A stretch of 64,000 nt of DNA from Candidatus Hadarchaeota archaeon (GCA_964399085.1 CAYNPN010000003.1:7703-71702), one strand, 5' to 3'. Positions 1 through 64,000 are shown, counted from the stretch's first letter. The notes: generated by a model from the letters alone, not told the origin. Numbers and translations are program-made.

Positions 1-450
1 TACTGGAATAAACCGGAAAAGACAGAGGAAAGCTTTATCGAAGCTGGAGGAAGGAGATGGTTTAGAACGGGAGACATCGCCAAGTTCGATGAAGACGGTT
101 ACGTATGGATAGTGGACAGGCTAAAGGACATGATTTTATACAAGGGCCACAGCGTCTTCCCGAACCAGATTGAGGACGTAATGATGGAGCATGAAGCCAT
201 CCAAGAAGTGGCGGTCTACGGTACCCCGGATGAAACTACCGGCGAAATGATAAATGCAGCCGTCGTGCTCGAGGACGAATATGAGGGAGAGATCGATGAA
301 CAGGAGATTATCGACTGGTGTCAGGGTAATATGGGGAAGCATAAGTATCCCAGAGTCGTGGACTTCAGGGAAGACTTGCCAAAGAGTGCGGCAGGAAAAT
401 ATCTGAAGCGCGTGCTGAGAGACGAAAAGATGGAAGAATCCGAAGACTAA
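1..450 (+). CDS. AMP-dependent acyl-CoA synthetase/ligase, C-terminal part (5' end lies outside the window)
   Basis: Frame 1 is open from base 1 (YWNKPEKTEESF..RTGDIAKFDEDGYVWIVDRLKDMILYKGHSVFPNQIE..LPKSAAGKYLKR). These are typical C-terminal subdomain motifs of adenylate-forming enzymes. Stop codon at 448-450. Confidence 0.8.
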   Translation, partial: YWNKPEKTEESFIEAGGRRWFRTGDIAKFDEDGYVWIVDRLKDMILYKGHSVFPNQIEDVMMEHEAIQEVAVYGTPDETTGEMINAAVVLEDEYEGEIDEQEIIDWCQGNMGKHKYPRVVDFREDLPKSAAGKYLKRVLRDEKMEESED

Positions 451-540
451 AACTACCCAGCATGTAACCGAAAAGCAAGTTTTGAGAACTTCCCTTTTTC
501 TTTTATTCTTTTTCCTGATTGTAGTGGTTTACAAATAATT

Positions 541-590
541 GGTAGAGATGGTGCGGCCGGCGGGCATCTGCATTCCGGTTCGAATCGCAC
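541..590. repeat. Copy 1 of a ~50 nt direct repeat; contains a 16-mer identical to the 3' end of the tRNA at 12080-12170
   Basis: ggtagagatggtgcggccggcgggcatctgcattccggttcgaatcgcac. Bases 549-564 (tggtgcggccggcggg) equal 12080-12095. The rest matches 21528-21576 apart from a few substitutions and indels. Confidence 0.5.
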
Positions 591-961
591 TTTTTCTGGT
601 TTGATTGTTAATTGAGAGCGTTAAGCTTTGCAAAGGTGAGAGCTTCGTGGGTGTTTAGTTCTCGACCTATGCTTTTCGATTTTTTTGAGAAGAGTTGGTC
701 TGCGTTTTTGAGTTGTCGTATTTCTGAGGCGGGTATCCATTTGTCGTGTTTCAGGATTCCGGCGGCTTTTGCATTTTTATGTTTTGGTAGAGTTCGCTGT
801 CTTTTAGTAGGTAGACTACGTCAGATAAAACAAGAGCTCGAAAAACATCGCTATCCAACTAAAGGCAAATAAATATACAAAATCTACCAACCACATTCGT
901 AACGAACCAATCCAATATGTAAATCGCCAAGATCTGAAATAATGTTTTGAAAAGCTTCTTT

Positions 962-2371
962 TCAATGAAGACCCATTCCTCCGGTAATCTTATAGAAAAG
1001 AGCTATGTAGGGCAGAATCTCGAGACGGCCAGCCAGCATTTGCCCGATCAAAATCCACTTTACAGGGGGTGAAGCCATCTCGGTTATCCCTACGGAGAGC
1101 CCCACGTTTCCTTGGGCCGAGGCGGATTCGAAAACGACATCAATTCCACTCCAGCCCGGCATAAGTATCATGATGAGAAGCGAACTGAATATTAAAAGAC
1201 CAATATAAATAAAAGCGTACGAGCTAGCCTCCATAACGTCCTTTTCTCCGTATTCAACCCCGCCAATTTTGAGGGGAACGATTGCTCTATCGGGGAGGAA
1301 TGCTCTCTTAATGATCCATATTATAGTCCCAATGATAACAATACTTCGGATGAGTTTTATAGCGCTTGAGGTAGATCCGTATCCCCCCCCCAGTACCATT
1401 AGAACCGTCAAGACTCCTTTCTGGAATGAACTCCAATCACCCGGAATTAGACCTGTGGTGGAAAATCCCGTACCCGTTAGCGCCGATGTCGTTTGGAAAA
1501 TACCATTCTTTATTCCGACATCTACGGCGAGTGCAAACGCGGACAGCGCAATTAAAGCGATCATCAACTGGACTTCTCTGCTGTTTAAAAGCGCACGCCA
1601 GTTTCCGTCAAAAACCCTTCTGTGTGTAGCAAAGCTTATGGCACCCATAATCATAAGAAAAACGGCTACGGAGAGGATAGGTACACCGTAGCCGGCGAAG
1701 CTGTCGGCGGTAACAGAAAATCCCCCAGTTGCTACACCTGTCATGGAATGGTTGACGGCGGCAAATGGACCCATGCCACCAAATATGAATCCGATTATTC
1801 CAACGATTGTGAAGAGTAAATACGCTTTATACAAAAATCTGGCGGTGTCTTTTATCCTAGGCAACATGCGCTCCTGTCGAGCCTCCGACTCGTAAAGTAA
1901 ACGAGCGAATCTTCCCGTTCTAGGAATGATGGCCAAGAAAAGGACGATTACACCAGCACCGCCAATCCATTGAGTAAGGCTTCGCCAAAACAATATTGAG
2001 TGGGGGGGGACTTCTACTAGCCATCCTTCCGCTCCCTGAAAAATCGTCAGACCTGTCGCGGTAAATCCAGCAACGCTCTCGAAAATGGCGTTCAGAGGTC
2101 CCAAATTCAGACTGATTACGTAGGGAATGGCCCCAAACCCCGACAACAGGACCCATGCAATTGCAACCAAAACCAAAGAATTTCCCAGATTTAGTTCTTC
2201 CTCCTCACCGGAATTTTTCCTGAGTATAACCCCTATAACAGCCGAAATCACTGCAGGTATGGCAAAGCTAGGGATATGAGCAAACTCCGTGTAAACCGCT
2301 GCAACCGGGATCGGAACTGAGAGGATCCCAGCAACCAAAAAAAAGACCATTGAAAAAAGATTTAGAAACAT
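962..2371 (-). CDS. trkH: TrkH/KtrB-family K+ transporter membrane subunit
   Basis: 469 aa polytopic protein with four P-loop-like glycine motifs (AGFTATGLT, MTGVATGGFSV, SALTGTGFSTTG, SAQGNVGLSVG). Adjacent to trkA. Confidence 0.85.
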   Translation of the reverse strand: MFLNLFSMVFFLVAGILSVPIPVAAVYTEFAHIPSFAIPAVISAVIGVILRKNSGEEEELNLGNSLVLVAIAWVLLSGFGAIPYVISLNLGPLNAIFESVAGFTATGLTIFQGAEGWLVEVPPHSILFWRSLTQWIGGAGVIVLFLAIIPRTGRFARLLYESEARQERMLPRIKDTARFLYKAYLLFTIVGIIGFIFGGMGPFAAVNHSMTGVATGGFSVTADSFAGYGVPILSVAVFLMIMGAISFATHRRVFDGNWRALLNSREVQLMIALIALSAFALAVDVGIKNGIFQTTSALTGTGFSTTGLIPGDWSSFQKGVLTVLMVLGGGYGSTSSAIKLIRSIVIIGTIIWIIKRAFLPDRAIVPLKIGGVEYGEKDVMEASSYAFIYIGLLIFSSLLIMILMPGWSGIDVVFESASAQGNVGLSVGITEMASPPVKWILIGQMLAGRLEILPYIALFYKITGGMGLH

Positions 2372-2566
2372 TCTATCACCCCATATCTATTTTAAAAAAC
2401 TTGTTGGATTTTTTCCTTCTTATCCTTTCTCTTTCAAGGGGACCATATTTTCATGCTGGAAACATGAAATTTACGTAAAAGATGTTGGAATTTTATCAAG
2501 TCGTTAAATACCTTCCCCAAAGTAATATAAAAATAATTATTAAATTTTGCTAAAGGTAGTGAGAAG

Positions 2567-3217
2567 ATGAAAGTGATTATAGTTGGAGGGGGGAGAACTG
2601 GTCGAAGATTAGCTAAGAGACTGCTCAGAACAGGGCATGAAATTACGATTATTGAGCAAGACGAGGAAACAGCGCAGAGTTTGGCAAGCGATCTAGACGT
2701 CCTCGTGATAAAAGGAAGTGGGTCCAATTCGGAAGTGTTAAAGGATGCGGATGCACAGAATGCGGATGTTCTTGCCGCCGTGACAGGGACCGATGAGATA
2801 AATTTTATGGCTTGTAAACTTGCTAGAGAGTCTGGAGTTGATAGAGTGATTACGAGGGTGAACGATATTGAACATGCAGAAATGTTTGAGGATGTGGGGG
2901 CTGACGTTACGATAAGTCCGGTGGATGCGACTATCGGTTTGTTTGAGAGAGCGATAACGGGACCCGGGATATACGGCATGCTGAGCCTGGGGGGGAGCAA
3001 CTCCGATGTGGTGGAAGTATCAGTAGCCAGAGACTCCGAGGCCATCGGAAAAACCATTAATGAACTCGACTTGCCCGAACTCTGTACTATAGCTATAATT
3101 AATCGTGGAGATGAACTGATTTCTCCTAGAGGTGAAACCGAATTTCAGGAGGACGATCGAGTGATAATAGCCGGAAAACCCAATGACGTAATTGACGCAG
3201 CAGAACTATTCCATTAA
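2567..3217 (+). CDS. trkA: TrkA K+ uptake regulatory subunit (RCK N + C domains)
   Basis: MKVIIVGGGRTGRRLAKRL Rossmann motif, followed by a C-terminal TrkA-C domain (..DLPELCTIAIINRGDELISPRGETEFQEDDRVIIAG). Confidence 0.85.
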   Translation: MKVIIVGGGRTGRRLAKRLLRTGHEITIIEQDEETAQSLASDLDVLVIKGSGSNSEVLKDADAQNADVLAAVTGTDEINFMACKLARESGVDRVITRVNDIEHAEMFEDVGADVTISPVDATIGLFERAITGPGIYGMLSLGGSNSDVVEVSVARDSEAIGKTINELDLPELCTIAIINRGDELISPRGETEFQEDDRVIIAGKPNDVIDAAELFH

Positions 3218-3379
3218 AAAGCGCAAAGGATTAAAACACGAGCTTTTCGGGCTTCATGAGGAAACGTCTAAACATTCTGAAGTTCAATTTTGAATTTGTC
3301 TTTTTGCATGAATTGATTGTAATCTAAGAGGGGTTAGTGGGAAAACCCCCGCCCGTTTGGACGGAGGTCGGACCGAGTA

Positions 3380-4540
3380 AAGGTCCTTCGGAGGTGAAAC
3401 CTCCTGATAAACAATTTCCGGTCCAGTGAAAAACTATCCAACAAATCTCTTAAATCGTTTGCCTCGCTCTTCAACCCAGCTCCAAACTCCCTCTACGATT
3501 CTTACGATCTCGCCCAGTCGGTTATAAAGATGGGAATGAACGAGGCTTCCGCGGAGAAGCATTCGAAACCCTCGCCAGACGTAATCCTGAGAAGATTACA
3601 CGAAGTGGACGAGGAAAACGCTCAAGAAGAACTGGAAAAACTAAATGAGCAGATCTTGGAAGAGCTGCAATTGCCGGAGAATCCAAAGATCGCCATAGAT
3701 TTCACAATCATTCCCTACTACGGAGAAGATAATCCCACCCTCGTGAGCGATTCCAGACTACCAGGCACAAAACTAGGAATCAAATTCGCAATACTGAGCG
3801 TCGTAGAAGAAGGAAAAACCATAACCTTGAAAGCCCGACAGGTCAGCCCGTTCGAGTCGAACATCTCAGTGTTAAAAGAACTGCTTGATTACGCCCAAAA
3901 ATTACTCGATCCCAGCCTTGTCCTTCTCGACAGAGGTTTTTACTCCGTGGATGCGGTTGAGGAGCTCAAATCAAGAAAATTAGGTTTTATAATCCCTGCA
4001 AAGAAGACTAGTCCGGTCAGAAAAGCTTGTGAAAAGTTCGAAAAGGGAGAAATACCAGCCGAGACCGACCATACCGTTTCAAACAGTAAAAAAGAGGAAA
4101 AAGTTCGACTATTATTTACGGAAAGGGAGACGGAGAACGGGAAAGAAATCCATCCGTTCATCACCAATCTAGATATCAGCCCGGACGAAGCCTCGGAGAA
4201 CTACGGGTGGCGTTGGCGAATCGAGACGAATATTCGGGAGCTTGAAAAGTTCAAACCGTTCACCACGAGCCGGTCGATGGAGCTGCGACGGTTATATTTC
4301 ATCGTCAGCATGACTCTGTACAATTTGTGGATTCTCTCGCGGGACGGGAGTGAGCGTCCGAGAGCTCACGAATTCAAGAAATGGTTGAAACGTTTGTTGA
4401 AAGTATTTCGAGTGTTTGGGGGAGAAAAAATCCGACCTCCGCCAGTTCCAACCTTAGCGTAAAGATCTTCTCGATGTTTTCCTAGAGGCGACTGTCAGTC
4501 GTCGGAAAATCTTCAAGGTTTTCACCTCCCGAACTTCCTA
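3380..4540 (+). mobile_element. DDE insertion sequence (IS4/ISH3-like), boundaries approximate
   Basis: Imperfect inverted repeats flank the transposase ORF: ttcggaggtgaaacct at 3387-3402 versus aggttttcacctcccgaa at 4516-4533. A second related pair occurs at 3358-3372 / 4433-4447. The element lies between two trkA paralogs. Confidence 0.5.
3530..4462 (+). CDS. DDE transposase (IS4/ISH3-like); N-terminus may extend upstream without an ATG
   Basis: LLDRGFYSVDAVEELK...YGWRWRIETNIRELEKFKP is a typical DDE / Y-R-E-K region. The frame stays open upstream to ~3398 with no ATG. Confidence 0.75.
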   Translation: MGMNEASAEKHSKPSPDVILRRLHEVDEENAQEELEKLNEQILEELQLPENPKIAIDFTIIPYYGEDNPTLVSDSRLPGTKLGIKFAILSVVEEGKTITLKARQVSPFESNISVLKELLDYAQKLLDPSLVLLDRGFYSVDAVEELKSRKLGFIIPAKKTSPVRKACEKFEKGEIPAETDHTVSNSKKEEKVRLLFTERETENGKEIHPFITNLDISPDEASENYGWRWRIETNIRELEKFKPFTTSRSMELRRLYFIVSMTLYNLWILSRDGSERPRAHEFKKWLKRLLKVFRVFGGEKIRPPPVPTLA

Positions 4541-4835
4541 CCGATTATCGCGAAAAACCGAGAATTATCTTCGGAAAGTCTTCTGAACACGAAAAAGAAC
4601 GGAAAACTTTACCTAAAAGACAAGGTAATTCTACTTACGTGAGTACTGGAATTTGGAGAAAATTTAAGATAAGAACCATCATTCGGAAAGAAGCAAAAAA
4701 CTAGGACAGTTTCTGAGAAGAATTAGAAGGAATATTAAATTTTTGGCGAATCAAGATTTTTCCAGAGTTCGGTTTCACTGGATAAAGACTAATTATGTGT
4801 TATTTTTGGAACGCAAAGTTTTCCCTCAGTTTGTT

Positions 4836-5548
4836 CTATTCCTGGTGGAAGAGTTCTATTGATGAAATTATTTCTTCAGTTTTCCCCACCAGTATAACTT
4901 TGTCTCCTTTTTGAAAAACTGTATCTCCTCTCGGGGCGATTAGTTCTTCCTCTCGTCTAATTAGTCCTACAGTGCAAAGTTCGGGTAAGTCTAGGTCTTT
5001 AATGGCTTTCCCTTCAGCTTCGGAATTTTCCGTTACTTCAATTTCTATAACATCGCCGTCTTTTCCTCCATGCTTATCATGCCATAAAGCCCAGAACTGA
5101 CAGCAGCTTTTTCGATTAGTCCCATTGTAGCACTGATTGCACTGACCACAACATCTGCCTCAACATCCTTATACATATTCGCATATTCGTCCTTTTTTAC
5201 CCGAGCAATTACTCGACAGGACGCTGCATCTTTTGCAATCTTACAGACCATCAAATTCGTCTCGTCATTTGAGGTTAATGCAACCAATGACTCGGCTTCT
5301 TCAATCCCCGCTTCTTTTAAGATCTCCCGGTCTGTTCCATCTCCATGAACAACCATGGGTACGTCAAGTTTTTTACGGATCCTATGGGCTCTTTCCTCAT
5401 CTACTTCTATAACGGCAATTTCATGTTTTGTCCACGTCAATCGATCAGCTAGTTCTAAACCCGTCTTTCCTCCTCCAACAATAATTATCTCTTTTGTCGG
5501 AGAAGACACCTTCCCAATCAAAGATTGGGTGGGTGATGAATCCGACAC
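4836..5548 (-). pseudogene. trkA: trkA paralog split by a single-base frameshift near 5068-5070
   Basis: N-domain ORF 5045..5548 (KEIIIVGGGKTG..YGMISM) stops early. The TrkA-C domain continues in another frame to a stop at 4836-4838 (GGKDGDVIEIEVTENSEAEGKAIKDLDLPELCTVGLIRREEELIAPRGDTVFQKGDKVILVG), colinear with the TrkA at 2567-3217. Confidence 0.7.
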
Positions 5549-5876
5549 ATTTTTTTAACTTCAAAGCCGAAAGGTAGTGTAAGAAGGTGTCTTGAGCTGA
5601 CATGCCGAGTCCCGAGGACGGGGCTTCGGGGCACAGGCTCTCTTGAGAATGAATCCTCGGGAGGTTCAAGATAGGACCGTCGTGGCTCGGCCCGCAAGCT
5701 CTCCGTGTCGAATCTCGACCTCTGTACATCAAGTCGGGTTTTAGCGAGTGGGCAACCTGCAAACAAGTCCATCGGTGATGGATATAGACCGCTCGGTAGT
5801 ACCTTAACCCGACCGAAAGGGTGCGAATGGGGCTGGAAGCTCCTTCCAAACCGTGTTTGGTGGGAGAGGAAGTCAC
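5491..5876 (+). ncRNA. Element A: TnpB-less IS200/IS605-type element; candidate stand-alone omega-RNA-like structured RNA
   Basis: Left module GAGAAG..CCTTCC, hairpin cccaatc-aaa-gattggg (5513-5529), then GTGGGTGATGAATCC. Right module GAATGGGGCTGGAAGCTCCTTCC, hairpin ccaaac-cgt-gtttgg (5846-5860), then TGGGAGAGGAAGTCAC. Both modules are homologous to the ends of the tnpB element at 15911-17168. The interior is GC-rich with no convincing ORF. Confidence 0.6.
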
Positions 5877-6027
5877 CTTTGACCCATCTAAATTTTAATA
5901 TTTATCTTTGATCCACATCCCCCCACTTAATTTCCTTATTCTCTCAGAAAGGCAGATTTTCAAGAAGCCAGACAAAGACAAAACCAACTGCCCATGACCC
6001 CCTACAAAACCATGAAAAATGCCGTGA

Positions 6028-6417
6028 AAAAACTCCGACGATATACCCGAAAAAGGGGAAATCGAAACCAATTACGATAGAAAAAATACTACCGACAACA
6101 TCCAAGGAATTCACGCCCTCAAAAAACCCCTCGCCGCACTAATAAAAGCAAGCAGTCGCCGACCCAGCATCACAAAAATCAAAGTCTCTATTGAAGAAAA
6201 AGATAAAGAAACCATAGTCACAATCGAAGACAACGGAAAAAGTTCCCCGAAAAACCCAGTAAAAAATTACCAACGGACCCTAACTACCGGCGGTCCTTCT
6301 GACTCACCTGTTCTTAGGGTTCTCTGCGCCCTTCCTGTCCGGTACAGGGTACTGGCTTTCGCACCACCAGATCCCGTGTACAAGAGGTCCCGCCAAAAAG
6401 TATCTGGAGATTGTTAA
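6028..6417 (+). pseudogene. Remnant of a sensor histidine kinase ATPase (HATPase_c) domain, no start codon
   Basis: Open frame without a start codon: ..DNIQGIHALKKPLAALIKASSRRPSITKIKVSIEEKDKETIVTIEDNGKS.. resembles the N-box to G1-box (DNG) region. The G2 region downstream is degenerate. Confidence 0.3.
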
Positions 6418-6590
6418 ACTGAACGAACGAGTGCTGCGGATCTATTTCGAAAGTTCAAAAAATCAGTAATCGTCAATGCGAACTGAAAAGGGCTTTCGGT
6501 AAAAGTGCGTGAGCAGAGCTCGCCTCTCGAACATATAGGGTAATTATTTAGATTTCGGAAATCAGAAAAATAATACGGACGGGAACCAAT

Positions 6591-8390
6591 ATGACCACCG
6601 AGATCTTACTTACCCTTTTGGTTCTGTTAGCAACGATAATACTCTTCGTAGCTGAGATTGTCCGTGTAGATGTAGTGGCCATTATAGTGATGATCGTTCT
6701 CCCCTGGTTGGGGTTGGTCGATCCCGGGGAAGCTTTCTCAGGTTTCGCAAGCAACGCGGTAATTGCAATTATAGCAATTATGATTCTTGACTACGGCATC
6801 GACAGATCCGGCGTAATGGAGCAAATAACAAGACGCATTATGAATCTGGCCGGATCCAGCGAGAAAAGGCTAGTCGGGCTTGTGTCCCTCACTGTTGGAG
6901 GGCTATCATCTTTCATGCAAAATATTGGCGCCGCCGCACTCTTCCTCCCCTCAATATTGAGAATTTCCAAAAGGTTGAAGCTGTTTCCCTCCCTCTTGCT
7001 GATGCCGATGGGATTCGCGGCGATTTTAGGCGGCACATTGACTCTCTTCGCCTCGAGCCCACTTATAATGCTGAACGACCTTCTAGCTCAAGAAGGTCTC
7101 TCCTCCCTCAACGTTTTTACCGTGACTCCATTGGGGACAGTATTGCTAGGGAGTGGAGTGCTTTACTTCCTACTGCTCGGAAAGTTTGTTCTTCCTAGAA
7201 AAGAAGAAGGGGCCGTTGACCGGAGGAAGGATCATGGTGAGGACATCGAGGAGGCCTGGGAGCTGCCAGAAAATATATACGAGTGCGAAATTCCCGAAAA
7301 AAGCAATCTTATCGGCAAAACTCCCGAGGGGGTAGGGATTTGGAAAGAATACGACCTCCACCTCCTCGCTCTCGCCAAGGGTCGAGAGTTTTCCTACGCT
7401 CCCTGGCGGCACACTAAACTAGGTAAGGATCGCAAACTTCTCCTTCTCGGAAAAGAGGAAGACGTGGAAAAATTCGCAGAAGATTTCGGACTGATTCTAA
7501 GCGAAGACAGTGAAAGAATTCGAGACTTAAAAAGTGAAGAGGAGGGGGGTTTTGCAGAAGTTGTAATCCCGCCGAGAGCCCCCCTCATCGGTAAAACCTT
7601 CAGAGAGCTTGAGTTTCGAAAGGTATACAGAATCGAGCCCATAATGCTGCTGACCGGAGAACAAAAAGAGAAAGAAGACTTTTCGGATCAATCCCTCCAA
7701 CCCGGACAAGCAATCGTAGTTTTTGGCTCCTGGCGCGATTTAAAAGAGCTAGATGATAATGAAAACTTTGTTGTCGTCACACCGATAGAAACTGAAGAAG
7801 AGAAAGAAGAGAAAAAACCCGTGGTTGCAACCCTCTGCTTTACAGTCTCCATAGTCATGGCAGTCCTTGGACTTAGGCTCTCTCTATCACTCATGACTGG
7901 CGCCCTAGCAATGATACTTTTAAATATCGTTCCTATCCGAGAAGCCTACGAGGCCATCGACTGGAGAACGGTCTTCCTGATTGCCGGCCTAATACCGTTA
8001 GGCATTGCAATGGACAATACAGGCACCGCTGTGTATATATCTGAACAAGTTCTAGCAATTTTCCAAGGCAGTCACCCTATTATTATATTGACAATCCTCG
8101 CTGCCCTCACAACATCATTCACCCTAGTCATGTCGAACGTCGCAGCCACAGTCCTCCTTGTTCCAATATCCATAGCGATAGGCCAAACAACTGGGATAAA
8201 TCCAACCGCACTAGCTCTGCTCGTCGGGGTCTGTGCCTCCAACTCCTTCATACTACCCACCCACCAAGTCAACGCACTTATCATGTCGCCTGGTGGATAC
8301 AGAAACGCAGACTATATAAAAGCAGGCGGAATCTTAAGCCTCATCTTCATCGCAATAACCGTGCCGTTCACATACCTAATATTCGCTTAA
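6591..8390 (+). CDS. SLC13/DASS-family anion permease with two central TrkA-C (RCK-C) domains
   Basis: 599 aa. Hydrophobic transporter halves flank a cytoplasmic insert with two repeats (..NLIGKTPEGVGIWKEYDLHLLALAKG.. and ..PLIGKTFRELEFRKVYRIEPIMLLTG..). Confidence 0.8.
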   Translation: MTTEILLTLLVLLATIILFVAEIVRVDVVAIIVMIVLPWLGLVDPGEAFSGFASNAVIAIIAIMILDYGIDRSGVMEQITRRIMNLAGSSEKRLVGLVSLTVGGLSSFMQNIGAAALFLPSILRISKRLKLFPSLLLMPMGFAAILGGTLTLFASSPLIMLNDLLAQEGLSSLNVFTVTPLGTVLLGSGVLYFLLLGKFVLPRKEEGAVDRRKDHGEDIEEAWELPENIYECEIPEKSNLIGKTPEGVGIWKEYDLHLLALAKGREFSYAPWRHTKLGKDRKLLLLGKEEDVEKFAEDFGLILSEDSERIRDLKSEEEGGFAEVVIPPRAPLIGKTFRELEFRKVYRIEPIMLLTGEQKEKEDFSDQSLQPGQAIVVFGSWRDLKELDDNENFVVVTPIETEEEKEEKKPVVATLCFTVSIVMAVLGLRLSLSLMTGALAMILLNIVPIREAYEAIDWRTVFLIAGLIPLGIAMDNTGTAVYISEQVLAIFQGSHPIIILTILAALTTSFTLVMSNVAATVLLVPISIAIGQTTGINPTALALLVGVCASNSFILPTHQVNALIMSPGGYRNADYIKAGGILSLIFIAITVPFTYLIFA

Positions 8391-8826
8391 GTTTGTAATA
8401 TTATTCACCTGCTTGACTGGCCAATTTTTCTGCCCTCTCTAAGTGTTTTCATAACTGTAGTATATGGCCGCATTTTCCAGTGACCCTCCGGTGGCGGTGT
8501 TACGGGCGTTGACCGGGACAGTCACCCCTTCAGGGTTTGCTGATTTGCTCGATAACGAGTACGTTTCTCTTGAAAATCAGGTGGCATGCAAAGAGGGATC
8601 AAAAAAGTAAAATTAAAAATTATCTCTGATGGAAAGTTTTCGATGCAGCATATTAGTCAAAGGGAAAATACCATCGAAAATAAATTTTCAGTCACCCTCA
8701 ATAAGAGACTGAATCTGCACTTAGAGTTCAGACCAGTCCTCCACCTATAGCACCGTCTTTAATTTCACAGTTTGAGCATCGCCTTTTGTTTTTCAGGCGG
8801 GATAAGACCTTCTCGGATACCTCATT

Positions 8827-9822
8827 TCAAGAATTTTTACCGAATTTTTCCTTCATTTTCTCTATCTGCTTGGGAGACCCCATAGTTATCAAAGTATCAT
8901 CCTTCATGATCTCTTCCTCCACACTAGGATTAATGAGTAATTCGCCATCGCGCATTATTGCAATCACGGAAACGCCCGTGTCTTTCCTCAATTCCGAATC
9001 TTTGATTTTAACTCCATCTAAAAGCCCGCCTTCCGGTATGTCCAGAGTTCCTGCTTTTCCAATGTCTCCCTGCAACAAATTGTCGTAAAAAGTCGTAATT
9101 TCTGGATGTAAGAGCGATCTCGCCATGCGAATCCCTCCTTCTGTGTCCGGGCTAATAACTGCCGTCGCGCCAGCTCGATGGAGATAATCGTTGTTTTCTA
9201 TATCCTCGGCTTTGGCTACTATCTCAATATCCGACCTGATGCCCTTGGCGCTCAGAATGAGTAAAATATTATCAGGGTCGGACGGAAGAGTAGCAAATAA
9301 TCCTTGAGCCTTATCCACGCCAGCTTTTTGAAGGGCTTCTTCTCCCGTAGCATCGCCCACAATATATGGATAATCAGCTGCTTCCTCTCTCAAAACAGTC
9401 TCGTCCTGATCGATTATGACGATATCATTGCCGTAACTATGTAACTCTCGAGCTACGGCCTTACCTATATCCCCATAACCACATATAATATAGTGGTTTT
9501 TTATTTTCTCGACTTCATCTTCTTTCTCACTCATGGTAAAGAAATCCCAGATTTTCCCTCCTATAATATTTTTTCCTACGAGGGTTAAAACGTAAAGGAT
9601 TGTGCTGACTCCGAAAATCATGAGGAAGATTGCAAGGATTCTCCCCAAATCAGTATCTACAGGAATATCCCCGTAACCTACTGTTGTAATCGTAGCCACG
9701 GTCCAATATAATGAATCAAGGAGGCTTTCCCCTTCAATGAAATGAAAGCCGAAAATACCCAAAATGACTAGGGAAAAAAGAACTGAGGCTGAAATCCATA
9801 ATTTTCTATTTTCCATCATCAT
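8827..9822 (-). CDS. K+ channel with cytoplasmic RCK domain (MthK/Kch-like)
   Basis: Two TM helices and the selectivity filter TVGYGD, then a Rossmann motif (HYIICGYGDIGKAVAREL) and a TrkA-C domain. Confidence 0.85.
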   Translation of the reverse strand: MMMENRKLWISASVLFSLVILGIFGFHFIEGESLLDSLYWTVATITTVGYGDIPVDTDLGRILAIFLMIFGVSTILYVLTLVGKNIIGGKIWDFFTMSEKEDEVEKIKNHYIICGYGDIGKAVARELHSYGNDIVIIDQDETVLREEAADYPYIVGDATGEEALQKAGVDKAQGLFATLPSDPDNILLILSAKGIRSDIEIVAKAEDIENNDYLHRAGATAVISPDTEGGIRMARSLLHPEITTFYDNLLQGDIGKAGTLDIPEGGLLDGVKIKDSELRKDTGVSVIAIMRDGELLINPSVEEEIMKDDTLITMGSPKQIEKMKEKFGKNS

Positions 9823-10963
9823 TACTTAAAGACAAACCGACCTTTATCCTTCTCGGTTTAGCACCCTAAATAAACAACAGTTCCAAACTTACGGAGTCAC
9901 GATGCCACTCAACAAAAAAGATATTGAATTTTTGACACTAGTCTTGTCTACGACTCTGATCTGATGATGAGGACTTCCAAGAATAGGATGATGTGGTGCT
10001 TATGGATCAAAGACAAAACAACACTATCTCATCCTGCTGAAGGGCTTAGAAAATTCAAGACACTGGTTCGAGAACTTTGGACTTAAAAGCCCCGGAGTCA
10101 CCATCAGGCCTATAGATAGGTTTGATAGACAATATCTTGTTTTTAGCGGTTCCGATTTTCCATGGTGTAGTTTGATGGATGTTTTTCTTCATTTTGTCCA
10201 CATGTTATTCAAAATTTTTCTTGCCTTCGAATTTGAAAACGTTCTGGGGGATAAAGTAAGAAAATTTACCTTCATGACCTACAGCGTTATTATGGTCGGA
10301 TTTGACGCAATAGGTTTCTTCCGATATAAAAGATTAGATGAAAGGACTGCTTCATCAGTTGTCTAGTTTCAATGAAAACTTCCATTTACAAATCGAACAG
10401 GAGAAGTCTTTGGAGAGGAAATTGAGCACTATCTTCCGAAAAGGTTTAGAAACTTCTTTCCAAAACTATAAATGGCTCCCTTGAACCAACCTTTCCAAGG
10501 TTCGCCAATCTTCCATTTAACCGGTTGACATATCGGTGGTTCAGGATAGGCTCCAGGGTCGTGGAGTTCATAGTTCCTGAATTCGGTCGGTTTTACTTGG
10601 AAACACGCATTAACAGCTAAAAAACTCTAACTAGAAAAGGATTTCAACACAGCCAAACTTTCGCAAATATTGGACGTGTGATCTTCTAACAGTTTCACAG
10701 GCATTTTACACAACCCATTCAAACAGATCGGCAATTGTTCTCTTGATTGCTCTGAGAAATTCCGTTAAATGCAGGTATCCCAACTGAGCTAAAATAAGGA
10801 GGAGTATGGCGAACAAGAAAACCATTATCAGGAGACCAATTCCTTCTTCCTCATCGAAAATCTTTAACCAGTTTCTACACCCACCTTCTGCTCCCGACTT
10901 TGAGCATTACAGTCCTCCTCGGGAATTTCGTTGAGAACGGCGCGGGCGGAAGACCTGTTCTGA

Positions 10964-11209
10964 TTACTTTAGATGTAAGCGTTTGAGGATACCTTCTGAT
11001 TTTTCCACTTTTACATCGTAGAAGTGGTGATGGTCATCCTCTACTTCGTCAAGGTTTATTACGGTTAATTCATCCGCATTCGGATCGATGTAAGTGTTTT
11101 TCTCGAATTTTTCAACGGCCTTTTCTTCGTTTTCGGCATGCACGATGCCAAAGTTGGTGATTATTGCTCTATCTTTATGAGGTTCTTCCAATATCAAAAA
11201 TTTAGACAT
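10964..11209 (-). CDS. Hypothetical small acidic protein
   Basis: 81 aa ORF with an ATG start and coding-like composition. No recognisable motif. Confidence 0.45.
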   Translation of the reverse strand: MSKFLILEEPHKDRAIITNFGIVHAENEEKAVEKFEKNTYIDPNADELTVINLDEVEDDHHHFYDVKVEKSEGILKRLHLK

Positions 11210-11289
11210 TTATTTTATTTTGGGGTACGGAACTTTGAATCGTTTTTGTTATGATTTGGCGCTGTTAAGTTAAGGTTTCCATCCATCGT

Positions 11290-11666
11290 TTGAATCCATG
11301 CCCGTCCCGCCTGAAGGTTCGGACTTCTGATGGTGGTTACGCTTTAGCTGGAAACACTATGTCTTACGGTCCTGGCGGTCAAGATCTTTGGCTTGTGAAG
11401 GTTGGTTCGAAAGTGAATAAAGAATGGAGCCAAACCTACGGGGGTAAAAATTTGGATTCGGAATATTTAGTGGTTCAAACCAAGAATAGTGGCTACGCGA
11501 TAACTGGATGGACTACATCTTACGGTGCTGGAAAAAAACTGATTTTTGGCTCATGAAGATTGCAGGAGAAGAAGGCGGTGACTTACCCCTAACTTGGGTT
11601 GGGATGGGGATAGCAATCATCATAATACTGCCCGTTGTTGTATTGGCGCTACGGAGAAAATCGTAA
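11290..11666 (+). pseudogene. Frameshifted C-terminal remnant of a repeat-containing surface protein with a C-terminal TM anchor
   Basis: Repeats GYA(L/I)xGxTxSYGxGxxDxWLxK. A frameshift lies in the A-run at ~11531-11537. The continuation is KKTDFWLMKIAGEEGGDLPLTWVGMGIAIIIILPVVVLALRRKS, ending at stop 11664-11666. The N-terminal part of the gene is missing. Confidence 0.45.
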
Positions 11667-11780
11667 ACTTATTCTACCAAGAAGCAGTCCAGTAATTATT
11701 TCCTCCGGTGTTTGTGTTCACGGATCTCCCCCACGGATCCTCCAACATTGCTCCCACTGTCATAATTTACATTCGCGCAA

Positions 11781-12009
11781 TTGCCGAGCGTCTTTTTGGT
11801 CGCAGGTCGGTTTTCGGAGATCAATCATTTTTCGAAGGGTTATGAACGGTGAAGTTTGGTGTGGGGGGAGGAATTTGAACCCACAAACCCCTAAAATACA
11901 ACGACATCGGCAGAGATACGATATCGACATGGCTGGAAGGGAATTAAACGGTTGAGTTTGGAGCCCCGGGCGGGTTCGACACCTGAGGTTCAGAGCACCC
12001 ACACATCAC
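11781..12009 (+). repeat. Degenerate relics resembling the middle and right-end modules of the element family
   Basis: tgccgagcgtc..cgcaggtc (11781-11808); tcgaag..gtttggtgtggggggaggaatttgaac (11831-11880); atggctggaaggg..aaacggttgagtttgg...catcac (11928-12009). Compare GAATGGGGCTGGAAGC..ccaaaccgtgtttggtggg..TCAC in elements A and D. Confidence 0.3.
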
Positions 12010-12079
12010 TTCGGCTTTATGACGGGGGGATGAAAGTCCCTTTTTCTTTTCTAAAAATGTGCGACTTGAACCGTAATGG

Positions 12080-12170
12080 TGGTGCGGCCGGCGGGATTTG
12101 AACCCGCGTATCGGGCTTTCCACCGGAGTGTTGGAGGGCCCGAGTCTTAGGCCAACTAGACCACGGCCGC
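12080..12170 (-). tRNA. tRNA with a ~14 nt insertion in the anticodon loop (probable intron); anticodon ambiguous (UCC/Gly or CCA/Trp are the candidates)
   Basis: Reverse complement folds as GCGGCCG-TG-GTCT/AGTTGGCCTA/AGAC-T-CGGGC[CCTCCAACACTCCGGTGGAAA]GCCCG-ATAC-GCGGG/TTCAAAT/CCCGC-CGGCCGC-A-CCA. TCCA pairs with TGGA inside the loop, giving a bulge-helix-loop-like structure. Confidence 0.8.
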
Positions 12171-12223
12171 TCTTTTCTTTTTTACCCCTAAAGGTATAAA
12201 ATGTGTTTTTAAATTTTAGTTTG

Positions 12224-12886
12224 ATGTATTTAGAATTTAGTGGAAAAATCAGGGATAGATTTCCGGGCCTTAGAGTTCTGACCACGCTAGTCGAGGATGT
12301 CAAGATAGAAAGAAATTCCGAGGAACTGGAAAATTTCAAGAATGAAATAATCGCGGGTGTCAGAGAGAAACGCGACCTCGATGAGCTGAAGGAGGTTCCG
12401 GTCTTCAGGACATATCGGGATTTTTTCTGGGAAATCGATATCGATCCTACAAAGACGAGGCCTGCCGCGGAGGCTCTTGTTAGAAGAGTCTTACAGGGAA
12501 AGTCTCTGCCTACCATAAATACGCTAGTAGATTCATATAACTTGGCTTCTTTATCCTCCGAAATTCCGCTGGCTGTATTCGACTATCAAAAACTCGAGGG
12601 AGATTTAGAGATGAGATTTGCCCATGAAGGTGAGGAATTTCTCGGCATCGGCATGGACCAACCTAAGAAGCTGGAGGGAGGGGAGATAGTAATCTCGGAT
12701 TCCGAGAAGCTGATTGCGATTTATCCCTATCGAGATTCCGAGGAGACGAAAATAACGACGGACACGCAAGATGCCCTCTTCATGGTCTGTGGGGTACCTG
12801 GAGTCGGGAAAAAACTGGAGGAAGCAAAGGAAACTATGATTGATTATGTGACTCGATTTTGTGACGGTGCCGAGAAAAATGTCTAA
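12224..12886 (+). CDS. B3/B4 tRNA-binding domain protein (PheRS-beta B3_4-like, stand-alone)
   Basis: ..DPTKTRPAAEALVRRVLQGKSLPTINTLVDSYNLASLSSEIPLAVFDY..GEIVISDSEKLIAIYPYRDSEETKIT.. matches the B3_4 domain pattern. Start taken at MYLEF. Confidence 0.65.
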   Translation: MYLEFSGKIRDRFPGLRVLTTLVEDVKIERNSEELENFKNEIIAGVREKRDLDELKEVPVFRTYRDFFWEIDIDPTKTRPAAEALVRRVLQGKSLPTINTLVDSYNLASLSSEIPLAVFDYQKLEGDLEMRFAHEGEEFLGIGMDQPKKLEGGEIVISDSEKLIAIYPYRDSEETKITTDTQDALFMVCGVPGVGKKLEEAKETMIDYVTRFCDGAEKNV

Positions 12887-13598
12887 TGATCCCTTGAAGG
12901 GTATCGAAGCAGTTATTTTTGATCTCGACGAGACTTTGATTGATGCTCCACGCGGGCTGGAGGCCGCCCATCGAGCGGTCGCAGAAAAAATTTGTAAATA
13001 TGTTTCGTGCGAGGATTCGAATATCAAAGTAGATGAGATTAACGAGAATTTGATCGATTTCAGCGAAAGAATGAACAGGGAGAGGAAGTATGATAGAGAC
13101 CTCTGGTGGCAAAAATTATTAGATGAAAAGGATATTGATTACAAGTTATCAAATGAACAGAGCAAGAATCTCAGCGAAATTTACTGGAACACATACAGTG
13201 GATCGGCGATTCCCTACCCCGATACAAAATCTGTTCTGAATTATTTGGACGGCAAAGGCTATACTTTGGGACTGATCACCGATACGGATGAATCCAAGAA
13301 CTCGAAAAGAGAACGCATTTTTAAATTCGATTTTTCGGAGTTGTTTGATGCAGTAGTGATTGGTGGGGAAGATACTCCCAATCCCAAGCCTGATCCTGAA
13401 CCATTTAAACTGTTGGCTAGCAAACTTGGGGTCAGCTCGGAGAAGTGTGTAATGGTGGGGGACAAGCCTTTCACTGATATCAAAGGTGCGAATTCTGTCG
13501 GAATGAGGACGATTTATATCGATAGGAGAGACTGGGGAGTTAAGGAGGAACCAGATTATAAAATCCACCGCCTGAACGAAATAAAGGAATTGCTGTAA
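12879..13598 (+). CDS. HAD-superfamily hydrolase
   Basis: Motif I VIFDLDETL, motif II GLITDT, motif IV MVGDKPFTDIKGANSVGM. The start overlaps the stop of the upstream gene. Confidence 0.8.
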   Translation: MSNDPLKGIEAVIFDLDETLIDAPRGLEAAHRAVAEKICKYVSCEDSNIKVDEINENLIDFSERMNRERKYDRDLWWQKLLDEKDIDYKLSNEQSKNLSEIYWNTYSGSAIPYPDTKSVLNYLDGKGYTLGLITDTDESKNSKRERIFKFDFSELFDAVVIGGEDTPNPKPDPEPFKLLASKLGVSSEKCVMVGDKPFTDIKGANSVGMRTIYIDRRDWGVKEEPDYKIHRLNEIKELL

Positions 13599-13623
13599 AG
13601 AATGAATCAAATAATTCTAATAT

Positions 13624-14298
13624 TTAGTCCACATTGAGGGCACTTTTTCCACCATATAAATCCAAAACCCCGGCTATATTTTCTTCTATAATTATCTTCA
13701 GTCTTTCGCACTCATAATTTTCGTTCAATTCCTTTTCGTATTCTTCAATATTCATAGCTTGCTTTGGTATCCCCTCGTTTATCATTTCAGAGAGGTGCTT
13801 AATTCGTTTGAATCTTGGAGGAGAGATTGCATGTAGGAAGGTTCCATATGCAGCAGGACCCCGGACATGTTCGACTTTACTATCCAAATAACCTAAAACT
13901 ACGAGGCTGCCGTCAGGTTCCCAATCGAATATAATCGAGTTCTCGCTCACTTGAGGTATATAAATATTCTCTAAGTTAGGATAGTCCCAGCCTCTTTGAA
14001 TTCTGTCGTTCAGGTATCGGATAATATTATCTTCTACATCCTCTACTGTACCACCCTTACTTCCTACATAATCCATCGCTGAAGCCGTGGCTGTATGAAG
14101 AGCCTCATTTAGCTCGGAGTTTATGGAGGTAATTGTAGATTGAGTGAAATCTGAAGCTACTTGCAGTTGAATTGAGGATACCTTCCTTTCGTTGATTGAT
14201 TGTAGATGTGCTATTACAAGTCCAGAGGAAACTATCACGAAAATTAGGAAGATTGCCAAGGTTGGAGCTGCTCCACTATCAGTCCCCAGTTCTTTCAT
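13624..14298 (-). CDS. Membrane-anchored or secreted protein with an N-terminal hydrophobic (class III signal-like) segment; third gene of the operon
   Basis: MKELGTDSGAAPTLAIFLIFVIVSSGLVIAHLQ, then a soluble domain. Its start overlaps the stop of the upstream gene (14295-14298). Confidence 0.5.
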   Translation of the reverse strand: MKELGTDSGAAPTLAIFLIFVIVSSGLVIAHLQSINERKVSSIQLQVASDFTQSTITSINSELNEALHTATASAMDYVGSKGGTVEDVEDNIIRYLNDRIQRGWDYPNLENIYIPQVSENSIIFDWEPDGSLVVLGYLDSKVEHVRGPAAYGTFLHAISPPRFKRIKHLSEMINEGIPKQAMNIEEYEKELNENYECERLKIIIEENIAGVLDLYGGKSALNVD

Positions 14299-15335
14299 AA
14301 GACCACCCTTAGTTCGGGGACCGACTCATAAACAAAACCCGCTGTGTTTTCGGAGTATTTCCAAGGAATTGCCGAAAAGTAGAAGGTGTATCTGTCTCCA
14401 CCCGATTCGAATTTGAATCTCCACGTAGGGTATGTGCTTACATCGGTTGTGACTGCCGAGGCTTTCGGATCTAACTCATTAGGAATGCCCAAATTATTGT
14501 TCTCACTGTCAACCCAGTTTCTGCTTTGGATTAGATTTATAACTCTTTCAGGGGAGTATACCCATCCTGTTCGATGGGCATTTGCTATAGAGGGGCAACT
14601 TACGAAGTTATTTCCCCCAGCGTTTCCAATAATGTGATTCTCCACCGCCCACGAATTATCGATTTTACCCGTATTTTCGTATCTGACCCCCCTAAGAACA
14701 ATTGGAACTGAAAAGTTTTCATCGGAGCTTACTAAAGTTGCTAACTCGTTCTTGGATTTCCAAAAATAGCCCTCAACATCAAGATTTTCTTCATCCGGGT
14801 AATTGTTCCTGGCATAATAATAGGAAGCAATTATCCCACTTGCCGTTCTGGGATTTTCTTTTGCTAGGTTCTCATAGAAGTTATCCTGATAGGTTTCCGT
14901 AGGGCCAGGCTCCGGTAATACTCCGACTTCAATTGGAGATGAAGATACGATTACTCTATTTATCTGACCTCGAAGATAGAGTTTCCCCCCAGGGTCAGGT
15001 AGAGTGCCTCTTTTCTCCAATTTAGCCCCTATTCCAGATTTGTATTCAGCTCCTTTACGTCCCCCTATTATTTTCACCACAAAATTTTGGTTTTCTATCT
15101 TTAGCTCGTAGTTAGCCCCACCCACTGATTTATACAAATTGAAAGTTTGAGATTTTTTCGGCAATGTGCTAAATGCAGTTTTCGATAAGCTATTGGCCAG
15201 CGTCTGTGCTTCCTCACCAACCCTGTATTGTTTTTGAGTTGTGGAATATGCCAGAAATATTCCGATTAGTAGGGCGGCCATTACTACTCCGAAGAGGATT
15301 CTCCAAACCAGACTCCCGCTTTCATCAAGCATCAA
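14295..15335 (-). CDS. Membrane-anchored or secreted protein with an N-terminal hydrophobic segment; second gene of the operon
   Basis: MMLDESGSLVWRILFGVVMAALLIGIFLAY, then a ~310 aa probably beta-rich domain. Overlaps both neighbouring genes. Confidence 0.5.
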   Translation of the reverse strand: MMLDESGSLVWRILFGVVMAALLIGIFLAYSTTQKQYRVGEEAQTLANSLSKTAFSTLPKKSQTFNLYKSVGGANYELKIENQNFVVKIIGGRKGAEYKSGIGAKLEKRGTLPDPGGKLYLRGQINRVIVSSSPIEVGVLPEPGPTETYQDNFYENLAKENPRTASGIIASYYYARNNYPDEENLDVEGYFWKSKNELATLVSSDENFSVPIVLRGVRYENTGKIDNSWAVENHIIGNAGGNNFVSCPSIANAHRTGWVYSPERVINLIQSRNWVDSENNNLGIPNELDPKASAVTTDVSTYPTWRFKFESGGDRYTFYFSAIPWKYSENTAGFVYESVPELRVVL

Positions 15336-15684
15336 TCCTGACTCCCTCTTCCGTTCTTATTAGCTGAAGATTATGAGTTCCTGTGGAGAGTATTTTATTT
15401 TCTATATTGAGATCCGTATTATGGGATTCTCGGTCACCGGAGATTACTGCAACTACGCTTTTATTTTCGAATCTTAACTCACAGTCTTCGGGAATTGTGA
15501 TTTCGAATGGTTTCTGTGAGTTGGGATCTGAAAGCCCATTTATTATTTCTGCCAGCTTCTGAGACCTATTTTTGAAGGTTCTAATCTCATTACTTTTCCC
15601 CAGGTTCATCTGCAGGGCTAAGAAGGTGCCCATAAAGATTGAAGCTAAGACTATGCCCGCAAGCAATTTTAGAGCAGTAGACAA
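15325..15684 (-). CDS. Small membrane-anchored protein; first gene of the operon (start codon uncertain, TTG)
   Basis: STALKLLAGIVLASIFMGTFLALQ hydrophobic N-terminus. 11 nt overlap with the next gene. Confidence 0.45.
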   Translation of the reverse strand: MSTALKLLAGIVLASIFMGTFLALQMNLGKSNEIRTFKNRSQKLAEIINGLSDPNSQKPFEITIPEDCELRFENKSVVAVISGDRESHNTDLNIENKILSTGTHNLQLIRTEEGVRIDA

Positions 15685-15910
15685 GATATCTCGCCTAAAT
15701 TACTTTCTCCTAATTATTAATCTTACATATGCCTTAGTTTTGTCTTTCTAGACAATAATTTTTTTATAAGGCTTCTGGAAGGAATTTAGCTCCCGATTAG
15801 GGTTACGAAAATCTCGCTAGAAAGCCCTCTCTTAAACAATGTGAGAAGTCAGTTAAAACCATCATTCCAAGGAAGTCTAAAGCTCGAAAGTGGGGTAAAA
15901 AATATTTAAC

Positions 15911-17168
15911 TTCTTTGCCGAGAAGTCCCCTTCCTAATCTTTGATTAGGTGGGTGATGAATCGGCATTACTTTTACTCACCTCTCCCGGTAAGCGTCTAA
16001 AGTAATGGGAGGGTGAAATGAAGTGAGGTGAGGTTTGAGAGATGGGTTCAGGATGATGGTTGAAAAGACTATCGTTTGTAGGATTTTGGATCTTACCGTG
16101 AGGAAGGAGGGTCTGCTCGTCAAGGAGTACTCTAACGCTCAGGGATATATCCGTGGGGAGACGGAAGACTTGTATTCCGCTACCAAACAGGCGATGGACA
16201 GGTATGTGGAGAAGGTTCAGAACGAGGAATATCCTTTATTTTTGCGCCATGATACTTTCAAGGTGGAGAGGGCGGAAAACGCGAAAGAGTTTGACTATTG
16301 GGCTAAGATTCCTATTTCTGATGTTTGGGGTGGGGTTTGGGTTCCTATCAATCCCCACCGAGAAATTAGTGAGGATATGGATATTCACGATTCTAAAATC
16401 GTCTGGAAGGAATACGGTTTCGAACTTCACTTGTCCGTATCTTTTGAAGTATCGTCTCAAACTCCCGAATCTATCCTCTCCGTGGATTTGGGTGAAAGGG
16501 TGATGGCGACGACCGTGTCGTCCGCCGATAACGGGACCCCGGAATTCCACGGGAGAAAAGTTCGGGGGATTAGAAGGCACTACGCTTGGCTCCGAAAGAG
16601 GCTGCAGGAGAAAGGTCTAGCTAAGAAGGTTGAAGAGATCTCGGATAATGAAAAGCGGAAAGTCGAGGATATTCTACATGAGATTTCGAGGAATATAGTT
16701 GATAGAGCCGGAGAAAACAGTTCTCTAATCGTTATCGGCGATTTGAAGGGGGTGGGAAACGAGGATATGGGGAAAGGAGAGCGTATGAACCGAATAGCGA
16801 ACTCTATACCCTACTGGAAGCTGACGAGGATGATAGAATATAAGGCGAAAGAAGAAGGATTGCAGGTCGTGAAGATAAACGAGAGAAACACTTCCAAGAC
16901 CTGTCACAAGTGTGGAAGTGAAAATACTTCGAGACCGACTCAGGGAAAGTTCACCTGTAACACCTGTGGTCTCGAAGACTATAATGCTGACCTGAACGGA
17001 GCCAAGAACATTTTGCAGAGGTTTCTCGCCTATATGGTGGGGAATGGGGCTTTCGTGAACAAGCCCATAACCAAGGTGTATAGCGAAAAACACAAAGTGG
17101 AGAACCTAGAAAAATTCCTTGGAAGCTCCCTCCTAACGAGTGGAACAAGTTAGGTGGGTGCAGTTCAC
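15911..17168 (+). mobile_element. IS200/IS605-family element carrying tnpB only (IS1341-like organisation, no tnpA)
   Basis: Left hairpin cctaatc-ttt-gattagg (15933-15949) followed by GTGGGTGATGAATC. Right hairpin cctaac-N11-gttagg (17132-17154, overlapping the tnpB stop) followed by TGGGTGCAGTTCAC. The left and right hairpins resemble each other. Confidence 0.75.
16053..17153 (+). CDS. tnpB: TnpB (OrfB) RNA-guided nuclease homolog with a non-canonical RuvC-II motif
   Basis: RuvC-I SVDLGERV; zinc finger CHKCG..CNTCG; RuvC-III YNADLNGAKNI. The RuvC-II position reads IVIGDLKG (Gly codon 16737-16739) where the family normally has xxEDL. ATG taken at 16053 (the track starts at a TTG at 16035). 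Confidence 0.85.
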   Translation: MMVEKTIVCRILDLTVRKEGLLVKEYSNAQGYIRGETEDLYSATKQAMDRYVEKVQNEEYPLFLRHDTFKVERAENAKEFDYWAKIPISDVWGGVWVPINPHREISEDMDIHDSKIVWKEYGFELHLSVSFEVSSQTPESILSVDLGERVMATTVSSADNGTPEFHGRKVRGIRRHYAWLRKRLQEKGLAKKVEEISDNEKRKVEDILHEISRNIVDRAGENSSLIVIGDLKGVGNEDMGKGERMNRIANSIPYWKLTRMIEYKAKEEGLQVVKINERNTSKTCHKCGSENTSRPTQGKFTCNTCGLEDYNADLNGAKNILQRFLAYMVGNGAFVNKPITKVYSEKHKVENLEKFLGSSLLTSGTS

Positions 17169-17262
17169 TGGAAGATTCTTGAGTTAATCAGAGTTTCTTC
17201 GCTTTTTATGTCAATTCGACCGGGATTGAGCAAAACCTTTTACGTATAGGACATCTACTAGT

Positions 17263-17279
17263 TGACTGACTGTCAGTCA
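17263..17279. promoter_or_regulatory. Perfect 8-1-8 palindrome, candidate TetR operator
   Basis: tgactgac-t-gtcagtca lies 12 nt upstream of the tetR start, next to the ggaggg Shine-Dalgarno-like site. Confidence 0.5.
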
Positions 17280-17290
17280 GGAGGGATAGG

Positions 17291-17944
17291 ATGACAAATC
17301 ATGATACAAATAAGAGAGAGGAACTGATCGATGCGGCCGAAAAGCTGTTCTCCAAGAACGGATATCCAAAAACATCCGTGGATGATATCTGTAACGAAGT
17401 CGGTGTGGCTCATGGTCTTTTCTATCATTATTTTGATTCCAAAAAAGACGTGATCGGAGCTATAACCGAGAAAATGATGGGCGGATTGGAGTCCAACCTT
17501 GAGGAAATGGTGAAAGATACGGAGATGGGAGCGGAGGAAAAATTCCGGAGATTTCATAGTCTTTCTCTTCAAAAGAAGAAAAAAAGACCTTACCTGGCCT
17601 CGTCCTTTTCCAAAAAAAGATCTCCTAGGGTGTACTACAATTTATTCAATAAAATGGTTGAGGTGATTACTCCATATCTGACCGAGATAGTCAAACAGGG
17701 TATAGATGAAGGTATGTTCCATACTGAATATCCCGAACAGGCTGTAAGGTTCTGGCTCAACGGGAGACTCTTCCTAACGGGTGAGGATCAGTTGTTCCGA
17801 GAGGGAATCCTTGAGGATATGAAAGCAGAAGCCTTCATGGTCGAACGTTTGCTGGGCGCTGAAAGAGGATTTTTGACCTCTTTTTACGAGGAGAGGGAGG
17901 AAGAGATAAAGGCATTTCTCGAAGAGGCCAGGGGGGGTGATTAG
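17291..17944 (+). CDS. TetR/AcrR-family transcriptional regulator
   Basis: N-terminal HTH: REELIDAAEKLFSKNGYPKTSVDDICNEVGVAHGLFYHYFDSKKDV. Confidence 0.85.
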   Translation: MTNHDTNKREELIDAAEKLFSKNGYPKTSVDDICNEVGVAHGLFYHYFDSKKDVIGAITEKMMGGLESNLEEMVKDTEMGAEEKFRRFHSLSLQKKKKRPYLASSFSKKRSPRVYYNLFNKMVEVITPYLTEIVKQGIDEGMFHTEYPEQAVRFWLNGRLFLTGEDQLFREGILEDMKAEAFMVERLLGAERGFLTSFYEEREEEIKAFLEEARGGD

Positions 17945-17945
17945 C

Positions 17946-18845
17946 ATGGATAGTGAACCCTTAATGAAGATAAGGAATCTCACAAAGATGTACGGAGATG
18001 TAGTAGGCATCAAGGATTTAGACCTGGACGTATTCCAGGGAGAAATCATGGGATTTCTTGGCCCCAACGGGGCCGGTAAAACTACGACGATAAGGACATG
18101 CCTCGGCCTACTTCAGAAGACAAGCGGTTCGGTGGAAATATTCGGCTTAGATTCACACAGAGACTCAATTGAGATACGGAGAAGGACTGGATACTTGCCG
18201 GGAGACTTTGGCATGTATTCCGACTTGAAAGTAGAGACCATACTCAGATACCTATTGTCGCAAAGTGATGTGTCCGACGAGAGTAGGATGGAGGAACTGT
18301 CCGAACGATTGGAGCTTAATCTGGATAGAAAGTATGGTGATCTCTCGGGAGGAAACAAACAGAAGGTCGGCATTGTGCAGGCCTTCATGGCAGATCAAGA
18401 CCTGGTGATACTGGATGAGCCCACGTCTGGGTTGGACCCGTTGATGCAGCAGGAGTTTAACAAATTTCTGAGAGAGGAGAGGGATAAAGGCAAAACGATA
18501 TTCATGTCATCGCACATTCTGACAGAGGTAGAAGAAGTATGTGATCGGGTCGCCATAATAAGGAACGGTCGTCTACAAGTCGTCGAGGATATTGACTCGC
18601 TTAAGGATAAGATGGGTAAAAAGCTAACCGTCGAATTTGAGGAAGTTTTGGACCAAGATATATTCAATATCGAGGGTGTGGAAGACGTTCAAATGGAAGG
18701 TAAGAGGGCGACTATGATAGTGATTAGCAATCTCAATGAAGTGATTAAAAAAGTGTCAAAATACGATGTCGTCAACATGTCTCTTGAAACTTTCAGTTTG
18801 GAGGAACTATTCCTGACTTACTATTCCCGTGGAGGCAACGGGTGA
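17946..18845 (+). CDS. ABC transporter ATP-binding protein (ABC-2/DrrA-like)
   Basis: Walker A GPNGAGKTT, signature LSGGNKQKV, Walker B LVILDEPTSGLD, H-loop SSHIL. Confidence 0.9.
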   Translation: MDSEPLMKIRNLTKMYGDVVGIKDLDLDVFQGEIMGFLGPNGAGKTTTIRTCLGLLQKTSGSVEIFGLDSHRDSIEIRRRTGYLPGDFGMYSDLKVETILRYLLSQSDVSDESRMEELSERLELNLDRKYGDLSGGNKQKVGIVQAFMADQDLVILDEPTSGLDPLMQQEFNKFLREERDKGKTIFMSSHILTEVEEVCDRVAIIRNGRLQVVEDIDSLKDKMGKKLTVEFEEVLDQDIFNIEGVEDVQMEGKRATMIVISNLNEVIKKVSKYDVVNMSLETFSLEELFLTYYSRGGNG

Positions 18846-19933
18846 TGAAGTTTGGAAAAACGCTGCTGATGGAGTTCAGGGAGAATTGGAAGGGTTTCCT
18901 TCTTTTTCTCTTGATAGTTCTTTTCATGGTGGGTGGATTTATAAAGGTATTCCCTTCCTTCAGCGAAACCTTCGAGGAAAGATTGGAAGGTGCTGAAAAC
19001 ATCGAGATGGATATGGAAGAAATAGATGGATCAATTGAGGTGGATTTATCTTGGAGGAGAGTTGAAAATACGGAGAGTTACACGCTGTTGGTAGGTATGA
19101 GCAAATATATGATTGTTCCGATGGTCAGAATCGAAGGAATTGAAGAAAATTACTACAAATATTCTTTGTATTTTGAAAATGAAGAGAACCAACCCGAGAG
19201 ATATTTCGCAGTCACCGCAGTCAAGGAAGGCGTGGCGAGCGAAAGTACTCGTTCCGTATTTGTTGGCATGCGAACAACATATGAGGGAAAAAGTCCTTTT
19301 GAGGAGTTTCTGGGGGTTGACTACAGCGATATTCGAGGCTTCTTAACAGTGCTTTGGAGTTACTGGTGGTTTTTGTTAATCGGTCTATATCTAGGTTACA
19401 TCTCCGTAACCAGCATATCGAAGGATTTTGAAGAAGAAAGGATGGATATCATTTTTTCTACCACGATATCGAGGAAACAATACCTTATGGAAAAATTTTC
19501 TGCTCTTGCTATCTATTCCCTTGGACTGCTTATAACCACTGGACTCTTCATGATCGGGTCGGTATATTTGATAGGAGAGTTAAATTCAGTGGGGCCCTCA
19601 GCGATTTTCTCCTCGGCCCTGTTCTCCTGGCCAATATTCCTTGTGATTATTGCTGTTTCCTTATTGGCAGCGGTGTATTTTGAGGACTCGAGAAGGGCAG
19701 TAGGATTCAGCTTTCTTTTTATTTTAATCCAGTATGGCCTTCACACGGTGGGGGATATGGCGGGAGCTTTGGAGCAGATCCGACCTTACACAATACTTAC
19801 TTATTGGGATCACGAATCTATCCTCTTCGATGGAGTGATAAGCATGGGTGACTTTGGCCTAATCTCTCTTCTCGCGATATCGATAATCGTCATTACGGCA
19901 GTAGTATTTGAAAGGAAGGATATACCGATGTGA
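18842..19933 (+). CDS. ABC-2 type permease with a large extracytoplasmic domain after TM1
   Basis: N-terminal TM helix, a ~130 aa soluble insert (..SWRRVENTESYTLLV..ERYFAVTAV..), then 5 TM helices. Paralog of the next gene. Confidence 0.7.
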   Translation: MMKFGKTLLMEFRENWKGFLLFLLIVLFMVGGFIKVFPSFSETFEERLEGAENIEMDMEEIDGSIEVDLSWRRVENTESYTLLVGMSKYMIVPMVRIEGIEENYYKYSLYFENEENQPERYFAVTAVKEGVASESTRSVFVGMRTTYEGKSPFEEFLGVDYSDIRGFLTVLWSYWWFLLIGLYLGYISVTSISKDFEEERMDIIFSTTISRKQYLMEKFSALAIYSLGLLITTGLFMIGSVYLIGELNSVGPSAIFSSALFSWPIFLVIIAVSLLAAVYFEDSRRAVGFSFLFILIQYGLHTVGDMAGALEQIRPYTILTYWDHESILFDGVISMGDFGLISLLAISIIVITAVVFERKDIPM

Positions 19934-19944
19934 GGTAGTGGGAT

Positions 19945-21048
19945 ATGACTGGCGAAACAATGCTGATGGAATTTCGGAAGAGCTGGAAAGGCTTCTTGAT
20001 TTTTTTCTTAGTAGTTGGGGTTATCGCCGGTGGAATTGTCCAGCTATATCCTGTCGTGTTGGAGGCCTTTGAGGAAGATGTGGAAGAACTTGAGGGGGGA
20101 GAAAACGTAGATTTAGAGATTCGTAATGAGAATATATACATTTCTTGGGCGGATGTAGAAGGTGCTCAGTATTATAGAGTAATTGAGGATAGAAATCCTT
20201 ATATGGCGACTTCTTGGGAGCTAGATAACACTACTGACAATTATATTACGATTTCAGACGATGGAGAAGATTCGGAAAACAGATATTTCGCCGTCATCGC
20301 AGTCATAGGAGTTATGGAGGATCCGAAAATGATTCCTCTAGGAATGGCTTCAACTGTGGAGCCTAAAACCCCTATAGAGGAGATGATGGAAACAGCGGTT
20401 TTTCAGATGTTTACTGCGGGTAGAGCGGACGTCAGAATGGACGAAATAGAAGGCTTCCTTTCGATAGAGCTTTACAGCTGGTGGATACTTCTAGTGGGAC
20501 TTTACTTGGCGTATATATCCGTCAAAAGCATAAGCGAGGACTTTGAAGAACGCAGGATGGATCTCATCTTCTCCACACCGACTTCGAGACGACAATATCT
20601 AGTAGAAAAAATCTCCTCTTTAAGCATTTTCACATTCGTACTATTAGCATTGACAAGTCTTTTGATGGCTTTATCGGCTTACTCGATTGGAGAATTGGGA
20701 AGTATTGGATTTTATTCTCTCTTTTTATCTATAATTACGTCCTGGCCGATGTTTCTAGTTATCTTAGGGACGGCAGTATTCTTTTCCGTGCTTTTTAAGA
20801 AATCTCAGGTTGCGGTGGGAATAACATTCGTCGCGATATTGATTCAGTATTCGCTTCATCTCGCCGGAAACATGATGGAAGGACTTGAATTCCTAAAACC
20901 GTACACGATAGCCACTTATTGGGATTATAATTCAGTTCTGCTGGACGGAGTTGTCAGTGGCGGAGATTTTCTACTGTTGACGGCCGTGGCAATAGTCATA
21001 TTCGGTGGGTCGATTGCTATTTTTGACAGGACGGATATACCGGGCTGA
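19945..21048 (+). CDS. ABC-2 type permease, tandem paralog
   Basis: Colinear with 18842..19933 (MLMEFRxSWKGFLxF.., ..NRYFAVIAV.., ..EDFEERRMDLIFSTP.SRRQYL..). Confidence 0.7.
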   Translation: MTGETMLMEFRKSWKGFLIFFLVVGVIAGGIVQLYPVVLEAFEEDVEELEGGENVDLEIRNENIYISWADVEGAQYYRVIEDRNPYMATSWELDNTTDNYITISDDGEDSENRYFAVIAVIGVMEDPKMIPLGMASTVEPKTPIEEMMETAVFQMFTAGRADVRMDEIEGFLSIELYSWWILLVGLYLAYISVKSISEDFEERRMDLIFSTPTSRRQYLVEKISSLSIFTFVLLALTSLLMALSAYSIGELGSIGFYSLFLSIITSWPMFLVILGTAVFFSVLFKKSQVAVGITFVAILIQYSLHLAGNMMEGLEFLKPYTIATYWDYNSVLLDGVVSGGDFLLLTAVAIVIFGGSIAIFDRTDIPG

Positions 21049-21201
21049 CGGCCTTCAAAGAATAGATACAGTGGCGAAATAGGAGCCGTACTCGGACTAG
21101 GTCCACACATCGAAGTATATGGAGCCGGAAGATTTTTCCATCCGTCTTTAGTGTTTATTTCTTCTTTTAGGCAATGCCATGTCCTTGCCTATCTCCCCAG
21201 A

Positions 21202-21576
21202 TTAAAACTTGGTAATTCCTTTTCTTAGAGTTGATATGGATTTCTTTCTGCCAAATCGATTCTTTACCTTTGATTGATTCGGTTGCCTTATTCGACACGT
21301 CCGTGTTTTCTCCAAAAGATTCTGCCTCATAACCTCCTCAGTCAAAATCCGGTTTTCCCCACGGTTGAAAGGTTCCCCCCCGTTAACCCCCATGGGAAAC
21401 GGGCCCGTCTGCCTCAAAACTCTAAAGCATTCAAAGTTTAACTCCCCCCGAAAACTGTTCTTAATCAAATCACGTCCGTAATAGTTCACCAAGGATTTCT
21501 CAATAACGTTTTCAATCTGGTACCTAAGGTAGAAAGTGGTGCGGGCAGAGAATCTGAATTCCGGTTCGATTCGCAC
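21202..21576 (-). CDS. Hypothetical ORF that begins inside repeat copy 2; may be a gene fragment
   Basis: 124 aa. A GTG start lies directly after an in-frame stop, and the first ~15 codons are encoded by the repeat. Basic C-terminus. No recognisable domain. Confidence 0.3.
   Translation of the reverse strand: MRIEPEFRFSARTTFYLRYQIENVIEKSLVNYYGRDLIKNSFRGELNFECFRVLRQTGPFPMGVNGGEPFNRGENRILTEEVMRQNLLEKTRTCRIRQPNQSKVKNRFGRKKSISTLRKGITKF
21528..21576. repeat. Copy 2 of the ~50 nt direct repeat (see 541-590)
   Basis: ggtagaaagtggtgcgggcagagaatctgaattccggttcgattcgcac, in the same orientation as copy 1. Confidence 0.5.
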
Positions 21577-22002
21577 CTATTCCACCTTAAATGAGATCAT
21601 GTTTTCTTCAAATGGACGTCGAATCTAGCTCTAAAAAGTTCAGACTCTTGAGCTCCTTTTGACCATTTTTCCGTGAAATGAGCGATAAAAATACACGTAA
21701 ATTGAAAATAAGGCTGGAAAATTTTCGAGGCCGAGGACAGGTAAATCAAGTATGTCTTTTCATCTTCCTTAAGTAGGTTTTACTCTATATTTGTTGAAAA
21801 GAGCCCTTAATAAGGGAAAAGTTGAGGTAAAAGGTAGAAATACAGGTTAATCCAATATTAGAATACTGCAAGGTTACCGAGTTTAGATAGATTTTTTTAC
21901 ATAGATTCGGATACCTCTTATATTTTCCAATTTATCGCTAAAATTTAGAGTAGAATTAATAGCAAATCACTTTTGAATTATACTTGGGAATTTAGTAGGG
22001 TG

Positions 22003-23451
22003 ATGAAAATGGGGAAAAAATTGTCCATTCTACAGATGAATGACAGTCATGGGTATTTGGACCTGCATAATGAATACTTTTGGAAGAATGGAGAGCAGAT
22101 TTATAGGAAGGCAGGAGGTTATGGGAGGATTACAAGGTATTTCAATAAGGTAAGAGAGGAGGATTCGGGTTCGGTAATCGCTCTGGATAATGGGGATACT
22201 ATTCACGGCACTTACCCAGTGGTAAAGAGCAACGGTGAGGTGCTTATCTCTATCCTGAACAGGATGGGTTTTGATGCCTGGACTGCTCACTGGGATTTTG
22301 CATATGGACCCAAACACTTGGTGAGGTTTGCGGATGAGTTGGATTATCCCCTTTTAGCGATAAATTGTTACTATCAAGATTCGGGAGACTTAGTTTTTGA
22401 TCCGTATAGAATTGTCGAAAAAAGTGGAATTAAGGTTGGCTTGGTTGGAATTGCAAACACGATTGTGGATAAGACGATGCCCGACCATTTTAGCGAAGGG
22501 ATCTATTTGACTCTCGGAAATGAGGAACTCCCTAAATATATTGAAGAATTGAGAAAAGAAAAGAATGTGGATTTAGTAGTTGTTCTTTCACATCTGGGGT
22601 ATCCGCAGGAAGTAAAGCTGGCTAAAGAAATAGATGGAATAGACGTTCTTGTCAGCGGACATACACACGACAGGCTTTACGAACCTTCGTTAGTCGATGA
22701 TACAATCATGATACAATCAGGATGTCACGGATCTTTCGTGGGGAGACTGGATCTGAAGATTGAAGGCGAGGAGATAGTAGATTACGAACACGAACTTGTT
22801 GAGATCGATGAATCTGTAAAGCCGGATGGGGAAGTTCAGGATATCGTTTACGAAACTTTAGAACCACATGAGGAAATGCTCAACGAGGTGGTAGGTGAGA
22901 CAGAGATAGGTTTATCTAGGGATAGGGCTTTGGAGACAACCATGGATAATTTACTTCTAAAAGCGTTGATTGACGTCAGTGGAGCAGAGATGGCCTTTTC
23001 TAATGGTTGGCGTTATGGAGCTCCAGCCCCCCCTGGTAAGATTACCATGAGGGATTTATGGAATATAATACCCACAAATCCTCCAGTATCAGTTTGTGAG
23101 ATCACCGGACAAGAGCTCTGGAGAATGATGGAAGAAAACCTGGAGAACACATTTGCAAGAGATCCATATAACCAGATGGGCGGATACGTCAAAAGATGCT
23201 ATGGGATAAACGTGTATTTCAAGGTAGAGAACGCAGAAGGACTCAGAATTCAGGAGTTCTTCGTGGGAGATGAGATGATAGATAAAGGAAAAACCTACAC
23301 TGCCAGTTTCGTTACGACGCAAGGTGTACCTTCTAAATACGGGGAGAATAGGAAAGATTTAGATATCGATGCGATAGAAGCTTTGAAAATTTATATTGAG
23401 AAAAACAGCCCAGTTAAACCGGAGATAAAGGGCACAATTACACCGATTTAG
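22003..23451 (+). CDS. Bifunctional metallophosphatase / 5'-nucleotidase family protein
   Basis: LQMNDSHGYL, DNGDTIHG, VLSHLG, GHTHD metallophosphoesterase motifs, plus a 5'-nucleotidase C-terminal domain. Confidence 0.8.
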   Translation: MKMGKKLSILQMNDSHGYLDLHNEYFWKNGEQIYRKAGGYGRITRYFNKVREEDSGSVIALDNGDTIHGTYPVVKSNGEVLISILNRMGFDAWTAHWDFAYGPKHLVRFADELDYPLLAINCYYQDSGDLVFDPYRIVEKSGIKVGLVGIANTIVDKTMPDHFSEGIYLTLGNEELPKYIEELRKEKNVDLVVVLSHLGYPQEVKLAKEIDGIDVLVSGHTHDRLYEPSLVDDTIMIQSGCHGSFVGRLDLKIEGEEIVDYEHELVEIDESVKPDGEVQDIVYETLEPHEEMLNEVVGETEIGLSRDRALETTMDNLLLKALIDVSGAEMAFSNGWRYGAPAPPGKITMRDLWNIIPTNPPVSVCEITGQELWRMMEENLENTFARDPYNQMGGYVKRCYGINVYFKVENAEGLRIQEFFVGDEMIDKGKTYTASFVTTQGVPSKYGENRKDLDIDAIEALKIYIEKNSPVKPEIKGTITPI

Positions 23452-23490
23452 GATAAGATCACTATAGGCCAAAACTCAAGTGGAAGATAT

Positions 23491-24195
23491 ATGCCGATGT
23501 TTTGGTTAAAAATCGTAGTTTTGCTCTATGCTGTCTTTTTGAGCACTTTACATTTCTTCTTCGAAAGAATCTCTTCCCCCGTAGGTCGTTTACATAATAT
23601 TCTTTTGAGTTACGGAGCCGGCTCACTGCTGGCCATTATCTTCTTGATATTATTGCCTGAAGCTGTGCACTCTACACCAACTGTTGTTGTTTACCCACTG
23701 ATTTTGTTGGGATATGTCGTGTTCCTACTTTCGGAAAAGTACCTCTATCAGCACGTGAAGGAACCGGAGGTATTGGAAGAGGAACTCTATCATCTCCACG
23801 CTGCCGGATTCTTCATAGACCACTTCATCAAAGGATTTATTCTAGTTACAATAGTGGAACTCGAACCGATTTTAGGATTTCTAACCGCAATACCATTCCT
23901 CATACACACGCTATCATCTTCCATTGCCCTGAAACAGATTCACAAAATTTCGGAGAGGACGCTAGACAAGATACTGCTATCCAGCTCTCCCGTAGTCGGG
24001 ACCCTGACTGGAATCTTTATCGAAATGAGTCCGAACATGGAAAGATACATACTGGCCTTCGTTTCGGGCCTGATGTTGTTCATGGTGAGTAGAGATATTC
24101 TGCCAAAGAAGAAGGAGGGGAAGATTTTATTCTTCCTACTCGGGGTATTTGCCATCTTTATCATCTGGCTAGGTTTGGAATACCTTGTTACGTAA
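23491..24195 (+). CDS. ZIP-family (ZupT-like) metal transporter, putative
   Basis: Polytopic protein. LLPEAVH, His-rich HLHAAGFFIDHF, C-terminal FVSGLMLFMVSRDILPK resemble ZIP motifs. Confidence 0.5.
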   Translation: MPMFWLKIVVLLYAVFLSTLHFFFERISSPVGRLHNILLSYGAGSLLAIIFLILLPEAVHSTPTVVVYPLILLGYVVFLLSEKYLYQHVKEPEVLEEELYHLHAAGFFIDHFIKGFILVTIVELEPILGFLTAIPFLIHTLSSSIALKQIHKISERTLDKILLSSSPVVGTLTGIFIEMSPNMERYILAFVSGLMLFMVSRDILPKKKEGKILFFLLGVFAIFIIWLGLEYLVT

Positions 24196-24263
24196 TTCCA
24201 TCAAATCGATAAAAACCAGATATTATTACATATACTTCCTAAATTGGGATATGAGGTGATAAA

Positions 24264-24851
24264 TTGGATCTGATTCTGGACGTGAAAACGAGAGAGGAGT
24301 ACTACATGAATCATATAAAGGGGGCACTAAACATCCCGGTTTGGGATTTAGGATTTTATCTAGATTTTCTTGAAGATAAAGAAGTTAAGGTCTATTGTGG
24401 CCCTAGAGGGAAGAGATCCGAGATGGCGGTCGATTTCCTCCAGGAAAATGGAGTAGAAGCCACGGAAATTCCACCTTCCGAATTGGATGAGTACGAGATG
24501 GTTGGAAAACCCATGATAGTCGCCATAAATTATCTTTCCGTCAAGCCCGGACATGAGGAGGAATTCGAGGAAAAGGTCGAAGACCTGTGCACGAAAACGA
24601 TGGATAAAGAAGGCTTTATAGGTACAAAAGTTTTCAGAGCGACGGATATTTCCTACGGTGGAGCAATGCTTCAAGGAGAATACGAAGAGATAGAAATAAA
24701 ACCTACAAAATACGTGATGCTAACATATTGGAGCGACAGAGAATCTCATGAAAAATTCCACGACTTACCCGAAATCATGGAAGGTTTTCAAGAGATGATG
24801 GAACATATTTCCATTACTCCTTACGAAGAATTCGCCGAAATTATTCATTAA
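24264..24851 (+). CDS. Rhodanese domain fused to an ABM (antibiotic biosynthesis monooxygenase-like) domain
   Basis: Rhodanese: REEYYMNHIKGALNIP..VYCGPRGKRS (active-site Cys loop). C-terminal half: AINYLSVKPGHEEEFEEKV..MLTYWSDRESHEKF. Confidence 0.7.
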   Translation: MDLILDVKTREEYYMNHIKGALNIPVWDLGFYLDFLEDKEVKVYCGPRGKRSEMAVDFLQENGVEATEIPPSELDEYEMVGKPMIVAINYLSVKPGHEEEFEEKVEDLCTKTMDKEGFIGTKVFRATDISYGGAMLQGEYEEIEIKPTKYVMLTYWSDRESHEKFHDLPEIMEGFQEMMEHISITPYEEFAEIIH

Positions 24852-25318
24852 AAAAACTTGAAGAACGAGAAGAATAGCAAGAATGCTATCAATATAGGTA
24901 CGATGACTTTCCAGGGACTCACATCTAGAATTTCAGGGATTGTGATCGGCCCGTAATCCTCTTTCATAAGGGAATTTTTCACAGAAGGATAGACTACTGA
25001 AAAAATCTCGGCGCCGATCAATATACCTATCCCACCGAAAAACGCATGTACAGAACCAGTCCCTATGGCACCGGCTGCAGTGCCAGGACAGTAACCCAGA
25101 AGGGCGAAACCAACGCCAAAAATCAGCCCTCCAACGACTATTCCTTTCAGATAAAACGGTTTGGGACTTAGTTGAATCATGTCGAACCTTTTAATTAGAT
25201 AGATACCGACCATGCCTGTCACAACTGCCGTGAGCATTATCTTGACAACCGTGAAGTCCCTGAGAAGCAGTTGGTTCAAGATCACGTTGTAGTTGGTCGC
25301 TCCCCCTTTCTGGAGCAA
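24848..25318 (-). CDS. YeeE/YedE-family sulfur-compound transporter half (N-terminus may extend to ~25390)
   Basis: GYCPGTAAGA motif and a polytopic profile. The frame is open upstream (..RGRKKAQLLIGFLLGVIFGF..) but has no canonical start codon. Confidence 0.7.
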   Translation of the reverse strand: MLQKGGATNYNVILNQLLLRDFTVVKIMLTAVVTGMVGIYLIKRFDMIQLSPKPFYLKGIVVGGLIFGVGFALLGYCPGTAAGAIGTGSVHAFFGGIGILIGAEIFSVVYPSVKNSLMKEDYGPITIPEILDVSPWKVIVPILIAFLLFFSFFKFF

Positions 25319-25394
25319 AAATCCAAAAATTACACCGAGAAGAAACCCGATTAAAAGCTGTGCTTTTTTACGACCGCGGAGGTTACTAAACAGC

Positions 25395-25919
25395 TTATAT
25401 CCCTCCTATAAAATCGAATAAAAACATAGCAGTTGCTATCCCTCCGACAAAGAAGAGAGCGAATGCCAGCCAGCTGCTTACTGCTAACTGTGAAGAGCCG
25501 CTAATCCCATGTCCACTTGTACAACCTCCTGCCAAACGGGCGCCAAAACCTATCAAGATACCCCCGAACAAGGCAACGATCAGCCTCAGAATTGCCGATC
25601 CCCCAAAAGCGTTGAACCAAATAATTGGAACAACTTCCACCTCAAACTGTCCGGACAAAATAGCTGATGAGAAAGAACCGATAACTATACCAAGGACAAG
25701 CATCCACTCCCAGTCTATCTTGGGGACAAACTTCCGGAAGTATTCCCTATTTTTAACACTCTTACCTCTGATAAAACTCTCTAGAATTCCACCAGTTCTC
25801 GCATAGGCCGTAGAGCACCCGATAGCTCTGTTAGAAAGTAGGAAGCCTAACCAGACTAAGACCCCAATTCCTATCCCAACCAGCCAAGGCGACCATCTAG
25901 CTAGAAAAACCCAGTTCAT
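25395..25919 (-). CDS. YeeE/YedE-family sulfur-compound transporter half
   Basis: LAGGCTSGHGISG motif and a polytopic profile. Start taken at MNWVF. Confidence 0.75.
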   Translation of the reverse strand: MNWVFLARWSPWLVGIGIGVLVWLGFLLSNRAIGCSTAYARTGGILESFIRGKSVKNREYFRKFVPKIDWEWMLVLGIVIGSFSSAILSGQFEVEVVPIIWFNAFGGSAILRLIVALFGGILIGFGARLAGGCTSGHGISGSSQLAVSSWLAFALFFVGGIATAMFLFDFIGGI

Positions 25920-26078
25920 CACGCTATTTCTTTTAGAAGTTATTCGTATAAGTAAATTGAATTTAGAGAACATTTTACAAAAATAATACCCTGTACGAAG
26001 AATATTTTTATTTCTTCGAACATTAGGAAAAATGAAATACGTGATTTTGCAGGACCTACCGTTTTCGTTAGCTCTTGC

Positions 26079-26400
26079 TTGGAGTTTGAGAAAGTGAGGT
26101 ACGACGGTCAGGTTGTCCCCTGCGAGATTGTTAAAGAGCTAAAGAAATATGTAAAATTCATAAAGGTTTGTCCTGAGTATGAAATCGGTCTTGGCGTGCC
26201 CAGAGAACCGATACGGATAGTGAGGGAGGGGGATGAGGATAAATTGGTTCAGCCGAAGTCCGGACGTGACGGAAGATATGGATAAATTTACGTAAGAATT
26301 TTTGAATGACTTACCCGAAGTTGATGGTTTCATATTTAAATCCGAGTCCTCGACGGTAGGTCTTAAGCGGATAAAAATTCACCCACAAATTTTCGCCTTA
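26079..26400 (+). pseudogene. Frameshifted/truncated DUF523 (YbbK/YbgA-like) gene
   Basis: VRYDGQVVPCE..FIKVCPEYEIGLGVPREPIRIV is the DUF523 core. After 26285 the homology continues in another frame (..FLNDLPEVDGFIFKSESSTVGLKRIKI..). Confidence 0.5.
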
Positions 26401-26479
26401 GTTTCCGAACCCCTACTCCGAGATTTGCTTCCCCCTAAATTTTTAAATAGCTGAATTGAAATAGTTCTGGAGGTTGAAT

Positions 26480-27055
26480 ATGCCTTACTGTCCCGAGTGT
26501 GGAGAAGAGGTTGAGAAAGGGGAAAAGTTCTGCCCCAATTGTGGTGCAGAGCAATCAGCTGCTGCTGGTGGAGAAGGAACGCAAAAGGTGAGCACGCGCA
26601 ACATGAGTGATCTTCTACGTCCGGGAGTTTTGGTCGGTATTGCAGGTGTGTTGATTTTAATCGCAAGTTTCGCCCCTCTAATCGATAGCTATACGGTGGA
26701 ATACAACGATAGCACACATACTGAAGAATTTCACGTCTCGGAAGGATGGCGGATCACTCTAGGTTTATCAATAATCGGAGGTTTAGTCATGATAGGAACA
26801 GCGCTAGGCGAGTTAGGTTATATAAGTATGCCCTCCGGAATGAAATTAATATCCACCATATTCGCGCTGTGGTTGTTGATATTTTCTATCTGTCTTATCT
26901 TAGGAAAACCCGACTTAATAGCACAGGCTCAGCATACGAGTCCCGATAATACCTATATTGTTAATTGGGGATGGGGGATTTACCTCCTTATAATTGCCCC
27001 TCTTCTGGCTCTAGGTGACGCATTCCAGTCTAGCAAGTATGGACTTCCAAGTTAG
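26480..27055 (+). CDS. Zinc-ribbon membrane protein
   Basis: MPYCPECGEEVEKGEKFCPNCG, then 4-5 TM helices. Paralogous N-terminus to 28404..29036. Confidence 0.65.
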   Translation: MPYCPECGEEVEKGEKFCPNCGAEQSAAAGGEGTQKVSTRNMSDLLRPGVLVGIAGVLILIASFAPLIDSYTVEYNDSTHTEEFHVSEGWRITLGLSIIGGLVMIGTALGELGYISMPSGMKLISTIFALWLLIFSICLILGKPDLIAQAQHTSPDNTYIVNWGWGIYLLIIAPLLALGDAFQSSKYGLPS

Positions 27056-27255
27056 CAAGTCAAAATACAAGCAGCTGGTAGTTGGGCTAACGACGTAAAA
27101 ACCTGTTATAGTTTGCCAATCATACATGCTTCGGTTCAATAGGATGGAGTTCTTTCCACCTAGAAAACGCCACAAGGGGTGAGAAAACTGTGCAGGTTTG
27201 GTCATAATTTTCATCCTCTCCCCGTTTGAGAATCAGCATTCTTACTTTAACTGTA

Positions 27256-27273
27256 CCCTATTTCGAGAAATTT
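27256..27273 (+). repeat. Conserved intergenic motif, copy 1 (weaker)
   Basis: ccctatttcgagaaattt. See 28334-28360 and 29118-29144. Confidence 0.3.
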
Positions 27274-27371
27274 ATTTGAACTGATTTAAGTGCTTGAACT
27301 CTTATAACCAGATTTTTTTAAAGCCTATTGTTTATTTTTTATGAAAAGTCTCGAAGGGGGTTGAAAATTCT

Positions 27372-28208
27372 ATGAAAAATGAAGGGATAGGGACTGTTGC
27401 TATTGTTGTAATAGTGATAGTTGTAGCAGCCGTTGCAGCCGGAGGTTATATGGTCATGTCTGGAGGCGAAGGAGGTGGGGAAGAATGGGAAGAGGTCTCC
27501 GGAGGCCCCACAACCAGTGCTCAGGCATTATCAAGCGGCCAAGGCATAGGTGTGCCTCTGAAAAAAGGAATGTCTGCAAGTTATGGGTATTACCAGTCAG
27601 GTTCTAGAGTCGGAGAATATACCGTAACCAACGTTGGAGAAGAATATTTCCAGGGGGTATCGTACAGAAAAATTGAAGGTAGCGGAAACCTGAATTTTTC
27701 GGTTCAAGAAAAATCGGTGAAATTCTCCATGGACGTTACTGGGTACTTTGAAAACACTGGAATGCCCAAGCAACTTTCTTACACTTTCCACTACACCCAA
27801 CCTAAGGAAAAGGATGTCGATATGGAGTACACTTGGAATGAAAGCCAGAGTGAAATGGTGACGGAAGTCTCAGGACAAACAACGACCGCTGATCTTCCGA
27901 CAGAATATTGGAACACCATAAGTGCCGGAGATCTTTATGTGGGCTACTCAAAGCAGATGACTTACACGATAGAATCGACATCAGTAACCCTATCTATAGA
28001 AGTTATCGGACGGGAGGACGTCACAGTACCAAAAGGAACTTTCGAAGATTGTTACCTAGTAAAACTCAGCCAACCAGAAATAAATCAAGAGGGCAAATAT
28101 TGGATTAACGAAGAAGGCGTAATGCCTAAGATGAACTTTAGCCAAACTATAGGAACTACTAGTTTAACGTTCACTATGAAGCTGGAGCACTACGGATACA
28201 AACCTTAA
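27372..28208 (+). CDS. N-terminally anchored extracytoplasmic protein
   Basis: MKNEGIGTVAIVVIVIVVAAVAAGGYMV TM helix, then a Gly/Glu linker and a ~220 aa domain. Confidence 0.6.
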   Translation: MKNEGIGTVAIVVIVIVVAAVAAGGYMVMSGGEGGGEEWEEVSGGPTTSAQALSSGQGIGVPLKKGMSASYGYYQSGSRVGEYTVTNVGEEYFQGVSYRKIEGSGNLNFSVQEKSVKFSMDVTGYFENTGMPKQLSYTFHYTQPKEKDVDMEYTWNESQSEMVTEVSGQTTTADLPTEYWNTISAGDLYVGYSKQMTYTIESTSVTLSIEVIGREDVTVPKGTFEDCYLVKLSQPEINQEGKYWINEEGVMPKMNFSQTIGTTSLTFTMKLEHYGYKP

Positions 28209-28333
28209 CGAGAGGACAGTAGTGCTCTGGGGACCGACCGATCAACAAATAGTCGTCGAAGAGGTATAACTCCGTAACTCTGCGAACTTCAGTAATAAGA
28301 TTGCTTATAGGCGAAAACAACCACTCCTTTTCG

Positions 28334-28360
28334 TTATATTTTCACCAATTTCGAGAAAGT
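28334..28360 (+). repeat. Conserved intergenic motif, copy 2
   Basis: ttatattttcaccaatttcgagaaagt; matches 29118-29144 at 25 of 27 positions. Confidence 0.4.
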
Positions 28361-28403
28361 CAGTTTTTTAAAGTCTGTCTTTTATCTTTATTATGAAAAA
28401 AGA

Positions 28404-29036
28404 TTGACGGGAGGTGAGATTATTCCTTACTGTACAGAATGTGGAGAAGAGGTAGAAGAAGGGGTCAAGTTCTGTCCGGAATGCGGAACTCTTCAAACGG
28501 AAGAGGAATCAGAAGCAAAACAGGCGCAAGGTCAAGCGGGGGAGCGCCGGCAGCCGGGTCGACGGGGACCTTCTCTGATCGATAAATTGCAGAAGTCAGA
28601 GTCAATACATTGGTTCAAGTTCAACATCGGTACCTTTCTTACAGTAGGCATCGGGTACGCTATCGCGTTCGCCTTGTTCTTTGCATTGGCGCCCGAAACG
28701 GCGACTTCGGGGATGGGTTATAGTGGGGGCTCTATTATTGCCGCCTTGGCGTTTTTCTTCGGTCTTGGTTTGGCACCGCTTTTAGCTGCCATCAACGGAA
28801 TTCGGATCGGTTCGGGTTTTCAAGACGAGGCGAATGTCGCGCTCGCAAACAGTTTCATCGGTTCCGTCATCGGGTTCCTTTTGATGACCTTCGTGCTGCT
28901 TCTCCTAATTTGGACACAGGTTGAGACCGGTGGCGGTGGGGATGTTAGTAATATACTCGGACCTATCATCGGGTTCAGCATCGGTGTTGGATTAACTGGT
29001 GCAGGCTCAACGTACCTAGCTAGAAGGAGATCCTAA
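28404..29036 (+). CDS. Zinc-ribbon membrane protein (start uncertain: TTG, or the ATT that aligns with the paralog's ATG)
   Basis: IPYCTECGEEVEEGVKFCPECG, then TM helices rich in Gly. Confidence 0.6.
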   Translation: MTGGEIIPYCTECGEEVEEGVKFCPECGTLQTEEESEAKQAQGQAGERRQPGRRGPSLIDKLQKSESIHWFKFNIGTFLTVGIGYAIAFALFFALAPETATSGMGYSGGSIIAALAFFFGLGLAPLLAAINGIRIGSGFQDEANVALANSFIGSVIGFLLMTFVLLLLIWTQVETGGGGDVSNILGPIIGFSIGVGLTGAGSTYLARRRS

Positions 29037-29117
29037 ACTCTCGCGTCAAGAATTTGTGGGCTCACTTTCAGCAAAAAGTATTGTCACCACCTCGCTCGGA
29101 GCTGGTAACACTCTTAG

Positions 29118-29144
29118 CTATATTTTCGCCAATTTCGAGAAAGT
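29118..29144 (+). repeat. Conserved intergenic motif, copy 3
   Basis: ctatattttcgccaatttcgagaaagt. Confidence 0.4.
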
Positions 29145-29472
29145 TAACAACCTATTAACTTCCAGTTTTAAGCAATATATCACGCTTTGCGTGGAAGGTT
29201 AACTTTTTTCTATATTTCCTCAAGGAGTAGGTTCCCTACCCATTATAGGCTGTCTGTTTGTTTCTTTCGGCATGTCCGATGATGGTACATCATTTTGAAA
29301 GATTAACTAACCAAAAATAGCTAGTCGAGAAACTTTCATGTTTTGGTTATACTTTACCTTTCTTTTCTCTTCTTTCAGTAAAAAAGAGAATCGAGATTCC
29401 TTATAAAATTCATTTCGTGAGTGAAACAAAAATTATACTATGTTGAGGAGATATTTCTATTCGCGATGATCT

Positions 29473-30879
29473 ATGTTTGAGAGTATAAAACTTCGAAACA
29501 GATTGTTCGGTACCGAGGTTTTCAAAGGAGAAAGAGGAGTAAAGGTTCTGACTTCTGTTTTGGTCGTAGTAATAATTGCAGCGTTGGTTGGTGCAGGTAT
29601 CTTTTTGCTTGGGTGGGAGGGAATTTTTGATGATTCTTCGTCTGACTCGAATCAGTCTGGTCCGATGCAGAGAAACGTGATGTTGGCTTCTTCTCCCGCT
29701 GCCCTCGATTTGGGCGATACAGACAATGAAAAGACTTCGAGTTTGGTAGAGGGGGCTAACCAGTTCGCGTTTGAACTGTTTTCTCAATTGGCCGAGGAAA
29801 ATGGTAATTCTTTCATATCGCCCTATAGCATTCATACTGCTCTTGCTATGACATATGAGGGTGCTAGCGGCGGAACTGCTGATGGGATGGAGTCCGCCCT
29901 GAATCTGCCCGGCGACGACGACGTGAGACTGCCTGCTTTTGCCGACCTTCACGAGAAGCTGAATTTGGAGAGAGAGGTGGAGTTAAAGACTGCCAATGCT
30001 CTTTGGCCTCAAGAGAACTTTCCTTTCTATGAGGACTATCTGGAAGCTGTTAAAAAACATTACCTTGCTAGGATTGAGTCACTTAATTATACTCCAAATC
30101 CGGATGCTGCGGTCAAGAAGATAAACGAATGGGCTGCCGAACACACTGAAAACAAGATAAAGGAGATACTGCAGGACCTCGATCCTATGACGAGGCTTGT
30201 CCTGACGAACGCCATATACTTTAAGGGTACTTGGTTGATACCTTTCGATGAGTCCTTGACTGAGAAAGAACCCTTTCATCCCTCCGACGGTTCATCTGTT
30301 CAGGTACCGATGATGCAGTTCCACGAGAATAGGTTGGAGGAAAATCAGTTTTACTACTCCGAAACTTCAGGAACGAAGGCGCTGAAACTGCCGTACACCG
30401 GTAGAGAAATGTCCATGATTTTTTTGCTTCCTAAAGACGAGTCCAATGGAATTGATTGGCTCAAGGAGCAAGGTACCTCGGGTGAGTTTGAAGAAATTCA
30501 GAAAAATTTTGAGAAAAAACAGATGAGAAAAATCAAGATTCCTAAGTTTGAGTACAAGGTCAGGTATCAGGAAGAACTCAAGAGTGCTTTGAAAGATTTT
30601 GGAATGTCTTCAGCGTTCGAACCTGACTCAGCTGATTTCTCTGCTATGTCGCCTCTGGGAGAAAATCTATTCATAAGTAAGGTGGTCCACAAGGCGTATG
30701 TCAAAGTTGAGGAAAAGGGGACCGAGGCCGCCGCAGTAACAGGCGTAGTGATGAAAGTAACAGCAGGGCCTGAAAAATCATCATTTGTAGCCGACCGGCC
30801 CTTCATGTTTCTGATAAAAGATGAGAAGACCGGCAGCATCCTGTTTATAGGCAGTGTTGTAAATCCGCAAAGCGGATGA
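29473..30879 (+). CDS. Serpin (serine protease inhibitor) with an N-terminal TM anchor
   Basis: NSFISPYSIHTALAMTYEGASGGT..; inhibitory-type hinge EEKGTEAAAVTGVVMKVTAGPE; C-terminal FVADRPFMFLIKD. N-terminal TM helix VLTSVLVVVIIAALVGAGIFLL. Confidence 0.9.
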   Translation: MFESIKLRNRLFGTEVFKGERGVKVLTSVLVVVIIAALVGAGIFLLGWEGIFDDSSSDSNQSGPMQRNVMLASSPAALDLGDTDNEKTSSLVEGANQFAFELFSQLAEENGNSFISPYSIHTALAMTYEGASGGTADGMESALNLPGDDDVRLPAFADLHEKLNLEREVELKTANALWPQENFPFYEDYLEAVKKHYLARIESLNYTPNPDAAVKKINEWAAEHTENKIKEILQDLDPMTRLVLTNAIYFKGTWLIPFDESLTEKEPFHPSDGSSVQVPMMQFHENRLEENQFYYSETSGTKALKLPYTGREMSMIFLLPKDESNGIDWLKEQGTSGEFEEIQKNFEKKQMRKIKIPKFEYKVRYQEELKSALKDFGMSSAFEPDSADFSAMSPLGENLFISKVVHKAYVKVEEKGTEAAAVTGVVMKVTAGPEKSSFVADRPFMFLIKDEKTGSILFIGSVVNPQSG

Positions 30880-30987
30880 GGTAGTGAAAAAGGATTAGGG
30901 GGTCAAGATGGGTTATTTCAACTGATTTCGAAGAACCGTAAAGCTATCGAGAACTCTCGTTCTGATCACCCACTGGTTTGACTATTC

Positions 30988-31527
30988 TCATTTGTTCTCC
31001 ATCAACAGACCGATTTTCGGCTGTGTGATCGATCTTCCGCAAGTAGAGGCCGACTCTCTCCGGTCGGATCCCCACGCCTTTTTCTCCTTTATCCATTCGC
31101 TTATGTCGAATGGTGTAAATTTACCAGTCAAATTCTCACAAGCTTCACGGACATAATCAACGGCCTGCTTACTCTCCTTCTCCGACCCGTAGTATTTCGG
31201 TTTCAAGTTCACTTTCCGGAGTATGTGCTCGCTCTTCCGCTTGTGCCAGCGAGAAAGGTCAGAAGTCCCGAGGCCCATCGCTCCCTCTTTGATAACTATG
31301 CCAAACTCGTCGGGATTTAGCCGCTGCATGGCATTCGGATCCAAGACCGAGTAAATCCAGTGAAGGTCCTTCGGCAAGATGTACATCCCCAGGTTCTTCA
31401 AAACCAGATATTCCGGGAGATCCCTGACGTCCACGTCTATCGAAGTGTGCTTGGTAGAGTCCAGTCCCAAGGCAAGGTCTGAGTGCCTCGACTTTCGGAG
31501 CATGTACATGAGTTCGGCCTTGCCCAT
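30988..31527 (-). CDS. Possible divergent tyrosine-recombinase catalytic part (weak)
   Basis: SRHSDLALGL..IDVD (box I-like R-x-S-D/E-L) and SEHILRKV (HxLR-like). Lies between the N-domain-like ORF and the rest of the locus, next to the 3' end of a tRNA. Confidence 0.3.
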   Translation of the reverse strand: MGKAELMYMLRKSRHSDLALGLDSTKHTSIDVDVRDLPEYLVLKNLGMYILPKDLHWIYSVLDPNAMQRLNPDEFGIVIKEGAMGLGTSDLSRWHKRKSEHILRKVNLKPKYYGSEKESKQAVDYVREACENLTGKFTPFDISEWIKEKKAWGSDRRESASTCGRSITQPKIGLLMENK

Positions 31528-31546
31528 GGTTTGATTCTTCCGGACC

Positions 31547-31753
31547 TTAATCCTCGAAATCGTAATCTACATGTTCAGCTATAATCTTCAAATAGTTAAG
31601 CAGCTTGTAAATTCGGTCTTTCGAATAATCTTGGACCTCGAGATCCCGCTTGTAATCCAGGAGGGTCTCCCGATCCAGCTCCGACAGTCCGTCCGATGAT
31701 CTTATCCGTTCCTCCTCCCTAACCAGCTTAGGACCGTAATCGACCGCGGGCAA
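31547..31753 (-). CDS. Possible integrase N-terminal (SAM-like) domain ORF
   Basis: DRETLLDYKRDLEVQDYSKDRIYKLLNYLKIIAEHV pattern. 76 nt from the 3' end of tRNA-Phe. Confidence 0.3.
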   Translation of the reverse strand: MPAVDYGPKLVREEERIRSSDGLSELDRETLLDYKRDLEVQDYSKDRIYKLLNYLKIIAEHVDYDFED

Positions 31754-31829
31754 GCTTCACACCTCCATCTTTTGTAAGGGCAAGCCCTTTTTAAGGCGCG
31801 ACAGAGAAAAGATTCGAACCCAGTAGTAG

Positions 31830-31927
31830 TGGTGCGGGGAGAGGGATTTGAACCCTCGACAACCGCATCTTCAGTGCGGCGCTTTTGGGCCAGGTTTATC
31901 CTGGGCTCCCAGCTGAGCTATCCCCGC
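31830..31927 (-). tRNA. tRNA-Phe (GAA) with a 22 nt non-canonical intron in the D-arm (after position 22)
   Basis: Reverse complement: GCGGGGA-TA-GCTC-AGCTGGGA-G[CCCAGGATAAACCTGGCCCAAA]AGC-G-CCGCA-CTGAAGA-TGCGG-TTGTC-GAGGG-TTCAAAT-CCCTC-TCCCCGC-A-CCA. Removing the bracketed 22 nt restores a canonical 76 nt cloverleaf. Confidence 0.85.
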
Positions 31928-31946
31928 CTATCTTCTCCTACTTACG

Positions 31947-32648
31947 TTAGATTTTATTTAGTTTTTGGTGATGCCTTTGATTTGAAAAACCGATTTCGTT
32001 TAACCACTTTTTACACATTTCATCCCCATTAATTGAAATAATATATTTAGTGTTCCATTCTTCTCTGGGAACCCACTCTCGAAATCCCACCCTAAAATTT
32101 CTATTTTCCAAAATTGCCTCTAGTTGTTCAGCGAGATTTTTGCTAGTTGTAGTTATTTCGATTGTAGGATAATCTTTACGATACCCTTTATCGCTGAAGA
32201 AGAATGAACCGTCGGAGTCAGCAATACCTCTTATACATTTACTCTTGATTTTCCAAGATGATTCGACTACATACTTCGGAATTTTTACTTTCTTGGCTTT
32301 ACCAGAACCGACAGGTATTTCTGGTTTGTCGGAAAAATATTCAAAAAGTTCCTTTGAGCAAACTCTTATTCTCAACCCCCTCTGTCTTGTTTTTGTCCTT
32401 GGGTTTCCGCTCAGCTCGTTGCAAATAATTTCTGATAAATATTGGAAATATTCTGCGTCTAAATCAGGGTCACCAGTGAGTTCAACTCTGTAATGTCTAC
32501 CGTCGGTCCAAAGATTCCCATCGCCTATTATCGCTCCCAATAGTTCCGCAATTTCTCCGTTCAGTTTCATTAGACCAGACCTATCTTGTTCATTTATAGT
32601 TGGCAGGGAGATAAAAAACGGAAAATTCGATATTTTAATACCCACCAT
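31947..32648 (-). CDS. Free-standing double-motif LAGLIDADG homing-endonuclease-like protein
   Basis: Two LAGLIDADG motifs: LLGAIIGDGN and IRGIADSDGS. Not embedded in any recognisable intron or intein host gene. Confidence 0.8.
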   Translation of the reverse strand: MVGIKISNFPFFISLPTINEQDRSGLMKLNGEIAELLGAIIGDGNLWTDGRHYRVELTGDPDLDAEYFQYLSEIICNELSGNPRTKTRQRGLRIRVCSKELFEYFSDKPEIPVGSGKAKKVKIPKYVVESSWKIKSKCIRGIADSDGSFFFSDKGYRKDYPTIEITTTSKNLAEQLEAILENRNFRVGFREWVPREEWNTKYIISINGDEMCKKWLNEIGFSNQRHHQKLNKI

Positions 32649-32733
32649 TGACCTGTCGCCCCGTAACCGCTCTTTTTACCCACCGAAAATCCTAAAAAGA
32701 TTTCAATAAGATTTTGAGAATTGAGGTGAATTT

Positions 32734-34107
32734 ATGCCTGAAATTACCGAAGTCCCTGAAGAAGGCGGAGATGAGTTCGAGCGAATAAGCGCTCACACCC
32801 ACATCAGAGGGCTAGGACTCGATAGTGAAGGCAAAGCACAGGATGTCGCTGCCGGGATGGTGGGCCAGAAGAAGGCCCGAGAGGCCGCCGGCCGAGTAGT
32901 CAGCCTCGTCAAGAAGGGTAAGCTAGGAGGACGCTCGGTACTACTTGCGGGACCTCCCGGAACCGGAAAGACCGCCGTGGCGGTCGGGATGGCCAGAGAA
33001 CTCGGCGAAGACGTCCCGTTCATCCAGATTTCGGGATCCCAGATTTTCTCGGCGGACAGGGACAAGACGGAGATACTAATGGAGTCCCTACGCAAGGCAC
33101 TCGGCGTCAGAGTAACGGAGATGAGAGACGTCTACGAGGGTGAAGTTGTTTCACTGAACATCGAGAGCGGCCAGACCTCTTATAACCCCTATCAGCAGAC
33201 CGCGAGCGAGGCGAAGATATCTCTCAGGACGCAGGACGAGGAAAAGACGCTCAGACTCGGCAAGAGCGTGGCATCCTCACTTCAGAACAAGCAGGTTTCC
33301 GAGGGAGACGTCATACAGGTCGACGCCGAGACCGGTAGGATAATGAGAGTCGGTACGAGCAGGGAAGCATGGGACGAAGAGGCCGCGGACATCAATGTCA
33401 GCCCGGACTTGGTCGACGTGCCGACTGGAAGCATAAAGAAGGAAAGGGAATTCGTCTCCACCCTAAACATCCACCAGCTTGACACGATCCAGGCGAGGCA
33501 GAGAGCCAGAGGTGGAATAAGCATGCTATTCGGCGGTGGAGGAATGGAGATAGACGAAGAGGTCAGACAGGCGACCAACGATCAGGTAAGGCAGTGGATA
33601 GAGGAAGGAAAGGGAGAGCTTCTTCCCGGAGTTCTCTTCCTCGACGAAGTACACATGCTGGACATCGAGGCCTTCTCGTTCCTGAATCGTGCAGTCGAAC
33701 AAGAGTTTTCACCAATCATTATTCTGGCGAGCAACAGGGGGAAGTCCAAGATTCGTGGGACCGATTACGAATCTCCCCATGGAATGCCGTTGGACTTTCT
33801 GGACAGGCTCCTCGTTATAGACACCCACCCGTACGAAAAGGACGAGATAGAGGAAATTCTGCAGATTAGGGCCGAGGAAGAGGATGCCGAACTCGACGAG
33901 GAAGCCCTCGACTATCTGGCGGATGTAGGCTCGAAGGCATCCATGAGGTATGCGGTACAGCTCATTGCTCCCGCGAACGAGGAGGCCAAGCGAAACGGTA
34001 GGGATGTGGTCAGCAAGGAAGATGCCGAGGAAGCCAGAAGGCTCTTTATAAGCGTCGAGGACTCCGTGGAAATACTCAAGGAATACGAAGACAAGATGAT
34101 CTCGTAA
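32734..34107 (+). CDS. TIP49 / RuvB-like AAA+ ATPase
   Basis: ERISAHTHIRGLGLD, Walker [10 protein letters not shown], insertion (OB-like) domain, Walker B LFLDEVHMLD. Confidence 0.85.
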   Translation: MPEITEVPEEGGDEFERISAHTHIRGLGLDSEGKAQDVAAGMVGQKKAREAAGRVVSLVKKGKLGGRSVLLAGPPGTGKTAVAVGMARELGEDVPFIQISGSQIFSADRDKTEILMESLRKALGVRVTEMRDVYEGEVVSLNIESGQTSYNPYQQTASEAKISLRTQDEEKTLRLGKSVASSLQNKQVSEGDVIQVDAETGRIMRVGTSREAWDEEAADINVSPDLVDVPTGSIKKEREFVSTLNIHQLDTIQARQRARGGISMLFGGGGMEIDEEVRQATNDQVRQWIEEGKGELLPGVLFLDEVHMLDIEAFSFLNRAVEQEFSPIIILASNRGKSKIRGTDYESPHGMPLDFLDRLLVIDTHPYEKDEIEEILQIRAEEEDAELDEEALDYLADVGSKASMRYAVQLIAPANEEAKRNGRDVVSKEDAEEARRLFISVEDSVEILKEYEDKMIS

Positions 34108-34209
34108 CTTACTCCCCCGTTTTTTATTTTTTCTTAGTCGAGGATTTTTAGGAGACTTCTAAATAATTGCATCTAGAGGCATGAAAAAACAGGGAGAGAG
34201 GATTAAAAA

Positions 34210-34836
34210 TTGTTGGAAAGAATTTCATCGAGGACAGCCGGATTATGCGGCATTTTGGGCCCAATCGTTTCGATAATTTTCATAGGCGCCGCGATTTCGA
34301 TCCATCCTTGGTTTAGCTTTGCCGATAACGCCTTGAGTGATCTCGGGGCTATTGGAACTTCCAATAACTACGTGTTCAATATCGGCTTGATCTTGACGGG
34401 GATTTTTGCCCTGATTTTTACGCTCGGTTTAATTCAATTCTTGGACAGGAAGCTCGGGCGAATAGGAGCGGTAATCTTTGGAGCGGGAAACGTTTCCTTG
34501 ATATTGATCGGGATTTTTCCGGAGGGTATGCCTCTGCATTATCCCGTATCGATAGGTTTCTTCGCCCTTGCCGCTTTAGGAATATTTATCGAGGGGATAG
34601 ATCAGCTCCGGAAGGATTCAACACGACCTTGGGGGATTCTTATTATATGCATACTCTTTCTGGCTGGAGCCTCCATAGTACTGACCTCCACCATACCTTA
34701 CGATTTCACGCAGGGGCTCGTTCACGAGCCTTCGGCCAGCATTAGCTTTCCAATAGCGATTTCGGAAACGATAGGTTCGATAGTTTACGGAGAATTTACG
34801 ATAGTTTTCGGCGCCCGCATGCTCGATGTCCTGTAA
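34210..34836 (+). CDS. DUF998-like polytopic membrane protein
   Basis: 6 TM helices; N-terminal ..LCGILGPIVSIIFIGAAISIHPWFSFADNALSDLGA pattern. Confidence 0.55.
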   Translation: MLERISSRTAGLCGILGPIVSIIFIGAAISIHPWFSFADNALSDLGAIGTSNNYVFNIGLILTGIFALIFTLGLIQFLDRKLGRIGAVIFGAGNVSLILIGIFPEGMPLHYPVSIGFFALAALGIFIEGIDQLRKDSTRPWGILIICILFLAGASIVLTSTIPYDFTQGLVHEPSASISFPIAISETIGSIVYGEFTIVFGARMLDVL

Positions 34837-34908
34837 GGTAGGATTACTTTCCTAGATTCCGACCTAAATCTAAAAACTTGTAGATTTTTCATTATTATTG
34901 GTGCTCTC

Positions 34909-35691
34909 ATGGGAGAGATAAAGATAGGCACATGTGGATATAGCTACTACAATCCTCCTGACGGCTGGAAGGAAGAGTACGAGAGCAAACTGCAGGCGTA
35001 TTCTCATGCTTTCGAAGTCGGCGAAATAAATCGTACCTTCTACAAGCTCCCAATGACCAAAACCACGGAACGCTGGAGGCGGGAGGCGGCGGATGACTTC
35101 GAATTCACGCTGAAGGCGTGGCAGGCTTTGACTCATCCGACCAGTAGCCCGACATGGCGGGGAAAGAAGGACAAGTTGACCGAGGAACAAGAAGAAGAGT
35201 TCGGTTACCTCCGTCCCAACGAGCGGGTCGTCGGGGCCTGGGAGGAGACGAAGGAGAGAGCGGAGGCCTTAGAGGCAAATGTTTGCGTGCTACAAACGTC
35301 GGCCGGTTTCGATTGCTCAGAGGAGAACGAGCAAAATATGGTCGAACTGCTGGATAATATCGACAGGGGAAATATCGAATTAGCCTGGGAGCCACGGGGT
35401 GACTGGAAAGATAATCCCGATAGAGTTAGGGAAATCTGCGAGGATCTCGATTTAATTCATATAGTTGATTTAATGAGAAGGAATCCCGTTTCGAGCCATG
35501 AGATAGCTTACGTTAGATTGCACGGCCTTAATCCCAGGGAATATGACTATGATTACGACTATTCCGATGAAGAGCTTCGGGAGTTGGCGGAGGAGCTTGA
35601 AGATCTTGCCAAAAATCACGAGACGGTCTACTGCATGTTCAACAATTACGAGATGTTCGACAACGCCCAGAAGTTGAAAAAATTACTCTAA
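34909..35691 (+). CDS. DUF72 (YecE-like) family protein
   Basis: IKIGTCGYSY..YSHAFEVGEINRTFYKLP..RW..DFEFTLKAWQALTH. Confidence 0.75.
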   Translation: MGEIKIGTCGYSYYNPPDGWKEEYESKLQAYSHAFEVGEINRTFYKLPMTKTTERWRREAADDFEFTLKAWQALTHPTSSPTWRGKKDKLTEEQEEEFGYLRPNERVVGAWEETKERAEALEANVCVLQTSAGFDCSEENEQNMVELLDNIDRGNIELAWEPRGDWKDNPDRVREICEDLDLIHIVDLMRRNPVSSHEIAYVRLHGLNPREYDYDYDYSDEELRELAEELEDLAKNHETVYCMFNNYEMFDNAQKLKKLL

Positions 35692-36153
35692 TATTTTTCA
35701 TCCACTGGATAATTGGTTTCAGCCTTGAAATCGGCGATACTTTCTAGGAAGCAGGTGTACAATTAGAGGGAGAAATTATCTTTTCCAATCCTTTTCTATC
35801 TCATATTAAATCTATACCCTATTTCCCTGTAATTGCAAGAATAGGGCCAATCATATCCGCCTCTTATGAGCAAGAAAATGGAATCAAGAATCGATGAAAT
35901 GACGTTTGTCGTTGGAATGAGCTCCCTCGATTCAATAAGTAATCTCGCTCCCGACGTTGAAAAAAATCGATCTAATTTCAATAATAAGCGATTACGATTC
36001 CTTCGAGGTCCCCGCAAACGGAGAATTGGATATTATGAGTTCAGTAGTATTGCCCGCTGTCAAATCGTTAGTATTCGAGTGACGCGTCATAACTTAACCC
36101 GATCTCATTTTTTTGAAATGCTTTTTCAAGTATTTGCTAGTTTGAGTATCTAC

Positions 36154-38124
36154 CTAGGATATGCTCAATAGCCTTGCATTGACGGCGACTATTATGGTAC
36201 TCAGAGACATAAGAAGTGCTCCAATTGCGGGAGGGAGTAATATTCCTGCCCAGATTAGAGCACCCGCAGCCAAAGGAATTGCGAAGGCATTGTAACCAGT
36301 TGCCCAGAATAGATTCTCGATCATCTTTCTGTGGGTAGCCTTCCCGAACATGATAAGCTTCGTGACGTCTCCTGGATTACTATTGACGAGAATGATGTCT
36401 GCGGTCTCTGCAGCGACGTCCGTCCCGGAACCTATTGCAATTCCTACATCGGCTTGGGCTAGCGCAGGAGCGTCGTTTACGCCATCGCCAGTCATAGCGA
36501 CGAATTCTCCCTTATCTTGGAGTTCCTTGATTTTGTCCTGTTTCTCGTGTGGAAGTACCTCAGCGAAGTAGCCGTCGAGGTTCAGTTCCTCAGAGACTTC
36601 CTTGGCGGTGGCTTCGTTATCTCCCGTCAGCATCCAACAACTGATTCCATCATCCTTCAGCTTTTTTATAGCCTCGTACGATTCCTCCCGAATTTTGTCC
36701 GATAGGCTTATCGAACCGATCAAATCATTATCTAAAAGGGCATAGACTACGGTGGCAGATTTCTCAGGTTTCAGATCCTCCGGAATTTCAATTTCTTTTT
36801 CTTTTAGGTAGTTAGGTCCGACGACCTTTATCGACCTACCACCCTCTACGCTTCCTTCGATACCCTTACCCTCTATTGCCTTGAAATCCGAAACCTCTAG
36901 AGTATCTATATCTTCTTCTTCCGTCCTTTCCATAATTCCGGTAGCGATCGGGTGTTCAGAGTTCTTCTCCAGAGATGCGGCGAATCGTAATACGTCTTTT
37001 TCATCGAATTCTCCGCCAACGGAACGAATCGAACTGACTTCAAAAACCCCCTCGGTCAGGGTTCCGGTTTTGTCGAATATGACAGTGGTAATTTTCCTGG
37101 AGTTTTCGAAGGCCGTTCTGTCTCGGATTAAGAGGCCGTTTTTAGCCGAGAGTGATGTAGAAATTGCGGTCACGAGTGGAATGGCAAGCCCGAGAGCGTG
37201 GGGGCAGGTTATTACCATCACGGTTGCCATCCTCTCAATTGCGAAATCCAATGGATTACCGACCATAAGCCATGCGGAGAGCGTCAAACCGCCGGCTGTT
37301 AGGGCAATTATGGTCAGCCAAAAGGCTGCTCTATCGGCGAGCCTTTGAGTACTAGATTTCGAAGATTGGGCCTCCTCCACCAGATTTATAACTTCTGAGA
37401 GGTAGGAATCCTCCCCTGCGCTCTCTATCCGAATTTCAAGGGATCCATCCCCATTGACCGACCCACCGATAACCTCATTTCCTTCTTCTTTTGATACGGG
37501 CTTCGATTCCCCAGTGAGCATTGATTCGTCTACGTAGCTTTCTCCTTTCTCTATCACGCCATCGGCCGGAATTTTCTCCCCGGGCTTAACTAACACTCGG
37601 TCCTCCTTCGATAGTTCCTTAATATCGATGTCTCTTGTTTCTCCGTCCTCCAATAGGTGGGCTTGGGAGGGCATCAACTTGGCAAGTTCCTGGAGGGATC
37701 GTGAGGCCGCCATGACGGACCTCATTTCTATCCAGTGCCCGACCAACATGACGTCTATCAGGGTCGCTAATTCCCAGAAAAAGGCATTTTCTCCAAGCCC
37801 TAAAACCACGGCTGCACTATATAAATAGGCGACGGATATGGCCACGGCGATAAGGGTCATCATCCCCGGCGATTTACTCTTCAACTCTGTGTATATTCCC
37901 TTGAGGAAGGGCCATCCTCCATAGAAAAATATGAAGGTCGATAGAGCCAGAACTAGGTATTTCATTCCCGGAAAAGTGAGAGAATAGCCAAGCCAACCCT
38001 GGATAGTTTCGGAGAAAATGAGGATTGGAACGGTAACGACCATGGAGATGTAGAATCTTCTTTTAAAGTCCTCCAGCATCTTTTGATGAGAGTTACCGCC
38101 TTCATCTTCCCCGTTTTCTTTCAC
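36154..38124 (-). CDS. copB: P1B-type heavy-metal (CopB-like, CPH motif) transporting ATPase, no N-terminal HMA domain
   Basis: [35 protein letters not shown]. Confidence 0.9.
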
Positions 38125-38255
38125 ATTTCAACCTCCAGCTAATTTTAATTGGTATACCATAAGATTTTAAGCTTCAGAAAAACTAGCCCCCATCCCCGCT
38201 CATAATTTAGGATTCCTGGTAACTCTATTAAGAGTAGATATCTATTCTAAATTCA

Positions 38256-39023
38256 ATGATAGATTCACACTGCCACTTGGAATTCGGTCATTTCGATCAG
38301 GATAGGGAGGAAGTGATAGAAGAGTCCAAGAAGAGGCTAAAGGCAGTCGTCGATTCCTGTGCTGAAATAGAAACATCCGATGATGTCCTTGAACTTCATA
38401 GGAAACATTCCGAATTCATTTTTCCCTCGCTGGGCCTACACCCGAGATTTGCGGTAAATATTTCGGATAGAGAACTCCGGAACTATAAAGATAAAATAAA
38501 AGATGTCAGCTCGGAGATAGTGGCCGTCGGGGAAGTAGGATTGGATTATTACCATATTAAGAATTCTATGGAGAGGAAAAGGTGCGAGGAAGTCTTTCTG
38601 GATTTTGTGGAATTTTCGAATTCGTTAAATCTCCCCCTCGTTGTTCATTCAAGGGATTCGATGTCTGATGCATTGGATATTTTAGAGAAAAGTGAAGGAA
38701 AAGTGATTATTCACTGTTTTGCCGGAAATCTCGACCAACTCAGGGAGTCGCTGGATAGGAGTTATTATATCTCCCTAGGAGGCATGATTTTTCGGGCAAA
38801 GGATAAATTCCGCGAAATTCTGAAGGAATTGCCATTGGAAAATCTACTCCTGGAAACTGATGCCCCCTTTTTGGCTAGAGAGAAGGGGGGTAGATCCGAG
38901 CCTTGGTTTGTTCGGGAGGTAGCGGAGAGAATTGCAGAAACCAAAGAGGTAAGCTTTTCCGAGGTTTGGGAGTCGGCTGGGAGAAACGCAGTAGAGGTAT
39001 TCAGCCTCCCGATTGAGATATAG
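38256..39023 (+). CDS. tatD: TatD-family metal-dependent hydrolase
   Basis: MIDSHCHLEF, GEVGLDY, VVHSRD, IIHCF, LLLETDAPF. Confidence 0.85.
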   Translation: MIDSHCHLEFGHFDQDREEVIEESKKRLKAVVDSCAEIETSDDVLELHRKHSEFIFPSLGLHPRFAVNISDRELRNYKDKIKDVSSEIVAVGEVGLDYYHIKNSMERKRCEEVFLDFVEFSNSLNLPLVVHSRDSMSDALDILEKSEGKVIIHCFAGNLDQLRESLDRSYYISLGGMIFRAKDKFREILKELPLENLLLETDAPFLAREKGGRSEPWFVREVAERIAETKEVSFSEVWESAGRNAVEVFSLPIEI

Positions 39024-39059
39024 AATTCCGATATTTGAGGGACTAATAAAGATTGTGAG

Positions 39060-39131
39060 CGGGCCCGCCGGGATTTGAACCCGGGTTACGGGATCCGCAA
39101 TCCCGTGTCTTATCCGCTGGACCACGGGCCC
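39060..39131 (-). tRNA. tRNA-Arg (GCG), CCA not encoded
   Basis: Reverse complement: GGGCCCG-TG-GTCC..GAC-A-CGGGA-TTGCGGA-TCCCG-TAAC-CCGGG-TTCAAAT-CCCGG-CGGGCCC-G. Confidence 0.85.
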
Positions 39132-39221
39132 AATAGCATGATTTAGTAACACCCTTAACCATTAAGCAATAATGGCAAAAAGAATTAAAGACCCCGATAC
39201 TGATAGGTAAAGGCGATAAGA

Positions 39222-39383
39222 ATGCCCAAATGTACAGGATGTAATCGAGACATTTCGCAGGAAGGCCGGGCAGTTAAATTCCCATGCCCAGGTTGTGGAG
39301 AGGTCACTATATGGCGTTGCGGAAAGTGTAGAGATTTAAGTAATACGTATGAGTGTCCTCAATGTGGGTTTGAGGGTCCATGA
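39222..39383 (+). CDS. Small double zinc-ribbon protein (below the ORF-track length cutoff)
   Basis: MPKCTGCNRDISQEGRAVKFPCPGCGEVTIWRCGKCRDLSNTYECPQCGFEGP has four CxxC pairs. It ends 10 nt before aEF-1beta, a common archaeal arrangement. Confidence 0.65.
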   Translation: MPKCTGCNRDISQEGRAVKFPCPGCGEVTIWRCGKCRDLSNTYECPQCGFEGP

Positions 39384-39393
39384 GGTGTTATCA

Positions 39394-39651
39394 ATGGGAG
39401 AAGTTGCAGTCACCCTTCAGGTCATGCCGGTGGGTAAAGAAGTAGATATGGGGAAGCTGAAAGAAGAGGTTGAGTCCAGAGTTGAACCCAGGTCTATAGA
39501 GAAAGAACCAGTGGCGTTTGGATTGGAATCCTTGAAAGTCATGAAGGTTATACCGGATGATGCTGGTGGGACTGACGATCTTGAGGAAAAAATTCTCGAG
39601 ATAAATGATGTCAAAGATGTGAAGGTTACCGATCAAAGGAAATTACTTTAG
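39394..39651 (+). CDS. Translation elongation factor aEF-1 beta
   Basis: MGEVAVTLQVMPVGKEVDMGKLKEEVE..EPVAFGLESLKVMKVIPDDAGGTDDLEEKI.. Confidence 0.85.
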   Translation: MGEVAVTLQVMPVGKEVDMGKLKEEVESRVEPRSIEKEPVAFGLESLKVMKVIPDDAGGTDDLEEKILEINDVKDVKVTDQRKLL

Positions 39652-39792
39652 GATACTTCTGTGTAATTTGGGTCATATGTGGCCGGTCGCTCTTTTATTT
39701 AGGATTTTTGGAAGAATAACTGGACCATAATACTTTAAAACCTCAATACTCTACATTAATCGAAATTAGAAAATTCAAAAGTCATGTTCATA

Positions 39793-39925
39793 GGGCGTCG
39801 CCCGGCGCCCTTTAATAAAGCCAAGAGCCCAACGGTTCCCCCGGCCGTTGGGCTCCCTCCCCCCACCCCCTTTTTGAGTTGACAAGAAGGGAGGAAGAAT
39901 GGTTTGTTCGGGGTACCCCCTTTTT
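39793..39925 (+). terminator. GC-rich hairpins each followed by T-runs (terminator-like, or a small structured RNA)
   Basis: gggcg..cgccc (39793-39810); perfect 11 bp stem gagcccaacgg/ccgttgggctc (39825-39855), then a C-rich tract and T5; palindrome ggggtacccc, then T6. Confidence 0.3.
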
Positions 39926-39942
39926 TATAGGACCATGTCTAG

Positions 39943-40917
39943 ATGTTTTTGAAGGACATTAAAATGCCCGAATCTCTAGAAGCTTTGGCCAGAGAATCGG
40001 AAAAGGCACTCGTTTTTGGGATTGGTGGGGGAGGAGATATAGTTGGGGCTCTCCCTACCTATAGATATCTCAAGTTTTTGGGGTTGGAATCTATTGTCGG
40101 AGGCTTGTCCTGGGAGAGGTCTATCAACGACCCGAAACCAGGACCACGAAAGATTGAGGAAATAAAAGACATTAAACTACTTTCGGATACGACTGCCCTT
40201 GCCACTCCACGAACACGCACAGAAGACGGAGTAAAATTCGCCGAGACCAGCGTGGCTGAGATCATTGGAGAAGATACTTTTCTTCTAGATCCCAGTCAGG
40301 GAGTACAGGGCATGATAAGAGGATTGAATTCCACTGTCGAGAAATTGGATATCGATCTTATTGTAGGCATCGATGTGGGTGGAGATGTGATGGCCAAGGG
40401 TGATGAGGACGGGCTACAGAGCATGCTCGCCGATAGCATGGTTTTAGCCTCGCTTACTCAATTGGATATCCCCACCGTTCTGGGGGTTCTGGGGTGCGGT
40501 GCGGACGGTGAGCTCGGTCAGGAAAAATTTCTAGAAAACTCTGCAGAGGTCGCCAGGTTAAACGGGTTTCTGGGTGCTAGGGGAATAGCTCCCGAGGACA
40601 TGGAATTGTTGAGTGAGGCGGTCAGAAATACCAAGACCGAATCCTCCGCTCTTGCGGTAGAAACCGCCCGTGGCCAGGTAGGAGAAATTGAGATCAGGGA
40701 TGGAAGACGGAGAGTTAATCTATCTCTGGTTTCCGCGATTACTTTTTATTTCGATCCGAAAATTGTTATGGAAGGGATAAGCATGGTTGCGAAGAGGCTT
40801 ATTCCTACCCAATCCTTGAGAGTGGCCGACAAAATTCTGAGAGAAGAAAAGATTCCGACTGAAGTTGATTTTGAAAGAGATTATGAGGCAGAAGACCAAA
40901 TAAAAGAGGGGAGATAG
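39943..40917 (+). CDS. DUF1152-family protein
   Basis: ..ALVFGIGGGGDIVGALPT.. and ..GIDVGGDVMA.. motifs. Confidence 0.55.
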   Translation: MFLKDIKMPESLEALARESEKALVFGIGGGGDIVGALPTYRYLKFLGLESIVGGLSWERSINDPKPGPRKIEEIKDIKLLSDTTALATPRTRTEDGVKFAETSVAEIIGEDTFLLDPSQGVQGMIRGLNSTVEKLDIDLIVGIDVGGDVMAKGDEDGLQSMLADSMVLASLTQLDIPTVLGVLGCGADGELGQEKFLENSAEVARLNGFLGARGIAPEDMELLSEAVRNTKTESSALAVETARGQVGEIEIRDGRRRVNLSLVSAITFYFDPKIVMEGISMVAKRLIPTQSLRVADKILREEKIPTEVDFERDYEAEDQIKEGR

Positions 40918-40929
40918 ACCGGTGAGAAT

Positions 40930-41583
40930 ATGAGAAGGATAGATTTACATACCCACACGTTCTTGAGCGATGGAGATCTTTTGCCCGCCGAGCTTGTGAG
41001 CAGAGCCGAAGATTTAGGATATGAGGCTATTGGCTTGACTGATCATGTCGGCCCCTCAAACCTTGAATGGGTTCTGGAGTGTACACTCAAAGCGGCAGAG
41101 AGTTTAACGGAGACAACTGATGTCAGGGTTGTGCCAGGAATCGAGCTCACTCACGTTCCTATCTCGATTATACCCGAATTGGCGGAGGAAGCCAAAGAAA
41201 GTGGGGCCGAAATTGTTGTGGTTCATGGAGAAACACTTGTGGAACCTGTGCCGCTGGGAACAAATCTGGCGGCCTTAAAATGTGAGGATGTCGATATATT
41301 GGGACATCCTGGAATGTTGTCTCAGGAGGAGGCAGAGATTGCCGCGGAAACGGGAACCCATCTTGAATTGACTTCAAGGAAGGGACATAATCTAACCAAC
41401 GGTAGAGTCGCAAGCCTGGCCATGATGGAGGAGGCCAATTTGCTGGTGAATACTGATGCACATTCACCCGAAGATATGATAACTCAGGAAGAGGCTGAGG
41501 CAATAGCTTTGGGCGCAGGTGTGAAAGAAGACATGCTAAAGGAAATTCTTGAGAAAAATCCCAGAAGCCTGCTGAGGGAGTAG
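40930..41583 (+). CDS. PHP-domain phosphoesterase (histidinol-phosphatase-like)
   Basis: IDLHTHTFLSDG, GLTDHV, VVHGE, NTDAHS metal-binding motifs. Immediately upstream of hisC. Confidence 0.7.
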   Translation: MRRIDLHTHTFLSDGDLLPAELVSRAEDLGYEAIGLTDHVGPSNLEWVLECTLKAAESLTETTDVRVVPGIELTHVPISIIPELAEEAKESGAEIVVVHGETLVEPVPLGTNLAALKCEDVDILGHPGMLSQEEAEIAAETGTHLELTSRKGHNLTNGRVASLAMMEEANLLVNTDAHSPEDMITQEEAEAIALGAGVKEDMLKEILEKNPRSLLRE

Positions 41584-41584
41584 A

Positions 41585-42661
41585 ATGATTTCGAAGCGAG
41601 TCCAAGAAATGATTGAAGAAGGCGCAGCTTATCCGCTGGCGGAATCCTCGGAAGAAGAGGAAAAGGAATTTATCAAGCTCTGTTCTAATGAAAATCCTTA
41701 CGGACCTTCCCCAGAGGTAATCGAAGCCATTAAGCAGGGAGCGGAGGGCGTGAAGAGATATCCAAAATCAAATGCTGTAAAACTCAAGGAAGCAATCTCG
41801 GACTACGTTGGAGTAGAGCCATTTCAGATTTGTTTGGGAAACGGTTCGGATGAGGTAATGGATTTGGCTTGCAAGGCCTTCATGAATCCGGGCGACACGG
41901 CCCTTATACCGATACCTACGTTTAGTCAGTACGAATTGGCGTGTAGAGCAAACGCCATGGAATTGAATTTTGTTGAATTGGAAAATTATCAATGGAGCTC
42001 TGAAGAGCTTGTCGAAGAAATCGGAGGATGTAGAATTACCTTTCTTGGAAGACCAAACAATCCAACTGGAAACTCGCTAGATGAAGACGGGTTAAGGGAT
42101 CTTCTGGAAACGGGAAAAATGATTGTCGTCGACGAGGCGTATGGGGAATTTTCGGATTATTCTGCGGTAGATTGGATTGAGGATTACGATAATCTTTTGG
42201 TTCTACGAACTTTTTCCAAGATTTTCGGTTTGGCCGGTCTAAGGATAGGATATGGGGTAGGAAATGTAGAACTGATTAGGGCCTTAGAGAGAGTTAGACC
42301 GCCCTTCAGCGTTAACTTACTGGCCCAAAAAGCCGCGGTTGCGGCTCTCAATGATATAGAATTCATGAAAGAGTCTAGGAGGAAAATTCGGGAGGGGAGA
42401 AAGGAATTACAGGAAGAACTCGAAGAGATAGGATTTGACACTCTGGACTCGGACGCAAACTTTGTGATGGCAAGTCCAAGCCCCTTTGGTTTAAGTGCTT
42501 CTGACTTGTGCGAATTCCTAACACGAGAGGGAATTTTAATTCGAAATCTTTCCGGTTTCAGGGGTGCAAGCCCTGAGTGGGTCAGAATCACAGTTGGAAA
42601 GCCTAGTGAAAACAAGCGTTTAATTAGAGGGCTTAAAAAGTGTATAGAGGAAGAAAAATGA
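41585..42661 (+). CDS. hisC: Histidinol-phosphate aminotransferase
   Basis: LCSNENPYGPSP, VDEAYGEF, RTFSKIFGLAGLRIGY (PLP lysine). Confidence 0.9.
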   Translation: MISKRVQEMIEEGAAYPLAESSEEEEKEFIKLCSNENPYGPSPEVIEAIKQGAEGVKRYPKSNAVKLKEAISDYVGVEPFQICLGNGSDEVMDLACKAFMNPGDTALIPIPTFSQYELACRANAMELNFVELENYQWSSEELVEEIGGCRITFLGRPNNPTGNSLDEDGLRDLLETGKMIVVDEAYGEFSDYSAVDWIEDYDNLLVLRTFSKIFGLAGLRIGYGVGNVELIRALERVRPPFSVNLLAQKAAVAALNDIEFMKESRRKIREGRKELQEELEEIGFDTLDSDANFVMASPSPFGLSASDLCEFLTREGILIRNLSGFRGASPEWVRITVGKPSENKRLIRGLKKCIEEEK

Positions 42662-43518
42662 CTGTCAAACTGGCAATTCCGAATAAAGGTAGACTTCATG
42701 ACCCCACCTTAGATCTCCTGGATGATTCGGGGATAGGAATAGTAGATAGAGGAGCCCGTCAGCTTTTTGCGAGGACGGATGTACCGGAGCTGGAGATTGT
42801 TTTTGTTAGAACTCAGGATATACCCAATCTTGTAGAATCCGGAGCTGCCGATTTGGGAATTACAGGCCACGATTTAGTCATGGAAAGCGGAGCAGATGTA
42901 GAGGAGCTATTGGATTTGGATTTCGGCAAAGCTAGGATGGTTGTGGCTGCCCATGAGAAGTCGTCCGTTGATTCTGTAGAAAATATAAAAGACGGCTCAA
43001 AAGTAGCTTCTGAATTTCCCAGAGTGGCTCAGAATTATTTTGATAAGAAGGGGATAGATATAGAGTTAACCGAGGTTTCTGGCGCGACTGAGATAACACC
43101 TTTCATTGGCATGGCCGACCTGATAGTGGATTTGACCAGCACGGGGACCACCTTAAGAACCCATGGTTTGGAAATAATAGACACTTTGTTCGAGACCTCC
43201 GTGAGATTGATAGCTAATAAGGATAGCTTGGAGGAGGATAAGGAGAGGATAGAGGATGTTCGAACTGCTATGGAAAGCGTCATCCAGGCCAAGCCCAGAA
43301 AACTGATTATGATGAATGTACCCGAGGGCAAGATATCGAAAATCAAAGAAGTTATGCCGGGCATGTCCGGCCCGACGGTTTCGGAGGTTCAGGGGGCGGA
43401 TTTATTGGCCGTTCAGGCCGTAGTGCAAGCTGAAGATGTTTATGGTATAGTCAAGAAGGTAAAGGAAGAAGGGGCTAGAGATATTTTAGTTATTCCGATT
43501 GAGAGGATAATTCCATAA
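42658..43518 (+). CDS. hisG: ATP phosphoribosyltransferase (long form)
   Basis: LAIPNKGRL, DLGITGHD, DLTSTGTTLR. ATGA overlap with the hisC stop. Confidence 0.9.
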   Translation: MTVKLAIPNKGRLHDPTLDLLDDSGIGIVDRGARQLFARTDVPELEIVFVRTQDIPNLVESGAADLGITGHDLVMESGADVEELLDLDFGKARMVVAAHEKSSVDSVENIKDGSKVASEFPRVAQNYFDKKGIDIELTEVSGATEITPFIGMADLIVDLTSTGTTLRTHGLEIIDTLFETSVRLIANKDSLEEDKERIEDVRTAMESVIQAKPRKLIMMNVPEGKISKIKEVMPGMSGPTVSEVQGADLLAVQAVVQAEDVYGIVKKVKEEGARDILVIPIERIIP

Positions 43519-43531
43519 ATTGGGGGGCAAG

Positions 43532-44242
43532 ATGCTAGTTATACCAGCAGTAGATATCAAAGAAGGAAAATGCGTCCAGCTAGTCGAAGGAGAGCCTGGG
43601 ACCGGTGGAAAGTATGGGGATCCCGTCCGGGCTTCCTTGCGGTGGGAAGAAGAGGGTGCCTCTTGTCTCCACCTGGTAGATTTGGATGCGGCCATGGAGG
43701 AGGGAGAGAACCTGAATAAGATCGCCGAAATTTTGGCCAATGTCGGTATAGAAGTTCAAGTGGGCGGTGGGATAAGGGGGCTAGAGAAAGGCTTCGAATT
43801 ACTCGGTATAGGTGCCGACAGAGTAATCTTAGGAACGGTGGCCTTCGAAGATCCGGAAATCGTGCGTGAATTTGTGGAAAAGGGCGGGACCGATTCCGTC
43901 ATGGTTGCTATGGATATAAAGGAGGGTAAGGTGATGGTGAGAGGTTGGAAGGAAGAATCGGAAAAGGATGCCATTGAAATGGCTAAGAAATTTGAGGAGA
44001 TTGGAGTAGGAAGTTTTCTGTTTACAAATGTGGATATTGAGGGCCAAATGACAGGAATTGATGTTGAGAGCATCAAAAAAATTGTCCGTGCAGTGGAAAT
44101 TCCAGTCATTGTAGCAGGAGGAGTTAAATCACTTGAAGACGTGAAAAAAGCTAGAGAAGCCGGGGCATCTGGCATTGTAATTGGCACGGCTTTGTACGAA
44201 GGAGAAGTTTCACTTGAAGAGGCTATGGAGGTGGCTAAATGA
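43532..44242 (+). CDS. hisA: ProFAR isomerase
   Basis: MLVIPAVDIKEGKCVQLV, LHLVDLDAA, VQVGGGIR, TNVDIEGQMTG. Confidence 0.9.
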   Translation: MLVIPAVDIKEGKCVQLVEGEPGTGGKYGDPVRASLRWEEEGASCLHLVDLDAAMEEGENLNKIAEILANVGIEVQVGGGIRGLEKGFELLGIGADRVILGTVAFEDPEIVREFVEKGGTDSVMVAMDIKEGKVMVRGWKEESEKDAIEMAKKFEEIGVGSFLFTNVDIEGQMTGIDVESIKKIVRAVEIPVIVAGGVKSLEDVKKAREAGASGIVIGTALYEGEVSLEEAMEVAK

Positions 44243-44808
44243 GAGAAGGAAAGATCAAGCGCGAGACGGATGAGACTACCGTAGAGGTAAATTTCACTCT
44301 GGAAGGATCTGGAGAGGCGGAAATAGAAACCGGAATTGAATTTTTCAATCATTTACTGGATTCCTTCGTAAGGCACGGGAATTTTGATTTGGTTGCCAAG
44401 GCGAAGGGTGATTTCGAACACCACATAGCGGAGGATGTAATGATTGCTCTCGGAGAAGCTTTGGATGAGGCTCTGGGGGATAAAGAAGGCATTAGGAGAA
44501 TGGGTGACGCAGTCGTTCCGATGGATGACTCACTGGCCCTGGTGGCTCTGGATTTGGGCGGACGAGTCTATACTGATATTGAAGTCGAGTTTGGAAAAGA
44601 AAAATTAGTCGATATGAATTCCGATTTGTTTGTACACCTTCTGGAAACTTTGGCTGGCAACGCCAAGTGTAATCTCCACGTTGATCTATTGAGAGGAAAT
44701 AACGATCACCACAAAGCCGAGTCTACTTTCAAAGCTTTAGGAGCTGCGCTCTCTGAAGCTGTCGAGGTCGTAGGTGAAGATGTTCCAAGTACCAAGGGGG
44801 TTATCTGA
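44239..44808 (+). CDS. hisB: Imidazoleglycerol-phosphate dehydratase
   Basis: RETDETTVEVNF, FEHHIAEDV, NDHHKAESTFKALG. Confidence 0.9.
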   Translation: MREGKIKRETDETTVEVNFTLEGSGEAEIETGIEFFNHLLDSFVRHGNFDLVAKAKGDFEHHIAEDVMIALGEALDEALGDKEGIRRMGDAVVPMDDSLALVALDLGGRVYTDIEVEFGKEKLVDMNSDLFVHLLETLAGNAKCNLHVDLLRGNNDHHKAESTFKALGAALSEAVEVVGEDVPSTKGVI

Positions 44809-45564
44809 ATGCCAAAGAGAATAATTCCCTGTTTGGATACTAGGGGAGGAAAGCTCGTGAAAGGTGTGCATTTCAAGGACATCGAAGAGATTGGCGATCC
44901 AGTTGAGCGAGCCAGAATGTACGAAGAACAAGGGGCTGATGAATTGGTCTTTCTCGATATAGTTGCTACTCCCGAAGGTAAACCGACTTTTTTGGAGGCC
45001 GTGGAAAAGGTTTGTGAGCAAATATCCATCCCTTTGGCGGTCGGAGGGGGAATAAGGAGCGTCGAGGATGCCGAAGCCGCATTCGATGCGGGTGCCTCTA
45101 AGGTTTCCATTAACACCGCGGCCGTCAAGAATCCCGATTTAATCGAGAAAATTTCCAATGAGTTCGGCACCGATAGCGTCGTGAGTGCCATAGATGCCGA
45201 TAAAATTTCCGAAAGTAAATGGGAGGTCTATGTCTCCGGGGGAAAGGAGCCCACGGGTAAGGACATGATTGACTGGGCGGAAAACGTCGAATCTAAAGGA
45301 GCCGGCGAGATTCTATATACTGGACTTCATACCGATGGAACCAAGGATGGTTATGATTTGAAAGGAACCAGGGAGTTGGCTGAGGCGGTTGATATTCCCA
45401 TTATAGCCTCTGGCGGGGCCGGAAATTTAGAACATATTAAAGAGGCCTTAACAAATGGTAAAGCGGACGCAGCACTTGCAGCCAGTATATTTCACTACGA
45501 TGAGTATACTGTGAGGGAAGTGAAAGAATATCTGCGAGATCAAGGCATATCCGTGAGGTTATGA
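44809..45564 (+). CDS. hisF: Imidazole glycerol phosphate synthase cyclase subunit
   Basis: RIIPCLDTRGGKLVKGV, ELVFLDI, AVGGGIRS, ASGGAG. Confidence 0.9.
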   Translation: MPKRIIPCLDTRGGKLVKGVHFKDIEEIGDPVERARMYEEQGADELVFLDIVATPEGKPTFLEAVEKVCEQISIPLAVGGGIRSVEDAEAAFDAGASKVSINTAAVKNPDLIEKISNEFGTDSVVSAIDADKISESKWEVYVSGGKEPTGKDMIDWAENVESKGAGEILYTGLHTDGTKDGYDLKGTRELAEAVDIPIIASGGAGNLEHIKEALTNGKADAALAASIFHYDEYTVREVKEYLRDQGISVRL

Positions 45565-45565
45565 A

Positions 45566-46873
45566 ATGGAAGAAACCCCGTTTGAAATAATCCGACTTTG
45601 GAAGCATGACGAGAGATATCAGAGGAGACTTCACAAGAGGTCCGACAAAGAAGTCGCGAAAGTACTTTCGGAAGCCGAGAAGATAGTTAGCGAGGTTCGA
45701 AATAGAGGGGACTTTGCAATAATAGATTATACCAAGAAATATGATGGAATCAAGCTTACTCCGGAGGATTTGAAGGTTACCGAAGAAGAATTTTCGAGGG
45801 CTTTTGATAGAATTAGGAGAAGATATCTGGAGGCCATTAGAGAGGCTGCCGATGTGATTAAAAGATATCACGAACGTCAACTCCCCGAGGAATGGTCGGA
45901 GGAGTTTGAGCCGGGTGTGAACGCCGGTCAGGTTTTGCGACCGCTTGATAAAGTTGGTGCGTATGTACCTGGCGGGTCCGCTATGTATCCTTCCAGTGCA
46001 CTTATGACGGTCATACCCGCGAAGGTAGCCGGAGTTGATAAGGTTGTGGTTTGCACCCCACCTGATTCTAACGGGAAAATTAACCGCCCGACGCTCGTAG
46101 CTGCGAAGATTGCAGGCGCGGACGAGGTGTATAGAGTAGGAGGCGCTCAGGCGATTGCGGCGATGGCTTACGAGGGAAAAACTATTCCAACGGTCGATAA
46201 GATTATAGGTCCCGGTAGTTCTTATGTTGCGGCAGCGAAGAAAGTAGTTTCTTCGGCGGTTGATGTGGAGTTCATGGCCGGACCTAGTGAGGTTCTTGTT
46301 TTGGCGGACTCTAAAGCCGATCCCTACAGAGTAGCTCTGGATTTGGTTGCTCAGGCGGAGCATGATGAATCTGCATCTTCGGTCCTAGTCACCACTTCCG
46401 AGAAGTTGGCCGAGGAAGTGGTCGAGGAGGTAAATTCATTATTCAGGGAAATTCCTAGAGGCCGTATTGCGAAGAAAGCCATCCTGAATCATGGAAAGAT
46501 AATTTTGACCCGCAGCCCGAAGAAAGCCGTCAAATTTGTGAATGACTTTGCGCCCGAGCATCTCGAGTTAATGGTCAAAAATCCGGAGAAAAAACTTGAA
46601 GAAATTGAAAATGCTGGGGCGATTTTCTTAGGCTCCGATTCTCCGGCCAGCGTGGGAGATTTTGCCGTGGGACCCAGTCATGTTCTTCCCACTGGTGGAG
46701 ACGCGAAAACACACGATGGTTTATCTGTATTCGACTTCCTTTGTATGCCCAGCGTTCAGAATTTATCCAAGAATGGACTGAAACAGGTCATAGATGTCGT
46801 CGAGGAAATGGCGGAAATGGAAGGCCTGGAAGCCCATGCCAGGAGTGTCCGTGATCGGCTAGAAGGTGACTAA
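45566..46873 (+). CDS. hisD: Histidinol dehydrogenase
   Basis: VGAYVPGGSAMYPSSALM, IGPGSSYVAAAK, AQAEHDE, SVFDF. Confidence 0.9.
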   Translation: MEETPFEIIRLWKHDERYQRRLHKRSDKEVAKVLSEAEKIVSEVRNRGDFAIIDYTKKYDGIKLTPEDLKVTEEEFSRAFDRIRRRYLEAIREAADVIKRYHERQLPEEWSEEFEPGVNAGQVLRPLDKVGAYVPGGSAMYPSSALMTVIPAKVAGVDKVVVCTPPDSNGKINRPTLVAAKIAGADEVYRVGGAQAIAAMAYEGKTIPTVDKIIGPGSSYVAAAKKVVSSAVDVEFMAGPSEVLVLADSKADPYRVALDLVAQAEHDESASSVLVTTSEKLAEEVVEEVNSLFREIPRGRIAKKAILNHGKIILTRSPKKAVKFVNDFAPEHLELMVKNPEKKLEEIENAGAIFLGSDSPASVGDFAVGPSHVLPTGGDAKTHDGLSVFDFLCMPSVQNLSKNGLKQVIDVVEEMAEMEGLEAHARSVRDRLEGD

Positions 46874-47173
46874 ATGGGCGCTGAGATTCTTGAGGAAGTC
46901 TTTGAAGTAATTAGAGATAGACGCGAAAACCCTCTTGAGGAATCTTACGTTTCCTCCTTGATGGATCAAGGTAAGGAAAGGATATTGGAAAAGATTAGCG
47001 AGGAGTCATTTGAACTTATAAAGGCTGCTGATGATGAGTCCCCCGAAGATATAGTTCATGAGTCTGCGGACACAATTTTTCATGTGATGGTCCTTTTAGC
47101 CTCCCAAGGAATTGAATTTGATGAAGTAATGGAAGAGCTAAGGAGGAGGCGCAAACCACGTGAAGCTGAGTAG
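46874..47173 (+). CDS. hisE: Phosphoribosyl-ATP pyrophosphatase
   Basis: SYVSSLMDQGKERILEKISEESFELI..ESADTIFHVMVLL. Confidence 0.85.
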   Translation: MGAEILEEVFEVIRDRRENPLEESYVSSLMDQGKERILEKISEESFELIKAADDESPEDIVHESADTIFHVMVLLASQGIEFDEVMEELRRRRKPREAE

Positions 47174-47561
47174 GGATAAAGCGAGAGAAGTTTTGGATTT
47201 TCTAGATTTCGAAGAGGGACTTATAACGGCCATTATCAGGGATTATGAGGATAAAGAAGTTTTGATGGCCGCTTTCATGAACAAAGAGGCGGTTATAGAG
47301 ACGCTTACCTCGGGACTAATGCATTTCTGGAGCAGGAGCAGGGAAGAGCTTTGGTTGAAGGGCGAAGAGTCGGAGAATAAACAAATAGTCAAAAACGTTA
47401 GGATCGATTGTGATGGAGACGCTCTGCTTTTCGATGTAGACCCCGAAGGTCCCGCCTGTCATGAGGGCTATAGATCCTGTTTCTATCGAGAGGTCAACGA
47501 AGAGGGCAATTTTAATAAAGTCATGGAAAGGGAATTCGACCCCGACGAAGTTTACGAATAG
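47160..47561 (+). CDS. hisI: Phosphoribosyl-AMP cyclohydrolase (GTG start overlapping hisE)
   Basis: GLITAIIRD..VLMAAFMNKEA..FWSRSREELWLKGEESEN..DCDGDALLFDV..GPACHEGYRSCF. Confidence 0.85.
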   Translation: MKLSRDKAREVLDFLDFEEGLITAIIRDYEDKEVLMAAFMNKEAVIETLTSGLMHFWSRSREELWLKGEESENKQIVKNVRIDCDGDALLFDVDPEGPACHEGYRSCFYREVNEEGNFNKVMEREFDPDEVYE

Positions 47562-47631
47562 ATATTTCGGAAGACCTCCGCGAAAATCTTTTGAACAATT
47601 CCGTTCAACTGGTACTTGATAGGTGATTTGT

Positions 47632-47892
47632 ATGGCAACTGAGGATGAATTTAAGGAAAGTAAATCAATCTCTCCGAAGAAAATAAGAAAGGAACTTATT
47701 CTCTATTTGCTTGAAAATTACGGAGAGTTACAGACGAAGGATATCGCCGAGATTTTGGGCTATGAACCCCGCACGATACGAAGATCTTTGAAGAAATTGG
47801 AAGAATCTGGAAAAATTGAATCCGATAAACTCGGAAGAAGCTACATCTGGTCTCCAGTCGAGGAAGAGGAAGAGAGACTGATGTATTTCTAA
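47632..47892 (+). CDS. Small winged-helix DNA-binding protein
   Basis: ILYLLENYGELQTKDIAEILGYEPRTIRRSLKKLEESGKI. Confidence 0.55.
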   Translation: MATEDEFKESKSISPKKIRKELILYLLENYGELQTKDIAEILGYEPRTIRRSLKKLEESGKIESDKLGRSYIWSPVEEEEERLMYF

Positions 47893-47902
47893 ATTTCTTT
47901 TT

Positions 47903-48298
47903 CTAACCGGAATTTAGATAAAGTTTGATATCTTCACCGGACTTTTCAATATCCTGAAACTTCAAATCCGAGAAGGTTTTGTGTAAATTGCATCTGGGAG
48001 TTTTAAGCGCCAATAGATCAGGGGCCTCGATGTTCAAATCCCTTTCTCCACCAATCGTGAATTCCACCGTATTTTCTCCTTCCGCTGCTGCCTCCTTTAT
48101 TTCCTTTGCTAGATTATTCAAAATTTCAGTGTCTTCGGATGAGGCTTTCTCCTCAATCTGAAAGTTCTCTTCAAAATCTTCACGAATCTTTTCCAACTGT
48201 TCTTTATTCTTTTTTACTCTTCTTCTCCTCATCCAAATAAAGAAGATAATAAGGCATAAGCTCAAGATGATAAGACCGGCAAGTGTCTTTCCTACCAT
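47903..48298 (-). CDS. Hypothetical single-pass membrane protein
   Basis: N-terminal TM helix LAGLIILSLCLIIFFIWM, then a charged region. No recognisable motif. Confidence 0.45.
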   Translation of the reverse strand: MVGKTLAGLIILSLCLIIFFIWMRRRRVKKNKEQLEKIREDFEENFQIEEKASSEDTEILNNLAKEIKEAAAEGENTVEFTIGGERDLNIEAPDLLALKTPRCNLHKTFSDLKFQDIEKSGEDIKLYLNSG

Positions 48299-48434
48299 TC
48301 GCTTTCTCCAATTATTTTTTGTTAAAATTTCTTATAAATAGATATTTTCCGCGTCATTTCGTTTTTCGGAAAATTATTAGGGTCGAAACCTTTTTTTATT
48401 TTTCACTTTAAGAGAAGAGGAAGGGAAGAGAGAA

Positions 48435-49868
48435 TTGAGAGTACTTCTGTTGTCACCCGGGGTAAAGGGAACTAAAAGAATAGAGAGCGATGCTGCCTGG
48501 CCCCCCCTAGGTCTTCTTTATATTGCAACCGTCCTTATGGAATCGGGTCATTATGTGAGGGTGATTGATAATTCCAAGACTGGCCTGTCTAAAGAAGAAA
48601 TGGTAGAGCGTGTAAAAAGTGAAAATCCTCAGGTAGTCGGGATAGGCACTCTAACTCCAACCTTTCGAAGGGGGATAGAATTTGCCCGGGCTATCAGGGA
48701 GGAATTCCCGTATATCAAGATAGTATTTGGAAACTATCATCCTACCTTTACCTACGAAAAAATTCTTCGGACATATCCTGAAGTAGTGGATTACGTAGTT
48801 CTGGGCTATGGTGAAGAGACCTTCTTGGAACTCGTAGAAAAATTAGAGAACGGAGAGAAAGTCAAGGACGTCAACGGTATCGCCTTTCGACTAAATGGTG
48901 AGGTAGTCAAAACTGAGAGAAGAGAATACACCAGTGATCTCAGCAAATTTCCGTTCCCCGATAGGTCGCTTTTGGAGAGCGAGTACCGATCCGAGATAAT
49001 GGGAGTGATTGGGAGCGCCGGCAAGTTCACGACCGTGGTGACCTCAAGAGGCTGTCCCTTCGCCTGCAATTTTTGTGCATGCTCTGCATTTTCGAGGAAA
49101 AGGGTAAGATATCGTTCTTCAGAGAGGGTAGTCGAAGAGTTGGAATTATTGGCTAGCGAAGGTTATGAAGAGGTCGGTTTTGTGGATGACAATTTTCTCC
49201 TCCGTGAGGGGAGAGTCAAAAAAATCTGCAACTTAATTAACGAGAGGGATTTAGATTTGGACTTCTGGGTGGAGGGTAGATCGGATCAGGCTTCTCGGGA
49301 AGTGTTAGATAGTTTAGCCGAAGCTGGTTGCAAGACAATTTATTTCGGCTTGGAGAGCGGACTCCAAAAAATGCTCGACTATTACGAGAAGAATACGACT
49401 CCCAAAATAAATCGAAAAGCCGTAAGGAATTCAAAGAAATCAGGCATCGAAAATGTTATCGGCTCTTTCGTAGTAGGAGCTCCGGCCGAAGATGGAGAGG
49501 ATATGAGAAAGACTTTTGACTATATTCTGGATTTGGATGGGTTGGATTTCCCTCAGGTGAATGCCCTTGAGATTGCTCCGGGCATGGATTTCTGGGATAG
49601 AGCTATTGAACAAGGTTATCTGGACGAGAAAGAAGCTTGGAAGGATCCTTGGCCGGCTGCAGACGTTTTTCCATCTAAGTTAGAAAGCGATGAGATTGAA
49701 GATATGATTAATGAGTTCTATAAGGAATTTTTGACCCGACCGGGTTATATTTTTTCACAGATTGCTAGGACACTTATTAGCAGTTATAGGTTAAGGGTTT
49801 TGAGAGCCAATATTGAGTCAGGTATCAGCTTAAGACAGGTCGGAGAATACTTGTGGGGTACTAAGTAA
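48435..49868 (+). CDS. B12-binding domain radical SAM protein
   Basis: N-terminal cobalamin-binding-like domain, then SRGCPFACNFCAC (CxxxCxxC). Confidence 0.85.
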   Translation: MRVLLLSPGVKGTKRIESDAAWPPLGLLYIATVLMESGHYVRVIDNSKTGLSKEEMVERVKSENPQVVGIGTLTPTFRRGIEFARAIREEFPYIKIVFGNYHPTFTYEKILRTYPEVVDYVVLGYGEETFLELVEKLENGEKVKDVNGIAFRLNGEVVKTERREYTSDLSKFPFPDRSLLESEYRSEIMGVIGSAGKFTTVVTSRGCPFACNFCACSAFSRKRVRYRSSERVVEELELLASEGYEEVGFVDDNFLLREGRVKKICNLINERDLDLDFWVEGRSDQASREVLDSLAEAGCKTIYFGLESGLQKMLDYYEKNTTPKINRKAVRNSKKSGIENVIGSFVVGAPAEDGEDMRKTFDYILDLDGLDFPQVNALEIAPGMDFWDRAIEQGYLDEKEAWKDPWPAADVFPSKLESDEIEDMINEFYKEFLTRPGYIFSQIARTLISSYRLRVLRANIESGISLRQVGEYLWGTK

Positions 49869-50051
49869 GACGCTCGATTTAAACTCGCCTGATAAATTCC
49901 GTCCTACCCCGCTCGAAAATAATTAGAATCTTAACTTTTAGCGCTGAGAAGTCTATTTCAAATGAACGGTTATTAGGTGGGAGTATTCACCTGGGGAATT
50001 GAGCCCAGCCTCAAAAAGATAAAGCTAATAGATTAAAAGAGATGATTTTTG

Positions 50052-50372
50052 CTAAGCTATTGCGCCACCGATTAATCCACCGATAGCTGAAAAGATCCCA
50101 CCACCCAAGCTCACTAAGATTACAGCAAGCCCTACTGTTCCTCCTACCAGCATACCTAAAGGGCCTAAAACAGTCCCCATTGCTAAAAAGATTACAGCCA
50201 GTATAACCCCGCCTAAAATTCCTGCACCGAATCCTGCCAAAGCACCTTTGACAGCCCCTTGGTTCGTGATTGCTCCGGCTACAATACCCCCTATAAGATG
50301 GCCTAAAATTGGAATCCACCCCAAAAGGGCGGCGACAATGAATCCTATACCTATTCCCGCTTTCATACCCAA
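50052..50372 (-). CDS. Glycine-rich small membrane protein (DUF5518-like)
   Basis: 106 aa made of Gly/Ala/Ile-rich TM helices (GWIPILGHLIGGIVAGA..). Confidence 0.55.
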   Translation of the reverse strand: MGMKAGIGIGFIVAALLGWIPILGHLIGGIVAGAITNQGAVKGALAGFGAGILGGVILAVIFLAMGTVLGPLGMLVGGTVGLAVILVSLGGGIFSAIGGLIGGAIA

Positions 50373-50481
50373 AGTAGTTCACACTCTTGCGAATTATCTT
50401 ATTTTTGTTTTTTCTAATTATTGTTCTGTTTTTATTTCTGAAAGGGGGAGCGATTTTTGGCCCCTTTGTCATAATTTTTTA

Positions 50482-50897
50482 TCTTTTGTATCCGGGGAAG
50501 CCACCTTCCCAATCGTGGATTGGATGGGTGATGAATCCGATATGTTTTAATTGCTCGGGCGAGAGAATGGGAATAACTGGTTCACGGCATGTCTGAAACG
50601 GGACCTCGTTCGAGTCCCCGAAGCCGAGTTCGGGGGCGTCAGGACCTCGGGGACTGGATCCCTCGTGGACTGTGAATGAGGGCACCAGTGGCAGTGCCCC
50701 GAACTCCATAGCTACGACCCGTCCTCCGGATACTCGCCTATGGCGGGAGACAAGTCGGTGAGCGGAGGAGGACCGTCAATAATGGCTATGAAGAGTCGGT
50801 GGCTCTTCACGCCACTTCCACCGGTAACACCTCGACCTCGGACTGGAAGGGTGTGAATGGGTGGAAGCTCCGTCCTTCAGGTCGGAGAGGATATCAC
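50482..50897 (+). ncRNA. Element C: TnpB-less IS200/IS605-type element; candidate stand-alone omega-RNA-like structured RNA
   Basis: GGGGAAGCCACCTTCC, hairpin cccaatc-gtg-gattgga (50508-50524), then TGGGTGATGAATCC. At the 3' end, GTGTGAATGGGTGGAAGCTCCGTCC, a variant hairpin ctccg..cggag, then AGAGGATATCAC. GC-rich interior with stems, e.g. tccccgaa/ttcggggg (50615-50636) and ggcac/gtgcc (50681-50698). Confidence 0.6.
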
Positions 50898-51112
50898 ATC
50901 CCCACCTTTTGCCCTCCGAATAATCCCATTCAAGGAATAAATAGTCGATATTATGAATAGTACTTCCGTATAACGAAAAAGAGGTTATCCCCTGAGGTTT
51001 TCGTTTTCGATGAAATTGTAAAACTCCAGTAAATCGCATTAAAAGGGAGTATTTTAACCCCCAATAGATATTTTTTTAGACTTGGACTTGATAGTAAACC
51101 AAGGAGCCCATA

Positions 51113-51547
51113 ATGACTAAGATGGTAGATATCAGTGGAAAGGATCGGGTCGATCGAATAGCAGAAGCAGAGGGTTCTATAAAACTTCAGCCGCAAACGA
51201 TTGAGAAAATAAAGAACGAAGAGGTTCCTAAGGGGGATGTATTATCTGTAGCCCAGACAGCAGCAATTTTGGCCGTCAAAAACACACCTGATTTTGTCCC
51301 GTTGACCCACCCCATTTCAATTTCTGGTGTGGAAGTAGATTTCGAGCTCGAAGAGGATATCTTGAAGACATTTGTAGAAGTTAAGAGTGAAGGGCAGACT
51401 GGCGTAGAGATGGAGGCGCTTACTGGAGTGATGGCCTCCCTCGCCACGGTTTGGGATATGGTTAAAGGGTTTGAGAAAGATGAGGAAGGGCAATATCCCC
51501 ATACAAAAATAGAAAATATTAGAATATTGAGAAAGGTGAAAAAATGA
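51113..51547 (+). CDS. moaC: Cyclic pyranopterin monophosphate synthase accessory protein
   Basis: KGDVLSVAQTAAILAVKNTPDFVPLTHP..GVEMEALTGV.. Confidence 0.9.
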   Translation: MTKMVDISGKDRVDRIAEAEGSIKLQPQTIEKIKNEEVPKGDVLSVAQTAAILAVKNTPDFVPLTHPISISGVEVDFELEEDILKTFVEVKSEGQTGVEMEALTGVMASLATVWDMVKGFEKDEEGQYPHTKIENIRILRKVKK

Positions 51548-52059
51548 CTGCTGAAGAACATAGAAAGGAGGCCCCCGAAGATTTGCACATAGGGGTTGTC
51601 ACTGTGAGCGACACCCGATCTGCTGCGATGGAAGAGGGTCGCGATGAGGACAAATCCGGAAAAATAATTCAGGATAGACTGGAAGGAGCCGGATTCTCTT
51701 CCGCACGAACAATCATTCCGGACGAAAGGGAGGACATAGAGAGGAACCTTGAGGATTTGATTTCAGATCCCGAGGTTGATGCGATAATAACCACGGGAGG
51801 TACTGGAATTGCTGCCAGAGATATAACGGTCGATGTGGCAAGGGAATATTTCGACAAGGAACTGCCGGGGTTTGGTGAGACGATGAGACGGAAAGGGTAC
51901 GATATGGTCGGGGGTCCAGGATTCATGACTCGAACCACTTTGGGAGTCTCTGAAAAAATTCCGATTTTTTGCCTCCCAGGCACACCCAATGCCGTTGAAG
52001 TTGGAATGGATTTGATTATTCCGGATTTAGCACATATAGTAAAACATGCCCGTGAATGA
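51544..52059 (+). CDS. moaB: Molybdenum cofactor biosynthesis protein B (MogA/MoaB family)
   Basis: VVTVSDTRS..DKSG..IITTGGTGIAARD..LPGTPNA. Confidence 0.85.
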   Translation: MTAEEHRKEAPEDLHIGVVTVSDTRSAAMEEGRDEDKSGKIIQDRLEGAGFSSARTIIPDEREDIERNLEDLISDPEVDAIITTGGTGIAARDITVDVAREYFDKELPGFGETMRRKGYDMVGGPGFMTRTTLGVSEKIPIFCLPGTPNAVEVGMDLIIPDLAHIVKHARE

Positions 52060-53299
52060 GATGGAAGTTAAAGGCCGCGGTTTTTCGGAGTATATCAGGC
52101 TTGAGCGAGCGAGAGAGATAATTTTTTCTGAAGTTGAGGAACTGGAGACGGAAAAAATACCTTTCCACAAATCGGACGGTAGAGTGCTTTCCCAAGACGT
52201 GGAGTCTGAAGTCGATGTTCCACCTTTTGATCGCTCGGCGATGGATGGCTACGCGGTTCGGGCTGAAGATACCTTTGGGGCCGATGAAAATGATCCCATA
52301 GAGTTGGAAGTTATCGCCTCGATAGAGATTGGTTCGTATCCCGATTTGGAGTTAGGAAAAGGAGAAGTAGCAAAGATATCCACTGGAGCACCTCTCCCAA
52401 GGGGAGCCGATGCAGTAATAAAAATAGAAGAAACCGAAAAGGAAGATTCAAAACTGGAAATTTTTGCACCGGTATCGGTTGGAGAAAATGTGTCTAAGAG
52501 AGGGGAAGATGTGGAGTCAGGAACGACTGTGTTCGAAGCTCCCCGAAGACTCCGACCCTCCGATCTCGGTTTGTTGGCCTCTACGGGTAATTTGGAGGTG
52601 GAAGTTAGAGAAAAACCCAAGATAGGAATTGCTATCACTGGAAACGAGCTGAGAGCACCTGACGAGGACCTTGAACCTGGGGAAATCGTAGAGACAAATA
52701 GCAGGACCCTGGGAGGTTCAGTCGAAAAGTGTGGGGGTGAATATACTCGCTTGGGAATTGTCCCGGATGAAATGGAAGAAATAGAAGATACTTTAGACAG
52801 GGCTTCAGATTTCGATCTGCTGATTTTGACCGGAGGATCCTCCGTTGGTGAAAAGGACTATGTTCCTGATGCCATTTCGAACAAGGGTGAATTGTTATTT
52901 CATGGAGTTGCTATGAGGCCAGGAAGTCCATCCTCTTTTGGAGTGGTTGGAGAAACTCCAGTTTTTTCATTGGCCGGGTCTCCCGCCGCCGCTTTGGTAG
53001 CTTTTGAGATGCTAATCAGGCCTACCATGCGCACGATGAGTGGTTTACCTCCGGAGAGACTCGAACCCAATTGGAAGGCTAAGCTAACCCGGAAAATTAC
53101 ATCCTCTCTTGGGAGGCTGGATGTTGTTAGGGTGAAGTTGAAGAGAGAGAATGACGAGTACCATGCTGACCCTATCCGGATTACCGGTTCTAGCATTTTG
53201 AGAACAGTCTCTGAAGCCGACGGAGTGGTGTTGGTACCCGAAGATATGGAAGGATTTCCCAGAGGCGAAATAGTAGAAGTCAGGCCCTTCGATTTTTGA
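52046..53299 (+). CDS. moeA: Molybdopterin molybdenumtransferase
   Basis: PPFDRSAMDGYAVRAEDT, ISTGAPLPRGADAV, LILTGGSSVGEKDY, LAGSPAAA. Confidence 0.85.
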   Translation: MPVNEMEVKGRGFSEYIRLERAREIIFSEVEELETEKIPFHKSDGRVLSQDVESEVDVPPFDRSAMDGYAVRAEDTFGADENDPIELEVIASIEIGSYPDLELGKGEVAKISTGAPLPRGADAVIKIEETEKEDSKLEIFAPVSVGENVSKRGEDVESGTTVFEAPRRLRPSDLGLLASTGNLEVEVREKPKIGIAITGNELRAPDEDLEPGEIVETNSRTLGGSVEKCGGEYTRLGIVPDEMEEIEDTLDRASDFDLLILTGGSSVGEKDYVPDAISNKGELLFHGVAMRPGSPSSFGVVGETPVFSLAGSPAAALVAFEMLIRPTMRTMSGLPPERLEPNWKAKLTRKITSSLGRLDVVRVKLKRENDEYHADPIRITGSSILRTVSEADGVVLVPEDMEGFPRGEIVEVRPFDF

Positions 53300-53342
53300 T
53301 TTGTTAATTCCTTTCGGTTAATAATGATAGATTTTTTAATCA

Positions 53343-54614
53343 ATGTATGCTATTTATAACCGATTCTTCATGCACGAACCTCTGAACGTCAAAGAGTTAG
53401 ATCAAGCCCGGTCCGAATTTTCTGAACATTGGAAACCAGCCCCCAGGGTTGAAATTATATCTATTGACGAGGCGTGGGGGAGAATCTTGGCCGAAGATGC
53501 TGCGTCCAATGTAGATTTACCCCCCTTCAGCAGGTCCGCCTATGATGGTTTTGCCGTCAGGGCGGAGGACACCTTTGGAGCTGAGGAAGATGACCCGAAC
53601 GAACTTGAGCTAAAGGGGGAGGTCCATGCAGGAGATCGTCCCGATTTGACTGTAGATGAGGGGACTTGCGCCGAAATTTCCACAGGGGCTGTAGTTCCTG
53701 AAGGAGCTGATGCGGTAGTAATGGTCGAGAATGCATCGAGGAGGAATGAAAAGGTAGAAGTAAGAGAGGCAATTTCTCCGGGAGAAAACATCTCCGAAAG
53801 AGGATCGGAAATAGCGAAGGGAGATGTGATTGCAGAGGCCGGACAAAGAATTTCTCCTCAAGTTCACGGAGCCCTCTATGCAGCAGGAGTTCGAGAAATA
53901 CAAGCCTATAGGAGTCCCGAGGTAGGGATAATTTCAAGTGGGGAAGAGTTAGTGAAAGTTGACGAGGAACTCGAAGATGGTCAGATCTATGACGTGAACG
54001 GTCCAGCTGTCTGTGATGCCGTTAAGGCCTCTGGAGGGGCCCCCGATTACTTGGGCATCGTTGCAGACGATATGGCGGAAATAAAGGATAAGATCAAAAA
54101 AGCTCTATCCGACTATGATGTGGTAATTACGTCCGGTGGTTCCTCTGCCGGTTCGAAGGATATTCTTCCTCAGGCGATAAACGCGCTGGGAGAACCCGGG
54201 GTTGTGGTTCACGGGCTCGCTCAGAAACCCGGTAAGCCGACCGTACTATCGGTAATAGATGGAAAACCTCTTTTCGGTCTTCCCGGATATCCGGTTTCGG
54301 CCTTAATGGTCTTCGATCAGGCCGTTGCCCCTTATATCAGGAAGATGGCAGGTATTTCGAATCCCAGTCGAGCCACCCTTCAGGCCTCCCTCACGAGGAA
54401 AGTCTTGCCGGCCAGGGGGAGACGCGAACTTCTTCCAGTCGGGGTTTTTCGGGATGGAGAGGAGACCTTCGCTGAGCCGTTGCGTGAGGGTTCGGGCGCG
54501 ATTACTTCCTTAGCTAATGCGGATGGATACGTCGATGTTCCTCTCGGTCGGGAAATTCTCGATAAGGGGCAGGAGGTAACTGTGAAGCTATTCGGAGAGG
54601 GTGAACTTGCCTAG
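53343..54614 (+). CDS. moeA: Molybdopterin molybdenumtransferase, second paralog (start possibly at 53370)
   Basis: PPFSRSAYDGFAVRAEDT, ISTGAVVPEGADAV, VITSGGSSAGSKD, LPGYPVSA. Confidence 0.85.
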   Translation: MYAIYNRFFMHEPLNVKELDQARSEFSEHWKPAPRVEIISIDEAWGRILAEDAASNVDLPPFSRSAYDGFAVRAEDTFGAEEDDPNELELKGEVHAGDRPDLTVDEGTCAEISTGAVVPEGADAVVMVENASRRNEKVEVREAISPGENISERGSEIAKGDVIAEAGQRISPQVHGALYAAGVREIQAYRSPEVGIISSGEELVKVDEELEDGQIYDVNGPAVCDAVKASGGAPDYLGIVADDMAEIKDKIKKALSDYDVVITSGGSSAGSKDILPQAINALGEPGVVVHGLAQKPGKPTVLSVIDGKPLFGLPGYPVSALMVFDQAVAPYIRKMAGISNPSRATLQASLTRKVLPARGRRELLPVGVFRDGEETFAEPLREGSGAITSLANADGYVDVPLGREILDKGQEVTVKLFGEGELA

Positions 54615-55347
54615 ATTAGCGATAATTAGCGGGTTCAAAGAGAGTGGGAAGACCAAAGTCATGGAGGAATTGGTTAAGGAGTTCAAGGAGCGAGGTTATA
54701 GGGTTGGCACTATCAAGCACATTCCCATTGAGGATTTCACTCTGGACCAACCGGATACTGATACCTGGCGGCACGCCCAGGCCGGGGCCGAGATGATATT
54801 TTCGATAAGTCCGGGAGAAGTTGTGTCTATCGAAAAGGAGGGAGCCGATTTGGAGGAGGTTCTTTTAAAGCTAGTTTCCAAAGACCTCGATTTCGTTTTG
54901 ATTGAGGGTTTCCGTGAGGCTGAAAATATTCCTAAATTAATGATAGCGAGAGATGAAGAGGAAGCTTCTCAATTGGACGATGACTTTACTGTCGGATTTG
55001 TTGGAAAGGGAGTTGGAGATAAATCGGTTATGAAAAAGGAGGATATAATTTCTATGGCTGACTTCCTGGAAGAAAAGGCGATTCCACCGGTGGGGGGACT
55101 AGACTGTGGAGAATGTGGGTATACCAGCTGCAGAGAATTTGCCCTTGCGGCCATCGACGGGAATGCTCCGAAGGACGGATGCGTGGCCCTCGGTGGACAG
55201 GTTTCTTTGAAGGTCGACGGTAGGAATGTTCCCCTAAAACCCTTCATTAAGGATCTGATAGCCAAAACCATTTCGGGAATGGTTTCTTCGCTGAGAAAAA
55301 CAGAGGGGGACAAGATCGAGATCGAGGTGAAAAGTGATGAAAGATAA
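54601..55347 (+). CDS. mobB: MobB (molybdopterin-guanine dinucleotide biosynthesis adapter) fused to a C-terminal Cys-rich Fe-S-like domain
   Basis: P-loop ISGFKESGKTKV and GTIKH, then GGLDCGECGYTSCREFALAAIDGNAPKDGC (RnfB N-terminal-type Cys cluster). Confidence 0.7.
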   Translation: MNLPRLAIISGFKESGKTKVMEELVKEFKERGYRVGTIKHIPIEDFTLDQPDTDTWRHAQAGAEMIFSISPGEVVSIEKEGADLEEVLLKLVSKDLDFVLIEGFREAENIPKLMIARDEEEASQLDDDFTVGFVGKGVGDKSVMKKEDIISMADFLEEKAIPPVGGLDCGECGYTSCREFALAAIDGNAPKDGCVALGGQVSLKVDGRNVPLKPFIKDLIAKTISGMVSSLRKTEGDKIEIEVKSDER

Positions 55348-56248
55348 TTATGGTAGACCCACTACGAGTCTTAGAATTTCGGTTACTCAAGACTGTAATT
55401 TGGATTGTTTTTACTGTCATAAAGAGGGCTGTGAGGACGAAGATCGAGAGATGGCTCCCGAGGAGATTGAGGAATTGGTTAGAGTGGCTGCGGAATTTGG
55501 AATTGAGAAAGTTAAGGTTACAGGGGGAGAGCCATTGGTTCGCGATGACATAGTCGATATTATCTCGGTTATTTCTCAACCACAGATTGAGGACGTCTCT
55601 CTAACCACCAATGGCGTGGGGCTGTCTGAGAAGGCCGAAGAGTTGGCCGAGGCAGGTCTGGATAGGGCGAATATCAGTTTGGATACTTTAAATGAAGATA
55701 CCTACGAGCGTATTTCGGGTAAACCCTTCCTAAGCGAAGTTTTGGATGGGATAAGTGCTTCTTTGGAGGCGGGACTGTCCCCAGTCAAACTGAACACTCT
55801 AGTCTTGGACGGAATAAATGACGATGAAATCGACGACTTGATCGAATATTCTTTAGAGGAGGATGCTATACTCCAGCTTATTGAACTGGAGAAGGTCCTC
55901 CCCGAGAACGAGAAAATTTATGAGAAGTATCATTGCGATTTGGATCAAATCGAAAATTACGTTTCAGAGAGGGCTTCCGAGGTCGAGACACGATGGCTCA
56001 TGAACGCCCGACGTAAGTATATCGTAAATGGAGGAGAAGTTGAAATCGTAAATCCCATGCATAATTCGGAATTTTGCAGGTATTGCACGAGGCTCAGAAT
56101 GACGTCTGGTGGATATCTGAAACCCTGTCTGATGAGAAATGATAATCTCGTAGATGTTTTGACGCCTGTGAGAGAGGGTGAAAAAGAAGGAGTTAGAAAA
56201 GCTTATGAGACTGCGATAAAGAGACGGGAACCATACTTCAAAAAATAG
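55334..56248 (+). CDS. moaA: GTP 3',8-cyclase (radical SAM)
   Basis: LRISVTQDCNLDCFYCH, VKVTGGEPL, C-terminal CxxC cluster FCRYCTRLRMTSGGYLKPC. Confidence 0.9.
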   Translation: MMKDNYGRPTTSLRISVTQDCNLDCFYCHKEGCEDEDREMAPEEIEELVRVAAEFGIEKVKVTGGEPLVRDDIVDIISVISQPQIEDVSLTTNGVGLSEKAEELAEAGLDRANISLDTLNEDTYERISGKPFLSEVLDGISASLEAGLSPVKLNTLVLDGINDDEIDDLIEYSLEEDAILQLIELEKVLPENEKIYEKYHCDLDQIENYVSERASEVETRWLMNARRKYIVNGGEVEIVNPMHNSEFCRYCTRLRMTSGGYLKPCLMRNDNLVDVLTPVREGEKEGVRKAYETAIKRREPYFKK

Positions 56249-56278
56249 CATCTAAGTTAGGAAAAGAGACTTTATCCT

Positions 56279-57496
56279 CTAGTAGTTCTCGAGGAAGTCA
56301 ATTTCCTTCTCCTCTAATTCGAGTTCCTCGGATATTTTATCGGCCGATTCTTTGTCGTTTTGAAATATCGTCGACAGGTAGGGCAAGAAGTCCCTAATTG
56401 CGCGGTTGCTGGAGACGTGATATTCTTCCCTGATTTTCCCCGCCAAACCCTCCCGAATTCCCCGCTTCTTCTTGCTCCTGCCATAGGCCTTTCTATAGCT
56501 TGGATATCCAAATCTACCTTTACCCGCTTTACCCTTTCTTGAGGTGGCTACTCCTGCGCTCATTAAGTCCGAGGCATATTTCCACAAGCTGTAGTTTTGA
56601 GTTCTATTTACTCTTCCGAGGAATATGTCAGCCCTTGCCAAATCCTCATAGGCATCGGCTAGGTCGGGGATGTTTCCCATCATCTTCGGAAGATTTTCTT
56701 CGATCCAGTCGATAATGTCGTCGGGGGTTTCATCGAAGTCGAGGACAGCCTCTCTAGCTTCCTTAGCATTTCTAGTTTTCTTCAATTTTCCTAAAACGGA
56801 AAACACGTCTGTTTCTCTGTCGCGTTCCCGCGTCGACATGTCTTCCTTGGTAACCTTTTTCCTCCCTTGGGAGATCGCTTGAAAGTCATTAATCGCCGAT
56901 CTGAGATCTCCGTTCGCTCTATCACCTAGTATCTGAAGTACCTCTTCGTCGGCATCGATTCCCTCTTCCTCAGCTATTTGCCTGAGAACCTTGGCTATAG
57001 AACTTTTCCGGAGCCTTCTGAAATTCACTTTCTTAGATTTTCTCTTGATTCCGCCCGGAATATCGTATTGGTCGTTCCCGATCAAGATTATTGGATTCTG
57101 AGTTTCCTTCAGGAGCTTTGAGATGGCTTTGTTTCCTCCTCTATCGGCCGTTCCATGGACGTTGTCGGCCTCGTCCAGAATTATCAATCTCTTTTGCTTC
57201 TTCCCCGTCAGAGAGCCCATACTGGCGGCAGAGCCCGCAATTCGCTCGATTTCCTTCTTTGTCCGTTTATCGCTGGCGTTGAGTTCTATTTTGTCCCAAC
57301 CCATCTCATCCGCGAGAGCGCTCGCGGTTGCGCTCTTTCCGGTTCCGGGGGGCCCGTAATATAGTAGTGCCTTTTTATCGGGAGTTCCATCTTCCCATTC
57401 TTCGGCCCAATTTCGAGTTTCCTTGATTGCTCTACCCTGAGCTGCGACCTCGTCCAGCTTCTTCGGCCTATATTTATCGGTCCAAGATTCGGTCAT
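56279..57496 (-). CDS. rfcL: Replication factor C large subunit
   Basis: WTDKYRPKKLDEV, GPPGTGKSA, LIILDEADN, basic C-terminal tail. Start taken at MTESW. Confidence 0.85.
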   Translation of the reverse strand: MTESWTDKYRPKKLDEVAAQGRAIKETRNWAEEWEDGTPDKKALLYYGPPGTGKSATASALADEMGWDKIELNASDKRTKKEIERIAGSAASMGSLTGKKQKRLIILDEADNVHGTADRGGNKAISKLLKETQNPIILIGNDQYDIPGGIKRKSKKVNFRRLRKSSIAKVLRQIAEEEGIDADEEVLQILGDRANGDLRSAINDFQAISQGRKKVTKEDMSTRERDRETDVFSVLGKLKKTRNAKEAREAVLDFDETPDDIIDWIEENLPKMMGNIPDLADAYEDLARADIFLGRVNRTQNYSLWKYASDLMSAGVATSRKGKAGKGRFGYPSYRKAYGRSKKKRGIREGLAGKIREEYHVSSNRAIRDFLPYLSTIFQNDKESADKISEELELEEKEIDFLENY

Positions 57497-57616
57497 TGCT
57501 AGACCCCAACTTAATATATCCAAAAGGCAGGCTTATCAGTTTTCGCGCGATTTCGGAGCAGTTATTTTCGAATCTAGTGAATACTTAAAAAGAGAAGACC
57601 GATTAGCTGAATACAA

Positions 57617-58159
57617 ATGGTAGAAAATAGGAAAGAAATCAGCAAGTATATGGCCTATCTCCTGCGCCATGAACCTTCGGGTTTGGACGTATCGAATGAG
57701 GGGTTCGTGGGACTATCCCCTCTCATTGATAAGCTGCGCGATAGATGGCCCGAGATAACGAAGGAAGATATCCGGGAAGTTGTTGAGAGAGATCCGAAGG
57801 GAAGATACGAGATTAAGGAAGGAAAAATTAGAGCGCGATATGGACATTCGATCGATGTTGAGCCCACTCTTAATGAGGCGACCGCGGATGTTCTCTATCA
57901 TGGTACCACATCTCAAGCGACTCAGAACATTTTGGAAGAGGGATTGAAATCGAAAGGGCGTCAGAAGGTTCACCTTTCCGCGACCGTTGAAGATGCGATG
58001 GAAGTGGGAAGGCGCAGAACGAAAAATCCCGTGATTTTGAGGATAGACGTGGGAGAAGCTCAAAGTGAGGGAACTAAAATAGAGAGGGCAAGCGATAAGG
58101 TGTTTGTTGCGGACTATATCCCTTCTAAGTTTATTTCGATAGAGTACGGGGTAGACTAA
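57617..58159 (+). CDS. kptA: RNA 2'-phosphotransferase (Tpt1/KptA)
   Basis: ISKYMAYLLRHEP, IRARYGHS, LYHGT, VHLS. Confidence 0.85.
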   Translation: MVENRKEISKYMAYLLRHEPSGLDVSNEGFVGLSPLIDKLRDRWPEITKEDIREVVERDPKGRYEIKEGKIRARYGHSIDVEPTLNEATADVLYHGTTSQATQNILEEGLKSKGRQKVHLSATVEDAMEVGRRRTKNPVILRIDVGEAQSEGTKIERASDKVFVADYIPSKFISIEYGVD

Positions 58160-58203
58160 AGTTTTCCTTAAGGAGGATTTGAGATTTTTGAGAAGATTCT
58201 AAA

Positions 58204-58395
58204 TTATTCTTCTTTCCAGGATATAGCATCGACAGGACATCCATCTATCGCCTGTTGTATTGTTTCTTCATCAGCGCCTTCAGGATCCTTAACTGATGAT
58301 TTTCCATCATCTCCTATTTCGAAAACTTCTGGAGCTATTCCTACACAGACCATATGCCCCTGACAAGTATCCTTATCTACTACAGGTTCCTTCAT
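58204..58395 (-). CDS. Small ferredoxin
   Basis: 63 aa. CQGHMVC...CP cluster ligands in a single-cluster ferredoxin layout. Confidence 0.65.
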   Translation of the reverse strand: MKEPVVDKDTCQGHMVCVGIAPEVFEIGDDGKSSVKDPEGADEETIQQAIDGCPVDAISWKEE

Positions 58396-58563
58396 AATTC
58401 GACCTCCTTGTTTTCACTTTCCTCTTAATAAATATTTAGTTCTTGCCCATTTGAGGCCATATAGAATTTCTGAAGAACGATATTAACTATCGTTATCGAG
58501 GAAGATTTAATTGAGTGCTTGTACAATCTTTAAATAGATATATTAAAGTGGAGGTGAGATTTT

Positions 58564-58947
58564 TTGACTGACCATTCTTGCAAGGACGATCTATTTTGTG
58601 GAGTGAATGTCCCTTCCACAGAGGATGTGGATGAGATGACAGCTTTGGAGAAGAAACATGCTGTGATAATCGATGCTCCGGATGAAGTTGAAGAAAACGA
58701 GCCCTTTGAAGTTGAAGTTAGAGTAGGGGAGTACAAAGAGCATCCCAATGAGCCGGGCCACTTCATAGAGTGGATGGAGCTCTATTCCGGGGATACTTTC
58801 TTAGCTCGTCTCGATTTGACTCCGGAAAAGAGCCACTACGTAATGAAAACCACTGTAAAACTGGATCACGCCCATCCGCTAAAGGCTTGGGCAAAATGTA
58901 ATCTGCATGGACTTTGGGAAGGAATGAAGGACATTGAGGTTAAATAA
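58564..58947 (+). CDS. Superoxide reductase (neelaredoxin/desulfoferrodoxin family)
   Basis: EKKHAVII, HPNEPGHFIEW, CNLHGLW iron ligands. Confidence 0.85.
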   Translation: MTDHSCKDDLFCGVNVPSTEDVDEMTALEKKHAVIIDAPDEVEENEPFEVEVRVGEYKEHPNEPGHFIEWMELYSGDTFLARLDLTPEKSHYVMKTTVKLDHAHPLKAWAKCNLHGLWEGMKDIEVK

Positions 58948-59043
58948 AAACCTCTCTTCTCTATTTTTATCAATCTCTTCTTCAGAAAAAGAATAAAAAA
59001 GAAAGATGTCGGCCTCACTAAGGTTACCTTTTAGAACATTGAG

Positions 59044-61317
59044 TTAGTAGTAAGCTTTCATCTCTTCTTTAGCTCGCTCCCCGATTTCCTTGCCGTACTT
59101 TTTCCCGAATTCTTCGTAAGTGTTGACTATGTCGTCGGTTATTGATGGACCCACTGACTTTAGAGCTTCTTCGAAGTGCTCATTCTTAATTTCATTTGTT
59201 TCGATATCTTCTCTCAGCGCCAGCATACCAGCTTCCTTGCACACAGCTGCAATATCAGCTCCACTGTATCCTTCTGTTTTGGCTGCAAGATCTTCCAGAT
59301 TGACGTCGTCCGACAATGGTGACTCTCGAGTGTGGATTTTGAAAATTTCTTCTCTGGCTTCCCCATCCGGTGCTGGTACCATCATAACACGGTCAAATCG
59401 GCCCGGTCTCAGGAGAGCCGGATCGACTAAGTCAGGCCTGTTTGTGGCTCCAATTACTACCACGTTTTCTAGCTTTTCCAGCCCGTCGATTTCCGTGAGA
59501 AGTTGGCTTATCACCCTTTCTCCTACTTGGGATCCTGAATCTCTTCTTCCTCTTTTCGGAACCATCGCGTCGATTTCGTCGAAGAAAATCACTGCCGGGG
59601 CCGCTTGTCGGGCTTTCTTGAAGGTTTCTCTTACTGCCTTTTCGGATTCACCGACCCACTTTGATAGGAGTTCAGGTCCTTTGATGGAAACGAAGTTCGA
59701 GTCGCTCTCCGTGGCTACTGCTCGAGCTAACATAGTTTTACCGGTTCCTGGAGGACCGTGAAGCATTATGCCGTGAGGTGGTTCTATTCCCAAATTTTCA
59801 AAGGCTTCGGGAGTCTTTAAGGGCCACTCAACGGCTTCCCTCAACTGCTGCTTGGAGTCTTCCAAACCTCCGATGTCGTCCCAGTGCGTATCGGGTACCT
59901 GAACCAGGACTTCCCGCATTGCTGAAGGTTCTACCTGTCCTCTTGCGCCACGGAAGTCATCTTTCGTGACTTCTAGTTTTTCCAGAGTTTCGGAGGGGAT
60001 TCTTTCTTCATCCAATTCGATTTCAGGTAGTATTTTTCTGAGTGAATTCATCGCTGCTTCTCTGGCGAGTGCGGCTAGGTCAGCGCCTACATATCCGTGG
60101 GTGTTATCGGCGAGTTCTTCCATGTCGACGTCCTCACCCATGGGCATTCCTCGAGTGTGAATCTGCAAGATTTCCTTCCTTCCGTCTCTATCGGGAACTC
60201 CTATTTCGATTTCTCTGTCAAATCTTCCCGGCCGACGCAGCGCTGGATCAACGGCATCTACACGGTTAGTTGCTGCAATGACGATTATCTTTCCACGGGC
60301 TTCTAGCCCGTCCATCAGGGATAGGAGCTGAGAAACTACACGCTGTTCGACGTCTCCTGAAACTTCCTCTCGTTTGGATGCGATTGCATCGAGTTCATCT
60401 ATGAATATTATAGAGGGTGCATTTTTCTTCGCTTCTTCGAAAATATTTCTCAACTTCTTTTCTGATTCTCCGTAGAACTTCGACATAATCTCCGGCCCGG
60501 CAATGGACTGGAAGTGTGCATCTGACTCATTTGCTACGGCTTTTGCCGTCAGAGTCTTACCCGTTCCGGGCGGTCCATGAAGTAGAACTCCTTTCGGTGG
60601 TTCAATTCCGAGCCTATCGAAAAGCTCCGGATGTCTGAGAGGAAGCTCCACCATCTCTCGAACTCGTTGAATCTCTTTGTTTAGCCCTCCGATGTCTTCG
60701 TAGGTTATAGCTGGGGCAGAGGCTTCTTCTATGTCAGCGGCCTGTGAAGAGACGTTCAGATTTGTGCCTTTTGTGACTAGGACTATATCATCAGGTTCGG
60801 CATTTGTAACTACGAATCTTAATTCACCTAGTCCAAAAGACGATGAAGGTGTCATTTCCTGAAACATTCCACCAAAGATTTGCGAGAAGATGTCACCTTG
60901 GAGTCCTGTGGGGGAAATGATATCTCCCTTTGAAGCCGGTCTTCCAATTAGACTCCGTTTAAGCGCACGCCCACCACCACGAATTTGGATATTTTGATCG
61001 GTGGGAGCAATAGTAATTCTTTCGGCTTCTTTCACGTCTGCCTCACGGACTTCGACTTTTTCACCAATAGAGGTACCAGTGTTACGGCGTTCCAGACCGT
61101 CGAGCCTTATTATATCCAGACCCTCGTCTTCTCTATAGCTCGATCTAACGATAGCAGCCGATTTTTTAGTGCCCTCTACTTCGATGATGTCTCCTTGTTT
61201 TACTCCTAGTTCCTTCATGGCTTCCCTGCTAATTCTTGCAACACTTCTGCCGACATCTTGTTGTCTACGTGCTTCTGCAACTGTCAATTCGATTTCTTTT
61301 TTTCCTTCGGTTGGCAA
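59044..61317 (-). CDS. cdc48: CDC48/VAT AAA+ ATPase
   Basis: N-domain, then two AAA modules (GPPGTGKT twice, IIFIDELD / [11 protein letters not shown] regions). Confidence 0.92.
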
Positions 61318-61364
61318 TATTTCTCACCAAGATAAGATATATTTTTAATAACCTTATAAAGTTT

Positions 61365-61382
61365 TTGTTGTATATACAACAA
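61365..61382. promoter_or_regulatory. Perfect 18 bp palindrome with a TATA core upstream of cdc48
   Basis: TTGTTGTATATACAACAA, 48-65 nt upstream of the cdc48 start. Confidence 0.4.
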
Positions 61383-61386
61383 ATAT

Positions 61387-61659
61387 CTACTTTTCTCTTT
61401 TTACCACGAATTTTTTCCACTTCAGATGTGAATCATATTTTTTGAATATCCTTTCTACCTTTTTGGCGTGATCCTTGTCAATTAACAAGGCGCTCCGGTT
61501 CACGAAGTCCCAAACGTCTTTAGGTATTTCGTCTAAGATTCCATCCGTGTGTTTTTTCCCCGATTTAGTCTTATAATCATAACCCCGAAGCTCCCTATAG
61601 AATAAAGTTGCTTTCGATCCTTTCGTCTTTATGTCCCATAGTAGAAGTACCCTTTCCAT
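61387..61659 (-). CDS. Small lysine-rich hypothetical protein (possibly nucleic-acid binding)
   Basis: MERVLLLWDIKTKGSKATLFYRELRGYDYK.. is 90 aa. Start taken at MERV because the upstream part of the track ORF is encoded by promoter-like repeats. Confidence 0.5.
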   Translation of the reverse strand: MERVLLLWDIKTKGSKATLFYRELRGYDYKTKSGKKHTDGILDEIPKDVWDFVNRSALLIDKDHAKKVERIFKKYDSHLKWKKFVVKREK

Positions 61660-61670
61660 TTTTCTGTTAA

Positions 61671-61688
61671 TTGTTGTATATATAACAA
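61671..61688. promoter_or_regulatory. 18-mer TTGTTGTATATATAACAA, copy 1
   Basis: 12-29 nt upstream of the MERV start codon (minus strand). TATA-like core. Confidence 0.4.
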
Positions 61689-61707
61689 GATTTAAAAATT
61701 TCCCCGG

Positions 61708-61725
61708 TTGTTGTATATATAACAA
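61708..61725. promoter_or_regulatory. 18-mer TTGTTGTATATATAACAA, copy 2 (identical)
   Basis: Lies just upstream of the left end of element D on the plus strand. Confidence 0.4.
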
Positions 61726-61730
61726 TTAAC

Positions 61731-62128
61731 CTTTTTATCGAGAAGTCTCCTTCCCAATTTTGATCGGGTAGGTGATGAATCGATACTTTTTTTGTTGATA
61801 ATGGATATTTTGGAAGGTAGAGAGGTTCCGAGTCTATATGCCGAGTTCGAACAGCCGAGTGTTCGAGCGTCAGGCTCTTCCGCAATAGATACGTGGGAGG
61901 GTTCGGAACGGGGTTCCAGTGACCGAACCCATAACTCGGGCGGAAGATAGTTACGGACAGATAGTAGTGGATGTCCCGAAAAGCAGTGCAAGTCCCGGGA
62001 ACCTGCAAGGAGTGGCGAACCGTGTTCGCCTGAGAGACCGCCGTGTAGCGGGGCACTAATCTCGGATGTCGGTCTCGTGAATGGGTGGAAGCACCTTCCA
62101 AATGAAATTTGGTGGGTGAGGAGGTCAC
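61731..62128 (+). ncRNA. Element D: TnpB-less IS200/IS605-type element; candidate stand-alone omega-RNA-like structured RNA
   Basis: GAGAAGTCTCCTTCC, hairpin cccaat-tttg-atcggg, then TAGGTGATGAATCG. At the 3' end, GTGAATGGGTGGAAGCACCTTCC, hairpin ccaaat-gaa-atttgg, then TGGGTGAGGAGGTCAC. Interior stem ttcgaac/gttcgag (61856-61877). Confidence 0.6.
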
Positions 62129-62175
62129 CAAACCACATTCTTAAATCTAGATTTGCTCAAATCACTTATTGAGAA

Positions 62176-62598
62176 ATGAATGATCTGAAGAGAGCCCAAC
62201 TAGTATTGGAAAAAAAGGACCTGAATCTTGCTATAGTAAGGGACGGAGAGCTGATTTTCGAGTCAAAAGCCCCTGGTGTGGAAGGCCTCCTCAAGGCCGA
62301 AGGGGAACTTGGAGGTGAGGTTAGAGGCTCCTCACTAGGTGATAGAGTTGTTGGACGAGCGGCTGCTTTGATTAGCGTTTATATGAAAATGAGAGCCGTT
62401 TTTGGAAAAATAATGAGTGAGGGAGCAATTGGCTTGTTGGGAAGTTATGACATCAATCAAGAGTACGACGAGAAAGTCCCCTTTATAGAGAACGAAGATG
62501 GAGAACCTTGCTCATTTGAGAAGTTAGTCGAGGATCATGAAGATCCGGAGATAGCATTTAAAGAGATAAAATCCCACGTCCAAAAATCCCGATTCTAA
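62176..62598 (+). CDS. DUF1893-like protein
   Basis: LNLAIVRDGELIFESKAPGVEGLLKA..VVGRAAALI.. pattern. 140 aa. Confidence 0.5.
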   Translation: MNDLKRAQLVLEKKDLNLAIVRDGELIFESKAPGVEGLLKAEGELGGEVRGSSLGDRVVGRAAALISVYMKMRAVFGKIMSEGAIGLLGSYDINQEYDEKVPFIENEDGEPCSFEKLVEDHEDPEIAFKEIKSHVQKSRF

Positions 62599-62727
62599 TA
62601 AATTTTCCAATTATTTCCACAGGATTTCTAATTTTTACTTTAAATATACTCTCGATACAAAGGTGAATTGGGCCGAGATTTTTAGAAACCCTCAAACTCG
62701 ACAAATTTAGACTCGTAGGGGAGACTT

Positions 62728-63351
62728 TTGAGAAAAAAGCGAATGCTCCTGATTTTATTGGCCGCCGCTTCAGTTATTGTCCTATTCGTCGTAACGCAAA
62801 GCGTTTCTAGATCATCTCCCGAAAAACAGAACCCGAATTATGAAGCGATAGCTAGAATAAAGGAGTGGATCGATGGCGATACGATTAGGGTAGAGATTTT
62901 GCGAGTCCCTGATCCTCACAGGGGCATTCAGGTAGCCAACGATAAAGTAAGGTTGGCCGGTATAGACACCGAAGAGACAACTCGAAAGGAGGCCGCTAAG
63001 GAACACAGCGAAGTTGAAAATATGAGCCAACAGGAGTACGAAAAGACGAATTATTACGAAAGAGCCATTGAAGCGAAGGAATTCGTCAAGTCACTAGCTC
63101 CCTCAGGAAGTAAAATTTATCTAGATATTGACGACCTCGCTTATGGCAAGGACCCATATCGAGGATATTACGGCCGCATTATAGCCCTAGTCTACGTAAA
63201 AGATGAGAGTGGATGGACGAATCTAAATGCCAAGCTTTTGAGAAAAGGCCGTTCGACAAAGTCCCGAAAAAAATTAGCTTCTATTACTCCCCAATACGAT
63301 TCCGAGTTTAAACCAGAAACTTGGCTTTCGGAGGACTACTCCTATAGTTGA
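62728..63351 (+). CDS. Membrane-anchored staphylococcal (thermo)nuclease homolog
   Basis: N-terminal TM helix, then IDGDTIRV..VRLAGIDTEET..YGRIIALVYV.. SNase-like motifs. Confidence 0.7.
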   Translation: MRKKRMLLILLAAASVIVLFVVTQSVSRSSPEKQNPNYEAIARIKEWIDGDTIRVEILRVPDPHRGIQVANDKVRLAGIDTEETTRKEAAKEHSEVENMSQQEYEKTNYYERAIEAKEFVKSLAPSGSKIYLDIDDLAYGKDPYRGYYGRIIALVYVKDESGWTNLNAKLLRKGRSTKSRKKLASITPQYDSEFKPETWLSEDYSYS

Positions 63352-63421
63352 GGAATATTGTGAGTCTTCGACCCCTAGAAAATTACTTAAACTATTCTTT
63401 TTTCCTTATAAGAGGGAGAAA

Positions 63422-63808
63422 ATGACGAAGAAAGATGAGTGGACCAAGGAGAAATTTTTAGAAAGTGTAGAAGACGTAAATCCGGAGATATTGGAAATTC
63501 AGGAGAAGATTTATGATACTATTGAGGAGAGTAAGGAAATCGAGATAGACGGAGGAGAGGCTACTTACAGTTTCATGTTGCCTTCAACGGACAAAAAAGC
63601 AAGAATGGGGATACCAGCGGACGGGAGGATAATGATAGGTTTATCTGAGTTGTCCGAAGAGGAGCGGAGGGAATTGTCTTCGAGATTTTCCAATAAATTG
63701 AATGTAAATATAGATTCGGATAAGAAATGGTCAAAAGTTCTCCAGTTGGGCGAAGATCTGAAGGAAGAAGACATCGAAAGTTTTCTGAAAATTATCCTAG
63801 GCGAGTAA
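63422..63808 (+). CDS. Hypothetical acidic protein
   Basis: 128 aa ORF preceded by gagggag 6 nt upstream of the ATG. Confidence 0.45.
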   Translation: MTKKDEWTKEKFLESVEDVNPEILEIQEKIYDTIEESKEIEIDGGEATYSFMLPSTDKKARMGIPADGRIMIGLSELSEEERRELSSRFSNKLNVNIDSDKKWSKVLQLGEDLKEEDIESFLKIILGE

Positions 63809-63958
63809 ATCTGATAAGTTAATTGTATAGTAGATTGAATTCTTCGATTCGACATTTATAAATCAATCTTTTTTCTGTTTCAATTAACTTTACTTTCACT
63901 CACCCCTCCCCTCTTTCCTTAAAAAAGCTGGATAACCTTCAAAAATGGAGGTTGAAGA

Positions 63959-64000
63959 ATGATTCCAATAGCAGATGATTCTATTTCTCTTTCTGATCAA
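63959..64000 (+). CDS. 5' end of an unidentified gene (runs off the window)
   Basis: ggaggt Shine-Dalgarno-like site 8 nt upstream of the ATG. Only 14 codons are visible. Confidence 0.2.
   Translation, partial: MIPIADDSISLSDQ

Follow-up and report, generated by a model that had tools for sequence, protein, structure and literature searches.

What are segments of DNA that have the ends of a transposon but no gene between them? The window (the whole 64-kb stretch of DNA that we analyzed) contains four plus-strand elements, A, T, C, and D, with common ends of the IS200/IS605 type, and only T carries tnpB. The preliminary description proposed that the other three may be guide-RNA modules and took this organization to be undescribed. 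We compared the ends, the interiors, and the RNA relatives of these elements to ask what they are and what they might do.

Four elements with common ends

The elements are:

5490..5876, plus strand: element A, 387 nt, PATE-like and without an ORF, with the ends common to the set and no TnpB remnant
15911..17168, plus strand: element T, an IS1341-type (tnpB-only) IS200/IS605 element, 3' of TTTAAC and ending in GTTCAC
50484..50897, plus strand: element C, 414 nt, without an ORF, 3' of TTATC (50479-50483)
61731..62128, plus strand: element D, 398 nt, without an ORF, 3' of TTAAC (61726-61730)

All four of the plus-strand loci that had been reported to share an end architecture are present, and the window has exactly four copies of GGTGATGAATC, one per locus. 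By blastn, the sequence common to A, C, D, and T is about 65 nt at the left end (LE) and about 40-60 nt at the right end (RE). Two partial copies lie outside the window:

L092:5096-5188, window's plus strand: partial copy E, about 5 kb after D
L095:11057-11154 (minus strand of the reversed locus), window's plus strand: partial copy F, about 7.7 kb before the window's start

All six copies are on one strand. Short-read assemblies are broken within T, C, D, E, and F. (For C, the short-read contigs break within the element and L090 is a strain variant; for D, all of the short-read contigs break in the 3' part.) D lies 48 nt upstream of a DUF1893 gene.

Both ends of the elements have subterminal imperfect hairpins, on the same strand, and terminal inverted repeats are absent. 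One hairpin type, CCUUCC..../....GGUGGG with a single mismatch, recurs at the LE and the RE of A, C, D, T, E, F, and relatives. The end hairpins in the preliminary description are real, but they were given too short: the long form has 11-12 bp (CCUUCCYAAUC / GAUYRGGUGGG) with a single U.U mismatch. The RE hairpin of C is not of this long form: it is short, with an 8-bp stem and a UUCA tetraloop.

TTAWC is found immediately 5' of the LE in every copy. The 5' flanks of the ORF-less copies are TTATC, TTATC, TTAAC, and TTTATC, and the flank is TTTAAC for T and three relatives. (The relatives of T at L028, L029, and L088 have the identical flank and end.) The copies end with (G/T)TCAC, 10-12 nt past the foot of the RE hairpin. 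In IS608, the RE cleavage end likewise lies 10-12 nt beyond the hairpin's foot. The RE tail is GAGGARGUCAC in A, C, and D versus YRCAGUUCAC in T. Based on the conserved TTAWC left flank and the restored start of trkA (see below), we kept the original boundaries for T (15911-17168) and D (61731-62128) and moved the start of A from 5491 to 5490 and the start of C from 50482 to 50484. A tblastn search of the 64-kb window, with an IS608 TnpA sequence as the query, found no Y1 TnpA.

Element A interrupts a trkA gene

The features of A that bear on its insertion are:

5045..5489, minus strand: trkA remnant interrupted by A, with the TrkA-N domain beginning at the junction
5509..5533, plus strand: left-end hairpin of A, CCTTCCCAATC-AAA-GATTGGGTGGG, with a T.T mismatch, then TGATGAATC
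5840..5876, plus strand: right end of A, a 12-bp hairpin (5840-5866) and the 10-nt tail AGGAAGTCAC, with the element's end at 5876

A is inserted 3' of TTATC (5485-5489), at codon 4 of a minus-strand trkA-N gene. If A is removed, then ATGGGTCAAAG and GATAATTATT join to give MGQRIIIVGGGKTG, which restores the start codon of trkA, and in an ortholog (L094) the same site in trkA is uninterrupted. A is therefore a proven insertion. The junction after removal (TTATC/CTTTGA) has no duplicated target bases. The trkA remnant lacks the TrkA-C half that is present in orthologs. The hairpins, the TTAWC target, and the lack of a duplication bear out the assignment of these ends to the IS200/IS605 type.

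T encodes an apparently active TnpB

Within T, we found:

16053..17153, plus strand: tnpB, 366 aa from ATG, with the RuvC D/E/D motifs and the zinc finger intact
17028..17168, plus strand: T-type omega-RNA-like 3' region, with the GGUGGGGAAUGGGG motif, the helices Ha and Hb, the RE hairpin, and the tail GCAGTTCAC

T's TnpB is apparently active: it matches Pfam PF07282 with 76.3 bits (the cut-off is 26.3), and when aligned to a solved Cas12f/TnpB chain, it keeps VDLGE, IEYKA, NADLN, and CxxC...CxxC. We found 720 homologs of this protein. T is one of the IS1341-type tnpB elements with a 3' omega/sotRNA (ISDra2-like TnpB systems), and it is typical of them in its ends, in the target motif beside its LE, and in the RE's overlap with the tnpB stop codon. 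(This overlap had been noted before; the TAG at 17151-17153 is within the 3' arm of the RE hairpin.) Ha is GGGGCU/AGCCC and Hb is CCAAGG/CCUUGG. Across five T-type copies, nucleotides in the 3' region are conserved beyond the protein's needs, and Hb covaries.

The interiors of A, C, and D are not decayed tnpB

A, C, and D might be decayed or internally deleted copies of T. They do have the LE, the RE, and the GGUG.GAAUGGGG motif in common with T, but the blastn similarity is at the ends only, and tblastn with TnpB found no remnant in A, C, or D, even at E = 100. Instead, the interiors are homologous to one another (about 62-65% identity), GC-rich, and maintained via compensatory changes. The absence of TnpB homology and the structured interiors already contradict the idea that these are pseudogenes, which we consider extremely improbable; as first proposed, only T carries tnpB, and A, C, and D are not its decayed copies.

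Nor did we find a conserved ORF in A, C, or D. Their plus-strand ORFs have at most 69 amino acids and are not conserved, in agreement with the preliminary description, which saw no convincing ORF. In A and D, long ORFs on the minus strand have only the translated conserved ends in common, and the antisense ORFs had no counterpart in protein collections.

The interiors have a conserved structure

Each ORF-less element has a core domain:

5604..5701, plus strand: core domain of A, 98 nt, with P4, P5, and P6
50609..50706, plus strand: core domain of C, 98 nt, with P4, P5, and P6
61840..61937, plus strand: core domain of D, 98 nt, with P4, P5, and P6

The core GC content is 54-59%, versus 44.8% for the window. 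A, C, and D fold on the plus strand only, with folds that are 10-25 kcal/mol more stable than those of the minus strand (the z-scores of the plus-strand folds are -4.1, -3.5, and -1.0, versus about 0). The core domain has the same length in all three elements, is flanked by GAGU ... (A/G)CUC, and contains three hairpins: P4 with 9 bp, P5, which is variable, and P6 with 6 bp.

An interior stem with compensatory changes had already been recognized. This stem, P4, has 9 bp; all of its cells are paired across A, C, and D, and six of the nine pairs are changed on both sides. Its loop is GCCGAG, as originally given, in C and D, but not in A, where it is ACGGGG. The second hairpin, P6, has a compensatory pattern as well. 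Taken together, P4 and P6 are 97.8% paired, while slid controls are 16-58% paired; and 9 of 15 pairs are changed on both sides, which none of 500 shuffles reached. (A covariation test had been suggested in the preliminary description; the covariation seen here rests on the three full copies.)

The covariation could be explained equally well by hairpins in single-stranded DNA. IS200/IS605 transposition employs top-strand DNA hairpins, and DNA tolerates G.T wobble pairs. If so, A, C, and D might be plain selfish MITE or PATE repeats without any RNA function, in which the hairpins serve only the single-stranded transposition intermediate, or the interior is neutral stuffer. The single orientation of all of the copies would fit, as it is expected for insertion into the lagging-strand template (from what is known of the family). 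However, TnpA recognition requires only the subterminal hairpins, so the interior of about 300 nt is not needed for it, and the GC enrichment and the compensatory changes are in interior helices that are distant from the ends. Also, the related RNAs HgcC, sotRNA, and VNG_R0052 were experimentally detected as transcripts (PMC4615843). We consider an absence of RNA function to be unlikely.

Compared with T's 3' region, A, C, and D have the RE hairpin, a GGAAGC motif, and the GGUG.GAAUGGGG motif in common. Otherwise, their interiors are unrelated to the 3' region of T's tnpB, and Ha and Hb are missing.

Similarity to HgcC

An Rfam search had been recommended, and it gave a sub-threshold match for C and none for A or D. 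The features involved are:

50678..50910, plus strand: sub-threshold match in C to HgcC (Rfam RF00062), across the whole model, with the RE hairpin and tail included
50868-50887, plus strand: RE hairpin of C, CTCCGTCC-TTCA-GGTCGGAG
62092..62128, plus strand: right end of D, a hairpin (62092-62118) and the tail AGGAGGTCAC

The 3' 233 nt of C match RF00062 with 27.9 bits (E = 1e-4), which is under the gathering score of 50. A and D had no match to this family even at E <= 10. HgcC is a high-GC archaeal RNA that was previously linked to the right ends of IS1341-type elements, and the RE-like hairpin and tetraloop are found in sotRNAs (which overlap IS1341-type tnpB genes), in HgcC, and in PATE-derived RNAs (PMC4615843). 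Like HgcC, C is high-GC and intergenic in an archaeal genome of lower GC. The HgcC consensus ends with ...CCccCGcccUUuAgggCGggGAGGAGGUCAG, which is the counterpart of this RE hairpin and its GAGGAGGUCAC tail. In C, CUCCGUCC-UUCA-GGUCGGAG and AGGAUAUCAC form an 8-bp RE-like hairpin and tail of the HgcC type. In A and D, the base of the stem and the tail are kept and the hairpin itself is extended. The 3' end of C is also as in other RNAs with RE-like tetraloops (sotRNAs and sRK48 and sRK52 from P. abyssi): GGAA(G/C), an 8-bp hairpin with a UUCA or UUUA loop, and then GAGGAGGUCA. C aligns across the whole HgcC model, including the first hairpin with its CAGUGRC-type loop. A, C, and D differ from HgcC in size: they are three times longer, they carry insertions of 31 and 87 nt with respect to the model, and they have additional 5' sequence in which the LE hairpin lies. 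In A and D, the RE hairpin is also extended, to 12 bp. The interior of A, C, and D is probably related, at a distance, to the archaeal HgcC / RE-hairpin RNA family.

Could the interior be a regulatory or structural RNA that is unrelated to guiding TnpB, such as an HgcC-type small RNA that is spread by IS200/IS605 ends? The function of HgcC is still described as unknown, and overexpressing a PATE-derived RNA altered the growth of Halobacterium (PMC4615843). The P4-P6 core has no counterpart in the T-type 3' regions, and its structure is kept despite the divergence of the copies. On the other hand, the RNA would end exactly at an RE of the kind by which omega RNAs are defined, and a class of stand-alone omega RNAs is well established (PMC10691335). 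Nor does the sequence suggest a target or partner for such an RNA. (The guide-like flanks 3' of the elements are unique, with no other credible match within the window.) We view this alternative as unlikely.

Comparison with known elements

ORF-less IS200/IS605 elements, or PATEs, are known in Haloquadratum, Halobacterium (VNG_R0052), Geobacillus, and Clostridioides, and they "often encode omega RNAs" for use in trans (PMC10055086). According to the summary of Altae-Tran et al. 2021 in PMC10691335, mobilized stand-alone omega RNAs work in trans with compatible effectors. HgcC and PATE RNAs have been published as well (PMC4615843). So, the belief that this organization was undescribed was wrong: A, C, and D are mobile elements with a putative GC-rich folded RNA, and since elements of this kind (PATEs, stand-alone omega RNAs, and HgcC) were already described, they add an example to a known kind rather than a new principle.

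PATEs, like A, C, and D, are multi-copy elements whose LE and RE hairpins are those of a tnpB element in the same genome, with no protein gene in between; both are presumably mobilized in trans, and some PATEs are transcribed. But the haloarchaeal PATE RNA VNG_R0052 is a short (99-nt) LE-RE fusion, whereas A, C, and D have a structured, GC-rich interior of about 300 nt that is conserved and is not derived from the resident tnpB. The stand-alone omega RNAs of OMEGA systems are also effector-less mobilized modules that share a genome with effector-bearing loci, and the guide would be the flank beside the transposon end, which is the same geometry as in A, C, and D. Trans use was shown in those other systems. 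A, C, and D differ from the IS1341-type elements in having no tnpB and in a scaffold that is not T-type: relative to T, the sole TnpB element that we saw, it is without Ha and Hb and has another RE tail.

A proposed function for A, C, and D

Several points are established: A, C, and D have ends in common, belong to a multi-copy set, have no coding capacity, and keep a conserved structure that is specific to one strand, and A is an insertion. We lean toward the view that A, C, and D (as well as E and F) are PATE-like non-autonomous IS200/IS605 elements whose likeliest function is as stand-alone omega RNAs. The omega-RNA-like guide role that was originally put forward still seems the most economical reading, given that the RE hairpin and tail match the 3' end of the HgcC consensus. 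The conserved structure extends to the RE end (TCAC) and adjoins the flank in the guide position, although this is geometry only.

We propose the following mechanism. A, C, and D would be relatives of the IS1341-type element T, with both subterminal hairpins on the top strand. By analogy to the known mechanism of IS608, a Y1 TnpA that is encoded elsewhere would use these hairpins to excise the element as single-stranded DNA and insert it 3' of TTAWC. In place of a gene, the elements would maintain about 300 nt of GC-rich interior as a plus-strand structure. We infer that A, C, and D are transcribed and bind a TnpB: a transcript that reads through the right end into the flank would be the guide for a TnpB made elsewhere. 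After excision, that TnpB would cut the empty site (TTAWC and the right flank), and the element would be restored through recombination.

Which TnpB might be the partner? The single TnpB in the window, from T, is a doubtful candidate. The scaffold of these RNAs is without the two helices that are conserved in T-type elements, and their RE tail is unlike T's, so use by T's TnpB is not assured.

It is also conceivable, but quite unlikely, that the 390-415-nt RNAs, with their HgcC-like 3' domain and conserved 98-nt P4-P6 domain, make up a distinct class and are more than trans-guides for the resident TnpB. Such an RNA might be a scaffold for a different partner, or it might have a catalytic or regulatory activity of its own, and it would have hijacked IS200/IS605 ends for its spread. 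If this is true, then the long-orphan HgcC family would gain a mobile-element context and a testable function.

Shared ends and insertion of the elements

We read and aligned the loci at which the preliminary description had placed one shared end architecture, and all four, on the plus strand, do share it. Two partial copies without an ORF lie just outside the window, on retrieved contigs.

5490-5876, plus strand: A, element without an ORF
15911-17168, plus strand: T, IS1341-type element with an intact tnpB
50484-50897, plus strand: C, element without an ORF
61731-62128, plus strand: D, element without an ORF
L092:5096-5188, ~5 kb after D, same strand as A, C, D and T: E, partial copy with a C-like interior
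L095:11057-11154, ending ~7.7 kb before the window start, same orientation as the others: F, partial copy with a C-like 3' domain and a long right-end hairpin

The exact count of GGTGATGAATC in the window is four, one per locus and all on the plus strand, and a repeat finder placed the left ends of A, T, C and D in one family. Each left end (LE) has G(A/G)GAAG, then an 11-12-bp hairpin (CCUUCCYAAUC-loop-GAUYRGGUGGG, with one U.U mismatch), and then UGAUGAAUC. (In E, the distal stem of this hairpin is altered on both sides.) The right end (RE) runs from UGGAAGC through a hairpin of the same kind to a 10-12-nt tail, which terminates in (G/A)UCAC in A, C and D and in GUUCAC in T. The RE hairpin of C is a short form, with an 8-bp stem and a UUCA loop. 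In T, the 3' arm of the RE hairpin contains the tnpB stop codon, so the proposed overlap is real.

TTAWC immediately precedes every copy (TTATC at A, C and E; TTAAC at D), and TTTAAC precedes T and its relatives on contigs L028, L029 and L088. Upstream of TTAWC, the flanks of the copies are mutually unrelated. In the IS608 paradigm, the target motif lies beside LE and the RE terminus lies ~10 nt past the foot of the hairpin. The geometry of A, C, D and T agrees with this.

For element A, insertion is directly proven. On the minus strand, a TrkA-N reading frame lacks its own start: its N-terminal end continues into A's left end. Deleting 5490-5876 in silico joins ...TTATC to CTTTGA..., and the gene strand then reads ATGGGTCAAAG followed by GATAATTATTGTTGGAGGAGG, or MGQRIIIVGGGKTG, which is a normal TrkA-N start with an AT-rich stretch before it. 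The trkA orthologs begin MD(I/M)IIVGGG, and an uninterrupted ortholog locus (L094) reads TTTTTAGATATGGACATAATTATTGTTGGAGGAGGA. When we compared the junction after deletion of A, we found no duplicated target bases.

Public short-read contigs terminate inside T, C and D, and the two contigs that extend past the window terminate inside E and F. The element family thus accounts for breaks in short-read assemblies of this organism at these sites. The six copies are all oriented alike, and GC skew rises steadily across the region. Transposition in the IS200/IS605 family is linked to replication, with the top strand entering the lagging-strand template; the uniform orientation and the rising skew would fit such insertion. 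Overall, A, C and D are very probably non-autonomous members of the IS200/IS605 family.

Genomic setting

The window has intron-containing tRNA genes and genes of archaeal type (CDC48, NurA/HerA, TIP49-like and Trk). Its proteins have exact matches in a group of MAGs and Logan assemblies, all of them fragmented (GCA_905333355.1 and relatives; runs ERR54146xx/ERR54147xx). The assembly behind the window is evidently better than the public MAGs GCA_905333355.1, GCA_905333535.1, GCA_905333695.1 and GCA_905333775.1. In a homolog search, the closest named relatives of T's TnpB were from an MSBL1 single-cell genome and archaeon SCG-AAA382B04; a Nanohalobium TnpB is 55% identical.

The trkA gene hit by A (5045-5489, minus strand) is also truncated on its 3' side. 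It encodes 147 aa with TrkA-N only, while its orthologs have ~218 aa and a TrkA-C domain. Beside it is the ORF of an IS4-like DDE transposase (PF01609; 3530-4462, plus strand). This IS is probably also repeated, because public contigs break at ~3408, just before the ORF. A 16-nt direct repeat, TGGTGCGGCCGGCGGG, is found at 542-577 and 12073-12108; it is the 3' end of an intron-containing tRNA-Trp gene (12083-12170, minus strand), recurring at 542-577. The two copies look like att-site remnants that would bracket a ~11.5-kb segment with the IS, the broken trkA and element A.

Near D, there are three copies of a near-perfect palindrome, TTGTTGTATATA(C/T)AACAA (61365-61385, 61671-61691 and 61708-61728). 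They flank a 112-aa ORF with no Pfam match (61387-61725, minus strand), and the third copy has D inserted next to it. The palindrome resembles an operator for a small regulator.

Several other features lie elsewhere in the window. One tRNA gene (31833-31927, minus strand), called by Rfam and missed by ARAGORN, has 25 nt inserted in its D-loop region. It is immediately downstream of a 233-aa ORF (31947-32648, minus strand). Two motifs of this ORF, GDGNLW and ADSDGSF, are LAGLIDADG-like, and it may encode a homing endonuclease. About 200 nt from tRNA-Trp is an isolated sequence resembling a tRNA 3' half, with CCA encoded (GTGGGTTCAAATTCCTCCCCCCACACCA; 11853-11885, minus strand). Neither ARAGORN nor Rfam called a tRNA there; the sequence may be half of a split tRNA, or a tRNA fragment. 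A 31-nt repeat, ATCTGCATTCCGGTTCGAATCGCACTTTTTC, with the T-loop-like GGTTCGAAT within it, is at 566-596 and 21552-21582 (87% identity). Zinc-ribbon coding segments are duplicated at 26476-26544 and 28418-28486 (78% identity), and an upstream motif, ...CCAATTTCGAGAAAGT, is repeated at 27237-27274, 28327-28360 and 29109-29146. These point to a small family of tandemly duplicated genes that may have a common promoter or operator.

We also searched for further copies of the elements. Scanning genome and metagenome contig collections with an exact LE pattern (GAAG-N4-CCTTCC-N12-20-GGTGATGAATC) gave chance matches only, mostly in cold-shock-protein genes, and likewise for a looser pattern in viral contigs. 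Evidently, the lineage is absent from these collections or differs at the pattern bases. Plasmids and phages gave no blastn match to A or D. The contigs around TnpB relatives and window genes had T-type elements (relatives of T) and the two partial ORF-less copies, with no new complete ORF-less copy.

The interiors are not tnpB and retain structure

If A, C and D were decayed tnpB genes, their interiors should resemble TnpB. A TnpB protein query against the window found only its own gene, and nothing in A, C or D, even at E = 100. By blastn, their similarity to T is confined to the two ends, ~65 nt on the left and ~20-40 nt on the right. The interiors are similar to each other over much of their length (65% over 178 nt for A and D; 62% over 226 nt for C and D).

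As the preliminary description had it, the interiors are GC-rich (54-59%, versus 44.8% for the window and 46.7% for T) and hold no convincing ORF: the plus-strand ORFs are short and unconserved. We considered a small minus-strand protein gene and rejected it. The long ORFs antisense to A and D resemble each other only in the translated conserved ends, and the antisense translations of A, C and D had no match in protein collections.

In A, C and D, the plus-strand fold is more stable than that of the reverse complement by 10-25 kcal/mol. Relative to shuffles, the z-scores are -4.1, -3.5 and -1.0 for the plus strands and ~0 for the minus strands. All three copies share a core domain of equal length, with one indel in the alignment:

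5604-5701, plus strand: 98-nt core domain of A
50609-50706, plus strand: 98-nt core domain of C
61840-61937, plus strand: 98-nt core domain of D

Two hairpins of this domain, P4 (9 bp) and P6 (6 bp), are 97.8% paired across the copies. Nine of their 15 pairs are changed on both sides, and none of 500 shuffles reached the observed values. As a control, sliding the partners by 1-3 columns lowered pairing to 16-58%. So the interiors have diverged yet kept structure, as had been proposed. A third hairpin, P5, lies between P4 and P6 in each copy, in a different register each time. The motifs GAGU and (A/G)CUC are conserved at the core domain without variation, and could close it. These results show that selection acts on the top-strand structure, whether as RNA or as single-stranded DNA.

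The central ~120 nt did not align reliably from three sequences, and RNAalifold, on a MAFFT alignment or on a structure-profile alignment, was unstable in the central regions. Since three sequences do not fix a global consensus structure, we report only helices whose columns are aligned unambiguously. Long-range pairings (LE tail with RE tail, and CUUCC motifs with GGAAG) were dropped because their positions were inconsistent between copies. One candidate long-range pairing is weakened by a substitution in the strain variant L090.

A likely distant relation to HgcC RNAs

HgcC is a family of high-GC RNAs that, to our knowledge, has lacked a known function since 2002. At gathering thresholds, Rfam found three tRNAs in the window and nothing else. 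The preliminary description had allowed for interiors that match a known RNA family, and this holds for C, below threshold, and not for A or D. Positions 50678-50910, in C, match the full 130-position HgcC model (RF00062) at 27.9 bits (E = 1e-4; gathering score 50), while A and D had no match even at E <= 10. RF00062 membership is not assigned, because C is below the gathering score and A and D lack a match. Rfam scans of A, D and T by E-value gave nothing meaningful.

In the alignment, the P6 hairpin of C pairs with the first HgcC hairpin, and the right end of C (GGAAGCUCCGUCCUUCAGGUCGGAGAGGAUAUCAC) pairs with the HgcC 3' consensus (...GGaaCCccCGcccUUuAgggCGggGAGGAGGUCAG). The HgcC tail is the GAGGA(R)GUCAC tail of A, C, D and F; the T-type tail differs. 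Plausibly, A and D miss HgcC because of their extended RE hairpin. Judging from these resemblances, A, C and D are likely distant relatives of HgcC.

Other RNA types were rejected. A box C/D K-turn from GUGAUGA and UGAA lacks flanking complementarity, and the motif is present in T too. An IStron or group I intron and an IscB-type (HEARO) omega RNA gave no Rfam signal.

A link between HgcC and the right ends of IS1341-type elements has precedent. Gomes-Filho et al. 2015 (PMC4615843) described an "RE-like tetraloop" common to HgcC and the 3' sense-overlapping RNAs of IS1341-type tnpB. Two P. abyssi sRNAs and a Halobacterium RNA derived from a PATE (an ORF-less IS200/IS605 derivative) also have it.

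Which TnpB, if any, would use these RNAs?

T's TnpB looks active: its PF07282 match is well above the cut-off, and it has kept both the zinc finger and the D/E/D motifs of RuvC. We compared five T-type 3' regions (from the window, L028, L088 and two from L029). Their nucleotide conservation exceeds protein needs, and they have two helices in common, Ha (GGGGCU/AGCCC) and Hb (CCAAGG/CCUUGG). Hb covaries, to CAGAGG/CCUCGG and CCGAAG/CUUCGG. The second T-type right end of archaeon SCG-AAA382B04, at a contig end (L029:1-111), shows covariation in both helices (GGGCCU/AGGCC and CCGAAG/CUUCGG) and has a different RE hairpin, CCCCTCGGC-TCT-GCCGAGTGGG. It should help in modelling the T-type omega RNA.

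In contrast to T, A, C and D lack Ha and Hb, because the upstream motif GGGUGYGAAUGGG(GC)U is fused directly to GGAAGC, and their tail is another. T's TnpB might still read their RNAs; alternatively, these could go with a second TnpB lineage encoded elsewhere in the genome, or have some other role. Guide-flank matches next to a shared flanking motif, as the preliminary description envisaged, did not turn up in the window. The sole near match is between the D flank (CCAACCACATTCGTAA) and CAAACCACATTCTTAA at 887-902 (14/16 bases), with no TTAWC adjacent. With ~0.03 such matches expected per guide, this one is probably due to chance.

Mobilised, effector-less, stand-alone omega RNAs do exist and act in trans (Altae-Tran et al. 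2023; PMC10691335). PATEs, too, are described as frequent carriers of omega RNAs for use in trans (PMC10055086). So the organisation of A, C and D is not new, contrary to what had been supposed; the main idea of the preliminary description is reasonable but, given PMC4615843, PMC10055086 and PMC10691335, already published. We have moderate confidence in the statement as a whole, namely that A, C and D carry an HgcC-like RNA of the stand-alone omega type that is used in trans.

The elements would strengthen the tie of the HgcC family to IS200/IS605 right ends and to guide RNAs. The scaffold gap between A, C and D and the only nearby TnpB poses a concrete question of effector-guide compatibility, and the large, thermostable-looking scaffold may interest TnpB engineers. 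If these are stand-alone omega RNAs, the known range of the class would come to include an uncultured archaeal lineage of brine type.

Follow-up and report, generated by a model that had tools for sequence, protein, structure and literature searches.

The window, a 64,000-nucleotide stretch of DNA from a Candidatus Hadarchaeota archaeon, contains at positions 15911 to 17168 a mobile-element-like segment with a tnpB gene, whose product has glycine where TnpB/Cas12 proteins normally have the catalytic RuvC-II glutamate. Is this protein a disabled nuclease, or is the glutamate supplied from elsewhere in the chain? The sequence-only reading had left both options standing: a catalytic Glu at a relocated position, or a nuclease-impaired protein resembling exapted TnpB-derived RNA-guided regulators. 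On the evidence presented here, we consider it highly probable that positions 15911 to 17168 are a non-autonomous, tnpB-only element of the IS200/IS605 type, and that its protein is a TnpB of the RIIr-5/TnpB2 branch, for which we predict RNA-guided DNA endonuclease activity with a relocated Glu.

Extent, ends, and copies of the element

The element is 1,258 bp long and lies, with all of its features described below, on the plus strand. The assembly contains five full copies (the window copy and those on contigs C26, C2, C12, and C76), which have 85 to 87% nucleotide identity and unrelated flanks. Their similarity extends to TTAAC on the left side and to ...AGTTCAC, ending at position 17168, on the right side, and no further; this five-copy comparison shows that the boundaries proposed from the sequence alone, 15911 and 17168, were right to the base. 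The TTAAC directly 5' of the left end (15906 to 15910) is the target site and predicted TAM, and it is kept beside the left end in 5/5 full copies and in L001. In the genome as a whole, TTAAC or TTATC stands just before 79 of 83 left-end copies; the window's subfamily uses TTAAC.

Each end has a subterminal imperfect hairpin. The left-end hairpin (15926 to 15953, with the core CCTAATC-TTT-GATTAGG at 15933 to 15949) is followed by TGGGTGATGAATC. Its DNA fold of -11.3 kcal/mol has a z score of -4.8, with 0 of 200 shuffled sequences folding as well, and it is kept in about 83 to 100 genomic copies. The right-end hairpin (17125 to 17161; CTCCC-T-CCTAAC...GTTAGG-T-GGG-TG) is a look-alike of the left-end one, and TGGGTG occurs after the look-alike hairpin at each element end. 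The right terminus is TTCAC (17164 to 17168), the right cleavage site; all copies end with ...AGTTCAC and diverge straight after it. Taken with the pentanucleotide 5' of the left end, the copies, and the occurrence of Y1-linked family members (see below), these ends are IS200/IS605 anatomy. A search of 30 relatives for an empty site, using the joined flanks of the element, matched only this genome's own two flanks.

The 5' leader (15961 to 16035) had been described as strongly self-complementary as well. The complementary words are indeed present, but the fold they give is not exceptional: positions 15955 to 16060 have a z score of -1.17, with 28 of 200 shuffled sequences folding as well, and a consensus structure is absent from 25 left-end copies of the genome, even though these share the sequence. 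On both grounds we rejected the leader as a special structure.

The TnpB protein and its RuvC residues

The tnpB open reading frame extends from an ATG at 16053 to 17153 (366 amino acids), and the longest open reading frame begins at a TTG at 16035 (372 amino acids). The ATG is the likely start, because 113 of 121 homologs begin at the corresponding MMVEKT position; residue numbers below are those of the TTG frame, followed where two are given by those of the ATG frame. The homologs counted here and below are 121 database sequences, with identities reaching as low as about 45%. The protein matches the NCBIfam model NF040570 (guided_TnpB, "RNA-guided endonuclease TnpB family") with 161 bits against a cut-off of 100 and PF07282 (Cas12f1-like_TNB) with 76.2 bits against a cut-off of 26.3, while its match to PF01385 (OrfB_IS605), at 21.7 bits, is below the cut-off of 30.5. 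In sequence, the solved structures nearest to it are those of Cas12f proteins, TnpB, and mimivirus Fanzor2. An AF2 model built from 53 homologs (pLDDT 81.8, pTM 0.75) gave as its top Foldseek matches AsCas12f (E = 1e-16, TM-score 0.65), ISDra2 TnpB (8H1J; E = 6e-10), and ApmFanzor2 (9B0L; E = 1.5e-9), and the modeled fold, with WED/REC, RuvC, and zinc-finger parts, is that of TnpB. Close relatives of the protein are found in MSBL1 single-cell genomes, in a Hadarchaeota MAG, and in Methanohalarchaeum.

All of the motifs quoted from this gene in the sequence-only reading (SVDLGERV, SLIVIGDLKG, CHKCG...CNTCG, and NADLNGAKNI) are present in the open reading frame. The RuvC-I aspartate, D151/D145 (16485 to 16487), is present in 121/121 homologs and is encoded by GAT in 5/5 copies. 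The RuvC-III aspartate, D319/D313 (16989 to 16991), which lies in the NADLN motif, is present in 120/121 homologs, as is each cysteine of the C4 zinc finger formed by C290, C293, C308, and C311 (16902 to 16967). The glycine, G235/G229, is encoded at 16737 to 16739. In the phmmer alignment to OsCas12f (9nzq), "slivigdlkgv" lies on "gtiqmedltgi," which places Gly235 exactly on the RuvC-II Glu, so that the earlier registration of this motif was correct.

One might put the Gly codon down to faulty sequencing or assembly, or to a point mutation private to this copy. The comparison with paralogs and orthologs refutes this, and we give it practically no chance of being true: the residue is Gly in all five paralogous copies, which use two different codons (GGC or GGT), and in 120/121 homologs distributed over many archaeal phyla. 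Since the homologs and all five genome copies agree, Gly at the RuvC-II position is, by these comparisons, a family trait and not a lesion. The single homolog without it (P0010, which is L003) has a GAA codon within an N-terminally truncated open reading frame that is probably a decayed copy.

The candidate replacement is E283/E277 (16881 to 16883), in the sequence INERNTS. It is Glu in 119/121 homologs and sits 48 residues downstream of G235, before the zinc finger. In Cas12f, it aligns with the Pro in the classical motif V-x-P-x-x-T-S. In the AF2 model (ATG numbering), G229 ends strand beta-4 (224 to 230) and E277 directly follows strand beta-5 (272 to 276). We predict a catalytic triad of D151, E283, and D319, in which E283 would complete the site in place of the beta-4 Glu.

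Reciprocity of the two glutamate positions

Among relatives, the two positions change together. An HMMER scan of 1.84 billion cluster representatives recovered 8004 relatives at E values up to 0.001. From these, the best 150 (clusters at 50% identity) were taken as a sample, and 129 were informative. Gly is paired with the downstream Glu in 96 of the 129 representatives, and in 31 the canonical Glu is paired with Pro, Ala, Ser, Asn, or Thr at the downstream position; the remaining 2 have Arg or Cys with the downstream Glu. Among the 129, Gly never occurs unless the downstream Glu is there too, and the two glutamates never occur together. The coupling of Gly and Glu has a Fisher p value of 3e-30, a statistic that ignores phylogeny and shared ancestry; despite this, we regard the lack of mixed states over many deep clusters as telling. 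Of 62 genomic loci, 44 archaeal ones read D-G-E-D across the four positions, and the five canonical Lachnospiraceae relatives read D-E-P-(D).

Comparison with known RuvC nucleases

The arrangement seen here has been described previously under two names. In the RIIr-5 group of Altae-Tran et al. (2023, PNAS), Gly stands in for the Glu, and a Glu on beta-5 makes up for the loss, as in RuvX (PMC10691335), and in "TnpB2," or pro-Fanzor, of Jiang et al. (2023, Sci Adv), an alternative Glu lies about 45 residues away (PMC10530073). Like the window TnpB, proteins of this branch have Gly at RuvC-II and a Glu some 45 to 50 residues downstream on beta-5, before the zinc finger; they also have intact RuvC-I and RuvC-III aspartates and an intact C4 finger, are 340 to 400 amino acids long, and are found in IS200/IS605 contexts and in archaea. 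The NADLN motif fits too, since the NADXN form of RuvC-III is typical of "derived" TnpB clades (PMC10691335). By its residue layout, then, the window TnpB is most probably a member of the already described, large RIIr-5/TnpB2 branch. Because its Gly/Glu pattern matches the published rearrangement (PMC10691335, PMC10530073, PMC11832414), the relocated-Glu option of the sequence-only reading was the right one: the Glu is 48 residues on in 119/121 homologs and alternates with the canonical Glu. That reading had also said that it would be refuted if the GDL variant proved common in active archaeal TnpBs, and the variant does: 120/121 homologs have the Gly, and the archaeal TnpB of Thermoplasma volcanium (TvTnpB) is active, performing TAM-dependent DNA cleavage without collateral activity (PMC10530073).

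TvTnpB, compared through its published description, is distant in sequence from the window TnpB. The TAM of TvTnpB is NTGAC, compared with the predicted TTAAC of the window element, and TvTnpB is encoded in an IS605 element together with TnpA, whereas the window element has no tnpA. Fanzor2 of Acanthamoeba polyphaga mimivirus (9B0L) has the rearranged site too. Its cryo-EM structure has the triad D324/E467/D501, with a Glu "shifted 50 residues" (PMC11832414), and the E467A mutant of this protein, ApmFNuc, is inactive (PMC10530073). The triad layout is the same as that predicted here, with a shift of 50 residues compared with 48 in the window TnpB and a Glu-to-Asp(III) spacing of 34 compared with 36. 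Fanzor2 matches the family profile in sequence at E = 1e-11 and the window TnpB in structure with a TM-score of 0.51 (query normalized) or 0.41 (target normalized) at E = 1.5e-9. Unlike the window TnpB, it is a eukaryotic giant-virus protein with a structured N-terminal extension and a nuclear localization signal, and it differs from the window element in TAM and transposon partners.

The canonical enzymes ISDra2 TnpB (8H1J/8EXA), AsCas12f (8J12), and OsCas12f (9NZQ) share the fold of the window TnpB (Foldseek E = 1e-16 to 6e-10), its domain order, its zinc finger (TNB domain), and, as predicted for the window element, a 3'-end omega-RNA with a flank-derived guide. They differ in the exchange already described: in the canonical proteins, Glu is on beta-4 and Pro is at beta-5 (vvkinPrhTS), whereas in the window TnpB, Gly is on beta-4 and Glu is at beta-5 (vvkinErnTS). 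In three dimensions, we infer that E283 converges on D151 and D319. This rests on the literature for the RIIr-5/TnpB2 clade, in which convergence of the alternative Glu has been seen in AF2 models of clade members (PMC10691335, PMC10530073) and, for Fanzor2, in the cryo-EM structure (PMC11832414). With a D151/E283/D319 triad arranged as in this branch, the window TnpB would be an active RNA-guided DNA endonuclease.

The competing interpretation sees in the protein an exapted TnpB with impaired nuclease activity, a TldR-like RNA-guided regulator that takes its guides from three modules of the window located at promoters. TldRs and other exapted TnpB derivatives do resemble the window TnpB in missing the canonical RuvC-II Glu, and Gly at precisely this position is a point in favor of impairment. 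In TldRs, other catalytic residues are gone as well, and/or the C-terminal region with RuvC-III and the zinc finger is missing; TldRs have no flanking transposon ends and are fixed beside a partner gene. The window TnpB has none of these three traits. It is full length with no C-terminal truncation, its RuvC-I and RuvC-III aspartates and zinc finger are intact, and its gene lies between intact transposon ends, in five contexts that are unrelated and share no conserved partner gene. Moreover, the compensating Glu alternates perfectly with the canonical one, and proteins with the same rearrangement are experimentally active (PMC10530073, PMC11832414). We therefore consider an impaired regulator, the second option of the sequence-only reading, very improbable. 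For annotation, this means that a RuvC-II Gly should not be read as inactivation where a beta-5 Glu (xxNExxTS) is present.

Predicted omega-RNA and proposed mechanism

The last 150 nucleotides of the element fit an omega-RNA scaffold. The predicted scaffold (reRNA; 17021 to 17168) overlaps the 3' end of tnpB and contains four helices, the right-end hairpin being the final one. RNAalifold on 9 copies gave 34 pairs, of which 6 have compensatory changes, with only 5 non-standard cells. The protein tail encoded over the scaffold (residues 330 to 366) is disordered, with pLDDT below 50. The guide would begin at 17169; the predicted segment, 17169 to 17188, follows from the general TnpB/omega-RNA architecture, is made of flanking DNA that differs among copies, and has an assumed length of about 16 to 20 nucleotides. 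A search of Rfam found no family matching the element or the gene-less modules, and only three tRNAs reached the gathering score.

We propose that transcription across the 3' end of tnpB and on through the right end (about 17021 to 17168) yields the omega-RNA, with some 16 to 20 nucleotides of downstream flank as its guide. The TnpB-RNA complex would recognize TTAAC, which is the target site of TnpA and would serve as the TAM, together with a guide match, a combination present only at the emptied donor site. TnpB would cut this emptied site, and repair from the sister copy would restore the element. With this member, the branch gains a halophile/brine archaeon and a predicted TTAAC TAM. The RIIr-5/TnpB2 branch has some practical appeal, since collateral ssDNA cleavage is absent from its characterized members (PMC10530073).

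Transposase partner and state of the copies

No Y1 TnpA (PF01797) was found in this assembly, which is 87% complete and in 134 contigs. Y1 HUH transposase genes do adjoin the tnpB of family members in L015 and L038, and Y1 transposases occur in 6 of 30 relatives searched. The four best TnpA loci of these relatives include none with the ends of this element; two of the four adjoin only distant TnpBs (27 to 30% identity), and the one TnpA seen in a genome of the same genus is part of a different element. Because a Y1 TnpA was neither found in the assembly nor matched to the element in relatives, we conclude that the element is non-autonomous, and its present mobility is putative. It looks mobile, with a hairpin at each end, TTAAC as its target, five copies whose contexts are unrelated, a low dN/dS ratio, and a covarying RNA scaffold. 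The missing TnpA also counts in favor of an exapted regulator, the reading that we have set aside on the strength of the residues, ends, and contexts.

Among the five copies, those on contigs C26 and C2 have a stop at codon 92, and that on C76 has a frameshift; the other two, in the window and on C12, are intact. The dN/dS ratio among the paralogs is 0.11 to 0.21, which shows long-term purifying selection on tnpB. These data bear on a further possibility, that the family consists of active nucleases and the window copy is a stranded relic that is no longer transposing and is decaying or unexpressed. Consistent with this, no Y1 transposase was found in the assembly, nor was one associated with elements of this type in genomes of the same genus, a stop or frameshift interrupts 3/5 copies, and the copies are 13 to 15% diverged, so that no recent burst is evident. 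However, the window and C12 copies are full length with all catalytic residues, and the purifying selection is long term. In addition, the incomplete assembly breaks at these very repeats, and a TnpA copy could therefore be missing from it. We regard a stranded relic as unlikely and favor an intact, non-autonomous element with a nuclease predicted to be active.

Gene-less modules in the window

The three modules that had been called guide-RNA-like and placed in promoter regions lie at about 5485 to 5876, 50482 to 50897, and 61731 to 62128. They are homologous to one another, intergenic, and 390 to 440 bp long, and they contain no gene. Between a left end and a right end of its own (the latter reading ...TGGAAGCTCCTTCC-hairpin-GGTGGGAGAGGAnGTCAC), each module has a GC-rich structured interior, and each stands directly 3' of a TTATC or TTAAC. 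The similar ends and structured interiors in intergenic regions count in favor of a guide function for an impaired TnpB. Against that function, the modules belong to a repeat family with its own ends and target sites, that is, to something transposable. Left ends of the module type number about 83 to 100 in the genome and are often at contig ends. Because of their own ends, their TTATC/TTAAC sites, the size of the repeat family, and the many members at contig ends, the modules are, judged by sequence, transposable relatives of the element (PATE/MITE-like) and not fixed promoter-targeting guides, and the proposal that they are promoter guide RNAs was not borne out. We also considered that they might be deletion derivatives of a second tnpB subfamily, and we rejected this because only the left end matches.

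A more speculative idea, which we think has little likelihood, is that the rearranged TnpB is kept under selection without TnpA because dozens of gene-less modules supply omega-RNA-like guides in trans, forming an "orphan guide" network that would draw on a few TnpB genes for retention of the many non-coding elements or for regulation of neighboring host genes. The significance of the window element beyond its annotation is small; the genome-wide gene-less swarm is the more interesting, and separate, topic. In the region from 5450 to 5950, which spans the first of the three modules, the Rfam matches were at chance level only (E of about 4). Four more copies of this module, full or partial and nearly identical to it, lie elsewhere.

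Copies of the tnpB element and an exceptional homolog

Of the five full copies of the tnpB element in the assembly, only the window copy (15911-17168, +) and that on contig C12 are intact. Copies C26:8584-9844 and C2:37874-39139 have a premature stop at codon 92 in common, and copy C76:1219-2478 has a frameshift near codon 6-16. The genome also encodes two additional tnpB subfamilies, with ~45% and ~34% identity. The arrangement in which Gly occupies the canonical RuvC-II Glu position and a catalytic Glu is relocated downstream is also found in the ~45% subfamily, which reads LIVVGNLEG ... MNEHYTS (C1:87702-88688). Within the family, Glu (GAA) occupies the canonical position solely in the homologous locus L003 (3665-3691; protein P0010), which retains the relocated Glu as well and reads D-E-E-D. 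Because the L003 open reading frame is N-terminally truncated (263 amino acids), its canonical Glu probably does not mark an intermediate step in evolution but arose neutrally while this copy was decaying.

Gene-less relatives and element ends

Three gene-less elements of 390 to 440 bp are present in the window (5485-5876, ~50482-50897, and ~61731-62128). In each, a GC-rich structured interior lies between a left end and a right end, the latter terminating in GTCAC or ATCAC. Four more near-identical copies, full or partial, of the module at 5485-5876 are found elsewhere in the genome. The interior of the gene-less modules matched no Rfam family and does not derive from the second tnpB subfamily. 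These modules are candidate orphan omega-RNA carriers. Still shorter elements of ~110 to 150 bp (C37:15292, C16:29935, C44:9309, C59:6859, and C6:50968), in which the right-end hairpin region (…GGAAGCCTCTTCCTAAC…) lies within about 50 to 60 nt after the left end, are minimal PATE-like derivatives.

Across 83 left-end copies compared genome-wide, including those at 5485, 15911, ~50482, and ~61731 in the window, the target motif co-varies with one base inside the left end. Left ends that read GAGAAGTC are preceded by TTAAC (28/83 copies), and those that read GAGAAGAC are preceded by TTATC (51/83 copies). This co-variation appears to reflect the "guide" rule, in which TnpA of IS200/IS605 elements recognizes the site to be cleaved through base pairing.

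Other genes of the window

The right end of the window element is separated by 122 bp (17169-17290) from a downstream gene for a TetR-family regulator (17291-17944), and the next gene encodes an ABC-transporter ATPase (17937-18845). The predicted guide segment of the element is therefore promoter-proximal DNA of the TetR/ABC-transporter operon.

Two tRNA genes in the window, 31833-31927 (-) and 12083-12170 (-), are over-length compared with the standard. In the Rfam alignment, the former carries 25 inserted nt in its D-arm region, which may represent an archaeal tRNA intron at a non-canonical position.
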